From Proteromonas lacertae (Eukaryota): 64,000 bases of DNA. The stretch is taken from assembly GCA_002245135.1 (NCBI GenBank), contig NGBS01000612.1, positions 1 through 64,000 of the forward strand, written 5' to 3'. The position numbers and the translations under genes are program-made. Below, piece after piece: positions 1-64,000 of the stretch (position 1 is its first letter; each line of letters begins with the position of its first letter). A model generated the notes under the pieces. It searched no databases and was not told where the DNA came from. It was given only the letters and a program-made list of their open reading frames with translations.

Positions 1-3000
1 TTTTAATAGGGTTTATGAGTGTTACTACACATTATTCACAAAATTATATTGACACATTTAGAGGTATTGTAGAAACAATTGATTTTATCAATTCAAATGT
101 ATATTTATTATTATTTAATATATTTTTTTAGTCTGGATTATTGAACAAGAGAATCAGGCTAGTATTACCAGAATATCTACAGATAATATAAAAACAAAAT
201 ATGATTATCTAATGTCATTTAAAGTGGATATTATCATATATTATTCTTCAACAAGGATGATGATGATATTATCAGTTGCATTGATAATAAAAGTCCATAC
301 GTATTTACAATAGGATATAACAGTGGAGAAGTATGCCATCCAAATATTATTCCAGTTGGTACAAATATTCCTACTCAAATATATTATTTTGAAACACTTT
401 ATTTTCATGAAAAAATATATGTTCTATATTCGAATACAATATATGGTAGAAATGGCTTTGATTATATTCAAAGGGATAAGAATCAAACAAAAGAAGAATG
501 TATTGGATTTATGGTTAGAATTCAAATCAGATGAAATGAAAAAGAGTATAGATGATTATATCAGTAATAAATGGTAGTGATGAAGGAAGTATTTATTTGA
601 TTGGTATTTTAGGTGAAAATTATACTCTTTATTTATGAAAGAATATTATCAATATAAAAATTACTATCCAAATGTTATAGTTTATTTGATGGATATGAAT
701 GAGAATGATTTTTAAACAATGAATTATGGAATGGTTATTATTCAATTCATCCATTTATTTCAACTGAGTCACTTCCTAGAAACCTTTCAATGAGATTTAT
801 AAAATATCATTCAAATTATAAAATAAGCTATTTTGAATATTTAGGTAGTTTATCAGTAAGATTATTTGAGAAATTGGTAGTAACATGTTCATCAACTAAT
901 AAAGATGATTTTAATGGGACAATAACAGATTCAGGAATATCAATAGATGATCCAAGCATATCGTTGTTAAACAATAATTACATATCACTACCAATTGGTG
1001 ATTTAGTCTCAATAAATGATGGTAAATATTCTACAAAGCGTAGTTTAGAGCCACACTTGATACATTATCCATCTTATATTCGTGATTCATTGACAGGTAC
1101 TATGTCAAAATGTGATTGGCAATCTGCAAATTATATTTCAAAAAATAATAAAATCAATGTGATACTTTGTTTATATGATGATGTTAATGAAGAAAATTCA
1201 TATTGTTTAACATTATTCTACATATTTTCATTCTATGGAAGTTCGGCTTTTTATTTGAACAATGATTTTTCTATAATTCCATTAAAGCTACCATTAGCAA
1301 GTGATCCTTCATATAATGATACTTTATTATCTGTATTGGATTTTTATAAAACCAATTATAGTGTATGGTTTTAGAGATTATAAAGAAAAATCAACTTTGT
1401 TGGATATAATATCTAATGATATTCCATTATTAGGTTTGCATCAAAATGATTTTACAAAGCTATGATAATATGTTTAATTTTGGTATAGAAACAACTGATT
1501 ATGTTGAAAGTATTATACCGTTTTATTTTTCAATGAAGATGTACATTGTTACTCATATAAGTAATAATAATTTGTATAACCAAACAAAGATGTATAGTTT
1601 ATGGAATTACTATCAAAAAAACATATACATCTCTATTATTTTATTATGCTCTTTATGATTATGTTGATATAAGTGTGTAAGTAGATTATTAAATGATAAA
1701 AATATATGTCAAAACTATCGTCATTCATTAGCAATATTTATTAATTTAGACAATCCTGAAGCTGAATCAATTGCAGAAATAATTAAAGACATTCAATCTG
1801 ATGATATTATTGTGATTTATTTAAGGAATTTGTTTAAATTTTTATGATTCACACGTCTTTACAAATCAAATTCAGCTTATATCGGAATATATACCAGAAA
1901 AGAGTGATAAGATATATTTGAATTTAGAAAGAATAAAGAATAGTGTCAATATATCAGAGAATGTGTTTTATTTTCATTTTTTAGTTGCGTATATTATTTT
2001 ATAGCTATTAATATTTTTATAGTTATTACTCGTATGAGTTTGTTGTTAATAGTATGCTGATTGACAGTTCAACTGGAAAATCAATTGTGGAATCACTACC
2101 TACAGTTAATCTTCATTTATCATCAAAATGTATTTCATTTAGTGTTATTTATATATGCTATATAGGCGACATTGAAGTTTTCTAAACAGAATAATTTAAT
2201 CAAAACATTATCAGCTATAAAGAATACTGGAAATAATGTGAAAATCCAACCAATTGTCCCATATATCCAATTGTCAAGTAATTTTGTTTATGGAGAAACA
2301 TTTACAACAGGAGAAAAAAAACTATTCCAGTAGGACTTATTATTGATTTGAAGAGAATGAAAGCTGAATCAACGTCATTGATAATTGCATTTGTAACAGT
2401 AATGATACATCACTCTGATTTTAAGATATGTTTTATATGATGTAGGGAAAATTTGGAACTCAATATTTATGGACTTATTTCCATTCAGGGAAAGTTAGAG
2501 TATTATTTGGTTTGTTAGATAAAGTATTTCAAGAAGAAGGTGATGATTTCTTAAAAGATCATAAAATGATATTTTATAATTATGGCTATCCATTTAGAAA
2601 TGAGAAGTATTTAAATAATGTATTTCAACTCAATTCAATTAGTGATTATGTGTCATTTTATATCATATATTTATTTAACTGATCATGATAATAGTTGTTT
2701 ATTGGTGTTAGATACAAATAGTAAGTTTGATGATTTTAATCCATATTTACTTCAATTATTAAATGAATTTAATATAATAATTCCACATGTTTATGTAAAT
2801 GATACAATGGATGTTTATGATGTTCTTAATGTGATAATGTTAGAAAGTCCAATAAAGAACAACATCATTTTGTCGTTAGATATAATGTATCAGAATAGCA
2901 TAATTGAAAGTTTGTCAAATTACTTATTTGAAAGAAAAATGAAATTAAGTGTTTTGCATTATAATTATAGAACATATCTTGATAATATAACACATTTCAC

Positions 3001-3881
3001 CTATACAGATGTAATTGATTTTAATGATCTTCATTATCCTTTTATTACATTAAACAAACCAGATAATACCAATGCCATTATTATATACTATGTTGAATAG
3101 GTATTTACTATACAATGAAACAATGAATCAGTCTGAAATACATGATGCATTGATGAATGATAGAGTTAATTTTAATGAATATCATCAATCTGAAAAGACA
3201 ATTATACATTTTGAATGGAAAAGATGATGTAATCATTAGAATACCTAATAATTCTACAATCTTTTTTTAAGAAAAGAGAATATTATTACAAAGTTGGGTG
3301 ATAATAATACATCGGATAGTAATTATATTGGTTTGTTGTTTGACAATAGTGATGATGTTTTTGATATTTTAGTTGGTTTGGAAAGTAGGCTATATAACAA
3401 TGATGATAATAAAGTATTATTCATTCCAATATTTATTGATAATGAAAATGATATTGTCGAAAAGATGAATGAGTTTATAAGTAAAACAAAAGTGTATATT
3501 GGAATTACTTCAAAAATTGTTCCTACTGAGCTTGTTTCATTCATAGAGGATAATAATGGATTATTATATCATTTAGGTAAATCTACAATGGTTTCATCAT
3601 CCAAGAATATTTTTTCAATGAATATTAATATGATGTCAATTGTTTATACTTTTATTGGATTTATAAAAGAGAATTGCGATTCTACAATTGTTTTATTAGA
3701 TGAAAAGTATTATAATTCAGAAGATATGAATATGATAATTGAAGAAATAAAATATCACTTTGTTGATATTAGATCAATTTATTATATAAGAATAGATAAA
3801 GATTCAATTGTGTCATTCGTTGATGAAATAATGAATATGTTATTAGAAAATCAATTTTTGCATTATAAATTTAATGGGTAG
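1..3881 (+). pseudogene. Disrupted 5' part of the multi-Venus-flytrap receptor gene (fragments of further periplasmic-binding-protein-like repeats)
   Basis: Same-strand ORF fragments 790-1374, 2618-3100 and 3294-3881; the last overlaps the start of the 1952-aa ORF in another frame. Splicing 99-131 gives GIVETIDFINSN/SGLLNKRIRLVL, like the 'AIEEINAAGGVLGRKLELV' start of LivK/UrtA-type binding proteins. 3294-3881 has YIGLLFD...EDNNGLLYHLG...SKNIFSM, like the downstream repeats. Many frameshifts and stops; decay, unrecognised introns and sequencing error cannot be separated. Confidence 0.55.
99..131 (+). other. Putative 33-nt spliceosomal intron
   Basis: GTATATTTATTATTATTTAATATATTTTTTTAG: GT...AG, all A/T inside, T-rich 3' end. 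It contains an in-frame TAA, and removal restores a binding-protein-like peptide. Confidence 0.6.
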
Positions 3882-6800
3882 ATGGACTAATAAGTTTATT
3901 GATGAATTAGATTCTAGGTTAAATACTTTTCAAGACTTAAAATTGGTTAGTTTTGATGTAAAATTAAGCATGGATTTACCAAAGCCAAATCATTTCAATC
4001 ATTATTTATTTCAGTTTGATTCTGTATCTGTAAATGATTATGAAAGTGTATTTGTGAATCCATTTTACAGTTTATATAACAAGAATTATCTTATAAATGA
4101 CATAGTTATTCAAAGTTATGTTGCTATCGTAGAATGCTTGAAGAAGTTTACTACTAAAGACAATTTTATTTATATTACAAATAATCTATTGAATAATGAT
4201 ATATTACTGTATATTGATGAAGGTTATAACTCAATTACAAATCAAAGACAGTTCAATGCTCAATGGAGTATAAGATACAATAATTTGGATCAATGTCCAA
4301 TAAGGCTAAACAATGATTTTATAAGTCAAAAGAAAATAATAGGTCTTTTACTTGGATTGACTGGTTATTATCAATATGTTAACTATCAAATATTGTCAGC
4401 TGCATTGATAAATATAATACAAATATCAAAATTTTCATATGAAATAATTGATACAAAATCAACAAAAGAAGGTTGTATTGATGGGTTAAAAACAATGATT
4501 GATAAAGGAATATTGTTTATTGTAATGGGTCATGGTATGTATGATTGTTTAAATGAAAGTGTTGACATATTAAACAATAATACTGAAAAAGATGTGTCTA
4601 TATGGTATGTAGAAAATACACCTGGTTTTTTCTGTGATAGTAGATATGTATTCTTTGGTACTTTACCAAACCACTTTTTATCACCAGCTTTATACTTTTT
4701 TACTTCAAACTCATCTTTTGATAAAGCTTATATATTTTATGATTCATTGAGTGATAAGAGTTATAAATATTATTTAAACATTGATAATTTGTTTAGTCAA
4801 TCTCCAATTAAATATGAAGTATATTCATTAGCTACAACTGATAAAGAAAGATTAGGAGAAATAATTAGTAATAAAAATGGTATAGTGTTTTTAGCACATG
4901 CAACAAACAATAAATTAATAGAAATTGTTACTTATTTACATAGCATAAAAGCATATGTTAATAATAGAATATTTATGGTTGAACAAACTGAAGACGAATT
5001 GGTATATTTCAAAGAAGACGTATTAGAGGGATTTTATTTAGTTGATTCTACATTTTCCATTATAGATAGTGGTGAAGACTATATATATTTTGCGCCATTA
5101 TCTCCATTTTTAAAATCAAACATAACAGCTGAAATGTCTAATGTAGTAACTGTGACGTCATTTATTATACATGCATTCCAAGGATCTTCAACTGAAACAT
5201 TAAAGGTGTGTTATCAAAATAGGTTTCATTCATATGAAGGCGCAAAATCTTTAGAGAGTAATAACTATTTGAAAAGAAATTTAAAAATAGTAAGAATATT
5301 ACAAAATAATAATCTTGAATTAGTATATGATGCAAATGGTTTAGAGCCTGATCCTTTTTATTATTCATCCGATTCTACTCAAATTTGTAACTTTTCTGGT
5401 GAAAATGGACTTGTGAAAGTGAATAATATTATCTTAATTGATCATCAGTTTGAAAAAGAATTTATTGAGTTTGTATTTTACTTTTATTCAAAAGGACAGT
5501 CATCGGGTTGGTATTTGATTAATTACAAAACTTATGTAGTATATAGCAATGATGATTGTAGAAGATATTTTCAACAATTTGTTGATAATGAAGATATCTC
5601 AACATTAATTGTGATTAATATAGATGTATGTTCTGATGAACTATTTTCTGAATATAATAATATAAACAGAACAATTTGGATATTATCAAACTATCCAAAC
5701 AATTTAAACCAATATAATACATTTGAAGGTGGTTTGTCAGTAACTCATACTATTAGACCAGTTTTACTTCATTTAGTTGCATATAAACATAGAATTCCAG
5801 TAGCATTTATAATAAATCCAAAATGGAACAAATATTATTCATTTATAGAAGAATTACTTCTAGAATACAATCTAAAGTTAGTATATAAGCTATATTCTAC
5901 ATCTGAAACAGAAATATATAAATCAATAAAACATTTGATAGAAGTTTGTCCACAAGGTATTCATCTGTTTATTGAGCAGAATATTATTATATTGAAAGGT
6001 ATAATAGATGAAGTTAATTTACTTTCTAATAATAATACAAATGGATTATTTGATTATCTGTCATTTATTCAATCTCCAAACTATTTTATTAATGATCCAA
6101 ATTATGTTAGAATTGGAACATATTTGCACAAGTTGGCAGAGTCAAGTGAGGTGTTTGAACATGAAATATTGAGAAGATTTAATAATGAAGATGGTTATCC
6201 TTCAATATATTTATCATTACAGAATATAGTGGAAATAAACACAATAGAATCAAATATTTTTAATTGGCTTGATTTCAAAAGCTATAAATCAGCAATATAT
6301 GGTGTAATGATTAAAACAATAGAAGGAAAACTTAATGTTGAAATAAATAATAAAATGAAAAGGAGATTAGAAGTATCCTATTATGAAAATGATGAGTATA
6401 AAGAATATATGCTTGGATATACAAATGTATTTCTTAATACATATACATCAACCCAATCTAATATGGAAGTAACTGATTGTAGTTCTTATAAATGTTATAA
6501 CAGGACAATAGTGACAATCAAAATTGCATTAATCATTCCTAAATGTAGTTGTGATGATGATGTTTATAAAACAATGATTTCACCATTTTTGTTTATTCAC
6601 AAATACTTCCAAGTGAGTTATTTTTTTGATAGTATGAGTTATACTATTTATCCATTTATAAGTGAATATAATGAAACAATTACGTTAAGTAAATACATCG
6701 AAGATTTGAAGGAAACAACTAAAATGTCATTAATAATTACAAATCTTGATTATATAACAAATTTAGGAGATATTAATCTCTTAAAAGATATAATTATATT

Positions 6801-9732
6801 TAATTTAGGTAAAGGAATAGATGATTATGTTAGTCCAATATACACAATAGGTCCATCATTGGTTTCAATTTCAAATGAAGTGTATTTGTCTATTATGCAA
6901 CATCGAAGAAATGATATTTATATCTTATTTACTGATACAGTTAAAATTTCAGCAAAAGTGACTGAAAACTTCAATAAACTATTTCGTGCATCAGGTTTTT
7001 CCATTCATCTAGTCAATTATAAAGATGATAATATAAATTCAACTTATAATATGTTAATGGATTGTTATAAATCATATAATTGCTCATTTATAAATGCATT
7101 ACCTTGCTCAATGACTGTTTCATTGAATAAAGAGTTGCTGAAAAGAGTAGACATAGAAAAACCATTATGGAATGTTTATATATTATTTCAGGATATATCT
7201 ACAGACAATTATTTTGATTGTTATTTACCCGACAGTTATTACGTTTCAGGATATGTGTCAATGCTATTGCATCAACACAATGTAACAATAGTGAAAAATG
7301 AAACTATAAATTATTATTATTTCATTATTAATTATTTGGATGAATCATGGAATAAGAATTCTGAAGTTTCTTATGCCTACGATGCTATATTGATTTATTT
7401 GAATTCCATAGATAGAATTGATAATTTTTATGCTACTTCAGTAACTGGAAATATGTTATTCAGAGAATTTGTTAGTCCAAGTGGAATTATATCTTTCATA
7501 GATAAAAATCAGCTTTCTAGAAACATTTATTTTGGGCAAATAACAACCTCAAACACAGCAACAATTTTACATTACAACAATTTATATGCATCATCACCAT
7601 CTTTAGAGGCAAATTTGAATAAAGCAAACATTTATATAGGATTATTATTAGATACAAAAGGAGGAAATGAAGAAGAATTATCAAGACAAATAGTGTTGTA
7701 TTCTGACACAATTCTTACTTATGTAAATGAAAAAGAATCATCAAATAATTTAACATATGTTATAAAGAGATATTCATTATATAGAGACAATGATACTGAT
7801 ATAGATACAATAAAAGAAATATTGGAAGATAAAGAGATTATAATTATTATTGGCTGCACTTCATATTATTGTCTTAATTTATACAGACAGTATTATACAC
7901 TGGATAATAATAAACTATTTTATCCATTATTAGTTCCATCAGAAGAATTATGTGATAGGTATATTGTACCATTGAGGCAGAATGTTGTTAATAAAGTGAA
8001 AGAATTATTAGCTACAGTAAATGAAACAGCTATGATATCTTACATATTTGTTTATGATAATTATTCGCAGAATATAATTGAATCGATTCATATACCAAAT
8101 ATGCCTACATCCTCATATTATTTATATCCATTCCAGAATATGACAATGAAAGAATTCTTAAAATTAGTGAATGGAAAAAGTGTAATGAATTTCATAACAT
8201 CTGAAAATTTAAAGGGATTTGAGAAGGATTATTTATTAAATAAAGAAAATGATTTAAAAGTTGCATCTCAAATTCTCTTTTATTTTGATGAATATCAAGT
8301 TGGATTTGATATTCTTAAACAATTAAATGGTGAGTATGTTGTATCATCATTTAAATATGATTCAAGTAGTACAAATACTAATACATTCAATAATTATTTG
8401 AACAATAAACTAGGTTTAGATTTTTATATTAGTCAAACAATGATGACTTATGATGGAGTATTTTCTGTTGTAGTAAATTCTTACAATTTAGCAATTTCAC
8501 AAATGACAAAAGACAAAGCACATAAGTCATTATTAATAGATTATTTACAAATATCAAGCCAAGAATTATCACAATCATATCTAATAGGCGATTTACAAGG
8601 AACAATAACAAATTCATTTATAGAATATAATTATTTGTCTGAAATCAATGTCGATGGTACTATCACAAGATCTTTTCTATTTGGAAATAGATTATATCCA
8701 TTTGATTATAACCCAAAGTTTAAAGAATCATGTAATGTATATAGAAAAGAAGTGATTTATGAATTTAGTGAAATATTGTCTATTTCAGTTATTGTTGTTT
8801 GTATACTATTAACGATTTTATTCTTGGCATCTTGGATATTCTTAGAAAGATATAAAACATCAAGTGTATTTAAAAGTCATGAAGTAACCATTTTAAGAGC
8901 TGTTTTATTTTCAGGTTTTATTTCAATTATTCCATCGTTATTTTTGAATTATAGATTTACTAATGATACTATGTGTAAAGTATCATTAGCGTATATTGTT
9001 GTTACATTATACAATTTTTCCTTTTTACTATTGAATCATATTAGATGGGTAGGTTATTGCTATGGAATATTAAAACAGAAGAAAAAATATACTGCTATTT
9101 CTGTTATTAGAAGAACTATATGTATGGATATATTTGTAATACTGTTTAATGTTGTTTTTACAGCAATAACACCCTTTTCGTCATTTATAAAAAATGAAGA
9201 TAAAGATAAAAGCAATTTCATTAGTGTGTTTTATTATCATCAATGTTCTGTCAATGTATATTACGTTGTTTTTAATCTGATATTTTTGTTAGTCTTATTC
9301 TTTTATATGTTTATCAGTTTATATCAGTTGAAGGTAATAAATAGTGAATTATCAGTTTCAGATAATTTAACAAGAGCAACTTCTTTGTGTGCATTTATGG
9401 TAATACTGTTTTTGATGTTCAAAATTCTACTAAATTATTATACTGAGTTAACTTACATTGTTGAAGAAATGTGTATAATAATATATGCAGTTGGATGTAA
9501 TATACTACTTTTATTACCAAAATTGTTATATATTCATTTCCATGAAATGGTTACTTCTGATACAGTCTCTACACAGACTTTAACAACAACAAATATTCAA
9601 CAAAAGCATGTAATAGTGAATAAAATTGAAATGAATGTTGAAAAAGAGAAAGAGAAAGAAAATGTTGTGAGGAAAGCTGTGTTAAGTACAATTGCTGGAA
9701 GTGAGAATGATAATACTAGAAATGGATATTAA
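3874..9732 (+). CDS. Class C (glutamate/GABA-B-like) GPCR-like protein with about 4 tandem Venus-flytrap/periplasmic-binding domains and a C-terminal 7TM domain (N-terminus probably extends upstream)
   Basis: 1952-aa ORF. Repeated domain starts KIIGLLLGLTG (~4330), IKIALIIP (~6515), IYIGLLLDTKG (~7630). UrtA/AmiC-like motifs IWYVENTPGFFCDSRYVFFGTLPNH, IIGCTSYYC, LFYPLL, EPDPF. About seven hydrophobic segments at ~8770-9535, with a Cys before TM3, a Cys in ECL2 and the class C TM7 motif LLLLPKLLYI, then a Ser/Thr-rich tail. Confidence 0.75.
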   Translation: MGRWTNKFIDELDSRLNTFQDLKLVSFDVKLSMDLPKPNHFNHYLFQFDSVSVNDYESVFVNPFYSLYNKNYLINDIVIQSYVAIVECLKKFTTKDNFIYITNNLLNNDILLYIDEGYNSITNQRQFNAQWSIRYNNLDQCPIRLNNDFISQKKIIGLLLGLTGYYQYVNYQILSAALINIIQISKFSYEIIDTKSTKEGCIDGLKTMIDKGILFIVMGHGMYDCLNESVDILNNNTEKDVSIWYVENTPGFFCDSRYVFFGTLPNHFLSPALYFFTSNSSFDKAYIFYDSLSDKSYKYYLNIDNLFSQSPIKYEVYSLATTDKERLGEIISNKNGIVFLAHATNNKLIEIVTYLHSIKAYVNNRIFMVEQTEDELVYFKEDVLEGFYLVDSTFSIIDSGEDYIYFAPLSPFLKSNITAEMSNVVTVTSFIIHAFQGSSTETLKVCYQNRFHSYEGAKSLESNNYLKRNLKIVRILQNNNLELVYDANGLEPDPFYYSSDSTQICNFSGENGLVKVNNIILIDHQFEKEFIEFVFYFYSKGQSSGWYLINYKTYVVYSNDDCRRYFQQFVDNEDISTLIVINIDVCSDELFSEYNNINRTIWILSNYPNNLNQYNTFEGGLSVTHTIRPVLLHLVAYKHRIPVAFIINPKWNKYYSFIEELLLEYNLKLVYKLYSTSETEIYKSIKHLIEVCPQGIHLFIEQNIIILKGIIDEVNLLSNNNTNGLFDYLSFIQSPNYFINDPNYVRIGTYLHKLAESSEVFEHEILRRFNNEDGYPSIYLSLQNIVEINTIESNIFNWLDFKSYKSAIYGVMIKTIEGKLNVEINNKMKRRLEVSYYENDEYKEYMLGYTNVFLNTYTSTQSNMEVTDCSSYKCYNRTIVTIKIALIIPKCSCDDDVYKTMISPFLFIHKYFQVSYFFDSMSYTIYPFISEYNETITLSKYIEDLKETTKMSLIITNLDYITNLGDINLLKDIIIFNLGKGIDDYVSPIYTIGPSLVSISNEVYLSIMQHRRNDIYILFTDTVKISAKVTENFNKLFRASGFSIHLVNYKDDNINSTYNMLMDCYKSYNCSFINALPCSMTVSLNKELLKRVDIEKPLWNVYILFQDISTDNYFDCYLPDSYYVSGYVSMLLHQHNVTIVKNETINYYYFIINYLDESWNKNSEVSYAYDAILIYLNSIDRIDNFYATSVTGNMLFREFVSPSGIISFIDKNQLSRNIYFGQITTSNTATILHYNNLYASSPSLEANLNKANIYIGLLLDTKGGNEEELSRQIVLYSDTILTYVNEKESSNNLTYVIKRYSLYRDNDTDIDTIKEILEDKEIIIIIGCTSYYCLNLYRQYYTLDNNKLFYPLLVPSEELCDRYIVPLRQNVVNKVKELLATVNETAMISYIFVYDNYSQNIIESIHIPNMPTSSYYLYPFQNMTMKEFLKLVNGKSVMNFITSENLKGFEKDYLLNKENDLKVASQILFYFDEYQVGFDILKQLNGEYVVSSFKYDSSSTNTNTFNNYLNNKLGLDFYISQTMMTYDGVFSVVVNSYNLAISQMTKDKAHKSLLIDYLQISSQELSQSYLIGDLQGTITNSFIEYNYLSEINVDGTITRSFLFGNRLYPFDYNPKFKESCNVYRKEVIYEFSEILSISVIVVCILLTILFLASWIFLERYKTSSVFKSHEVTILRAVLFSGFISIIPSLFLNYRFTNDTMCKVSLAYIVVTLYNFSFLLLNHIRWVGYCYGILKQKKKYTAISVIRRTICMDIFVILFNVVFTAITPFSSFIKNEDKDKSNFISVFYYHQCSVNVYYVVFNLIFLLVLFFYMFISLYQLKVINSELSVSDNLTRATSLCAFMVILFLMFKILLNYYTELTYIVEEMCIIIYAVGCNILLLLPKLLYIHFHEMVTSDTVSTQTLTTTNIQQKHVIVNKIEMNVEKEKEKENVVRKAVLSTIAGSENDNTRNGY

Positions 9733-9935
9733 CTGATATAAAGTGAAAAGTGTGTGATATAATATAATTATTTATTGTTTCAATTTTTTATTTTAATCAT
9801 TAGCGAATTATTTAATTTAGATTTTATAAAAGTGTTATTTGATTTTATTAGATTTTTTTTGTTAATGATTAAAATATTCCCAAATGATAATATAATATAT
9901 ATGTTAAAAAAACAAATTTAATAAAATAATAGTTT

Positions 9936-12900
9936 TTATTTATTGCCAAAATATATGGCTAATAACAACGATAGTATTGTTGTTAACATTAATACTTTAT
10001 TCACTGTTGGATTAGTAAAGAAAGAAGATTCAATATTTCCATTTCTACTTGAGCTGGGACTTGCTTCTGTAGATGAAGAATATATAGATTTTTCTTCTTT
10101 CTTTTCTTTTACACTTTCTCTACTTGGATGTAAATATTCTGTTAAAAGTTTTCCTACTATATCAACATTTGGTTTTTTCAATAAATTCCAATGATTACTA
10201 TTCTTAATTTCTACTATTGGATATTGATTATTCCATTTATAAGGTTTCATATTTTCCAATTCAAAATGATCTGGTATAACATTGAATATTGGAATATTAC
10301 ATGATTCTAATGATGTTAGCTTATGTTTCTGCAATACTGATAATGAATGACTGAAATTTATTACACTTTCATATAATTCTTTTGTATCAATTCCTTTACT
10401 AATAATATTTTGCTTTATTAAATTTTCAATAACACCTTCAAATTTAGATTTTAATGTTTTTCTATTGTATACTTCACTATCTAGTTTCAATTGTTTATTT
10501 GTTGATAATTCTATACTCTTTATTAAAGCACCTAATGCACCATCATCACTATTGAATTTATCTGTCAACATATCAGGAACAACCCAATCTAATAATATCA
10601 ACTTTTCTACTTTAATATTGTATTTGTTTGACAATAATAATGATAATTCATAACCTACACAGCCTCCAAATGACCAGCCACCAACAATTATATTCTTCAC
10701 AGATTTTGGAGTGATTATATTCATTATTTCTTTGGCATATATTTCACATAGTTCTTCTATTGAATCATATTTTACTTCCATATTCTTTAATTCATAGAAT
10801 GGATAATTATTACCTATTGATTTTGATAATTCTTTATATAAGAAATCTCCTCTTCCAGCACCTTGTACGAAGAACATAGCTGTATCTTGGGACTTTGATA
10901 CATCTATTGGGACAATTTCTTTTATACAAGAAACTGGCTTAGTATCTTTCTTTTCTACTTTTGCTACTGTTGGTGTAGTAGTAGTAGTTGTTTTCACTGA
11001 CTTTTTGTTATTTAATTTCACTTTTGTAAGTAAATATTTTACTAATTTTATTAATGTGCTATTCTCTGATAATGCATCTGGTTCTATAATAACATTTAAT
11101 TCATCTTTAATAATATTTCTTAATTCCATAACCATTAAACTATCTAAACCCATTTCAGACAATTCACTATCATTATCAAGACTTTGTGTTGATGGTAATC
11201 CTAACAATTTCTTTATTCTTTCATTCAAATTATTTATTAGCATTTCATTTCTTTGTTCAGATGGTGTTTCTTGTAATAAATCTATTAATTTCTTTTCTGA
11301 ACCATTTCCACCACTTGATTGTTTCTTTGGTTGTACTTTTTCTAATAATGGTAATGTATCTGTTGATATTAAATCTAAATAAGGTTTTAAGTATGATATT
11401 GCTACATTTGACATTACATTTTTCAATGACCAATTTAATAATGTCATTCCTGTATTGGGGGGTATTTTATAACCTTCGTTTATATTAATCTTTGAAGCCA
11501 TACCTATATCTTTCCAAGCACCCCAATTGATTGTTAATGATGGTAAATTATGTCTTTGTCTATATATTGTTAAGTTATCTAAGAACGAATTTGCTGCTGC
11601 ATAATTACATTGATTAATATTTCCTATTACAGAAGTTATAGAAGAAAACATTACAAATAAATCAATCGGAAGATCCTTTGTTGATTCATGTAAGTTCCAT
11701 GCTCCTAATATCTTTGACTGCATTACACTTGTGAATCTTGTCCAATTCAAATTCATTAAATTATCATCATCTAATACACCTGCTAAATGGAATATTCCTT
11801 TAATATCTTTATTCTTATATTTATTAATAAGATTTGACACATCATTCATATTTGATACATCACATTGTTCATAGGTTATTATATTATAATAATTTGATAT
11901 AAATTCTTGTATCTTTTGGTTAGATGGAGATCTTCCAAGTATTACTACATTCTTTGCACCATTATCAATTAAATATTTTGTTACTTCCATACCAATACCA
12001 CCTGATCCACCACTGATAATATAAGCACCATTTTCTTTTATTGTTCTATTATATGGTTTATTATTTCTAATTACAATCTTTCCTTTATGTTTTGCTTGTG
12101 ACATGAATCTAAATGAATCAATTACATTTCTTCTTTCAAATAAATGTAATGGTAATGGATGAATTGAACCATTTATTATATCATTGTTTATTATATTGAA
12201 CATTTCAGCTATTACTTCTGGTTGTGTTTTTGCTACATTCATTAAATCAAATGATTTGTATTTTATATCTGGACGTTTCTCTTTCATTTGTTCTTCTGTA
12301 TAAATACCAACTTTTCCAATTTCAATAAACCTTCCATTTGTACCAGTTACTTCGATTGATTTTTCAATGAAATCTCCTGCTAAACTATTCAATACAATAT
12401 CAACACCTTTACCATTTGTTAATTCTTTAATCTTATCAGCAAATTCTAATGTTCTACTATTTAATGCAACATTAACACCATTTGATTTAGCTAAGTTTCT
12501 CTTTTCATCTGTACTTGCTGTACCATATATATAAGCACCTATTTTATGAGCTAATTGAGTAGCTGCAATACCAACACCACCACCTGCTGCATGTATTAAT
12601 ACTTTATCATTTGGTTGGATATTGGCTATATGACATAAACCATAATAAGCAGTTAAGAATGTAACTGGAATAGAAGCAGCTTCTTCATATGATATATTAT
12701 TTGGCTTCTTTACTATTAATAATTCATTAGATAATGCATAATTACTGAAACTTTGCATGATTAAACCATAAACTGAATCACCAACTTTAATATTCTTCAC
12801 ATTTGGACCTATTGCTGTAACTAAGCCACTTCCTTCTAAACCATAGAAATCATTCTTATCAGGATACATATTTAACGCATCCATTACATCTCTGAAGTTA

Positions 12901-15900
12901 AGACCTGTTGCTACAATTTGTATTTCTACTTCATTATCTTTTGGTTCTGTTCTTGGAATTGATTTCCAGTATAAATTATTGAGAATACCTTTTTGTGTTA
13001 TTGTCAAATATTCATTTTCTACATTATTTTGTAAGTTAACTGGTAATTTTTCTAATCTTGGAATATATCTATTATTATTACGAATTGCTACCATTGTTTC
13101 ATTATTTGAATTAATTATTTCTTCAATCATTATTATTATATCTTTATCATTATGATTTAATGATAAATCAATTACATGACATGGTATTTCTGGATGTTCA
13201 AGCACCAAACACTTTGCTATACCTGTAATTGGACTAACTGAAAGATTTGGAATATCAGTTGGTAAAACATTATAACCATTTTGTGTTATTATATAAATTG
13301 GAATATGAATATTACTTTGAATAAGTGTTTGTATATTTAATACAAATTCTTGTACTGATGTGAATGAATTCATTGGCTGTTTTACATCAAATTCGGTATT
13401 ACTGAATATATATATTAATGATGTTTCATCATTAATAGTATTATTATTAATTGATTCTATTATTTGATTGGATAGAATAATTGTTGATTTTTTATCAAGT
13501 GTTGACAATTGTGACTGTATTTGTTCTACTGTTTCATTATTGTCATTTGCTGATATTATTACATATGATGATGTACTGTTATTATTATCATTTGATGAAC
13601 TGTCTAATTGTTGTTGACTCCATTCAATATCAGCTGCATCTGGTAAATTCGTTGGAACAATTAATGAATGAATTAATGAGTTTGATACTGGTTTGAGGCA
13701 TAAGTTGTGTAATTCAATAATTACTTCACCTCTTTCATTGATAAGTTCACCATTACAATAGTAATTATTCTTTGATTCTTTACTTAAATGAACTACAGCA
13801 TACAATTGCGAGAAATTCATATAATTAAGATTTAATACTAATGATTCTATTGAGGAAGGTAATGCTAATTGTTTGGTATATGGTTCAATTACTAATGACA
13901 TTAATTCAATTATAGAATCAATATAAACTGGATATATAGTGTATTTACCTGCATTATTATCATTGGTTAATCTAATTTCACTAATAACGGTATTACTATC
14001 TTTATTACTTCTTAATATATCATTTAATAATTGGAAGTTTGATCCAAATTTAATTCCTGTTTCTGCCATTTTGGTGTAAAAATCTGTTGATGACATTACA
14101 CATTGTGAATCATTGATTACATTGTTAATATCTACTATTTGCGGTTGATTATCTACATTATCAATTTCTACATTTCCTTTTGATCTGAGATTCCATGAGT
14201 TGTTTGATGAGTATAATGAGATTGTAAATTCATTTCCATCATTTAATAATTCAAATATATGACTTTCATCTTTATCAAATACAACTGGTGTATAATAATT
14301 CAAATTAGTTATTGTTATTGATTTCTGGGGTGTTAATTGTGTATAAACTGTATCAAATACCATACTTACATCAAACACAAATGGCATTACAACTACATCA
14401 TATACTACATGATCTTTTAATAATGGTAAATTCTTTACATTCATAATTGTATTAAATACAGTTGTATTCTGAGGTATTAATGATGTGTTTAATTTTCCAG
14501 TAATTAATGGAGATTCATGTGGAATTAGGTTTGATTCTACTGTTTGTATTAATCCACCTTTACCTGATATATCTCTACCTTGTTTCATTCTTTCTGCCAT
14601 ATATTCTACTTTCTCAAATGCATAAGTTGGTAATAACACTTTCTTTCTATTAAATCCTTGTTCAATACTCTTCCATTTTAAAGTAACACCATTTTCGTAT
14701 AATACACAAATACTGTGTAATAAGTCTTTCCAATTATCTGATCCTCGTTTTATACTACTTACATTGAGTGATTTATTATCTGGAATAATTCTACTTGACA
14801 TTCCTAATAATACTGGATGTGGACCACATTCTAAGAATATATCAAACTTTAACGAATCTAATGTTTCAATTGATTGAGTGAATTGAACTGGATTTCGCAA
14901 ATGTTCGACCCAGTAATCAGCGTTACTCATCTCAGTCTTTACTATTTTACCACTTACATTACTAATTATTTGAATGTATGGTTCATTATATTCAATCTCA
15001 TTTGCTACTTTTCTAAATTCTTCTAAGATTGGATTCATCATTGAACTGTGGAAACCATGACTTACTTCTAATCGACTAAATCGAATATTATCTTTCTTCA
15101 ATTCATTCTCAAGTTTTTCAATCTCACTTATTAAACCACTTACTACATTCAGTTTTGGACCATTATAACATCCTATCTCTATACCATTATATTTATTTAT
15201 ATATTCTAACACTTTTTCACTTTCCATAAATACAGCTAACATTCCTCCTTTTCCATGTTCTAAACTACTCATCAATTTACCTCTGGCTGATATCAATTTC
15301 AATCCATCTTCTAAACTCATTATTCCACTTACTACTCCAGCTACATATTCACCTATACTATGACCTAATACACATGAAGCTTCGATTCCAAAACTTGACC
15401 ACATCTTATATAAACTATATTCCATACTGAATAAACAGGGTTGAGTGTATTTTGTATCATTCACTAATTCTTTATTTTCTTCATTATATAATACTTCTAA
15501 TAGATTTGGAGATAAATACGAGGATAATATTCTATTACATTCATCCATATTTTCTTTGAATATTGGTTGAGATTCATATAATTCTTTACCCATATTGAAA
15601 TATTGAGAACCTTGACCTGTAAACATTACTGCTACTGTTTGATGTGGCTCATTACCTAATTTCTTTGAACTACTTTGAATGGCTTTTAGTTGAGACAATG
15701 CATCTTCTTTTGATTCTACTGTACAACATATTCTATATTTGAAGTGTTGTCTACCAATACAACTTGTGTAACAGATATCTTCTATTCTATCATTTGTATT
15801 TTCAATGTAAGTAATATATCTATCAATCAATGCATGTAAACCAGATTCACTCTTTGAGGATATACACAAATCATTACATTTACGAGGTATTTCATCTTCT

Positions 15901-18900
15901 TTTACTTCTGGAGCTACATAATTTTCAACTACCATATGAACATTACTTCCACCAAAACCAAAGGAACTTACACCAGCTATTAAATGACCACTTTCATCTT
16001 CCCATTTCATCTTTTCTAATGGAATCACAGCAGGTATTGTATCTATATTTATCATTGGATTTAGTTTATGGAAATGACATTGAGGAGGTATTGTTTTATT
16101 CTTCATCATCATTATTACTTTCGTTAAACCACTTATACCAGCACTTCCTTCTAAATGACCTATACTGGCTTTTACTGAACCTAATACTAATGGATGATCT
16201 TTACTTCGACCATTTCCTAATACACTTCCTGCTGCTTGAACTTCGATTGGATCTCCTAAGGATGTACCTGTTCCATGAGCTTCTAAATAACTTACTTCAC
16301 TTGGTTTTACATTTCCCATCTTTAAGGCATCACGAATTACCATTTGTTGAGATGGACCATTTGGAGCTGTCAAACTGTTGCTTCTACCATCTTGATTAGT
16401 TGCACTTCCACGAATTATTGCTTGAATATTATCTCCATCTTTTATAGCATCACTTAATCTCTTTAATACTACTACTGAACTACCTTCACCTCGACAGAAT
16501 CCATCAGCTGCTTCATCGAATGTTGCACATCTTCCATTTGGACTTAACATCTTTGCTTTACTGAAATTAACATAAAGATCTGGAGCTAATAACAAATGAG
16601 CACCTCCAGCAACAGCAGCTGTACATTCTCCATTTCTAATGGCTTGACAAGCTAAATGAACAGCAAGCAAAGCAGATGAGCAAGCAGTATCAACAGTAAA
16701 TGCTGGACCTTTAAAACCATATGTATATGAAATACGACCTGCAGCTACACTATCAGCAACACCAGTTCCTGTATAACCAATAATACCTGTTAAATCATTT
16801 GTTTTACTTCCAAGTAATGAATAATCACCAGCACAAATACCTAAGAATGTTCCAATCTTTGCACCTAACCAACTATCTGGTGGAATACCTGCTGTTTCTA
16901 AAGCTTCCCAAGTTACTTCTAATAACATTCTCTGTTGAGGATCCATATGTTCAGCTTCTTTAGGAGAAATACCAAAGAACTTTGCATCAAATTCTTCTAC
17001 ATTAACATTCTTCAAGAAACCGCCACGTTTAGTAAATGCTTTACCAGGTTCATCTTTATCTGCACTGTATATAAGACTATGATCCCATCTATCAGCTGGA
17101 ACATCACTTGTTAAATCTTTACCTGTACTTAATAAATCCCAGAATTCATCAGGAGTATTACCACCACCAGGCATTCTACAACTCATACCTACAATTGCTA
17201 TTGGCTCATTATGACTTAATGCAACTTCAGCTTCTTCTTCTTTATCACCTTCTTCATTGAGTTGGAAGATATCATTCATTATATACTCTGATAATGCATC
17301 TATTGTTGGATAATCGAATAATAAAGATCCTGATAATTCTTGCCCAATCATTTCTGATATATAATTTCTTAATTCAACTGACATTAATGAATCTAAACCA
17401 AGTTCACTCAATGGACGATGTGTATCAATAAAACTCATATCATCTATACCCATAACACTTACTACAGCTTGTTTCAATGAATCACTGATTATAGCTTGAC
17501 GTTTTTCAACTGGTACTTGTTTCACTTTCTTATATAATGCACTATCATTAGCTACTGATGCTTTATTGGATGATTTCTTTGTTGATTTTTGTAAATGCGC
17601 AAATGATTCATATAATGGCGTTATTTTAATACCTGGTCTATTTAGATATTTAGACCATTCTAATGGACATACGATTATTTGTGATAAACCACTTTCTATT
17701 GATTCGCTAAGCAATTGATTAGCATATGTTGGATCTATTAAATTCAATCCCATAGATTCGAATGGTTCTTTTGCTAGATTTGCTGCCATACCAACTGATG
17801 ACCATGGTCCCCAGTTTATTACATTACTACATAGATTATTTGTATGACGATAGTAAGATAAACTATCTAAAAACGCATTACCACAAGCATAATTACTTTG
17901 ACCCACATTTCCAATCACCGATGTTGCACTACTGAATAATACAAACATGTTCAATTTATTATGATTTAAACTTTCTTTATGTAAATTCCAACTTCCTATT
18001 ATCTTAGGATTCATTACATTCTCAAATTCTTCAAATTTCAAATCTTTTATTAATCCATCATTGATTATTCCAGCACAATGAATTATTCCAAATATTTCAT
18101 GATTAGAACTTAACTCTTTAAATACTTTATGAACATCTTCTTCATTTCCTATATCACATTTACCACGAATTATTTCTACTCCTTTTTCTTCCATTTCTTT
18201 TACACTACTTTCAATACGATTATTACTTCCATGTCTTCCAATTAAACAAATATGTTTTCCACCATTCTTTATTAACCATTTCGCAGTTAATAAACCTAAA
18301 CCACCATATCCACCTGTTATTACATATAATCCTTCTGGTGATATTTTCAATGGATTATTTCCACGTTTTGCTTTCTGTATTCTATCAACATATCTATTAC
18401 TATCATTACCTCTATACACTACTTCTCTTTCATCACTTCCACTTTCAATTTCTTTTCGAATTGTATCTATTGATACATTTTCATCAACATCTATTATTGT
18501 ACAATTTACATTTGGTATTTCTAAAGCAATTACTCTTGCAAAACCCAATAATGATGAATGATTTAAGTTTATAATATTTGTTTCATCTTTAGCATAATTA
18601 GCATTCTTTGTTACGATGTACAATCTAGCTTTAATACTGTATTTAATTAACGTTTGTGATAATAAATGTAATGCTTTGACTTGATTCATTAATACATTAT
18701 ATTCATATTCATTAGTATTATCTAATAATGGCCACATGTATAATATTGTTGTAATATCTTTGCTATTTTCAAATACCTTTTGATAATCTTCAATTTCATT
18801 ATATCTAATTGTATATTCATTATTATTATCAGATGATTGATAATTATCTCCTCTCTTTACTGTTATTATTTCTGATACATTCTTTAATTCATTACCTAAT

Positions 18901-21900
18901 TTTTCATCAGTGAATAACAAACACTTTGTAATTGGTTGTGATTGTTGTTGATTATCTAATTCTTTCTTTATAAATTGATTCATATAGTAATAATCATTAA
19001 GATTCTCCTTCAATGACATTGATAATATTTCTTTACTAGCTTTCTTCAACATAAATCCTTGAGCTTCTGCTATTATTGCTCCATTTCCATCTATTAATTT
19101 CAATTCACCATTCAATGTATCTTTTGACAAATCAGAACCTTCTGCTATCTTTGAATAACAATATAATTGAACAAATGGTGGTATTTTTTCATATAATAAA
19201 AATCTCTTCATTCCAACTGGTAAATATGTAACACTATCTTTTGATACAAACTTTGACATTATTGATACAATAATCTGAATACAACAATCGAAATAAACAG
19301 GATACATCAAATATGGATCTGTTGTTGACTTTGGCTCCATCTTTAATTTACATAATGCTTCATTATCATTCTTATAAATTGTTTCTACTAATTGGAATAA
19401 TGGTCCTAATGAATAACTATTCTTCCACATATAATCATAGAATTGTTTCAATGTTACTACATCAGTTAATCTCTTCATTATATTTTCTGGTGTATCGCAT
19501 ACTCCTGCGACAAAGTTACTTGTATTATTTAACACTTTACCCATTGCATTAATCATCCATGAGTTCTCTTTATTAATATCACCACTCTTATAACTGTATA
19601 ATTTCCAATCCATTCTATTATCATCAACTGGTGATAAGTGTAATTGTATTGGTTTGGATGGTATTTCTTCTGTTAATACTAAAGCTGCTGGTATTTGAAC
19701 ATCTTCTAAAACACGAGGGAAGTTATGATACAAATCATAAGATGCTTCTAATATTGTACTTATATCAAATACAGCTGGAACAATACATAAATCATTAATA
19801 ACATGATCTAATAACACTGGTAATGCTTTTGTACTGAAATTGGAATTAAATATAACATCTTGTGCAAATGGAGATTTGATTCTTTGACCACACAATATAT
19901 TTGTTTGTGATAATGTCATTGCACTTGAACTATTTCCACTACCACTAGCACCAAGTGTAATTTGTCTAGCTACATTACTCTGACCATTTTCTAATGCACC
20001 AATCCAATAATGTCTTCTTTGATATGGATATGTTGGTAATATAACTTTATGACATTCAAAACCTTCATCAATTCCATTGAAGTTTACAGAATAACCGATT
20101 GTGTATAACTGTGATAATGAGTTGAATAAATTCTTCCAATTACTACCTGTTTTATCTATTGACTTTATCCATGTCTTATTCTCAATAATTCTACCTGCCA
20201 TTCCTAATAATACTGGATGTGGACCACATTCTAAATAATACTGATATTTCTTTCCTACAAATTCCATCGATTGTGTGAATTGAACTGGATTTCGCAAGTG
20301 TTCTACCCAGTAATCAGCATTTCCCATTGTATCTCTATCTGCTAATGAACCTCTTAAGTTTGATAATATTGGTACTTGTGGAGGATTGTATTTTATTTCA
20401 TTGGCTACTTTTCGAAATTCTTCTAAGATTGGATTCATCATTGAACTGTGGAAACCATGACTTACTTCTAATCGACTAAATCGAATATTATCTTTCTTCA
20501 ATTCATTCTCAAGTTTTTCAATCTCACTTATTAAACCACTTACTACATTCAGTTTGGGACCATTATAACATCCTATCTCTATACCATTATATTTATTTAT
20601 ATATTCTAACACTTTTTCACTTTCTAAAAATACAGCTAACATTCCTCCTTTTCCATGTTCTAAACTACTCATCAATTTACCTCGAGCACTTATCAACTTC
20701 AATCCATCTTCTAAACTCATTATTCCACTTACTACTCCAGCTACATATTCACCTATACTATGACCTAATACACATGATGCTTCGATTCCAAAACTTGACC
20801 ACATCTTGTATAAACTATATTCCATACTGAATAAACAGGGTTGAGTGTATTTTGTATCATTCACCAATTCTTTATTTTCTTCATTATATAATACTTCTAA
20901 TAGATTTGGAGATAAATACGAGGATAATATTCTATTACATTCATCCATATTTTCTTTGAATATTGGTTGAGATTCATATAATTCTTTACCCATATTGAAA
21001 TATTGAGATCCTTGACCTGTAAACATTACTACCAATTCTGGTTGTTTTGTAGATTTCACTTCATTGTATATAATATTTGGAGATTTCTTACCTTGTAAGA
21101 AATCATTCAACTGATCTTGTAATTGTTTAACATTTTGTGTAGTTATTGCTAATCTGTGATTGTAACTAGTTCTACCTGTATTTGCTGTATGACAAACATC
21201 TTTAATATTGACATTACTATTATCTTGTAAGTATTGTATATATTTATGAACCAATTCAATTAGAGCTTCATTTGATTTTGCACTTAATGTGAATATATTA
21301 TCATTTCTCTTACTTAGTGATTGTGAATTCTGTATAACTGGTGCTTCTTCAACTATAACATGAACATTTGTACCACTAAAACCAAATGAACTTACAGCAC
21401 CAATATGTGAATGACCTTGTGAAGTTCTCCAATCAATTGTTTCTTTTGGAACTATTAAATGATTTGCTGATAATGAAATATGTGGATTTTCTTTGACTAA
21501 ATTCAAATGAGCTGGAATCTTTTGATGTGACAAAGACAATATCAATTTGATTAAACCACTTATGCCAGCTGCACCTTCCAAATGTCCAATATTTGTCTTT
21601 ACTGAACCTAAATATAATCCATCTTGTGGATTTCTTCCTTCTTTCATTACACTACATAATGCTTCTACTTCTATTGGATCTCCTAAAGATGTGCCTGTTC
21701 CATGAGCTTCAATATAACTTATATCACTAGCTTTTACATTTGCATCTCTTAAAGCACTTCGAATTACTTTCTGTTGGGATGGACCATTTGGAGCTGTTAA
21801 ACCACTACTTCGACCATCTTGATTTACCGCACTTCCACGAATTATTCCCAATATATTATCATTATCTTTCATTGCATCACTTAATCTCTTTAATACAATT

Positions 21901-24900
21901 ATACCACATCCTTCACCTCTTACATAACCATTAGCAGAAGCATCAAATGTTTTACACTTACCATCAGGAGATAACATATGTGCTTTTGAGAAATTGATTG
22001 ATAAATCTGGAGTTAATAAAAGATTAACACCACCAGCTATTGCCATATTTGTTTCTTTTAATCTCAAGCTCTGACAAGCTAAATGTGTTGCTACTAATGA
22101 AGATGAACATGCTGTATCAATTGAAACTGCTGGACCTTGTAATCCAAATACATAAGATATTCTACCACTTGCTACACTGTTTGCATTTCCTGTACCAAAG
22201 TATTGATCACATAATGTTGGATCTCCAGTCTTAGTTTGTAATAATTGATAATCATTTGAACATATACCTATATAAACACCTGTCTTTGATCCATTAAGAG
22301 ATTCATTTGCATAACCTGCTCTTTCTAATGCTTCCCATGTGACTTCTAATAATAATCTTTGTTGAGGATCCATTCTTTCTGCTTCTTTACCAGCAATATT
22401 GAAGAAGTTAGCATCGAATAAAGCTGGATCTTCTTTTAAGAAACCACCGAATTTACAACACATCTTACCTGGTGCATCTGCATTTGAATCATAATATTCA
22501 TCAATATCCCATCTATTACTTGGCACTTTGGATATACAATCAGTTCCTTTTTCTAATAATTTCCAGAATTCTTCAGGAGTTGAACCTCCATTAGGGAATC
22601 TGCATGATAAACCAACTATTGCTATTGATTCTTTTTCTATTGGAATATCTGATAGTCTTGGTATTGGAATACTACTACTTCTAACATCTGTAAATTGTTC
22701 ACTTTCCATTGTAATTGGGGTTGTTGTTGTTGTAGTTGTACTTGTTGCAGCTTTAGAATCTTGTAATTCTAATACATCATTTAATAAATAATCAGTTACT
22801 GCATTTATATTTGGATAATCAAATAATAATGTGGCAGGTAAACTCTTTCCTACTGATTGTGATATACTATTTCTCAATTCAACTGCCATCAATGAATCTA
22901 AACCCATATCTGTTAATGGACTTGTTGGATCAACTTCATAATTTGAATCTAATGCTAGAATACGTTTTACTTCACTACTAACATAATCTAATATCATATT
23001 TCTTCTTGCTGATTTTGGAGCAGCTTCTAATGATGATATAAATTTATTATCTGAACCTGTTGAAGATGTTGCACCTGAACTTGCTACTTTAACTTTTGTA
23101 ATTGTAAATTCTTTCTGCAAGTTAGACATAATTGAAGAATCCATTGGACCAAATAGTTTCAATGCTGCTTCTGGTATTAATGTAACTTGAGTATAATTTT
23201 GTGTAATTGCTAATTCCATTAAGTTAATACCAACATCACTCTTTATCTGTGTTTCTGGAGGCATCATATTTCCACTACCAGCTTCATTCAATTTAAATGC
23301 CATACCAACATCAGCCCAAGGTCCCCAATTGATTGTTAAGCACGGTAAACCTAATGATTTTCTGTAATATGTCATTGCATCTAAATAACCATTTGCTGCA
23401 GCATAATTCAATTGACCTGAGTTTCCTATTACTGCTGTTGCTGATGAGAATAAAACGAAATAATCTAAATTAATATCTTTTGTTATTTCATGTAAATTAT
23501 AAGTTCCAATAATCTTTGGTAATTGCACAAATTCAAAATCACTCCATGTTAACTTGGATATTAAACTATCTTTAACTATACCTGCACAATGGAAAACACC
23601 TTTCAATGGTAATTTCAATTCAGAAACCACTTTTTTCAACGAATCTAAATTAGATATATCACATTTTGGAGCAATTACTTCAACATTCTTACTGTTTAAT
23701 TCATCAACAAATTCTTTATTCTTATCTGTTACACCTGTTCTTGATAAAATAACTAAACACTTTGCACCTTTTCCAACTAACCATTTTGCTACTAATTGAC
23801 CTATTCCACCAAATCCTCCTGTTATTAAATAACAACCATCTTCTTTAATACTTATCTCATGTGGTGGATGTGGATGAGTTATAACAATCTTACCAATATG
23901 TTTAGCATTCTGCATATATCTAAATGCATCTACTACTTTGGTGTGCTTAAATACTGTTATTGGTAATGGATGTATTGTATTATTACTTAACATTTCTAAT
24001 AATTCATTCATTAATTTGTTAATTAATGGTGGATTCTCACTCCATATTTCTACTAAATCGAAGAAATCATAATATAATGTTGGTTTATAATTCTTAACAT
24101 CTTCTTTACTCCATCTACCTGCTTTACCTATTTCTATAAATCTACCATCAGAAGAAGTACAATCTAATGTTTTTGGTATAAAATCACCATTTAATGAGTT
24201 TAATACAACATCTACACCTTTACCATTTGTTATTTTCATTATTTCTTGACTGAATTCAGTGTTTCTTGAGTTAAATACACGATTTACACCTAATGATAAT
24301 AAGTAATTACGTTTCATATCACTTCCTGCAGTACCAAATATTGTACAACCAATTGACTTAGCGATTTGTACAGCTGCTAAACCTACACCACCAGCTGCAG
24401 CATGAATTAATATTGTATCTTCTTTCTTTAATTTTGCTAAGAATACTAAGCCATAATATGCTGTTAAGAATGTTGCTGGAATAGTTGTAGCTTGTTCATA
24501 AGACATTTCCTTTGGCAATTTCACTATATATTTCGCTTTAGCTATAGCATATGTTCTGAAACAACCTGGAGCTACACCAAATACAGAATCACCAATACTA
24601 AATCCTTGTACATTCTTACCAATTGATGTAATAACACCAGCACATTCACCTCCAAATGGCATATCACCACCACCTGGATATTGACCCATTGCATTTAATA
24701 CATCTCTGAAATTCAAACCAGTTGTAAATACTCTTATTTCTACTTCATCATCTTCTGGATATACTCTTGTTAATGATCCATATTTGAGATTATCTAATTG
24801 ACCTCTACCTGTTGTTGTTAAGATGATTGGATTATCTTTTACTTCATCTGTTGAGATAATTTCTGCTCTTCCCAATTTACCAATATATCGTTTAAATGAT

Positions 24901-27900
24901 CTATAACATATCAATTCTTCTGCATTATCTGCAAATATTTCATTCATTGGTAATTGTAATGATGAATCTACATCATTTTCTGTATCGATACATGTAATAT
25001 GTAATTTTGGAGATTCCCTTTGAATTACTCTAGCCATTGACCATAATGGTGTACTATTCACTGAATGAACAGGTGAACAATTGACACTGATTGCTTCTTG
25101 TGTTATTATATAGAATCTTGGTGTTAAATGATTATTAATTATATATTGTATAATATAGAATAAACTTTGAATTCCTTTAGCATATACTGGATTAGGTGAA
25201 TTCTTTGATAATGAGTTATCTAAACACCATGCAAATACTACTACTTTAGCTTTTGATATTTCATTAGATAATGGTGTTAAATCAATATTTTGTTCATCTA
25301 TACTGTATTCACTGTCAGATTTCTTTGCAAATGAATTGGATGGAATTATTAATGTTGATTGAATATTATTACTATGTAAATATGTATAAATTGGATTTTG
25401 TTCTAAACCGAATATTACATAATTAGCATCAGATGGTGGTAAGTTTGTACCAACTAATGGAGATTCTTGCCAATCTAATTCATATACCATCTTTTGTTCA
25501 GCACTTACAGATTTCAATGATTTTAATATAGCATCAGCACCAGCTTTCTTCAATCTCAAATTAACAATTCTTAATACAATATCACCTTCAGCATCAAATA
25601 GTATAATATCAGCACCTAATGCATCTGTAATACCACTGTTTTCACGTTGTTTAGCATGACAATATAATTGAACCTTTGGTTTTGGACTTCTGTAGAAGAA
25701 GAATTTTTCAATACCTAATGGAATATAAGTTGTTCCACCATATTCATCAAATGCAGTAGATGATAATAATTGGAAGCATGAATCAATCAAACCAGGGAAT
25801 ATGACAAAACCATTTCTTTCTTTATCACTTGTTGGGAATCTCATTTCAGCTATAGCTTCTCTATGTCCTTTCCATATATTGCCAACCCATCTAAACATAG
25901 GACCTAAATGATATTCTCTCTTCCATAACACATCATATAAATGTTCAGATGTCATTCTATCAGGACATTGTTTTTGAATTGATGGTAAATAATCTAATGA
26001 CAAATGATCTGGTGGATAATTACTAACATTTGATATAAATGCACCACTTGTATGTAATATCCAATTAGAATCATCACTTGGATCTTCTGAATGTAATGTA
26101 AAATCTGCTTCATTTCCTGTATTTGATATTAATAATTGTACTATTCTACCAACTTCTGCATTTTCTAATACCAATGGTTGTGGGAATACAATATCTTTCA
26201 GACAATGTGGACCATCTCCATGTATATTTGTTATTGCTGATAATGTTTGAGATATATACACAACACCTGGAACTACTACTACATGATGTAAAACATGATC
26301 TGCGATTAATGGCAAGTTTGTACTACTGTATTGTGTTTCGAATACAACATTGGATAATGGAGTTTTAATTCTTCTACCTAATATTGGTGTTATATATGTC
26401 ATTATTTGGTTATTATTATTATTATTATTACTTTCAGTATTTAATGTATTATCACCACTAATATCTGGTAATGTAATCCAATACTTCAAATTCTCAAATG
26501 GATAAGTTGGACATGTAATCTTATGACCTTCATTGACGAATAATGAATCATCATTTAATAAACCAACTGTATATAATTTAGCTTTATTACTTTGAATACT
26601 ATCAATATCATCTTTACCTCTTGATAATGATGAAATCCATATCATATCTCTACCTTCTGGTAAACATCTTGCAGCCATACCTGTTAATACTGGATGAGGA
26701 CCTACTTCTAATACAATATCAATATCTGTTTCACATAATTCTAATATAGATGAATGGAATCTTACTGGATTTCTTAAATGCTCTGACCAATATTTTGCTG
26801 TGGATATTCCTGTTGATTTATCTACTAATTTACCTGTTAAATTGGATATTACTTGAATGGAGGATGGTTCATTGAATCTACTCATTGAAGCAACCATTTC
26901 AAATGTCATTAATATAGGATCCATCATATTTGAATGGAATGCATGACTTACTTCTAATCTTTGACTTCTTATCTTATTTTGTTGTAATTCATTGGATATA
27001 TTATTCAAATCGGATATTGGACCTGATAATACTATTAATAATGGACCATTATAAGCACCAATGCTTAATGTTGGATATTTACTCAAATATGTTTCAACTA
27101 TTGCTTCACTTGTAAATACAGCTAACATTCCACCTTTATTCTTCTCTAAACTTCCCATCAATTTACCTCTTGTTGCTATTAATTTCAAACCATCTTCTAA
27201 TGAAAATACTCCACTTACTACTGCTGCTACATATTCACCTATACTATGACCTAATACAAGTGATGGTTTAATACCCAAACTCTCCCACATTTTGTATAAA
27301 CTATATTCAATACTGAATAAACAGGGTTGAGTGTATTGAGTTTCATTGATTTCTTCACCATATTTATTACTATACATTATATCTAATAATGGTTTATCTA
27401 ATAGTGTTGATAATATTGAAGCACATTTATCTAATGCTACTTTAAATGCTTCATTTGATTCATATAATGTTTTACCCATATTCAAATACTGTGAACCTTG
27501 GCCTGTAAACATCATTGCGATCTTCTTCTTATTTACAAAACCATATGATAATTGAGCTGATTTCTTACCACTTGCGAACTTCTTTAATTCATTGATTACT
27601 TCTTTACGATTTATAGCTGGAACAATAATTCTGTGATTGTATAACGTTCTACATCTTAACATATTATAGCAAATATCAGACATTTTAACTGATGGATTCT
27701 TCTCCATGAATTCAGCTACATTGTTACAATAATTCATTAATGCTGCTTTTGATCTTGCAGATATTGTTAAGTAATATTTATCTGGAACATTCACTGGCTT
27801 ATCTATAATACTCTCATCTTCAGCATCTTCTAATACAATATGAGCATTTGTTCCACTAAAACCAAATGAACTTACACCTGCATATCTTCTTTGATGTCCA

Positions 27901-30900
27901 GTTGGCCATTCTTGTGGAGTTAATGGAATTATGAATGGACTATTATCTAATGAAATATGTGGATTTAATGTCTTATAATTCAGATGTCTTGGAATCTTAC
28001 CTTTTTCTACAACCAATATTGCTCTTAATAATCCAGCAATACCAGCAGCTGATTCTAAATGACCAATATTTGTCTTTATTGTACCTAAATAGATCTTGTG
28101 ATTCTTCATATCTTTTTGTTTGAATATTGTCTTTAATGAATTAATTTCTATAGGATCACCTAAAGATGTTCCAGTTCCATGAGCTTCAATATAACCAATA
28201 TCATTAATATCAACATTAGCATTCTCCAATGCAGATCTAATTACTTTCTGTTGAGATGGACCATTTGGAACTGTTAATCCACTACTATGACCGTCATGAT
28301 TAATTGCTGCACCTCTTATGATTGTATGAATTCTATCACCATCTTCAATAGCTTTTGATAATCTCTTTAATATTAAAATACCACATCCTTCACCTCTTAC
28401 ATAACCATTAGCAGAAGCATCAAATGTTTTACATTTTCCATCTGGAGATAACATATGCGCTTTACTTAAACCAATATTAATTTCTGGAGCAATAATGGCA
28501 TTTACACCTCCAACAATTGCTAAATCACATTCTCTAGATCTTAAGCTTTGCATACCTAAATGAGCAGATACTAATGATGATGAACATGCTGTATCAACTG
28601 AGATTGATGGACCATTTGTACCTAAGAAGAATGATAATCTACCTGAAGCTACTGAATGTGCATTTCCTGTACCAAAGTAAGCATCTATTGTATTATAACA
28701 TCCTTTATAACCATATAATCTAGCATAATCTTGAGTACCAATACCAACAAATACACCTGCATTTGTACCTTTTCAATGAGGATGGAACTATACCACTATC
28801 TTCTAATGCTTCCCATGTTACTTCTAATAACAATCTCTGTTGTGGATCCATTGTTTCTGCTTCTCTTGGAGAAATATTAAAGAATGTTGGATCAAATCCT
28901 TCTATATTACTAACAAATCCTCCCCATTTAGAAATCATCTTACCTTCTGCATTTGGATCACTACTATAGAATGAATCAGCATTCCATCTATCACTTGGTA
29001 CTTCAGTTACACAGTCTAAACCTTCTAATAATACTTTCCATAATTCTTCTGGATTATTTGCACCTGGCAATCTACAACCATATCCTACTACAGCTATTGG
29101 TTCTGTCATTGAATCACTGATTATTGTCTCTGTTACTACTTGTGGTTGAACTATTGGATTTACTACTGCTGTTGTTTGTTTAGTTGTTTCTACCGGAGTT
29201 GTTGGCTTGTTAAGATTAGTGTAATTCTCTATAATTGAATCAAAATCAAACACATCTTGTATTAAATAATCAACAATTGCATTAATTGATGGATAATCAA
29301 ATGCTAATGTGGATGTAACAGTCACATTCAATTGATTCTGTATTTTATTTCTTAATTCTATTGACATTAATGAATCAAATCCAATTTCAAATAAACCATC
29401 ATCACAATCTAATTCATCAGCATCTATAATACTTCTAACAATCTTTACTATATAATCTCTTATTAAGGTCTTTCTATTATCTAAACCACTTAATGCTAAT
29501 TGATGTAAGAACTCTGCATCTTCATATGATTTCTTTGTTGCTGCAACACCAATTCCTGAATCTTTTGGGCCTACATTATTCAATAATGGTCGTTTACATC
29601 TTATTTCATATAAAGGTTTGAATTTATTCCAATCTAATTTAACTGCTATCTTTTGGTTAATATTATTTGACATTATTATTTCCATTGTTGATAATATTTC
29701 TTGATTCTTTAATGGATATAAACCAAGTACTCTTGAAGCTTCTACATTTTCATTTGTTGCCATACCACCTGGAGCTAAAATACCCCAATTAATTGTTGAA
29801 CCACATAATCCATTACTATTTCTGTTATGAATGAGTGTATCTAAGAATATATTAGCAGCTGAATAATGTGCTAATTGATTAGAACCCCATACAGCTGAAA
29901 TGGATGAGAATGCTATGAAATATGTTAATGGAATTGATTTTGATAATTCATGTAATATCCATGTTCCTACAATCTTTGGTTTTAATACACTATATAATAC
30001 TTCATCAGACATTGTTTCGATCATATCATTTGTCATTAAACCAGCTGCATGTAATATACCATCTAATGGATATTGAAGATGATCGAATAGATTCTTCATT
30101 GCTGAATAATCATTTGTGTCAACAGCCTGTACATCTACTGTTGCACCCATCTTTTCTAATTCTAATACATATTGCACTCTTTCATAATACTTATTATTCT
30201 TATCTAAACCATTCCATTCACTTCTAAATGGTAAAGCTGTACGACTTGTTAATACTAAATGTTTTGCACCATGTTCTACTAACCATTTTGATACTATTTG
30301 AGCTACACCACCAAATCCACCAGTTATTAAATAACATTTTTCACCATCAAATGATATACCAGTTGGAGCTGCTAATGGTTCACTCATCATTACTCTTTGG
30401 ACATAATATTTAGAGTCTCTTATTGATATACTATCTTCTTGCATATTATTACCATAACTTATTAATGATATTAAATCTGATACATTTGTATTATTATTTT
30501 CTGGATCTATATCTATTAAACCACCCCAAATATCAGATATTTCTAATGAAACAGCTCTTCCAAATCCCCATACTGGTGATTGTGTTAAGTTTATATTATG
30601 AGTTGGACCTACTGAACCACAGGTAATAAACCATATCTTTGGATGATGGTTGTCTGGTAATTTTGATATTGTCATTACTAAATGCTTCATATGACCTGTT
30701 ACATTACTTAATGATTGTTTTATTACTTCATAATCATCTTTATATTCACTATTTAATGACCAGAAATCTACTACACAATCTACTGTGTTTATTTCACTTA
30801 ATATACTCTTGAATAATTTATTGGATTCTTCTTCATTGGTTATTGATTGAATTGAATAAATTTGTGATTGTGGAATTGATGTGGATGATATATTTGTATT

Positions 30901-33900
30901 TGTTACTATTATCACTTTTCCACCTAATTGTACAATACTTTCAGCATACTTCACACCAATATTCTTATTATCATTTAGTATTAAATAAGATTGATACTTC
31001 AATTGATTGTTATTAACTACAGATGGTTTATAATCAATCCATTTTAAATCATAATAAATACCTTCATCTTCAGATACATTAGATTGTTGTGTTTGTACTA
31101 AACCAGCTAATCTCTTTGGTATATATCCATCATATTCAATATTACATTGTTCTAACCAATATTTCTTTTCATCAAATACATAACTTGGTAATATTACTTT
31201 CATATAATTCTGTTGATCGTATATTTGCTTCCAATCAATTGTTACTCCACATTCATATAATGCTTTGAATGAATTGTTGATACTGTGATTATCTTTAGAT
31301 GTTTTATCTAATGTTGTAATCCATTGAGTTGATTTACTATTATTACATCTCTTTGCCATACCTGTTAATAGTCCTTCAGGACTTACTTCCAATACTAATG
31401 TTTGTGGTAATTTCAATAATGTTTCTATTTGTTTTTCGAAATGTACCGGTTTATAACAATGTTCTACCCAATAATCTGCTTTACTCATTTCATCACCACT
31501 GACTAATTCACCTGTTGTATTACTTATTATCTTTATTGATGGTTTATTATATTTTACACTTGTTGCTATATTTCTGTAATCCTCTAAGATTGGATTCATC
31601 ATAGAGCTGTAATATGCTAAATCAACATATTCTAAACCTCTATAATTGACATTATCTTTCTTCAATTCATTCTCAAGTTTTTCAATCTCACTTATTAAAC
31701 CACTTACTACATTCAGTTTTGGACCATTATAACATCCTATCTCTATACCATTATATTTATTTATATATTCTAACACTTTTTCACTTTCTAAAAATACAGC
31801 TAGCATTCCTCCTTTTCCATGTTCTAAACTACTCATCAATTTACCTCGAACACTTATCAACTTCAATCCATCTTCTAAACTCATTATTCCACTTACTACT
31901 CCAGCTACATATTCACCAATGCTAAAACCAACAAGATAAGTTGGTTCAATACCATAACTCTCCCACATTTTGTATAAACTATATTCCATACTGAATAAAC
32001 AGGGTTGAGTGTATTTTGTATCATTCACTAATTCTTTATTTTCTTCATTATATAATACTTCTAATAGATTTGGAGATAAATATGAGGATAATATTCTATT
32101 ACATTCATCCATATTTTCTTTGAATATTGGTTGAGATTCATATAATTCTTTACCCATATTGAAATATTGAGAACCATATCCAGCAAACATCATTGTTATG
32201 GATGTTGATTCACTATGTAAATATCTTCTTCCAGAATATTCTGATTGTAATGTTTGAATTGCTTCACTCTTTGATGAACATGGAATTGCTACACGGAATT
32301 TAGGGAAGTGTTGTCTACCAATACAACTTGTGTAACAAATATCTTCTATTGAATCCTTAGTTGTTTGTAAGTAATCTATGTATTTCTTTATTAAATTCTT
32401 ATAACTGTATTCTGTTCTTGCTGATATTATGAGAATATTTTCTGAGTTTCTGTGAAGATTGGCTATTGATTTTTGCGATTCATAATTTTCAACTACCATA
32501 TGAACATTACTTCCTCCAAAACCAAAGGAACTTACACCAGCTATTAAATGACCACTTTCATCTTCCCATTTCATCTTTTCTAATGGAATCACAGCAGGGA
32601 TTGTATCTATATTTATCATTGGATTTAGTTTATGGAAATGACATTGAGGAGGTATTGTTTTATTCTTCATCATCATTATTACTTTAGTTAAACCACTTAT
32701 ACCAGCACTTCCTTCTAAATGACCTATACTGGCTTTTACTGAACCTAATACTAATGGATGATCTTTACTTCGACCATTTCCTAATACACTTCCAGCTGCT
32801 TGAACTTCGATTGGATCTCCTAAGGATGTACCTGTTCCATGAGCTTCTAAATAACTTACTTCACTTGGTTTTACATTTCCCATCTTTAAGGCATCACGAA
32901 TTACCATTTGTTGAGATGGACCATTTGGAGCTGTAAGTGTATTACTTCTACCATCATGGTTTGTTGCACTTCCACGAATTATTGCTTGAATATTATCTCC
33001 ATCTTTAATAGCATCACTTAATCTCTTTAATACTACTACTGAACTACCTTCACCTCGACAGAATCCATCAGCTGCTTCATCGAATGTTGCACATCTTCCA
33101 TTTGGACTTAACATCTTTGCTTTACTGAAATTAATGTATAAATCAGGTGCAATTAACAAATGAGCACCTCCAGCAACAGCAGCTGTACATTCTCCATTTC
33201 TAATGGCTTGACAAGCTAAATGAACAGCAAGCAAAGCAGATGAGCAAGCAGTATCAACAGTAAATGCTGGACCTTTAAAGCCAAGAGTATAAGATATTCT
33301 ACCAGCTGCAACTGCATCTGAATTACCAGTTCCATAGAATCCAGTCATATATTCTAAATCACCACCTTTTGTTAATAACAACTGATAATCACCAGCACAA
33401 ATACCTAAGAATGTTCCAATCTTTGCACCTAACCAACTATCTGGTGGAATACCTGCTGTTTCTAAAGCTTCCCAAGTTACTTCTAATAACATTCTCTGTT
33501 GAGGATCCATAAATTCTGCTTCACGTTTTGATATACCAAAGAATTGAGCATCAAATAATGAAGGATCTACTGTTAAGAAACCACCTCTATCAGTTACTGC
33601 TTTTCCTGGAGCATCTTTATTACTTGGATCATAGAAGTAACTATGATCCCATCTTGACTGAGGTACTGTTGTTACACAATCTTTACCATCTTTAATACAA
33701 TCCCAAAATTCATCTGGACTATTACCACCACCAGGCATTCTACAACTCATACCTACAATTGCTATTGGCTCATTGGAGAAATGAGATTCTTTACCTTCTT
33801 CATCAGATTCTTCACCTTCATTGATTACTAACACTTCACTTAATAAATAACCTGCTAAATTCTCAATTGTTGGATAGTCAAATAATAAAGTACCTGATAA

Positions 33901-36900
33901 TGTTGTTCCAACTGCTTCTGATAACTTATTTCTTACTTCTACAGCTAATACTGAATCTACGCCTACTTCACTTAAAGCTTGTTTTGGAGATATTGAATTA
34001 CCATCACCAATATCTAACACTTCTGAAACTAACTTTTGTATATAACCAATTAAGAAAGCTAATCTCTTATTTTCTGGAACGGATGAGATTTGTTTGAATA
34101 AACCATTATTACTTAATGCACTTGAAGCACCAGCGGATGCTTTTGCTTTCTTTTTACTACTTGATTTAGCAAGAGCTTGGAATAAATGTGGAACATTATT
34201 TGTTGAGAATTGTGATACATATTTTGACCATTCTATTGGAATTACCATACATTGAGGACTATCAATACAAATTGATTCACCAAAGGCTTGCATACCTCTT
34301 TCTGGATCTAATAATGTTACACCTATTGATTTCATTGTGTCAATTAAATTCTTTGTATTAACTGCCATACCAACTGATGACCATGGTCCCCAGTTTATTA
34401 CATTACTACATAGATTATTTGTATGACGATAGTAAGATAAACTATCTAAAAACGCATTACCACAAGCATAATTACTTTGACCCACATTTCCAATCACCGA
34501 TGTTGCACTACTGAATAATACAAACATGTTCAATTTATTATGATTTAAACTTTCTTTATGTAAATTCCAACTTCCTATTATCTTAGGATTCATTACATTC
34601 TCAAATTCTTCAAATTTCAAATCTTTTATTAATCCATCATTGATTATTCCGGCACAATGAATTATTCCAAATATTTCATGATTAGAACTTAACTCTTTAA
34701 ATACTTTATGAACATCTTCTTCATTTCCTATATCACATTTACCACGAATTATTTCTACTCCTTTTTCTTCCATTTCTTTTACACTACTTTCAATACGATT
34801 ATTACTTCCATGTCTTCCAATTAAACAAATATGTTTTCCACCATTCTTTATTAACCATTTCGCAGTTAATAAACCTAAACCACCATATCCACCTGTTATT
34901 ACATATAATCCTTCTGGTGATACTTTATAAGTTGTCTTTCCCTTCTTTAATCTCGTTATGCTTGATGTATAACGATTATTTCCACGATAGGCAACTTCAT
35001 TTTCATTATTTGGATTTAATATTTCCTCAACTAACAAACTAACAGAGTTATCAGACAAATCAATGTAAGTACAATGTAAAGAAGGTATTTCAAGTGAAAT
35101 TACTTTTGAAAAACCATAGAATGGAGATTGGAATATAGATATTTCTTTATCAGACTCAGTAACTGAATTTACATTCTTTGTAATTATATATAATCTTGGT
35201 AAAGTTGATAATTTTGATATTTTTTGTGTTATGTATAATAAACTTTCTACATTTTGGTATAAGTTATTTTCATTTGTATCAACTGACCATAAGTATATTA
35301 TATTACTAATAGAAGTATTAATATCATCAAATAATTGTTGTATATCATTCATATTGTTTGGTTTTATTGTATATTCATTATCATTATGCTTATTATAATT
35401 ATCACCTCTATTTACTATTATATTATGACAATCGCTTATTTGTTGTAATAATTCTTTAGATATTACTTCATTATTCTTATCATTACTGAATATCAAATTA
35501 TTCAATGATTGTTTTTCAATTGCAGATGATTTATCAATTGGTGTTTCATTCCAATTTACATTATAATACCATGAACTTAAATCTTCCATTAACGATTGAG
35601 CTAATAATTCTTTACCAGCTCTCTTCACTCTGAATTCAATAGCTTCTGCAATTATTTCACCATTTTCATCCATTAATGTCATATTTGCACCAATTGTTTC
35701 GTCTCCTAATTTACTACCTTGATTCAATACAGTATGAACATATATTTCTTTAGCAGTAGTGGATGATTTATGTAAATTAAATTGTTTTATACTCATTGGT
35801 ACATATGTTGTAAAACCTTCAGGTGAAACATCCCATGCAATTATTGACATAATAATTTGAATACAACAATCGAAATAGATTGGATATAATTGGAATCCTT
35901 TACTCAGTTCAGGTGATACAATTGACAATCTACAAACACCTTCAACGTCATTTCTATGTATAGTTTCAATTAATTGGAAGTTTGTTCTCAAATCATATTC
36001 TCTTTCATACATAAACTTATAGAAATCTTCTCTTGTTATTGTTATTGGACATCTCTTTTCTATGCTTTGAGGTAATTCATGTTGTTTATTTGTATTATCA
36101 TTATATGGTGTTAATTCACCCATAGCATTAGCTAACCAACTATTTTTATCAGTTTCATCACCTGATTTATAACTATATAATACCCAATTCTTACAATCTG
36201 GTTTATTATTATTATCTGTTAATACTAATTGCATTCCTTTTGAATCTTCTTCATCTTTTAATAACACAGCTGCAGGAATTGCAATATTTTCTAATGTTTG
36301 TGATTTATTACCATTTGTATATACTGCTGCTTCTAATATAAATGCTAAATCAAATACAGCTGGGACAATTGTAAATCCATTAATGACATGATCTGCTAAT
36401 ACTGGCATTGTTGAACATGAGAATTGTGAAACGAATAAAATGTCTTTTGTAAATGGAGATTTGATTAGTTGACCTAAAATAGGTGAAATTTGACTGGTTA
36501 TTGCTAAAGATAATGCATTTTCTTGTTCTTCTGATAATGATTTTGCATCAATCCAGAATGGTTGATTTGTGAAACAATATGTTGGAATTGATATATATGA
36601 GAATTGATAATTCTTATCTAATTCCTTAAAATTAACATCACAACCATTAATAAATAATTTTGATAATGAATTATATATTGTTTCTTCACTCATCATATTT
36701 AATTCCATTGAATTAATCTTTTCTGATTTTGGTAATTTAGATGTAATATCATTGACTGTTATATAATCTACAATATCTTCAGGAATTGATTTCCAACATG
36801 TTATTTCATTTGATATATTACTACTACCTATTGCATTCAAATGAGTGTGAATTTCATCTGCATTATTTATTATATTATTTACTGATTCTAATATTATTGG

Positions 36901-39900
36901 CATATTTGGATTATTCAATGTATTATCAATAGTATGTTCACTTAATAATTTCAAACCATCAGCTAATGTGATTGAATTAGATAATACTAATACTACTATT
37001 TCAGCTACACCAACAGCACAATAACAGTTACATAATACATTCAATTTGTTCAATAATTGTGCTGTTATATATATCATAAAGTATTGACAAACTTCAATAT
37101 TTTGTTTTGATGATATTAATTCATTCAATGATTGTTTATAATTAGAAATACAAAGTGAATTACATTCATTTACTATCTCATCTAAACAAGTTAGTGACAA
37201 TATATAAACTGAAGAATCAAGATTTACATCTGTTAAAACTATTACTGATTGATTAACTTCTTCAATCATCTTATATACTTCATTATTATTATTATTATTG
37301 GCTGATACTGATTTCAATTGTTCAATTGTATTTTCAAGGTTATTACAATCAGCTGTAATTGATAAACGATATGGATAATTCATTAATACAATATTCATTT
37401 CATGGGATATATCAGATATTCTATCACTATTGTTTTTTATAAATACACTCAATTTATTAGCATAATCAATTAAACTCTTTTCAGTCTTTGCTACAAATGA
37501 TATATTTGTGTATTTTCTATTATTATTACTTTTTAATTCTTGTTGAACTGGACTTTCTTCTATTATCAAATGAGCATTTGTACCTGTAAAACCAAATGAA
37601 CTAATACCAGCAATCTTTGTTGAATAACCTTCTGGCCAATCAATTGTATTGGTTGGAATTGTATAACTTAAAGATCCCATATCAATTGCTGGATTAAGAC
37701 TATGGAAATGTAAATTACCTGGTATTTTATTATGTTGTAATGCTAAGATAATCTTTATTACACCTGCAATACCAGCTGCACCTTCTAAATGCCCAATGTT
37801 CGTTTTTACTGAACCTAATACTAATTCTTGATTTGAACTACGGTTGGATGATAATACTGTTGCTAATGAGTTTGCTTCTATTGGATCTCCTAAAGATGTG
37901 CCTGTTCCATGAGCTTCGATATAACTTATATCACTAGCTTTTACATTTGCATCTCTTAAAGCACTTCGAATTACTTTCTGTTGGGATGGACCATTTGGAG
38001 CTGTTAAACCACTACTTCGACCATCTTGATTTACCGCACTTCCACGAATTATTCCCAATATATTATCATTATCTTTCATTGCATCACTTAATCTCTTTAA
38101 TACAATTATACCACATCCTTCACCTCTTACATAACCATTAGCAGAAGCATCAAATGTTTTACATTTACCATCTGGAGCTAACATTCCTGCCTTTGAGAAA
38201 TTAATGAATAAATCAGGTTCTAATAACAATGACACACCACCTGATACTACCATATTACACTCATGTCTTCTTAACGATTGTACACCTAAATGAATTGCTA
38301 CTAATGAAGATGAACATGCTGTATCTAATGGCATTGATGGACCAGTGTAATTGAATATGTATGATAATCTTCCACTTGCTGCACTTGTACTACTACCAGT
38401 TCCAAAGAATGAGTCAATCTTAACATATGGTAAACGTGCTTTTAATAAGTTATAATCATTGGTTGTAATACCAATAAATACACCTGTATTTGTTGCTTCA
38501 CCTGGTTGTGGTGGATAATGAGCTCTTTCTAATGCTTCATAAGCTACTTCTAATAATAATCTTTGTTGAGGATCCATTGATAACACTTCACGTGGAGATA
38601 TACCGAAGAATAATGGATCAAATGATTTTACATCATCAATTAAACCTGCATATTTAGTTGCCATTTTACCTGGTACTGTTTTATCTGGATCATAATAATT
38701 TCCAATATTGAATCTTGACTTTGGTATTTCACATACACAATCTTTACTGTTTATTAAATTCTCCCAATATTGTTCTGGAGTATTTGCACCACCTGGGAAT
38801 CTACAACTCATTCCAATAATAGCGATTGGTTCATGTTCATTACCTGAAGAACTTTGTATTTGTTCTTCTTCCTGTGTATTATCTGTATTACTGGATGAAT
38901 ATTGACTAAAATCAATTGAATCTAATAAATAATCAGTTAATAACTTCACATTTGGATAATCATAAGCTATTGTTACAGATAATTGTTTGTCTAAAGCTTG
39001 ACCTAAAAGATTTCTTAATTCTCTGGACATTAATGAATCCATTCCCATATCTACTAATGGTTGATTTACATCTAATGGATGACTACTATCTAACATTAAC
39101 ACTTTAATTACTACTGATTTTACAAAGTTAGACATAACTGTTTTTCTATTATTTTGAGGAGTGTTTAGTAATTGTTGGATTAATTCTGGAATAACTTGCG
39201 ATTCTCCTGAAGATGTTGTATGTTTGGATGATTTACTAGTTATTGTATGAGCTGGTATTAACGATTTGAATAATGTTGAAATGTGTTGACTTTGAAGATT
39301 GATTGATTTGAGATATTTATTCCAACTAATATGTAATACAACTTCATTTGGTATGTATGTCACTAATGATACATCAATTAATTTAATTATTTCTTTAACA
39401 GTGAGTGGAGATACACCAATTGGTACTTTATTCAAATCTTCATTTAAATTTGTTAAGTTGATTGAGAATGATGGAAAACCAATTTGCATTCTGTAATTAC
39501 ACAAATTATCAGCAAAGGAACTAATAGATAATTGTGAGTATTCTCCATTTTTATTCAAATAGGATGTTACTGAATCATTTATTACTACGAAATAATCAAG
39601 AATTGGTTCTGAATAAACTGAATGTAATTTGTACAATGTTTCAATTGTATTACTTTCATTCACATATTCTTCATATTGATATGATTCAATTGAATGATTC
39701 TGTTGTTGATTTGAGTTTATATAGAATAAGCCTCTTACATGTTGTTGTTTTGACAATATTGTTGTTAATTCATTACTATCTTTAATATTACATTGCTCTA
39801 CAGTTATTGTATTTCCTAAATTTCTATATTTATCTAATTTAGCATTTAATTCATTATTATCACTATTTTCTGTTAATAATAGTATTTGATTTGCTCCATG

Positions 39901-42900
39901 TTTGATTAAATACTTTGCTACTGAATAACTTGTCTTATTATATTCACCAATTACTATATAAGTACAATTCTGAGGTAAATGAACTCCTACTGATTTCTTT
40001 TGACTAATAACTACTTTGCCAATATGTTTAGCATGTGACATAAATTTAAATCCATCAATTGCTTGATCAAATGGGAAATCATAATGTCTAAGTGGAATTA
40101 ACTTTTGTTGATTGAATGAATCTACTAAACTATTTAACATATTCTTTATTAATGGTCTATCAGTCTCCCACATATGAACTAAATCAAAATGATAATATTC
40201 TACATCAGGACGTTTTTCATTCATTGTTTCTTTAGACCATATATTTGCTTTTCCAATTTCAACAAATCTTCCATTTTGAGCTAATACTGACACTGTCTTT
40301 TCAATGAAATCTTTACCTGTTAATGAATTCAATACAATTGTAACACCATTATTATTCGTTACTTTTCTTATTTCATCAGCATATTCAGTATTTCGAGAGT
40401 TGAATAAATAATGAGCACCTAATGATTTACAATAATCTCTCTTCTTATCTGTACTTGCTGTGCCAATAATCACTTTACATCCAATCCATGAAGCTATATG
40501 TAATGCAGCAATACCAACACCACCTGATATTGAATGGATTAATATTGTATCATCTTTATTCAGTTTACCTAATGTAATTAATCCATGATAAGCTGTCATA
40601 TAAGTTACTGTTAATGTGGCACATTCTTCAAATGTTAAATGCTTTGGTTTTATTGTTATATATTCTGGATAAGTTAATGAATAACTATTCAATGCGTTTG
40701 GTAATATACCAAATACTTCATCACCTACTTTAAAATCGGTTATATTCTTTCCAACTTTAACTACTATACCAGCACCTTCACCACCTAATGGACCTGGATC
40801 ACCTGGATACATATCTAATACATTCATCACATCTCTAAAGTTCAATCCTGTAGCATATACTCTTACTAATATTTGATCATCTGCTGGGACTGGAGTTGAA
40901 TAATTAATAATCTTTAAGTTATCAATACTTCCTTTTACTGGAATTGCATATTTTACTGAATCTGAATATTCAAATGATTTTGTATTTGTTTCTGCTAATC
41001 TTGTAATATATCTACTACCATTATTGTATGATATTATATCTTCATCTGTTGATGTTATATCATCAATTACTTCTTTATTTATTCCATTAATATTATCTAT
41101 ATCAAGTATGTGAAGATTTGCTTTTTCATTCTCTGAGTTAAAACATGATTGTAAACTTATAACTACATTGTTATAGAACTGTTCAATGTTTGAAGAATTA
41201 TTAATATAACTTGTTTGACTTGTTATTATTGAGATTCTTGAATATTTAACCTTCAATGTAATTAAGTTCTGTAATAATAACCAAATTGGTTTGACTGTTG
41301 TATTGTATGATTCTAATGAAAATTGATCTACTTTAATTGATGGATAGAAGTTTAATATTTGATCAATTTGCTTATCTTTCAATTCTGAATGATTTAATAG
41401 TTGATTATAACTATCTTTGTTTTGAATATCAACTGTGAATGACTTATCATTATTATAATCAAATCCATGTCCATTTAGAACATAATAACAATTACAATCT
41501 TTTGGAATTACATCTTGTAATAATGTTTGAATTTCTTTTGTACAGAATACTAACCATAATTTATCTTTACTTGTATTACTCTTTGCATTAGTAATTGGTT
41601 TTGTTATATGTTGGTAATGATATAACCATTTTGATGGTTGTTCTACTAATGATTCTAATAATGCTTTTTCACCTGCTTTCTTTAATTGTAAATTCTTGAT
41701 TGACATTACTAATTGTCCATCTTCAGAAAATAAATATACATTTGACTTTAATACTTGATCATTTTGAGATACACCACTCTCCATTGAATGACACCATAAT
41801 GTTTGATTTGGTTGTGGTTTTCTGAAATAATATAATTCGCCAATTTGAATTGGTATATATGTAGAACCTCCAATATTATCAAAGAATGTTGTTGCTATTA
41901 ATTGGAAACATGAATCTATCAAACCAGGGAATAATTCATAACCATCTTTCTCTAAATCTGATGATGGGAATCTCATTTGACATAGCGCTTCATGATTACC
42001 TCTATAAATATCACCAATCCATCTAAATGCATGACCTAAATGGTATTGTCTATCCCACATCATTTTATAGAATTCTTTACTGGATGATTTCCCCAAATTA
42101 CATCTATTCATTATTGTTGATAAATAACTTGACGATAATGAAGATCTTATACTACTACTATTACTTTGATGTAATACAAATGAACCATTGCTATTCTGAA
42201 CCCATTTATCTTCTGATTCTGTGATGAAATGACTATAAATGGTGTAATTATTATTAACATCAATAACTGTTTGAACTTCTCTTCCTTCTTCATGATTAGG
42301 TAAAACAATTGGCTCATAAAACACAACATTATTTAATTGGTATAAGTTATTAGGGTTTGCATGACTATGTAAATGACATATTGCTCCTAATATTAATGAT
42401 ACATAAGAAGCACCTGGTACTACACATGTATGATGTAATATATGATCAGCTAAGAATGGTAACATTACACTGTTGTATTGAGCTATAAATATTGTTTCAT
42501 CTAATGGATTTTCTTGTAAATAACCAACTATTGGAGCTATTAACTTCTTACCACTTCCTGTATTATCTAATTTTGGTATATCAGCCCAATATGATCTATT
42601 ATTCCAAGGATATGTTGGTATTTTGGCTTTAGGAACGTTTAGTTCTTGTTTTGTATAGACTGTTTCATATCCACTCAATACTAATTCTGATAAATTACTA
42701 ATGAATGATTTATTATCTGCTACTTTTCTATTTAATGAAGAAATCCATCTTGCTGAATTCTCAGGTAATATATTCTTTGCCATTCCTGTTAATATTGGAT
42801 GTGGACCACATTCTAAATATAATGAAATACCTGTAGATAATAATGTTTCAATTGATTGAGTGAATTGAACTGGATTTCGCAAGTGTTCGACCCAGTAATC

Positions 42901-45900
42901 AGCAGTTACTCATCTCATTTTCTTTTATTAAACTTCCACTTACATTACTGATTATATCTTTTACTGCTTTTCCATATTTAATCTCATTTGCCACTTTTCG
43001 AAATTCTTCTAAGATTGGATTCATCATTGAACTGTGGAAACCATGACTTACTTCTAATCGCTTATATCCAACCCCATCACTCTTTAGTTCATTCTCAAGT
43101 TTTTCAATCTCACTTATTAAACCACTTACTACATTCAGTTTTGGACCATTATAACATCCTATCTCTATACCATTATATTTATTTATATATTCCAACACTT
43201 TTTCACTTTCTAAAAATACAGCATAGCATTCCTCCTTTTCCATGTTCTAAACTACTCATCAATTTACCTCGAACACTTATCAACTTCAATCCATCTTCTA
43301 AACTCATTATTCCACTTACTACTCCAGCTACATATTCACCTATACTATGACCTAATACACATGAAGCTTCGATTCCAAAACTTGACCACATTTTGTATAA
43401 ACTATATTCCATACTGAATAAACAGGGTTGAGTGTATTTTGTATCATTCACTAATTCTTTATTTTCTTCATTATATAATACTTCTAATAGATTTGGAGAT
43501 AAATACGAGGATAATATTCTATTACATTCATCCATATTTTCTTTGAATATTGGTTGAGATTCATATAATTCTTTACCCATATTGAAATATTGAGATCCTT
43601 GACCTGTAAACATTACTGCTATTTCATCTGAATGATCATATATTTTGTTAAATGTAATTCCTTCCTTCACATTTTCAGTTGAATATTTCTTCAATACACG
43701 AACTACTGATTCATTATCTGCTTCTACCACTAATCCATAAGTTAAATGATCTCTATACATATTTGCTGTATTACATATCATATCATATTTATCAATTGAT
43801 ACTGATTCTAATAATTCAGCATATTTACCAGCTAATATTTTTAATGATTCTTCTGATTTTGCAGATAAATATAATAATCTTGGTTTATAACTTGGTATTT
43901 TTTCATTGTTCTGCGTTTCATTATTATTATTATAGTTTTCTAATATAACATGAGCATTTGTTCCACTAAATCCAAATGAACTTACACCAATACAACATTT
44001 ATTATCAGTTTCTGGTAATGGTAAAGGTTTTGTTGGAATTGCTATCTTTAAATCATTCAAATTGAAGTGATGATTACATTTATTAAAGTGTAAATTGGGT
44101 GGAATTGTCTTATTTTCTAACATTAATACTGATTTAATCAAACTTGCAATACCTGAAGCTGATTCCAAATGTCCAATATTTGTCTTTACAGCACCAACAT
44201 ATAATGGACTATCATTGTGATATGATTTGAATATATTTGCTAAAGCTTCTACTTCTATTGGATCTCCTAAAGATGTGCCTGTTCCATGAGCTTCAATATA
44301 ACTTATATCACTAGCTTTTACATTTGCATCTCTTAAAGCACTTCGAATTACTTTCTGTTGAGATGGACCATTTGGAGCTGTTAATCCACTACTTCGACCA
44401 TCTTGATTAATAGCTGAACCTTTAATAACTGCACGAATATAATCACCATCTCTAATTGCATCATTCAATCTCTTTAATACCAATACACCACAACCTTCAC
44501 CTCTGCCATACCCATTAGCTGAATCATCAAATGTCTTACATCTTCCATCTGGAGATAACATTCCAGCTTTACATAAATTAACCATTAACTCAGGTGATAA
44601 CATTATATGAACACCGCCAGATAAAGCCATATTACATTCACCTCTCAATAAACTCTTGCAAGCTACATGTAATGCAACTAATGATGATGAACATGCTGTA
44701 TCAATTGCAATAGCTGGACCTATTAATCCTAATGTATAAGCTACACGACCTGGTATTACATTCAATGATGTTCCTGTTCCATAATATTGATCAATGTTTT
44801 GAGCATCATTTTGTACGATTTGTATAGATCTATAATCACTATGTGAAACACCAACATAAGTACCTACCTTCTTTCCTGACAATGAACTTGGTCTAATATT
44901 TGCATTTTCTAATGCTTCCCACACTACTTGTAATAATATTCTTTGCTGTGGATCTAATGAAGCAGCTTCTCTTGGTGAAATACCAAAGAATTCTGGATCA
45001 AATTTTTCAATATTATCCAAAAATCCACCTTCTTTTACTGACATTTTACCTGGTTTACTTGGATCTGGATCATAATAACTACTACTCCATCTTCCAGCTG
45101 GAACTGTACTAATTGCATCAATTCCATTGTATAATAATCTCCAAAATTCTTCTTCATTTGCTGCTTTAGGGAATCTACATCCCATACCAACAATTGCTAT
45201 ACTATCATCACTTTGTTTTTGAATAGTTTCTTCATTTTCATCATCTGAATCTAATACATTACTATTAATATAAATAGTATTTAAATAATCCACCATTTTC
45301 TGAATTGTTGGATAATCATACGGAATTGTGGATGATACTTTTGAACCAACTATATTAGATAATTCTGATACAATTTCAACTGATGTTATTGAATCCATTC
45401 CTAATTCTATCAATGGACGGTTTATATCTATAGTTGCTGATTCAATACATAATATCTTACCAATAATTATCTTTACATTTTCTAATAAATTAATATTCTT
45501 ACTCTTTTTATGACTTGAAGACTTTGATTTTGTTGATTTTGTTACACATTTTTCAAATATTGTTTCTAATGCAGTATTATTATAAGCTAATGAATATTTA
45601 TTCCAATCAATATCAGCTACTATTACTCCATTTTCACCATTACTTAATATTGTATTAAATGATTTCATTGCTGTGTCAGAAGATAATGGTTTTAATCCAA
45701 TCTTATCATATTTTGTATCACTTAAAGCAGAATACATTCCACTTTCTTCCCAAATACTCCAATTGATAGTTATTGATGGTAATCCTTGACTTCTACGTAA
45801 TACTGATATTGAATCTAAATAAGAATTAGCAGCTGAATATGGAGACATTGATGTAGAACCCCATACTGAACTGATTGATGAGAATAATACGAAATAATCT

Positions 45901-48900
45901 AAAGATAATGATAAACTACATTCATGTAAATTGTATGTTCCTTCAACTTTAGATGACATTATTTTATGAATATCTTCAACAGACATTGAATTTATATCTT
46001 TCAAATATAATACACCAGCACAATGGAAAATACCTTTTACTGGACATTCATTTGTATTTACTTTATTTATAACATTCTGTAAATCACTCTTATTAGTAAT
46101 ATCTACACTTTCAACAATAATTTCACATCCTTTTGATTTAAATCCATCAACAATTGATTGTTTTTCTTGTGTTAAACCTGATCTACATAATATGGTTATA
46201 TGTTTTGCACCATTATCAATAAGGTTGTTTATTACTTGAATTCCTATACCTCCTAATCCACCTGTTACTATATAATTACTATTATTATTAATCTTTAATT
46301 GAGTTGAATTACTTAAACTGCATGATTCAATACGTTTAGTATAAGACTTATGATCTGAGTATACTTCTATTATTTTATCATAATTCAATATATCTGTAAT
46401 AGCTTGACAGGTAGTTTGATCATCATATGATTCTGGTATATCGATTAAACCACCAAATATTGACGATGCTTCTGAAGCTATGGTTAAACCAAATCCCCAA
46501 ATTGGACTTTCATTTACATTAACATTTGATGATTGATTTATTGATTGTGATTGATGTGTTATAATATATAATTTTAATTGATATTTCATTTCATTTATTG
46601 ATTTCACTATATTCATTATTGCTTCACATCCATTGCTATATATAGTATTATAATCAAATCCTGATTCTGGTTTATCATAACAGTAAACTAACTTTCCAAT
46701 AACAGATTTACTATTAATTGTTTCTAACAATTGTTTTAATGTATTAACATCTTGTGGATTAACACTTCCATTATGATCATTTAAAGAATATGATTGGCTA
46801 GTTTGTATGCTATAAACATTCTTATGATAAGCATTAATATTGTGCATTAATGAGTTGTATAAACTACCTTCACCTATTACTACAACTGATTTATCTTCTT
46901 CTATTGGCTTTGCTTTCTGTGTATTATTATTAACCGACCATTTTGATTGAAAATAAATGGATTTTCCTTGTGCTAATTGTGGTAATATCTTATTATCGTT
47001 TCTTTCAAACCAATAGTATTGATGATCAAATTGATAAGATGGTAATAATATCTTATTTCCACCAATTAATTTCATATACTTATTGAATGTAATTGAATAA
47101 CTTACAGTATATAATTTTGATAAACAATTCATTATTTCTTCCACAGAATTTGATTTGTTTCTATTCATTGTTGGAACTACTGAATTTACAGGAACTAAAT
47201 CCATATGGTTTATCATACCAGTTAAAATTGAATCAGGACCAATTTCTAATACAGGAATATTAAGTTTTGACAATGTTTCTATAGACTGTAAGAACTTTAC
47301 TGGATTTCGCAAGTGTTCGACCCAGTAATCAGCATTACTCATCTCATTTTCTTTTATTAAACTTCCACTTACATTACTGATTATATCTTTTACTGCTTTT
47401 CCATATTTAATCTCATTTGCCACTTTTCGAAATTCTTCTAAGATTGGATTCATCATTGAACTGTGGAAACCATGACTTACTTCTAATCGCTTATATCCAA
47501 CCCCATCACTCTTCAATTCATTCTCAAGTTTTTCAATCTCACTTATTAAACCACTTACTACATTCAGTTTTGGACCATTATAACATCCTATCTCTATACC
47601 ATTATATTTATTTATATATTCTAACACTTTTTCACTTTCTAAAAATACACATAACATTCCTCCTTTTCCATGTTCTAAACTACTCATCAATTTACCTCGA
47701 ACACTTATCAACTTCAATCCATCTTCTAAACTCATTATTCCACTTACTACTCCAGCTACATATTCACCTATACTATGACCTAATACACATGAAGCTTCGA
47801 TTCCAAAACTTGACCACATCTTATATAAACTATATTCCATACTGAATAAACAGGGTTGAGTGTATTTTGTATCATTCAACAATTCTTTATTTTCTTCATT
47901 ATATAATACTTCTAATAGATTTGGAGATAAATATGAGGATAATATTCTATTACATTCATCCATATTTTCTTTGAATATTGGTTGAGATTCATATAATTCT
48001 TTACCCATATTGAAATATTGAGATCCTTGACCTGTAAATGCAAATGCAATACCTGTTCTATCTTCACTAACAACACCAACATTACACTTTGTATTATCAT
48101 TCAAATATTCTTCTAATTTTGATATAATTTCTTCAACATCTTTTACTAGGAATGATAAACGATTTTCTAAATGTGATCTACCAAATATCATTGTATAACA
48201 CACATCATAAACATTCAATTCAGATGAATGAACTTTTAAATATTCTACATATCTTTCAGCTAATAATTTCAATGATTTTTCTGATTTTGCTGACAATGTA
48301 AATATTGGAGTAAATGATCTGTTTGGTGTTTGTAAATGTCTTCTTGGAGCATTTTCTAATACAATATGAGCATTTGTTCCACTAAATCCAAATGAACTTA
48401 CACCACAGATTTCCTTCTGTTTGTTTGGCCATTCTGTTGCAGACAATGGAATAGTAAGTTTTAATTCTTCTAAGTTAATCATTGGATTTACTGTTTTGAA
48501 ATTGATTTGTGGACAAATCTTTTGATTCTGTAATGATAATACACATTTAATTATTCCGCTTATACCTGCAGCTGATTCTAAATGTCCAATATTGGCTTTA
48601 GCTGAACCAACTATTAATGGCTCTGATCTTTGTTTGAATACTTCACCTAATGCTTGAGCTTCTATTGGATCACCTAATGATGTTCCTGTTCCATGAGCTT
48701 CAACATAGCTTACATCTTCTGGAGATACACCAGCATCAGATAATGCTGTTCTAATACAATCTTGTTGAGATGGACCATTTGGAGCTGTTAAACCACTACT
48801 TCGACCATCTTGATTTACCGCACTTCCTGTGATTACTGCTAATATATTATCATTATCTCTAACAGCATCACTTAATCGTTTCAATACTACAAATCCAGCA

Positions 48901-51900
48901 CCTTCACCTCTTACATAACCATTAGCAGATGCATCAAATGTTTTACATTTTCCATCAGGAGATAGCATTCCAGCCTTTGAGAAATTAATCAGCATTTCTG
49001 GTGATAATATTAGATTTGCACCACCACATAATACTAAGTTAGATTCACCATTACGTAATGATTGACAACCTAAATGAACACTTACTAATGATGATGAACA
49101 TGCTGTATCTACTACTATGGAAGGACCTTTTAATCCTAAATAATATGATATTCTACCAGATGAAACACTGAATGTATTACCAGTTCCAAAGTATGGATCA
49201 ACATTATAACCATTTGATTGATTGTATAACAACTTATAATCATCAATACTAATACCAACATATACACCAGTCTTTGATCCATTTAATGATAATGGCGGAA
49301 TTGCTGCACTTTCTAATGCTTCCCATGATAATTCTAATAAGAATCTTTGTTGTGGATCCATTAATGATGCTTCTCTTGGAGAAATGCCAAAGAAATTTGG
49401 ATCAAAATCACCTGGATTCATTGATACAAAACCACCCCATTTTGATACTGTTGTACCTGGTACTGATTTATCTGAATTGTAGATTGCATCAACATCAAAT
49501 CTTTCTTTTGGTATTGTACTTATACAGTTTAATCCATTGATTAGATTATTCCAGAATTCTTCAGGTGAATTTGCATTTCCTGGTAATCTACAACTATAAC
49601 CAACTACTGCAATAGGTTCATGTTTACTTATTCTCTGTTTTGGCATTGATGATGATGTTTTTTCAACTTTACTTTGTGTTTTTGTAATTGTTTCTAATAT
49701 ATACTTTGACATTGCATCAATATTTGGGTAATCAAATGTAATACTTCCTGGTAATGAAACTCCTATTAAATCTGATAAAGTATTCTTTAATTCGATGGAT
49801 GTTAATGAATCCATACCAATTTCTTGGAATGGAGTTGTAACTTGCATTTGGCTTGATGATGGTAAACCAAGAATCTTACTTATAATCTTCTTTAATTGTT
49901 GAACAATAAAATCTTTCTGAGATTCAGTATTCTTTATATTTAGTAATTGACTAACAAATTCTGTAGTTGTTGATTTTGATACTTTCTGATTAGTAATTTG
50001 ACGATATTGTAATGGAGTAATTTGCTCTAAATTAGATAATAAATGATTAGATTCTTTAGATAAAACTTCCCAATTCATTGTTGAAACTACAACTATTGAA
50101 TTGACTGATGCTATTTCACTATTTACAATCAAATTGAATGATTCAATTGCTTTTTCTGATACTAATGGTGCAAACATTGATTTATTCCAATAATCATTAG
50201 ATAATTGAGAAGCCATACCTACATTGCCCCATGGTCCCCAAGCTATTGATACTGTTTTATATCCATTTCTTGTTCTTGATTCTGCATATGTATTTAAATA
50301 ATTATTAGCAGCAGCATAATTGGCTTGTGTGAAATTACCTGTGATGGATGTAATTGAACTGAATACAGTCAAACCTGTATTATTCGAAGTAATATAACTC
50401 GAATAAATTACATTTTTTATTTTATTTTATATGATTTTATTTTTTTGTTATTTTTACATGTTCTAATCTTTTATAAATTACTATTACTATAATATATTCT
50501 ATCTATATTATTCTGAGGGTCATGATCTTCTTAAATGTCTCTCTGTTTGAAATTACTATATTTTCTTATTCTATATCAAAAGATTAGTAAATAAATAAAC
50601 CATTACAAGAAATACTATTCATAAATTCTTCTTGCTATGATTTATTTTCTATAAAAATGAGACTATAAAACGAATATTATTTTGAAACATATTTTGATTT
50701 TACTAATTCTAACTAATCTTAATGACTTAACTAATTTTATTTGTATATTTCTAGTTGAAATAGATTAATTTAATTTTTTGATTAATATTGAGATAGATTG
50801 AAATGAATTATGTTGAATCAATCACTTAGAGTATATAAAGATTAATAATTCATCACTTTATTAATATCTAATCACTTATATCCATAATATATCATTTTTA
50901 TATCCATAATTTATCACATAGTAAAAAGTGATTAATCAAGTGATTGATTTCATTTAATAAATTCTTAACATGTTGAACAATTCAAAAAAAAGAAGTGGTA
51001 CTCAATTACCCTTACACACTAAAGCCATGTTGCTTAGACAATTAGAAGCTAAGCGTATAACAAGGTACGAAATATGTCAAAAATACTCAGTAAAACAATC
51101 AACTATATCTACATGGCTTATAAATAAGGATAAAATCATGAAATTTGAAGGTAATAATTATCATTAAGTTGTTATAAATAGATAAAGATGATAATATATT
51201 TAGAGAGAGAAAATCAAAGTATCCTGAGCTGGAAAGAAAATTATTGAATTGGTATAACTCAGCAATATCAAAAATATATATAACTCACATCCCAATCACA
51301 GAGTCAATTTTATTATACAAACTCAATCAATTATCAGAGAAGAAGTTCCATATCTCATATGTTCAAAATTTAATGAAACGTAACAAACTGAGTAGCGTAA
51401 ATCTTCATGGTGAAGCGTCATCATGCCCAAATGTTAATATTAGTAATGTCCGTAAGATTATTTCTTCTTATAAACCTATGTTCGTATTTAACATGGATGA
51501 AAGTGGTTTATATTACTCACAATTGCCTAGAAAATGTGTAATTGACAACCATGAAAAGAAGAACTTCAAAGGATTCAAAATAGCAAAGTCACGTATTTCA
51601 ATCGCAATTACAGTAAATATGGATAATTCAATTAAAGTACCAATTCTTTATATTGGAAAATCACAAAAACCTTTATGCTTTAATGAAAAACCTAACAATT
51701 ACATTAATCAATCCAATGCTTGGATGGATAATAGAGTTTTTAAATACTATATGGATAATATTTTTCTTCCCTCAGTCAAAGATATTATTAAAAACAACAA
51801 AGTACTTTTGGTGATGGATAATTGTGCATCTCATCCTAGATCATTAATTGGAGCAGAATATGATAACATTCAACTACTTTTCCTTCCGCCTAACTGCACA

Positions 51901-54900
51901 AGTCGTTATCAACCATTAGATATGGGAATTATTAACAAAATAAAAAGCAATTATAAAACTGAAATTTTAAAGAAATGTGTAGAAAATATTGAAAACTTTG
52001 AATTAATAAAGAATATTCAAATTGAAAACAGTAAAGGAAAAGGTGGTATAGCTTTATGTAAGCAACCGAATATAGCAGATGCTATGTATTATTCTACCAA
52101 AGTATTTTTTGGTCTTAAAAAAACAACAGTTATTAAATGTTGGTTGAAATCTTCATTACCATCTGAAGAACAAATAAAAGAATTAAATTCCATATTACAA
52201 TCAGAAAATTGTAATATGAATGTTGATGATGATGAAGAAAGTCAATGCGAATTAAGCCAAATAATTGGTAAAGTAAATGATATTATTATAGAAGATGGAA
52301 ATACAAATTCATTTATAAATGCAACTTCTCTTTTTAGTACAAAATCTATAAGTGAGTTGTACCCATTTTATAGCTTTGAAAATGAAGATGGTTTTAAAGT
52401 AGAAGTTGTTGATAATGTAATTCAAGAAAATAGTAAAGAAGATTCAAATAATGCAACCTGCAAAACCAAAAGAAGAATTGATAATATGTCTAATGAAATA
52501 AATAAAACTAAAAAAAGCAAGATTAACAACATCTTCGAATAATCTTTAAAACACTTATAAAATCTCTTTGTATATCAATTATTTTTAGTGTATTTAGTAT
52601 ATTTATTCAAATGTATAAAATAGTAAATTATAATCATTTTGTTTCAACATTTTATTTGATTATAATTCATTTTTCAAATAAACAAGAAGCAAAAAATATA
52701 ACTCGAATTTTTGTCCGTTTCTTGAAAATGAAGGGGTTTGAGTTATACAGGTTTGACTGTAATACCAATAATGCAATATTGGGGAATACTTTTTCAATAT
52801 TTTCTATACCAATTACTTTTGGTTGAATTACTTTGTTATATGATTCATAAGACATGTTATTAATTAATTTATCATCTAACACACCAGCAGCATGAATAAC
52901 ACAATACACATTTAGATTCATTGATTTTAATTCCTGTTCAAGTCTATACAAATCATCAATATTAGTAACATCACTTTGTTTGCATAATATTTGACAATTA
53001 CCTGATTTTGATAATTCATTTACTTTATCTTGTAAATTAGAAGGTAATCCATGTCTTCCTAATATTACTATATTCTTTACATTCATTCCTATTAATGTTT
53101 CTACTAACGACATTCCTATACCTCCATATCCACCTGTTATAACGTATGTATCTTGTTGAGATGTTGATATTGGAGTTGTTGATGGTTTTAATAATGATTT
53201 ATTGACGCTTTCTATGAATAATTTATTATCTCTTATTGCTGATATTGTATTTGGATTCTTTGTAGTAATTATTGTATTGAATAAACTTTCATTATTTCTA
53301 TTTATATCAATAATTCTACATGTAGTTTGATGATTTTCTAAGGCAAATACTTTCATTATTCCAATATAATATGATTGAGTTAAATCAATTTCATTGTTAT
53401 TCTCATTTACATAATATCCATTTCTTGTTACTAATGTCAATGTAAACTGTTGATTGGATGATGACAACAATCTCAACATTGTAATGAACTTATATGAATC
53501 TTCAATTGATGATTTTGATGGTGAATAATACACTACATTTTCAATTGTTCCATATTCACTTAAGAATTGTTTGAAGTCATTATCTTCTAATTTCATACCA
53601 TATTTATTATCATCATGATAATAATGATCAGATTCATTTAAGAAACTACACTCTAATGAATTAATTCCTTCATATGAGTTTATTACTAATGTCTTCTTTG
53701 AATTTAATTCTTCCAATTCTTCTATTTCTTTTTCACTCCATTGAATTTGGTAAATATTTGAACTACTTACTTTGTGTGAACGTAATAATGCATTTCTATC
53801 AACTTCTTGTAATTTAAAGTTCTTTGAATAAGCGATAATTTCATTATTACCATTTAATAAATATAAATCAGCTAATACACTCTTTCTATCATTTGTTATT
53901 ACTTTTGAATAACAGTATAATTGTGTAGAATCTTCTACTTTTCGTAATAATGTAAATTCATCCAATGAAACTGGTAGTAATGTCTTAAACTCATCTTTTG
54001 AAACAGATAAACCAACAGAAGCAATAACAGTCTGAATACAACAATCAAACAATATAGGATACATATAATAGGCATTAGGTATTTCTTGAATGTTAATTTC
54101 ACCAATTGATTCATTATTATCACTATTAACATGGATATTTGATAATAATTGGAAATGAGGTCCAAATTCATAACCTCTTTCATTCAATTGCGAATAGAAA
54201 TCATTTTGTTGATATTCTCTACTAGAACATCTTGATATTATGGATTGTATATTATCAATATTCTCAGTACTATTATTATTATTATCTTCAATAACACCAT
54301 AACAATGAGTGATCCAACTATCTTTAGAATGAATATCACCTTCTACATAACTTGCTAACTCAAACATTACATTACCATTTGAATTGCTTGTTGCTAACTG
54401 AATTGTTGCTGAATTATCTAAGAATAAAGCTGATGTTAAATTGACATTGGATAATCTGATACTTTGTGACTTATTCATAAATAAACCAGCTTCAGCTACT
54501 AATTCTAAATAATAAACAGCTGGTAATATCAAACAATTGTTCATCATATGATCTTTCAATTCTTCAAACTTTGATGTATTTATTGTTGAAACAAATAAAG
54601 ATTCAGTCAATAATGGTGAACTGAAACAATAACCTGATAAATTAGATGAATATGAACAGATTGAATCGTCAGTTAATAAGTTACGATGAGTTGTATCAAT
54701 CCAACATCTTATTCTATCAAATGGATAATTCTCTAATGGAACTCTGTGATATAATAAATTATTAGAAGTATTAAATGGTAAATCATCTATTCCACTCGTG
54801 TATAATAATCCTACACTTCGTGTTATAGAACTTTGATCAGATGAACCTCTTACTAGTGATGGTACATAGATAATTGATGGATCATTTAAGATATATTTAC

Positions 54901-57900
54901 TCATTCCTATTAATACTGCATTTGGACCACATTCTAAATAAATCTTATTAGAATATAATTTATCACTACATTCTATTGATTGAGTAAATTGAACTGGATT
55001 TCGCAAGTGTTCGACCCAGTAATCAGCATTACTCATCTCATTTTCTTTTATTAAACTTCCACTTACATTACTGATTATATCTTTTACTGCTTTTCCATAT
55101 TTAATCTCATTTGCCACTTTTCGAAATTCTTCTAAGATTGGATTCATCATTGAACTGTGGAAACCATGACTTACTTCTAATCGCTTATATCCAACCCATC
55201 ACTCTTTAGTTCATTCTCAAGTTTTTCAATCTCACTTATTAAACCACTTACTACATTCAGTTTTGGACCATTATAACATCCTATCTCTATACCATTATAT
55301 TTATTTATATATTCTAACACTTTTTCACTTTCCTAAAATACACATAACATTCCTCCTTTTCCATGTTCTAAACTACTCATCAATTTACCTCGAACACTTA
55401 TCAACTTCAATCCATCTTCTAAACTCATTATTCCACTTACTACTCCAGCTACATATTCACCTATACTATGACCTAATACACATGAAGCTTCGATTCCAAA
55501 ACTTGACCACATCTTATATAAACTATATTCCATACTGAATAAACAGGGTTGAGTGTATTTTGTATCATTCAACAATTCTTTATTTTCTTCATTATATAAT
55601 ACTTCTAATAGATTTGGAGATAAATATGAGGATAATATTTCATTACATTCATCTAATGTATCAGCAAATACTGAATTTGTATGATATAATTCCTTCGCCA
55701 TATTGAAATATTGAGATCCTTGACCTGTAAACATAACTACAATTTGAGGTTTTTTATTTGTTTCACAAACACCATATGTTACTCTCTTATCTTCTTTATT
55801 ATTTAAATAATTATCCAAAGCTTCTTTAACATCTTCTTTTGTTTGACATGAAACACTTAAACGATAATTGAAATGATTTCTACCATTTGATAATGTATAA
55901 CAAATGTCAGCAAGTGAATATGGAATGGATGTAATATTCTGAGAATATAACTTTGCTGATTCTACTAAACTGTATTGAGATTTAGCTGATAATTCAAATT
56001 CAAAATATTTATTCGTTTCATCAATTGTAACATCAGAATGTTTTGGTGCTTCTTCTACAATAACATGAGCATTTGTTCCACCAAAACCAAATGAACTAAT
56101 ACCACAAATCTTCTTTGAATAACTATCAGGCCAATTCATACCATTTGATGGAATAACAATACCTGATTGATCTATATGTAATAAACTATTAAGATGATTG
56201 AAATGTAAATGTGATGGTATGTAATTATTATTCATTGATAATAAGATCTTTATTAAACCAGCTACACCAGCAGCAGCTTCTAAATGTCCAATATTCGTTT
56301 TGACTGAACCAACTACAAGAGGATGGTTATTGTTATGACCTTTATATACATTCTGTAATGCATTTACTTCTATTGGATCTCCTAATTTTGTACCAGTACC
56401 ATGAGCTTCTATATAACTAACTTCAGAAGGAGAAACACCAGCATTGGATAATGCATTTTGGATCACTCTTTGTTGAGATGGACCATTTGGAGCAGTTAAA
56501 CCACTACTTCGACCATCTTGATTTACCGCACTTCCACGAATTATTCCCAATATATTATCATTATCTTTCATTGCATCACTTAATCTCTTTAATACAATTA
56601 TACCACATCCTTCACCTCTTACATAACCATTAGCAGAAGCATCAAATGTTTTACATTTTCCATCAGGAGCTAACATTCCAGCCTTTGAGAAATTTATCAT
56701 AGTTTCAGGTGAACTAATACAATTCACACCACCAGCTACAGCCATATTACATTCATTCAATCTCAAGCTTTGACAAGCTAAATGAATACTTACTAATGAT
56801 GATGAACAAGCTGTATCCACAGCAATAGAAGGACCTTGGAATCCATATAAATATGAAATTCTACCAACAGCTGTAGAGAAATAACTTCCAGTTGCAAAAT
56901 AACCATCATTCTTAGCAGAATCATCATACTTCATTTGTAATAATTGATAATCAGTTGTAGTTAAACCACAAAATACACCAACAGGTGAAGCTGTTAATTT
57001 AGCTGGTGCATAACCTGCATTTTCTAACGCTTCCCATACAATTTCTAATAGTAATCTTTGTTGAGGATCCATTGAAGCAGCTTCTCTTGGAGATATACCA
57101 AAGAATTGACAATCAAATTTATCAATTCCTGTATCTATTAAACCAGCAGACATTGTTTTCATTGTATTTGGTTTTTCACCAGTCGAATCATAATAATTTT
57201 CTATATCCCATCTTTCTTTTGGTATTACAGTGATACAATCTTTTCCTTGTTTCAATATATTCCAATATTCTTCTACAGAATTAGCGCCACCTGGGAATCT
57301 ACATCCCATACCTACAATTGCTATTGGTTCATTACTAGAAACACTTGATTTTGATAATGACAATGAAGCTGAAGGAGTAGATTGAGTTTCATTGGATAAA
57401 TCAATATTCTTTGATATAAATTCTACCATATCATCAACTGTTGGATAATCAAATGTAAATGTTGTTGATAGGTTCAATCCAGTTTTTGCTGATAATGTAT
57501 TTCTTAATTCAGTTGCCATTAATGAATCTAATCCAATATCTCTTAATGGACGATTATGAATAATTTCTTGTGTTGAATTCAATCCAAGAATACTTTGTAA
57601 TGATGTTAATACAATATCTTTAACTGAAGTTGGTTTTATTGACTTTGACATAGATGAACTACCACCAAATGAACTTCTTAATATATCACTAAATATTGAA
57701 TTCTTTAATAATTCTGGATAGTTCTTTCTTAATATATTAGAATCAAACTTGTTAATTATTACATTTGATAAGTATGTTTTTAATGCAGATTCTAAATTGT
57801 TTAATGCATCATTAGTTGGTATAAGAGTGACACCATATGATTTCCATTTACTACTACTAGTTTTAGTTGCCATTCCTACTTCTTTCCAAGGTCCCCAGTT

Positions 57901-60900
57901 TATTGCTAAACATGGAATACCATTCTCATTACAAATACTGTCTAAATAGGAATTAGCTGATGCATAATTAGCTTGACCACCATTACATGTTATTGATGTA
58001 ATTGATGAAAAACATACGAAGAAATCTAATGATTTTACATTAACTATTGACAATAAACTTCTAGCACCTTGAATTTTGGGTACATAAACTGATTTTATAG
58101 CTTCCCAATCCATATTTGCAAGAATAGAATCTTTAACAATACCAGCAGCATGGAAAACACCATTAATAGTTAAATTCTTTTCGTTATTATGTTGTTTAAT
58201 TGAATTAACACAGTTCTTATCTGCAATATCACCTTTTATACATTCAAATTTATATCCATTACTTTCTAAATCACTAACAAATGATTTCATTGATTCTGGT
58301 AAGCCATTTCTACCTAATAATATGAATGTAATATTCTTAGCTAATGAACAACACCATTTAATTAATTCTTGAGCAATTTGGCCATATCCACCTGTTAATA
58401 AATAACAGCCATTATCTTTAACACTTTGTCTTTCCTTTCTTTGATTCTTATTACTTTCTCTTGTTATAACAATCTTACCGATGTGTTTACCTGAAGCCAT
58501 AACTCTGAATGCATCTTTAGCATGATTGAAACAATATGGAACAACGGGTAATGGAGCATAAGTATCATTTCCAACATTATTAGCTATTGAATTTAATAAA
58601 GAATTACCTAAATTATGATCATTTTCAAACACATCTAATAAATCAAAGTGATAATATTTCACACCTGGTTTATTCTTATTTACATCTTCTTCTGTCCAAA
58701 TTCCAGTTTTACCAATTTCAACAAATGTACCAGTATTCTTAATAATAGAGAATGATTTGGGTATGAAATCTTTTGCTAATGAGTTTAATACAAAATCAAC
58801 ACCTTCTGGAGCAATTTTTGGTATTTCATCTGCAAATGATAATGTTCTTGAATCATATATATGATTTACACCTATTGATTGTAAGAATGAATGTTTTCCA
58901 ACACTTGCAGTACCAAATATCTCACATCCAAGTGATTTAGCAATTTGTACAGCACAGAATCCAACACCACCTGCAGCAGCATGAATTAATACTTTATCAC
59001 CTGCTTTACAATGACCTAAATTCACTAATGAATAATAAGCAGTAGCATAAACAACAGGTAAAGCAGCACCATCAATACATTTAACACTTTCAGGTATAAC
59101 AGCTACTGAATAAACTGGAACACAAACATATCTTGAGAATGAATATTTACCAATGCCAAATACTTTATCACCAATATGAACATTTTGTACATTTGAACCT
59201 GTATTTACTACATAACCGCTGAATTCTAAACCAAGTGGACCAGCATCACCAGGATATGTTCCTAATACGTTTAATACATCTCTAAAGTTCAAACCAGAAG
59301 CGAATACTTCTACTTCAATTTCATCAGGTTGTGGCAGTTTTCTATCAACAACTTCTGTAATAATATTCTCAAATGTTCCTTTATTAATTACATTCAATCG
59401 ATCATTAACTGTTGATTCTTCTTGTAATGGTAAAGATTTAATCACTGGTACAAATCTTGAACCATAATGAAGTGCGACTTCTGAATCATCATTAGAATTA
59501 CATAATTCATTGAATAACCACTGTGATTCTAATTGATAACTCATTGGAGAACTACCACCATTAATATCAATTAATGTACATTTCATTGAAGAATATTCGG
59601 TTTTAATACATCTACCAAAACCCCATAATGTTGATTCATTGGAATTAATTGATAATTCATATCCAATTTGTTGTGTTTTTCTTGTAACAATTGCTAATCT
59701 TCCTTTGAAATTATTGGATATTGTTTGTACAATGGTTAATAATGATCCTGTACCATTGATATTTTGTATTTCTAAATCATTATCATTTTCATTAATATCT
59801 AAAGGCCAGGCATAAACAATCAAAGAGTTTGGCTTGACTACTTCTCTTGTTATATCTTCTAATTGTTTTTTATCATTTCCAACAACTTTAGAATTTGGTA
59901 TTTTATCATCATGAGATATGATTATTACTTCAGTTGAATTCTTTTGATATGATTTTACTAATTCTTCAGTAACACCAGCATGATCAGCATATATAACTAC
60001 ATTAGGATATATTGTCATTGTATTTGATTCACTTTGTTTTTCTACCCATTGTAATGTATTTAACAATGAAGAAGTAATTGATGATGATGATGATGTAATT
60101 CCTAATAACTTATGAAATATTTCAGTATTTATAACAGAGTACTTTATTTCATTAATATATAATATCAATTCATTCTTTTCATTATATAAAGTAATACTTG
60201 ATGTTAAACCTTCATTTGATGATAATTTCTTACAATAACACCACAATCCATTCAATTCAACATTTGAATTATACACAACATTATTAACAGATACTGGAAC
60301 ATAGCATTGATTGGATTTTAACAATAGAATAGGTAATTGAATACAAGCATCAAGTACTGATGGATTCAATGATAAATAATTATCACTATTACCATTACTC
60401 TTATTATCAATATCAGCAACAATTGTATTTTCACCACATAATGCTTTCATCACTTTCTGATATTCATTTCCATATTGATAACCATTTTCTACAAAGAATT
60501 GATATATTTCTGATTGTGAATATACAATTTGTTGACATTGATTTACTGCTTCTTCTTTAGATGATATTGTTGAAATATTAATATCATTATTAGTATAAAC
60601 ACCTTTACAATTCTTTGACCATACTTGATTGTTGATATTATTAGATATTTCAAAGTTCTTATCTTGAGATAATTCTAATTGTAAAGACCAAGGTTTTACA
60701 TTTTCAAGTGATGGAATTGGTAAAGCAGATTGTATTTCCATTGATTCTAATTTTGACACATCTGATTTTGATGTTAATTTATCACATTCTAAAGCTAATG
60801 AAATGAAATAAGCAGCTGGAACAATTGTAACATCATCAATCTGATGATCAGTTATGTAATTGTAAATACTATTACTTTCAATTGAATATATTGTTCCTTG

Positions 60901-63900
60901 GAATAGTGATGACGATATTTGTTTAATTCCTTGTGTTTGATAAGTTGTATGACTATATCTATTTGATGTAAACCAACATGATTGTGACTGATATGGATAA
61001 CTTGGAATATGAACTAATGCTAAATGTGAAGCAGTTGTAAACAGATTTCCAATTGATTGAAATATTATGTAAATATAATGTAGAAATAGATTGTGAAATT
61101 GAGTATAAATTGGATTTGTTATTGGATAATGATGGTACATAGATAATTGATGGATCATTTAAGATATATTTACTCATTCCTATTAATACTGCATTTGGAC
61201 CACATTCTAAATAAATCTTATTAGAATATAATTTATCACTACATTCTATTGATTGAGTAAATTGAACTGGATTTCGCAAGTGTTCGACCCAGTAATCAGC
61301 GTTACTCATCTCATTTTCTTTTATTAAACTTCCACTTACATTACTGATTATATCTTTTACTGCTTTTCCATATTTAATCTCATTTGCCACTTTTCGAAAT
61401 TCTTCTAAGATTGGATTCATCATTGAACTGTGGAAACCATGACTTACTTCTAATCGCTTATATCCAACCCATCACTCTTTAGTTCATTCTCAAGTTTTTC
61501 AATCTCACTTATTAAACCACTTACTACATTCAGTTTTGGACCATTATAACATCCTATCTCTATACCATTATATTTATTTATATATTCTAACACTTTTTCA
61601 CTTTCCATAAATACACATAACATTCCTCCTTTTCCATGTTCTAAACTACTCATCAATTTACCTCGAACACTTATCAACTTCAATCCATCTTCTAAACTCA
61701 TTATTCCACTTACTACTCCAGCTACATATTCACCTATACTATGACCTAATACACATGAAGCTTCGATTCCAAAACTTGACCACATCTTATATAAACTATA
61801 TTCCATACTGAATAAACAGGGTTGAGTGTATTTTGTATCATTCACCAATTCTTTATTTTCTTCATTATATAATACTTCTAATAGATTTGGAGATAAATAT
61901 GAGGATAATATTCTATTACATTCATCCATATTTTCTTTGAATATCGGTTGAGATTCATATAATTCTTTACCCATATTGAAATATTGAGATCCTTGACCTG
62001 TAAACATTACTACAATTTCATATCTTTTTAAATCATCACTACTTTGAACATCACACTTTTTATTGCTAATATAAGCTTTCAAATTATTAACTAATTCATT
62101 GACATCATTGTTACATGGAACAGCAATCTTATTTTGATAATTTGATCTTAATCTATTGCTTGTTTGAGCAATTTCAGAAACAGAAACTTCTGGGACATTC
62201 TCAATAAATTGATTCACCATATCATTTAAGGAATTTTGTGAATGAGCTGATAATGTAAATACCATAGGAGTATTTTTACTTTCATCTTCAATTGACTTTG
62301 GAATATTTGTCTTTGGAGGTTCTTCTAAAATAAGATGTGCATTTGTTCCACTAAAACCAAATGAACTAATAGCTGCTCTTTTAACTTCATTATACTTTGG
62401 CCAAGGTACTAATTTAGAATTAACTACAGCTGGAATTGAATCAAGATGAATCAATGGATTGCATTGATGATAATTCAAATGAGGAGGAATTTCATTATAT
62501 TTCATTGCTAATAATACTTTCAATACACCTGCAATACCAGCAGCAGCTTCTAAATGTCCAATATTCGTTTTGACTGAACCAATATAGAGTGGTTGATCCT
62601 TTCTATTTTCATTATAAATATGACTTAAAGCTTCTACTTCTATTGGATCTCCTAATTTTGTACCAGTACCATGAGCTTCTACATATGCTATTGAAGATGA
62701 ATCAATATTTGCATTTTGAAGAGCAGATCTAATAACACTCTCCTGCATTGGACCATTTGGAGCAGTTAAACCACTACTTCGACCATCTTGATTTACCGCA
62801 CTTCCACGAATTATTCCCAATATATTATCATTATCTTTCATTGCATCACTTAATCTCTTTAATACAATTATACCACATCCTTCACCTCTTACATAACCAT
62901 TAGCAGAAGCATCAAATGTTTTACATTTTCCATCAGGAGATAACATTCCTGCTTGTGAAAAGTTGATAGTCATATCTGGAGCTAACATAAGATTAACACC
63001 ACCAGCTAAAGCAGCTTCACATTCACCAGATAACAAGCTTTGACAAGCCATATGAATACTTACTAATGATGATGAACAAGCAGTATCAACAGAAATAGAT
63101 GGACCAGTTAAGCCATAAGCATATGATAATCTACCACTTGCAACACAAGCAGAATTACCAGTTCCAAAATGAGAGGTAATATTATTCAAACCAGCTTCAC
63201 GAGTTTGTAAGATTTGATAATCATGAGTGAAAATACCAATAAATACACCATATTTACTACCATTTAATGAGAATGGTTGATAACCTGCATTTTCTAATGC
63301 TTCATAAGAAACTTCTAATAATAATCTATGTTGAGGATCCATAATATTTGCTTCTTTCTTTGATATACCAAATAATGAATAATCAAATTCATCTACTTTT
63401 TCATTCAGAAAACCACCCCATTTTGTATTCATTTTACCATTACCACCATTTTCATCGTAATATTCATTAGAATCCCATCTTGATAATGGTACTTCCGTTA
63501 TACAGTCTTCACCATTCTTTAATACATTCCAGAAATCTTCTAATGATTTTACATTTCCTGGGAAATGACAACCAGCTCCAATTATAGCAATTGGTTCATT
63601 TCTATTAATAGATTTACTATGAGAAATTTGTTTTGGGATTGATTCTGGTTTGACTATATATTGTTCTAATGTATTCTTCCATAAATAATTACTGACAGCT
63701 TCAATTGTTCCATAATCAAATAAGAATGATGATGATAATTCTAATCCAAATTTCTCAGAGAATATCGCAGTTAATTCTTGACTTAATAAACTATCAACTC
63801 CTAAATCTCTAAATCCAACACTTTGTATATTACCATTCTTCTTTTCTTTACCAACAATTGATAAGAATAATTCTTCCACTTTATCACAAATATATGGAAT

Positions 63901-64000
63901 TCTATTGTTGGAAGAAATTGATTTGATTTTTTCGTATAATTCCATTAACCATGTTGATTTAATATTCATTTCTTCTTCTTTTTCTTCTTCTTCTCTAGAT
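9936..64000 (-). CDS. Giant modular type I polyketide synthase, 5'-truncated by the window: ACP-[KS-AT-DH-ER-KR-ACP]-[KS-AT-DH-KR-ACP]-[KS-AT-KR-ACP]-[KS-AT-DH-ER-KR0-ACP]-[KS-AT0-DH-KR-ACP]-[KS-AT*-KR-ACP]-[KS-AT-DH-ER-KR-ACP]-[KS-AT-DH-KR-ACP]-[KS-AT-DH-ER-KR-ACP]-TE-TM; interrupted as assembled
   Basis: Minus-strand ORFs 61450-63969, 60959-61423, 55333-61158, 52667-55150, 43203-50372, 42899-43243, 28720-42882 and 9936-28553 abut, and every break falls inside a module. All nine KS carry DTACSS / HGTGT / GHLE; ten ACP G(L/M/V/F)DS motifs. The frame is open to the window edge (SREEEEKEEE-MNIK). The natural stop is TAA at 9936-9938. Confidence 0.9.
9948..9995 (-). other. C-terminal hydrophobic helix (putative tail anchor)
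   Basis: VLMLTTILSLLLAIYF followed by GNK-stop, after a Ser-rich polar linker. Confidence 0.7.
10130..10885 (-). other. Terminal thioesterase domain
   Basis: MFFVQGAG, nucleophile motif GGWSFGG, LILLD, C-terminal His in SNHWNLL. Confidence 0.88.
14975..15630. repeat. Near-identical AT-core repeat (about 0.5-0.75 kb); other copies at about 20400-21030, 31650-32175 (mosaic), 42845-43610, 47300-48035, 54980-55640 and 61265-62005
   Basis: Shared DNA strings such as CATTCTCAAGTTTTTCAATCTCACTTATTAAACCACTTACTACATTCAG and TTCCATACTGAATAAACAGGGTTGAGTGTATTTTGTATCATTCA recur in seven AT domains. Confidence 0.93.
15919..16718. repeat. Near-identical ~800-bp duplicate of about 32481-33279 (KS9 / KS6 C-terminal half)
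   Basis: Shared peptide FKGPAFTVDTACSSALLAVH...SNVHMVVENY with nearly identical codons. Confidence 0.9.
17265..22632 (-). other. PKS module 8: KS-AT-DH-KR-ACP
   Basis: DTACSSS, GHSIG / VSHGFHS, DH HVINDLCIVP / YFDCCIQ, KR core matching module 5, ACP GLDSLM. Confidence 0.92.
17783..18342. repeat. Near-perfect ~560-bp duplicate of 34362-34921 (KR8 = KR5 core)
   Basis: Direct reading shows identical sequence apart from at least one synonymous change (CCAGCACAA vs CCGGCACAA). Confidence 0.92.
22770..29103 (-). other. PKS module 7: KS-AT-DH-ER-KR-ACP
   Basis: KS spans a frameshift in a T-run near 28771 (SSLK-GTNAGVFVG). AT GHSIG / VSHAFHS; DH HVLHHVVVVPG / IDSCFQ; ER LIHAAAGGVG; KR TGGFGGIG / GQLNYAAAN; ACP GLDSLM. 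Confidence 0.92.
29250..33771 (-). other. PKS module 6: KS-AT(aberrant)-KR(A-type)-ACP
   Basis: AT motifs FAGYGSQ, GFSIG, VDLAYYS. No DH. KR TGGFGGVA, VWGSNQLAHYSAAN; ACP GFDSLM. Confidence 0.88.
33830..38832 (-). other. PKS module 5: KS-AT(degenerate)-DH-KR-ACP
   Basis: AT relic is shortened and has AVGVAEI where GHSIGEY should be. DH HVINGFTIVP / YFDCCIQ; KR TGGYGGLG, AGIIND, GQSNYACGN; ACP GVDSVL. Confidence 0.88.
38915..45205 (-). other. PKS module 4: KS-AT-DH-ER-KR(degenerate)-ACP
   Basis: DH HILHHTCVVPG / IDSCFQ; ER GLNFRD / LIHSISGGVG; the KR position reads TYIVIGEYNKT with no YAAAN; ACP GMDSLM. Single-base insertions near 43222 and 42904. Confidence 0.88.
45270..49620 (-). other. 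PKS module 3: KS-AT-KR(A-type)-ACP
   Basis: No DH or ER motif between AT and KR. KR TGGLGGIG, HCAGVLYL (no LDD), VWGSTSMSPYSAAN (Trp fingerprint). ACP GMDSIT. Confidence 0.9.
50366..50388 (+). repeat. Left terminal inverted repeat
   Basis: CAGTCAAACCTGTATTATTCGAA, preceded by TA. Confidence 0.93.
50970..52542 (+). CDS. pogo/Tigger/CENP-B-family transposase (HTH-psq-like + CENP-B HTH + DD33D), probably 2 exons, about 513 aa
   Basis: Exon 1 HTH (EICQKYSVKQSTISTWLINK). Exon 2 RERKSKYPELERKLLNW, LHGEA, catalytic FNMDESGL, LVMDNCASH and LPPNCTSRYQPLDMGII, with 33 residues between the 2nd and 3rd Asp. Basic C-terminus. Confidence 0.9.
51151..51181 (+). other. Putative 31-nt intron in the transposase gene
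   Basis: GTAATAATTATCATTAAGTTGTTATAAATAG. By ORF-track coordinates (frames starting 50970 and 51244) a length of 1 mod 3 is needed, and 31 fits. The acceptor is not certain: the printed line at 51181 seems to hold one extra base. Confidence 0.6.
52737..52759 (-). repeat. Right terminal inverted repeat
   Basis: TTTGAGTTATACAGGTTTGACTG, followed by TA. Confidence 0.93.
57400..63598 (-). other. PKS module 1 (in-window numbering): KS-AT-DH-ER-KR-ACP
   Basis: EPIAIIG, DTACSSS, FTGQGSQ, GHSIG, VSHGFHS, DH HQIDDVTIVP / LDACIQ, ER GLNFRD / LIHAAAGGVG, KR TGGYGQI / GQANYASAN, ACP GLDSLM. Frameshifts near 61468 and 61030. Confidence 0.9.
63675..63880 (-). other. ACP domain of the upstream (off-window) module or loading unit
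   Basis: GFRDLGVDSLLSQEL...LSSSFLFDYGTIEAV. Confidence 0.85.

Follow-up and report, generated by a model that had tools for sequence, protein, structure and literature searches.

A putative single eukaryotic gene encoding a modular polyketide synthase of bacterial cis-AT type, likely inactive in its present copy, in Proteromonas lacertae

In a window of 64,000 nucleotides from Proteromonas lacertae (contig NGBS01000612.1 of assembly GCA_002245135.1), the explanation that we favor on balance is one eukaryotic gene encoding a modular polyketide synthase (PKS) of bacterial cis-AT type, the present copy of which is likely inactive. From the N- to the C-terminus, ACP0 is followed by nine cis-AT modules and then by a thioesterase, and the chain closes with a predicted membrane anchor (Table 1). 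KS, AT, DH, ER, KR, ACP and TE domains were found by Pfam along the whole array, in which tandem KS-AT-(reductive loop)-ACP modules (9 KS, 9 AT positions and 10 ACPs) follow in order up to the terminal release domain, a TE with GxSxG. No methyltransferase or NRPS domain was reported by Pfam within the window.

Table 1. Features located in the window
Feature	Position	Strand	Details
Modular cis-AT type I PKS gene	9936..64000	-	Runs past the window edge on the 5' side; 17,222 codons or more
ACP0, carrier domain of a preceding module (loading or extension) beyond the window edge	63682..63879	-	PF00550
Module 1, KS-AT-DH-ER-KR-ACP	57331..63597	-	One-base shifts, in AT near 61469 and in the post-AT linker near 61022
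Module 2, KS-AT-DH-KR(B-type)-ACP	49620..57330	-	AT with TAG at 55333-55335 and a shift near 55198; KR with the transposon
Module 3, KS-AT-KR(A-type)-ACP	45207..49619	-	Pfam and motifs
Module 4, KS-AT-DH-ER-KR0-ACP	38833..45206	-	AT shifts near 43221 and 42904
Module 5, KS-AT0-DH-KR-ACP	33772..38832	-	AT0 degenerate, shortened, no GHS
Module 6, KS-AT*-KR(A-type)-ACP	29104..33771	-	AT* with altered active site
Module 7, KS-AT(HAFH)-DH-ER-KR-ACP	22632..29103	-	AT not homogenized; one-base shift near 28769 (KS)
Module 8, KS-AT-DH-KR-ACP	17208..22631	-	Pfam and motifs
Module 9, KS-AT-DH-ER-KR-ACP	10893..17207	-	Pfam and motifs
Thioesterase	10092..10892	-	GWSFG serine; PF00975 E 1e-5; Asp and His candidates assigned by sequence
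Predicted C-terminal transmembrane helix (tail anchor)	9948..10004	-	Kyte-Doolittle 1.88; 3 residues ahead of the stop
Pogo/Tigger-type DNA transposon	50366..52759	+	Terminal inverted repeats, TA duplication; inside KR of module 2
Class C GPCR-like neighbor gene	2229..9732	+	Convergent with the PKS, 203 bp apart; control for assembly error rate

Reading through the minus strand from 63999 to 9936, with X placed at eight breaks, gives 17,222 residues without a stop (about 1.91 MDa), in agreement with the roughly 17,200 codons that the original prediction had expected after removal of the transposon; the gene stretch exceeds 51 kb once this element is set aside. The stop-free PKS frames are of 6278, 4729, 2407, 1941, 849, 843 and 170 aa (6,276 and 4,711 codons for the first two in a second count), and the longest frame in 20 shuffles, which served as a control, was 143 aa. 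The natural stop lies at 9936, and the frame is still open at position 64000, as had been noted. The description of the locus as an uninterrupted 54 kb PKS holds for the domain order, which is continuous on the minus strand, but not for the reading frame, which is broken at eight points; all eight were mapped within modules and none at a module boundary, as had been claimed.

For ACP0, 16 of the 20 best matches among the fetched sequences were post-KR ACPs, in a background that held only five ligase-following ACPs (fatty-acyl ligase). The thioesterase match to PF00975 (26.3 bits) is just below the Pfam curated cut-off of 26.4, and its best PDB match is 4zxh, an NRPS C-terminal region (E 7e-4). 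A tail comparable to the predicted anchor was found in none of 346 fetched PKS proteins. A single-sequence fold of the ACP-TE-tail region had a pLDDT of 42 and was set aside.

Judging from the sequence, we hold with good confidence that a single gene encodes the whole array. Each of the nine ACP-to-KS linkers stays in frame without a stop and spans 64-93 aa, measured from the ACP serine to where the KS begins, so that the absence of a spacer or a stop/start between modules, on which the original prediction relied, is borne out, and the only natural stop comes after the TE and tail. One eukaryotic megasynthase gene thus remains the most likely reading in view of the lack of intergenic gaps, the intra-chain-type linkers, the host-like GC3, the GPCR-like neighbor and the intron-bearing pogo element. 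Stops made by polyadenylation have been published for Blastocystis ST1 and ST7 (PMC12129017), and several proteins could arise from the array by such stops, as in these human subtypes, or by separate transcripts. We regard this as improbable because the short linkers stay in frame and contain no stop, the PKS and the receptor gene both close with stops encoded in DNA, and the single match to the transcript-end motif TGTTTGTT and the seven matches to TGTTGTT all lie outside the ACP-KS linkers.

The setting is, by its sequence features, eukaryotic and AT-rich, with a class C GPCR-like neighbor and a pogo element carrying a 31-nt intron, and GC3 is 0.12-0.14 in the long PKS segments versus 0.17 in the receptor. 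For the receptor, the Pfam 7tm_3 match is weak (E 0.07), the Atlas matches are broad, and its alignment against JGI metagenomes returned no locus. The best protein matches of the PKS are bacterial and its AT copies are near-identical, as might be found if bacterial DNA had contaminated the assembly or if the contig were chimeric or mis-assembled. Such an origin is very improbable, however, since the codon composition of the PKS matches that of the flanking eukaryotic gene, a eukaryotic pogo element is embedded in it, unique sequence accounts for about 80% of the gene, and the AT-motif pattern had 0 matches in 185,579 prokaryote genomes and 0 in JGI metagenomes.

Because pairwise identity is 50-64% among KS domains (the exception being KS6/KS9 with 89%) and 19-43% among DH domains, and near-identical tracts reach at most 932 bp, the modules are, by this divergence, old paralogues and not a product of mis-assembly. 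Best partners lie three modules apart (DH4/7, DH5/8, ACP4/7, ACP5/8, KR5/8 and KS6/9), and in-place duplication of modules is the probable route of the gene's expansion. The KS6/KS9 core has 22 synonymous and 6 non-synonymous differences, a ratio that we read as recent purifying selection. Eleven tracts of 586-932 bp exceed the GRINS limits for repeats within a PKS (>500 bp, >80% identical). Under the GRINS skew rule, the mean absolute values of GC skew and of TA skew must each exceed 0.15; GC skew is above this limit in all eleven tracts, TA skew in two (those of KS6/KS9), and in the other nine the mean absolute TA skew is 0.11-0.14. In converted AT/KR tracts, GC skew amounts to 0.43-0.55, compared with 0.17-0.24 elsewhere. 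The locus therefore resembles GRINS as described in PMC8256042 (Nivina et al., 2021) in its long, similar repeats in a cis-AT PKS and raised GC skew, and differs in that both skew limits are passed by the KS6/KS9 tracts only.

The eight breaks comprise six one-base shifts, one in-frame TAG and one transposon of 2,394 bp. Five of the seven small breaks fall in near-identical AT copies (150-nt windows at least 99% identical elsewhere in the gene); tracts of at least 90% identity make up 20% of the gene, and breaks are enriched there (binomial p 0.0045). Three breaks are apparent hybrids of variants from sister AT copies, two (AT1 and AT2) are an identical shortened G-run, and those at 61022 and 28769 are in unique sequence. 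The receptor gene, aligned with its homologue P0002, has nine one-base shifts in 1.6 kb and 0 in-frame stops in the alignment. Since five breaks sit in near-identical ATs and the neighbor shows nine like shifts, the seven small breaks are, with high probability, errors of the assembly consensus; for the G-run shift common to AT1 and AT2, a genuine mutation spread by gene conversion is conceivable. Short introns at the small breaks were rejected because paralogue alignments are off by one base, not about 30, and TAG reassignment was rejected with a single in-frame TAG among about 17,200 codons.

The transposon is very probably a real insertion. It has the DDE_1 transposase, terminal inverted repeats and TA duplication of the pogo/Tigger group (IS630-Tc1-mariner): its 25-nt terminal arms are 88% complementary with TA at each side, and the transposase of about 513 aa (50970-52542, 31-nt GT-AG intron at 51151-51181) matches PF03184 (DDE_1, E 2e-27), has DD33D spacing by sequence, and has Atlas matches of DDE_1/HTH_Tnp_Tc5 type that are wholly or 99% eukaryotic. 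Because this element, with ends and transposase looking intact, breaks KR2, the present allele is likely inactive and probably gives no full-length product; the original prediction gave too little weight to an insertion that looks real and is likely inactivating. Splicing out of the 2.4-kb element would be unlikely beside a 31-nt intron. The insertion, the two shifts in unique sequence, the one common to AT1 and AT2, and the degenerate KR4 and AT5 would also suit a recent pseudogene, in which the whole locus is dead and some or all small shifts are real decay. We consider this unlikely, since the two longest frames run without a stop, breaks are concentrated in repeats with three of them hybrid-like, the neighboring gene shows the same kind of shift, KS6/KS9 are under purifying selection, and KR4 and AT5 decayed without loss of frame.

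The KS motifs DTACSS, HGTGT and the His of K-x-x-IGH are intact in 9/9 KS domains and the ACP serine motif GxDS in 10/10 ACPs, and GHSIG plus HGFH/HAFH occur in seven of the nine ATs, AT5 being degenerate and AT6 lacking the catalytic His. Since an integrated AT is present, apparently active in seven of nine modules, the locus does not appear to be of the trans-AT giant type (PKZILLA or chlorophyte). In KR4, the catalytic Tyr motif is absent and a search for the NADPH motif found none. AT6 has GYG in place of GQG, GFS in place of GHS, and Tyr in place of the final catalytic His; a Phe before the AT serine, as here, occurs in 0 of 690 fetched ATs. Almost all differences of AT6 sit in three active-site islands within an otherwise converted tract, and the altered active site is, on this pattern, one that escaped gene conversion.

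What an intact allele would make and its role can be proposed from motif rules and by analogy. The seven normal ATs (HGFH/HAFH) would load malonyl; modules 1, 7, and 9 would reduce fully, 2 and 8 would leave a double bond and 3 a hydroxyl, and the reduction levels would follow a repeating three-module pattern. Modules 4-6 would be non-standard: with KR4 dead and AT5 degenerate, a single cycle may serve modules 4 and 5 together, and with AT6 kept switched off or re-purposed beside an intact KR6, module 6 would receive its extender in trans, possibly one other than malonyl. The assembly line would thus build a long, partly reduced hydroxy-acyl chain of about C16-C20 or longer, and a thioesterase that is likely anchored in the membrane would release it.

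By analogy with coccidian oocyst-wall PKSs, the product may be a surface or cyst-wall lipid, a suggestion to which we give slightly less than an even chance. A secreted bioactive polyketide, antibacterial or host-directed, is a possible though unlikely alternative to a structural lipid: the nearest relatives are natural-product PKSs of cyanobacterial and myxobacterial type, GRINS-like conversion is tied to product diversification in PMC8256042, and Blastocystis PKS products are speculated in PMC3129679 to act on the host. Against it stand the normal ATs, all malonyl-type and homogenized apart from AT7, the absence of methyltransferase and NRPS domains mentioned above, the strongly reducing pattern and the predicted membrane anchor that closes the chain. 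A bioactive product is compatible with the single-gene reading. We tentatively propose that an anaerobic gut stramenopile acquired a cyanobacterial-type module and fused it into the present array through triplet duplications and ongoing GRINS-like conversion, that a tail anchor of eukaryotic kind was added, that selection shields AT6 from conversion for a non-malonyl extender supplied in trans, and that an intact copy would produce a polyketide lipid of the membrane or cyst wall that has yet to be described.

The KS domains appear nearest to those of bacterial cis-AT PKSs, a weakly supported placement: best identities are 55-62% with mostly cyanobacterial named matches, and CurL is the top solved-structure match (715 bits vs 525 for the next; KS-AT E 6e-214). 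A FastTree tree of 90 rows, comprising the nine window KS and 81 of 1,112 fetched KS (the 45 best-scoring plus chosen references), placed the window KS in one group with support of 82, under the mark of 95. The KS phylogeny thus agrees with a common grouping but does not establish a donor, because support is weak and the rows were picked by similarity and hold no named eukaryotic KS. Orthologue searches with the C-terminal region, which covered proteins up to 10,987 aa, yielded no orthologue; the best identity was 38% among 155 matches of 3452-10987 aa, and among shorter proteins the maximum was 39% in the 120 listed of 495 matches. A representative search, ranked by total score, gave only long multi-module proteins (36-48% identity) and is uninformative on close fragments for this reason. 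No multimodular PKS of Blastocystis or Proteromonas was found in the titles and abstracts that the literature searches listed.

If true, this is among the largest known cis-AT single-chain assembly lines (>1.9 MDa, longer once the 5' end is seen), and long-read errors in repeated AT domains would hide such genes from annotation. The thioesterase with its predicted tail anchor hints at a lipid product that is coupled to the membrane and may matter for cyst survival, and at this locus gene conversion within a eukaryotic PKS can be observed directly, together with an active-site island resisting homogenization. This significance is tempered by bigger known PKSs and by the likely disruption of the allele. 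The array is giant, but the original size claim was too strong: single-chain PKSs as large or larger have been published, such as PKZILLA-1 of Prymnesium (45,212 aa, 2.6 times longer) and mlsA1 (51 kb).

Among protists, Blastocystis, Proteromonas and Cafeteria are listed with a common PKS orthogroup. The type I PKS of Blastocystis subtype 7 (DH, KR and ER, suspected horizontal transfer; PMC3129679) is described with one domain set and as fungal-PKS-like, whereas the window PKS is multimodular; a multimodular giant is not mentioned there, and the main text of PMC12129017 has 0 matches to 'polyketide' or 'PKS'. PKS1 of Cryptosporidium parvum, with seven elongation modules and a terminal unit (PMC10394414), is likewise a protist single-chain assembly line described as of unknown product, but here at least nine modules, a TE and a predicted tail anchor are found. 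Coccidian PKSs are tied to oocyst-wall lipids in PMC3760245, and apicomplexan KS, compared by description, are distinct from bacterial ones, whereas the window KS are nearest bacterial cis-AT enzymes. MlsA1, the mycolactone PKS of Mycobacterium ulcerans, is also a single cis-AT gene with recombination-homogenized domains, but is bacterial and plasmid-borne with like domains all 98.7-100% identical, as reported in PMC2569948; the window PKS is homogenized only in AT tracts and a few KS/KR tracts, and the likeness is limited to shared domain families. The likeness to the curacin A PKS CurL and cyanobacterial cis-AT modules lies in the KS-AT match and KS identities given above; most of the fetched proteins of this kind comprise a single module or two, and methyltransferase or NRPS domains are frequent in them, in contrast to the nine fused modules here that have neither. 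PKZILLA-1/-2 and the chlorophyte giants (e.g., OluPKS3) are likewise giant single-chain eukaryotic PKSs split by automatic annotation, but are trans-AT. According to PMC4661987, nearly all algal multimodular PKSs are without an integrated AT, and photosynthetic heterokonts have mostly iterative cis-AT enzymes. Most giant assembly-line PKSs of eukaryotes come from algae and are of trans-AT type. The notable feature here is cis-AT modularity in this lineage rather than size, and a chain of nine or more cis-AT modules of bacterial affinity would, if true, represent a separate origin of eukaryotic multimodularity.

A giant modular PKS stretch is present on the minus strand, as had been claimed in the original prediction: positions 9936-64000 are covered by seven minus-strand frames of 170-6,278 aa each (longest frame in 20 composition-keeping shuffles, 143 aa), Pfam domains KS, AT, DH, ER, KR, ACP and TE are found along the gene, and a conceptual read-through with X at the breaks gives 17,222 aa (about 1.91 MDa) without a stop and open at the window edge, in agreement with the about 17,200 codons expected after removal of the transposon. 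The description of the array as uninterrupted holds for the domain order, which was unbroken in a motif scan with 9/9 ACP-to-KS junctions in frame (64-93 aa from ACP serine to KS start), but not for the reading frame, which has eight breaks (six one-base shifts, one TAG and one insertion). The window is AT-rich, with a GC content of about 24-25% in the first 10 kb and 25-34% across the PKS gene, which terminates at an ordinary stop 203 bp short of a convergent class C GPCR-like receptor gene.

Features of the PKS gene and its neighbour. Modules M1-M9 and their domains are numbered 5' to 3'; KR0, degenerate KR4; AT0, degenerate AT5; AT*, AT6 with altered active site.
Feature	Position	Strand	Description
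ACP0	before M1	minus	carrier
M1		minus	KS-AT-DH-ER-KR-ACP
M2		minus	KS-AT-DH-KR-ACP
M3		minus	KS-AT-KR-ACP
M4		minus	KS-AT-DH-ER-KR0-ACP
M5		minus	KS-AT0-DH-KR-ACP
M6		minus	KS-AT*-KR-ACP
M7		minus	KS-AT-DH-ER-KR-ACP
M8		minus	KS-AT-DH-KR-ACP
M9		minus	KS-AT-DH-ER-KR-ACP
TE, then hydrophobic tail	after M9	minus
DNA transposon	50366-52759		2,394 bp; terminal inverted repeats, TA on both sides, DDE_1 transposase
One-base shifts (n=6)	near 61469, 61022, 55198, 43221, 42904, 28769		PKS gene
In-frame TAG (n=1)	55333-55335		PKS gene
AT6	31621-32206	minus
KR6	30000-30330	minus
AT7	26800-27509	minus
Receptor gene	2229-9732	plus	possibly starting nearer position 1

The transposon lies inside the M2 KR, whose sequence is colinear on either side. 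Transposase look-alikes in Atlas are eukaryotic pogo/CENP-B-type proteins, and removal of a 31-nt GT-AG intron would link a 5' exon to the long frame, for a total of about 513 aa. The element appears to be a genuine and recent insertion that probably inactivates the PKS allele of the window. Diploidy has been reported for Blastocystis (PMC12129017); were the host alike in this, the other allele might be undamaged. The pogo-type element, with its spliceosomal intron in the transposase gene, is apparently intact and may be active in the genome today.

Five of the seven small breaks lie within AT copies having windows of at least 99% identity elsewhere (p 0.0045; tracts of at least 90% identity make up only 20% of the PKS gene). 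In the AT alignment, three breaks resemble mixtures of sister-copy variants, and the same shortened G-run accounts for two (AT1/AT2). Merging of reads from paralogous repeats is expected to give hybrid-variant breaks, and this is the pattern observed. As a control, the receptor gene was aligned with its homologue P0002 (66% identity over the long frame): nine one-base shifts lie in 2314-3855, the similarity picks up again behind each of them, and the alignment contains no in-frame stop. The assembly therefore has patchy indels, and the small breaks in the PKS gene are probably errors of this kind. Some small breaks could instead be genuine mutations, the AT1/AT2 shift being copied by gene conversion, and two that sit in unique sequence speak for this.

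Mis-assembly of the array itself, which the original prediction had named as able to overturn it, was rejected because pairwise identities are mostly 50-64% for KS, 19-43% for DH and 18-44% for ACP, and the longest near-identical tract is 932 bp. Best partners are three modules apart (DH4/DH7 41%, DH5/DH8 43%, ACP4/ACP7 and ACP5/ACP8 44%, KR5/KR8 96% and KS6/KS9, the KS exception, 89%), a pattern suggesting that a three-module unit was duplicated and then underwent patchy gene conversion. Since KS6/KS9 core differences are 22 synonymous versus 6 non-synonymous, selection was at work until recently. Mean absolute GC skew is 0.43-0.55 in converted AT/KR tracts versus 0.17-0.24 in unique parts and unconverted AT7. 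Among the converted tracts, TA skew exceeds 0.15, the limit in the definition of GRINS (PMC8256042), in only 2 of 11, and the tracts are GRINS-like, not clear members. AT7 is the sole active-looking AT outside the conversion network: its DNA is about 66-70% identical to that of the other ATs, its motif is HAFH and its GC skew is lower.

Rules linking PKS active-site motifs to activity are established. The motifs are intact in all KS and ACP domains, and seven ATs have GHSIG plus HGFH or HAFH; by the HAFH rule (PMC9301873) these are probably of malonyl type. KR3 and KR6 have the A-type Trp in modules without DH, and the remaining active-looking KRs have an LDD or LDD-like motif with a DH in the module. 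The catalytic Tyr motif is missing from KR4; AT5 has no GHS and is shortened. KR6 has a 14-residue insertion after the NADPH-binding region, found in none of the other eight KRs.

AT6 is the same as its sister ATs over most of 185 codons, with 16-17 amino-acid changes mainly at the GQG, GHS and HxFH sites; its final catalytic His position is Tyr in the alignment to CurL, and its Phe before the serine occurs in 0 of 690 fetched ATs. Because the GHS island sits mid converted tract, selection seems to hold this active site apart; had plain malonyl loading done no harm there, conversion would be expected to have erased the island. Homogenised save for three active-site islands, AT6 would be a naturally occurring example of selection holding out against gene conversion. 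The ZmaA AT, which uses an ACP-linked extender, has parallel changes at two of the altered sites (GNG, GYS). Cis-AT lines with an inactive AT have been documented, though seldom (PMC9301873), and for irumamycin a neighbouring AT has been suggested to do the loading (PMC11672594).

Extension by all nine modules would give a chain of 20 carbons or more that carries hydroxyls at C9 and C15, a C13 ketone and double bonds at C4, C10 and C16; without extension by modules 5 and 6, the chain would lose up to four carbons. A hydrophobic helix after TE ends three residues before the stop, and no comparable C-terminal helix was present in 346 fetched PKS proteins; we read it as a predicted tail anchor. 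By analogy with coccidian oocyst walls, for which polyhydroxy and long acyl chains and abundant PKSs are reported (PMC3760245), we tentatively suggest a membrane or cyst-wall lipid as product.

No orthologue was found among the matches listed from protein searches with the C-terminal region (hits up to 10,987 aa, at most 39% identical) or by AT-motif pattern searches of prokaryote genomes and JGI metagenomes, and the receptor alignment likewise yielded no locus in the JGI metagenomes. The best KS matches are 55-62% identical, the named ones being chiefly cyanobacterial, and the best solved-structure match is CurL, by 190 bits. The KS phylogeny suggested earlier (FastTree; nine window KS and 81 similarity-picked or reference KS, none a named eukaryotic one) placed the nine in one group with weak support (82), beside two further sequences. 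The gene was likely acquired by transfer from bacteria. GC3 in the long PKS segments (0.12-0.14) is in line with that of the receptor gene (0.17). Both the neighbour resembling class C GPCR genes (Atlas score 0.96, its top clusters being most frequent in diatoms) and the pogo element with its intron show the host to be a eukaryote. For the Blastocystis/Proteromonas group, a 31-nt intron, lineages of 21-27% GC and PKS domains are reported (PMC12129017, PMC3129679), and in a supplementary InterPro table (PMC12129017) Proteromonas has 11 entries with KS domains and 116 for class C GPCRs, against 1-4 and 0 in Blastocystis strains. The host is therefore probably a gut stramenopile of Opalinata type. 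The receptor is very large, at least 2,500 aa judging from its homologues P0001 and P0002 (present in Logan only, in clusters of 1 and 9); its extended extracellular part seems to repeat periplasmic-binding-like domains and is followed by 7TM at the end. One-base shifts abound in the 5' part of the receptor gene, and region 1-2200 has similar-looking broken frames.

No description of a multimodular PKS in Blastocystis or Proteromonas was found in the titles and abstracts of the papers listed. On the features that can be read from sequence, the gene falls within the modular type I PKSs of cis-AT kind, and it is not of the trans-AT type described for algal giant PKSs (PMC4661987). It has more modules than the reported seven-module Cryptosporidium chain (PMC10394414). 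The product had been placed among the largest proteins; it is as large as that of mlsA1 (51 kb; PMC2569948), but far smaller than PKZILLA-1, reported at 45,212 aa.

Follow-up and report, generated by a model that had tools for sequence, protein, structure and literature searches.

A long polyketide synthase (PKS) gene takes up most of the 64,000-nucleotide stretch of DNA that was analysed (the window) and raises the question of which product its modules would build. The original prediction had suggested a colinear line for a PUFA-like lipid. With modest confidence, the nine-module PKS is interpreted here as a colinear, oxygen-independent synthase of EPA (20:5, all-cis 5,8,11,14,17), or, should there be extra upstream modules, of a longer acid that shares its carboxyl end, and the gene is likely a new assembly-line route to EPA.

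Gene layout, host and lesions

Encoded on the minus strand, the gene is of the modular cis-AT type I, with repeated KS-AT-(DH-ER-KR)-ACP units, active-site motifs in the KS and ACP domains and a release domain. It consists of an ACP, nine modules in the order R-D-K-R-D-K-R-D-R (R, DH-ER-KR; D, DH-KR; K, A-type KR only) and a TE. Its 5′ part extends beyond the window edge at 64000, the upstream-most feature in the window being the ACP that heads the list below.

63682..63879, minus strand: ACP before module 1 (Pfam PP-binding); a loading ACP or the end of a further upstream module
57415..63597, minus strand: module 1, KS-AT-DH-ER-KR(B)-ACP, full reduction
49698..57330, minus strand: module 2, KS-AT-DH(D class)-KR(B)-ACP, with the KR split by a transposon
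50366..52759, plus strand: pogo/Tigger-like DNA transposon of 2.4 kb in KR2; PF03184 (DDE_1), E 1.9e-27
45280..49619, minus strand: module 3, KS-AT-KR(A)-ACP, without DH
38920..45206, minus strand: module 4, KS-AT-DH(LIDSCFQ class)-ER-KR0-ACP
33840..38832, minus strand: module 5, KS-AT0-DH(D class)-KR(B)-ACP
29260..33771, minus strand: module 6, KS-AT(GFSIG, His lost)-KR(A)-ACP, without DH
22780..29103, minus strand: module 7, KS-AT-DH(LIDSCFQ class)-ER-KR(B)-ACP
17280..22631, minus strand: module 8, KS-AT-DH(D class)-KR(B)-ACP
11025..17207, minus strand: module 9, KS-AT-DH-ER-KR(B)-ACP, full reduction
10130..10900, minus strand: thioesterase (GWSFG), with Ser, Asp and His motifs common to the homologues L001 and P0003
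9936..10004, minus strand: hydrophobic tail at the C terminus (mean hydropathy 1.88 across 19 aa)
3874..9732, plus strand: class C GPCR-like receptor gene, outside the PKS system; feature score 0.96 to 7tm_3/ANF_receptor clusters

All nine KS domains retain Cys-His-His and all ACPs have DS(L/I/V). GHSIG and H[AG]FH are present in seven of the nine ATs, with AT5 being degenerate (as it also is in L002 and P0004) and AT6 lacking its catalytic His. KR3 and KR6 lack the Asp of the LDD motif and have the A-type Trp, while in KR4 both the NADPH motif and the catalytic motifs are gone. YPxxFDCCIQ is found in DH2, DH5 and DH8, and HxLHHxxVVPG together with FPGLIDSCFQ in DH4 and DH7. No methyltransferase was detected by Pfam (E ≤ 0.01) in the eight PKS pieces scanned. 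This re-reading of domains and motifs agrees with the original prediction on module order, DH motifs, KR types, the malonyl type of the intact ATs and the missing methyltransferase; minus-strand orientation, EPA register, KR2 transposon, frame lesions and the degeneration of AT5 and AT6 were absent from it. The hydrophobic tail, a possible tail anchor judging by its sequence, is absent in L001 and P0003.

The GPCR-like gene had no Pfam match, and the 7tm_3/ANF_receptor clusters that it matched are 93–100% Eukaryota. This neighbour indicates that the host is a eukaryote and, lying 204 bases from the PKS stop codon, rules out a bacterial contaminant, which is also opposed by the similar GC3 (0.14 vs. 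0.17) and by the pogo element. Short GT-AG introns near 99–131 and 1989–2022 are possible, as candidates only.

The transposon lies between the LDD and Tyr motifs of KR2 and has the full set of pogo/Tigger features, namely a DDE_1 transposase ORF (51244–52542), terminal inverted repeats identical across 15 bases and a TA target duplication. Seven small lesions, six of them single-base indels and the seventh an in-frame stop, break the frame further.

~61470 and ~61010, minus strand: 1-base indels in module 1
near 55335 and ~55197, minus strand: in-frame stop and 1-base indel, respectively, in the module 2 AT
~43221 and 42905, minus strand: two +1 indels in the module 4 AT
~28775, minus strand: 1-base indel within a run of A in the module 7 KS

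These small indels and the stop are probably assembly errors. Five of the seven are held by near-identical AT repeats making up 12% of the gene (p ~5e-4) and several fall in homopolymer runs, which is the pattern expected from unpolished long reads. The transposon, on the other hand, probably disables the window copy, unless the element is spliced out or is present on one allele only. Whether this copy is a recent pseudogene with no product is a separate question compatible with any reading of the product, and the chance of it is put a little short of even. The splitting of KR2 by an element that has kept its inverted repeats, its TA duplication and an open DDE frame points to a pseudogene, as do the seven further lesions and the loss of KR4 and AT6, both intact in homologues. 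Speaking against it are the concentration of small lesions in the AT repeats, the frames of 4720 aa and 6205 aa that are still open, and KR4 itself, which has diverged far without acquiring a stop, suggesting that its loss is old and tolerated.

EPA register and homologous lines

Computing the product from an acetyl starter, with a beta,gamma shift at each D module and double dehydration after each K module, gave a C20 chain with double bonds at 5, 8, 11, 14 and 17. Among 14 natural PUFAs compared, the predicted RDKRDKRDR product corresponds to EPA only, the 13 others failing. One of the 1260 distinct orders of four R, three D and two K modules gives EPA, and three give any fully methylene-interrupted pattern. 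The figure of 1 in 1260 overstates the surprise, since a periodic order is easily produced by duplication; under a tandem-duplication null the chance would be about 1 in 18, a rough estimate reached by reasoning rather than by computation.

Divergent homologues, one of them labelled Picozoa, retain the period and the M7-M8-M9-TE end. L002 and L001 make up one 30.6-kb metagenome contig with the same order (M4 end-M5-M6-M7-M8-M9-TE) and a GC content of 52–53% against about 29% here, while P0003 covers M7-M8-M9-TE and P0004 covers M4-M5-M6. The Picozoa-related P0001 carries an M7-like module, an M8-like module, an A-type KR module and a reducing module, and may be a natural DHA-ending version. 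By the same rules, the order expected for DHA would be RDKRDKRDKR, and that for ARA RRKRDKRDR. All eight homologous D-class modules with the KR in view are without ER and have the B-type Asp. Neither the searches for homologues nor a scan of metagenomes nor the 1.84-billion-representative search turned up a relative covering M1–M3 or the starter. The KR tree mostly reflected composition, with only the group of KR6 and its homologues being informative.

The original prediction had held the dead KR4 against a PUFA model. KR4 is indeed dead here; the objection is weakened because it is intact in both homologues showing it and because ER4 and DH4 are conserved in the window, with identities to the P0004 orthologue (52 and 42%, as against 21–24% for KR4) similar to those of ER7 (49–54%) and DH7 (41–48%).

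In the proposed pathway, the upstream ACP would carry the acetyl starter, and modules 1, 4, 7 and 9 would take the beta-carbon to CH2. Modules 2, 5 and 8 would make a D-hydroxy thioester, which the D-class DH would dehydrate with a FabA-like shift of the alkene to cis-beta,gamma, giving bonds 17, 11 and 5, with KS6 and KS9 gating the shifted product. The L-hydroxyl from modules 3 and 6 would be lost when DH4 and DH7 dehydrate the chain once more, in a vinylogous step that forms a 2E,4Z-dienoyl intermediate, and reduction of the 2E bond by the ER would leave cis bonds 14 and 8. Neighbouring modules would cover the dead AT5, AT6 and KR4, and the TE would release the acid or transfer it at a membrane. 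Precedent is reported for cross-module action of ERs and ATs (PMC9899208).

Dehydratase classes and rival products

DH4 and DH7 belong to a clade found across taxa and separate from DH2/5/8 (FastTree 0.999). Both come after DH-less modules (3 and 6) and have the His-Asp dyad intact, and the closest solved relatives of DH7 are CurJ (E 2.4e-45) and CurH (E 1.3e-19). CurJ and CurH are reported to form both the alpha,beta and the gamma,delta double bonds, a DH located after a DH-less module dehydrating twice, and a gladiolin DH to form a 2E,4Z-dienoyl product from a (3R,5S)-diol (bioRxiv 10.64898/2026.09.17.752105). Bacterial DHs with the GL[IM]DSCFQ motif could be scored in 47 cases, of which 35 came after a DH-less KR module and 10 after a module with its own DH; among other DHs, 2 of 11 came after a DH-less KR module. 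Many of the cases are close relatives, so that the count is not independent, and the control is biased in that the test DH was at the centre of the loci. The KR A/B split in this survey is approximate (LDD middle rather than third residue), with the DH-less count being unaffected. By sequence and analogy, there is good support for DH4 and DH7 acting as dehydratases of the upstream hydroxyl. The KR-A/DH-ER-KR clusters of Ketobacter/HdN1 were considered as a bacterial EPA line and rejected on account of having three KS only, a FAAL start and an NRPS next.

DH2, DH5 and DH8 also form a clade across taxa (FastTree 0.996, DH1 included), with active-site changes of their own: Asn at His+3 (13/14), Val at His+11 (14/14) and Cys at Asp+1 (12/13). 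Of the ten KSs downstream of a D module, nine group in a single clade (100/100, stem 0.47) irrespective of being in a K or an R module themselves, with KS3 outside. None of the known isomerase signatures was seen in DH2/5/8, which retain the His+9 Pro and the Asp and Gln of DxxxQ. Enoyl isomerases are described as having the His+9 Pro and DxxxQ replaced (PMC11672594), and the signature of isomerases and shifting DHs as His+9 Pro to Leu/Val with DxxxQ altered or its Asp changed to Asn (PMC11672594, PMC7327777); the title of PDB 6mbh calls a Leu-to-Pro GphF variant isomerase-inactive. A predicted DH8 model (pLDDT 75.7) has the PKS double-hotdog fold, and its best matches are ordinary PKS DHs, CurJ first. 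CurJ is likewise the top match of the D-class profile (E 3e-50, vs. 1e-19 for GphF), so that likeness to CurJ, in DH7 too, is partly ancestry. A pattern scan for D-class DHs in GTDB genomes gave 22 matches, none confirmed.

A beta,gamma cis shift by the D-class DHs is something that we purely infer, and DHs lacking an isomerase signature leave room for conjugated Z,E-dienes. The same line without the shift would give trans bonds from the D modules and cis bonds from DH4/7, yielding a C20 conjugated-diene acid (4E,8Z,10E,14Z,16E) that could serve as a signalling or defence lipid. It is the real rival to EPA, and is considered rather unlikely. To our knowledge, no such natural product has been described. 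The chemistry would all be precedented, with CurJ/CurH-like double dehydration and a B-type KR plus DH normally giving a trans alkene (PMC6264292), and no known isomerase motif is seen in the D-class DHs. However, the conjugated-diene acid leaves unexplained the exact landing of order, phase and final K-to-R switch on EPA, the invariant active-site residues peculiar to the D-class DHs and the single long-stem clade of the KSs after D modules.

On strictly canonical chemistry the product would be 9,15-dihydroxy-4E,10E,16E-eicosatrienoic acid, 13-oxo if KR4 is uncomplemented, with lactonisation by the TE possible. Cross-module action would then be unnecessary, and the K modules without DH and the dead KR4 of the window copy are in keeping with it. 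Yet DH4/7 make up a dedicated clade found after K modules and resemble double-dehydrating DHs, the bacterial motif tracks DH-less upstream modules, and ER4 and DH4, though substrate-less without a KR, are conserved. This product is judged very improbable, and given the good support for dehydration of the upstream hydroxyl, the polyol, which the original prediction had offered as the simpler repeating hydroxyl unit, is the weakest rival. The EPA reading is preferred: the PUFA-like line first suggested has gained an exact EPA register and a period kept in homologues, while the DHs predicted to make its cis shift show no known isomerase signature.

Known systems and the meaning of a modular line

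The predicted product and cycle logic are like those of the iterative PUFA synthases (PfaA-E; thraustochytrid, Emiliania), whose malonyl-derived, oxygen-free cycle is reported to comprise full reduction, a 2,3-shift to cis and a 2,2-cis step (PMC9702510, PMC9667614). Emiliania DHs have also been screened for rescue of an E. coli fabA(Ts) strain (PMC9667614). In the iterative enzymes a single set of domains, with tandem ACPs, a KS-CLF and FabA-like DHs, is used over and over. The window PKS instead spreads the steps over nine modules and has DHs of the PKS double-hotdog type, MDR-type ERs and a TE; one of its cis classes is predicted to arise via an A-type KR. Membership of the iterative Pfa family was ruled out, as there is one ACP per module and no tandem ACP array, only PS-DH/PKS_DH_N and no FabA family were matched at E ≤ 0.01, all KSs have the catalytic Cys (no KS-CLF), and the ERs are ADH_N/ADH_zinc_N rather than PfaD-type flavin enzymes.

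The closest solved DH relatives are in the curacin PKS (CurG-CurH, CurI-CurJ) and related cyanobacterial and myxobacterial cis-AT lines. The CurG [KR] to CurH [DH-ER-KR] layout yields a cis alkene. Curacin-type lines differ from the window PKS in having no repeating period and no skipped polyene, and in their methylation and NRPS steps. Movement of an alkene to beta,gamma by a PKS DH has reported precedent in GphF DH1, ambruticin, ansamitocin and trans-AT enoyl isomerases (PMC11672594); the D-class DHs lack the residue changes of these olefin-shifting DHs, and GphF is no nearer to them than other DHs. In Gephyrocapsa, PKS7 has been proposed for alkenones as a protist line whose module order is read as lipid structure (PMC13508280), but it is trans-AT with trans alkenes, whereas the window PKS belongs to the cis-AT type and its predicted alkenes are cis and methylene-interrupted.

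Two routes to EPA/DHA are recognised in the reviews consulted, the oxygen-dependent desaturase/elongase route and the iterative PUFA synthase, the programming of the latter being described as poorly understood (PMC9702510). No description of a modular PUFA synthase was found in an open-access literature search. It is judged slightly more likely than not that unrelated protists including Picozoa share a third long-chain PUFA route: a bacteria-derived modular PKS with one module per EPA double bond and a new cis-shifting DH class. If so, the colinear line would display the PUFA programme one step per module, with the timing of the cis bonds directly testable; chain length and unsaturation would be settable via module swaps, swaps of the last modules reprogramming the line, and a source of a cis-shifting PKS dehydratase would be available for engineering. 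Uncultured heterotrophic protists such as Picozoa would then be possible de novo omega-3 makers.

Organisation and integrity of the PKS gene

A single cis-AT type I PKS was found on the minus strand, spread over several frames. Motif mapping placed an ACP at the window edge ahead of M1, followed by nine modules and a thioesterase (TE). The module order bears out the original prediction, namely R-D-K-R-D-K-R-D-R plus TE, where R is a DH-ER-KR module, D a DH-KR module and K a module with an A-type KR only.

63999 to 9936, minus strand: nine-module PKS
M1, M2, M3, minus strand: DH-ER-KR, DH-KR, KR
M4, M5, M6, minus strand: DH-ER-KR0 (dead KR), DH-KR, KR
M7, M8, M9, minus strand: DH-ER-KR, DH-KR, DH-ER-KR, then TE and hydrophobic tail
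9936-10004, minus strand: hydrophobic C-terminal tail past the TE
31300-32190: AT6
50366-52759: pogo-like element
1-9732, plus strand: large class C GPCR-like gene

The Cys-His-His residues are kept in all nine KSs. An A-type motif is present in KR3 and KR6, with the B-type Asp in KR1, 2, 5, 7, 8 and 9. Malonyl-type ATs account for seven of the nine, the exceptions being the degenerate AT5 and AT6, which is without its His. A Pfam scan of the PKS detected no methyltransferase, as had been claimed, and no FabA-like DH or flavin ER. The predicted feature is thus confirmed, and it is conserved. Missing in two homologues, the C-terminal tail suggests a membrane-anchored megasynthase in this host.

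KR2 is split by the 2.4-kb element, in which a DDE_1 frame, inverted repeats and a TA duplication were recognised; this transposon is not a long-read error, and it may be fixed, allelic or spliced out. Its ends match and its DDE frame of 432 aa is open, so that a young or still active element is probable. The gene also carries an in-frame stop near 55335 and six single-base indels, at about 61470, 61010, 55197, 43221, 42905 and 28775. Five of these seven small lesions fall in the AT repeats, whose mutual identity is 92-98% and which occupy 12% of the gene; this clustering (p about 5e-4) points to unpolished long-read errors. The chance that this copy is dead, a matter separate from its product, is put at slightly below even.

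Three features mark the host as a eukaryote: the convergent neighbour of the PKS resembles class C GPCRs, the GC content is 23-34% and a pogo-like element is present. The GPCR-like gene gave no Pfam match at E<=0.01; upstream of 3874 it is broken into a number of short frames, between which GT-AG introns of some 33 bases may lie.

Predicted product and position-specific domains

Carbons were numbered from the carboxyl end, with carbon 21-2n handled by module n. Were the alkene to end up beta,gamma after D modules and alpha,beta cis after K modules, a chain begun from acetyl would be C20 with double bonds at 17, 14, 11, 8 and 5, which is eicosapentaenoic acid (EPA, 20:5, all-cis). The bond positions are independent of the unseen starter, while the chain length depends on it. 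When 14 natural PUFAs were each translated into a module order, RDKRDKRDR was obtained for EPA alone. These modules can be arranged in 1260 orders, of which one gives EPA and three give any fully skipped pattern; as duplication makes periodicity cheap, a fairer chance figure is about 1 in 18, estimated here from cyclic order (1/2), phase (1/3) and last-module switch (1/3). On balance, EPA is judged somewhat more likely than not to be the product.

The domains sort by position. DH4 and DH7 formed one clade with five homologues (support 0.999); a second (support 0.996) held DH2, DH5 and DH8, nine homologues and also DH1, which sits on a long branch. The DH2/5/8 type (D-class) shares residues that 98 bacterial DHs rarely have, and these group around the Asp helix and the His strand. 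Nine of ten KSs following a D module fell in one clade (100/100), the exception being KS3. At the DNA level, KR5 and KR8, and likewise KS6 and KS9, agree at 95-100% over parts of their length. This would be expected if the two junctions handle equal intermediates, but plain gene conversion would also account for it.

The beta,gamma shift is the weak step of the EPA reading. DH2, DH5 and DH8 retain the His+9 Pro and DxxxQ, which are described as altered in enoyl isomerases (PMC11672594, PMC7327777), although isomerising cis-AT DHs reportedly need not show that residue change (PMC11672594). A PDB title terms GphF L1744P isomerase-inactive, and the predicted DH8 structure is that of an ordinary PKS DH. 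Should no shift occur, the product would be a 4E,8Z,10E,14Z,16E acid with conjugated dienes, an outcome judged unlikely, though a real contender. If neither extra step took place, a 9,15-diol would result; this hydroxyl-bearing polyol, offered in the original prediction as the simpler reading, is disfavoured as distinctly improbable, since DH7 resembles the double-dehydrating CurJ and CurH of the curacin PKS. Among 34 solved sequences DH7 matched CurJ first (2.4e-45) and CurH next (1.3e-19), both described in a preprint as installing alpha,beta and gamma,delta bonds; a gladiolin DH is described there as converting a (3R,5S)-diol to a 2E,4Z-dienoyl (10.64898/2026.09.17.752105).

A bacterial sample of 76 loci came from the 80 best among 143 confirmed matches. 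Here a DH-less KR module directly preceded 35 of 47 DHs with GL[IM]DSCFQ and 2 of 11 other DHs (nominal p 0.0009, with related loci and a biased control). A DH was counted only if the sequence showed its own KS and the whole of the adjacent upstream module; the latter requirement dropped 22 and 7 rows respectively. A KR-A / DH-ER-KR / KR-A three-module cluster is shared by Ketobacter, HdN1 and relatives.

L018:470-20898: three-module cluster, with FAAL-ACP start and running into an NRPS condensation domain
L020, L022, L028, L029, L036, L038, L043, L044: further loci with the cluster

Going by its domains, such a cluster would yield a lipopeptide into which a cis alkene has been inserted.

KR4 is dead in this copy, as originally noted, with 21-24% identity to homologues. 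The misfit to the PUFA model once attached to it is eased by the conservation of ER4 (52%) and DH4 (42%, both to the homologue P0004) and by the intact KR4 of P0004; module 4 thus probably retains full reduction by borrowing a KR. AT5 is also degenerate in homologues, so that cross-module loading would be ancestral; cross-module ER and AT action has been documented (PMC9899208). AT6 has long tracts near-identical in DNA to other ATs and differs from them at the active-site motifs, three in number (GYGSQ, GFSIG and LAYYS), a pattern that would result had gene conversion passed these over; it may be kept inactive or serve another role.

Homologues and relation to PUFA synthases

A DH7 search limited to proteins of 3412-10859 aa gave 52 matches, four of them at 41-46% identity. 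The orders in four homologous proteins are as follows.

P0001: R-D-K-R
P0002: R-D-KS
P0003: R-D-R-TE
P0004: R-D-K, KR4 intact

In a metagenome scan 3 of 147 stretches were confirmed, and the pieces L002 and L001 form one 30.6-kb contig. Its single frame, which contains one stop, runs in the order ER-KR(intact)-ACP, D, K, R, D, R, TE. A D module and the KS that follows it were seen in P0060, for which the source gives the label Picozoa sp. SAG31; P0060 is nearly identical to P0002 in the trees. No relative covering M1-M3 was detected in the homologue searches, metagenome scan or representative search, and no D-class DH was found in GTDB genomes. Of 11230 representative matches the best 150 were considered, and among these every single-domain score exceeding 220 bits came from this family.

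P0001, P0002 and P0060 share, by eye, a SAM-like and coiled-coil region at the start, and dead ATs in two adjacent modules. P0001 also has a KS9-like KS with an A-type KR module behind it; next comes a reducing module that lacks an AT and whose DH is of another kind. A lone intact AT lies C-terminal in P0004 (residues 5621-5931), after the last ACP, and is by position a possible donor for AT-less modules.

In the mainly open-access literature covered on modular PUFA routes and protist PKSs no description of a modular PUFA route was found, and novelty is provisional. A single-cell survey counted type I PKSs in Picozoa with products not given (10.64898/2026.04.17.719054), a trans-AT line was proposed for alkenones (PMC13508280), and for a Blastocystis PKS the description goes no further than a gene with six domains (PMC3129679). 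PUFA synthases (Pfa) are described in reviews as iterative (PMC9702510, PMC9667614). The window PKS lacks the Pfa membership features tested, but would work alike if the EPA reading holds. Within its family, the R-D-K-R order of P0001 is, going by its modules, the one that would end a DHA line.
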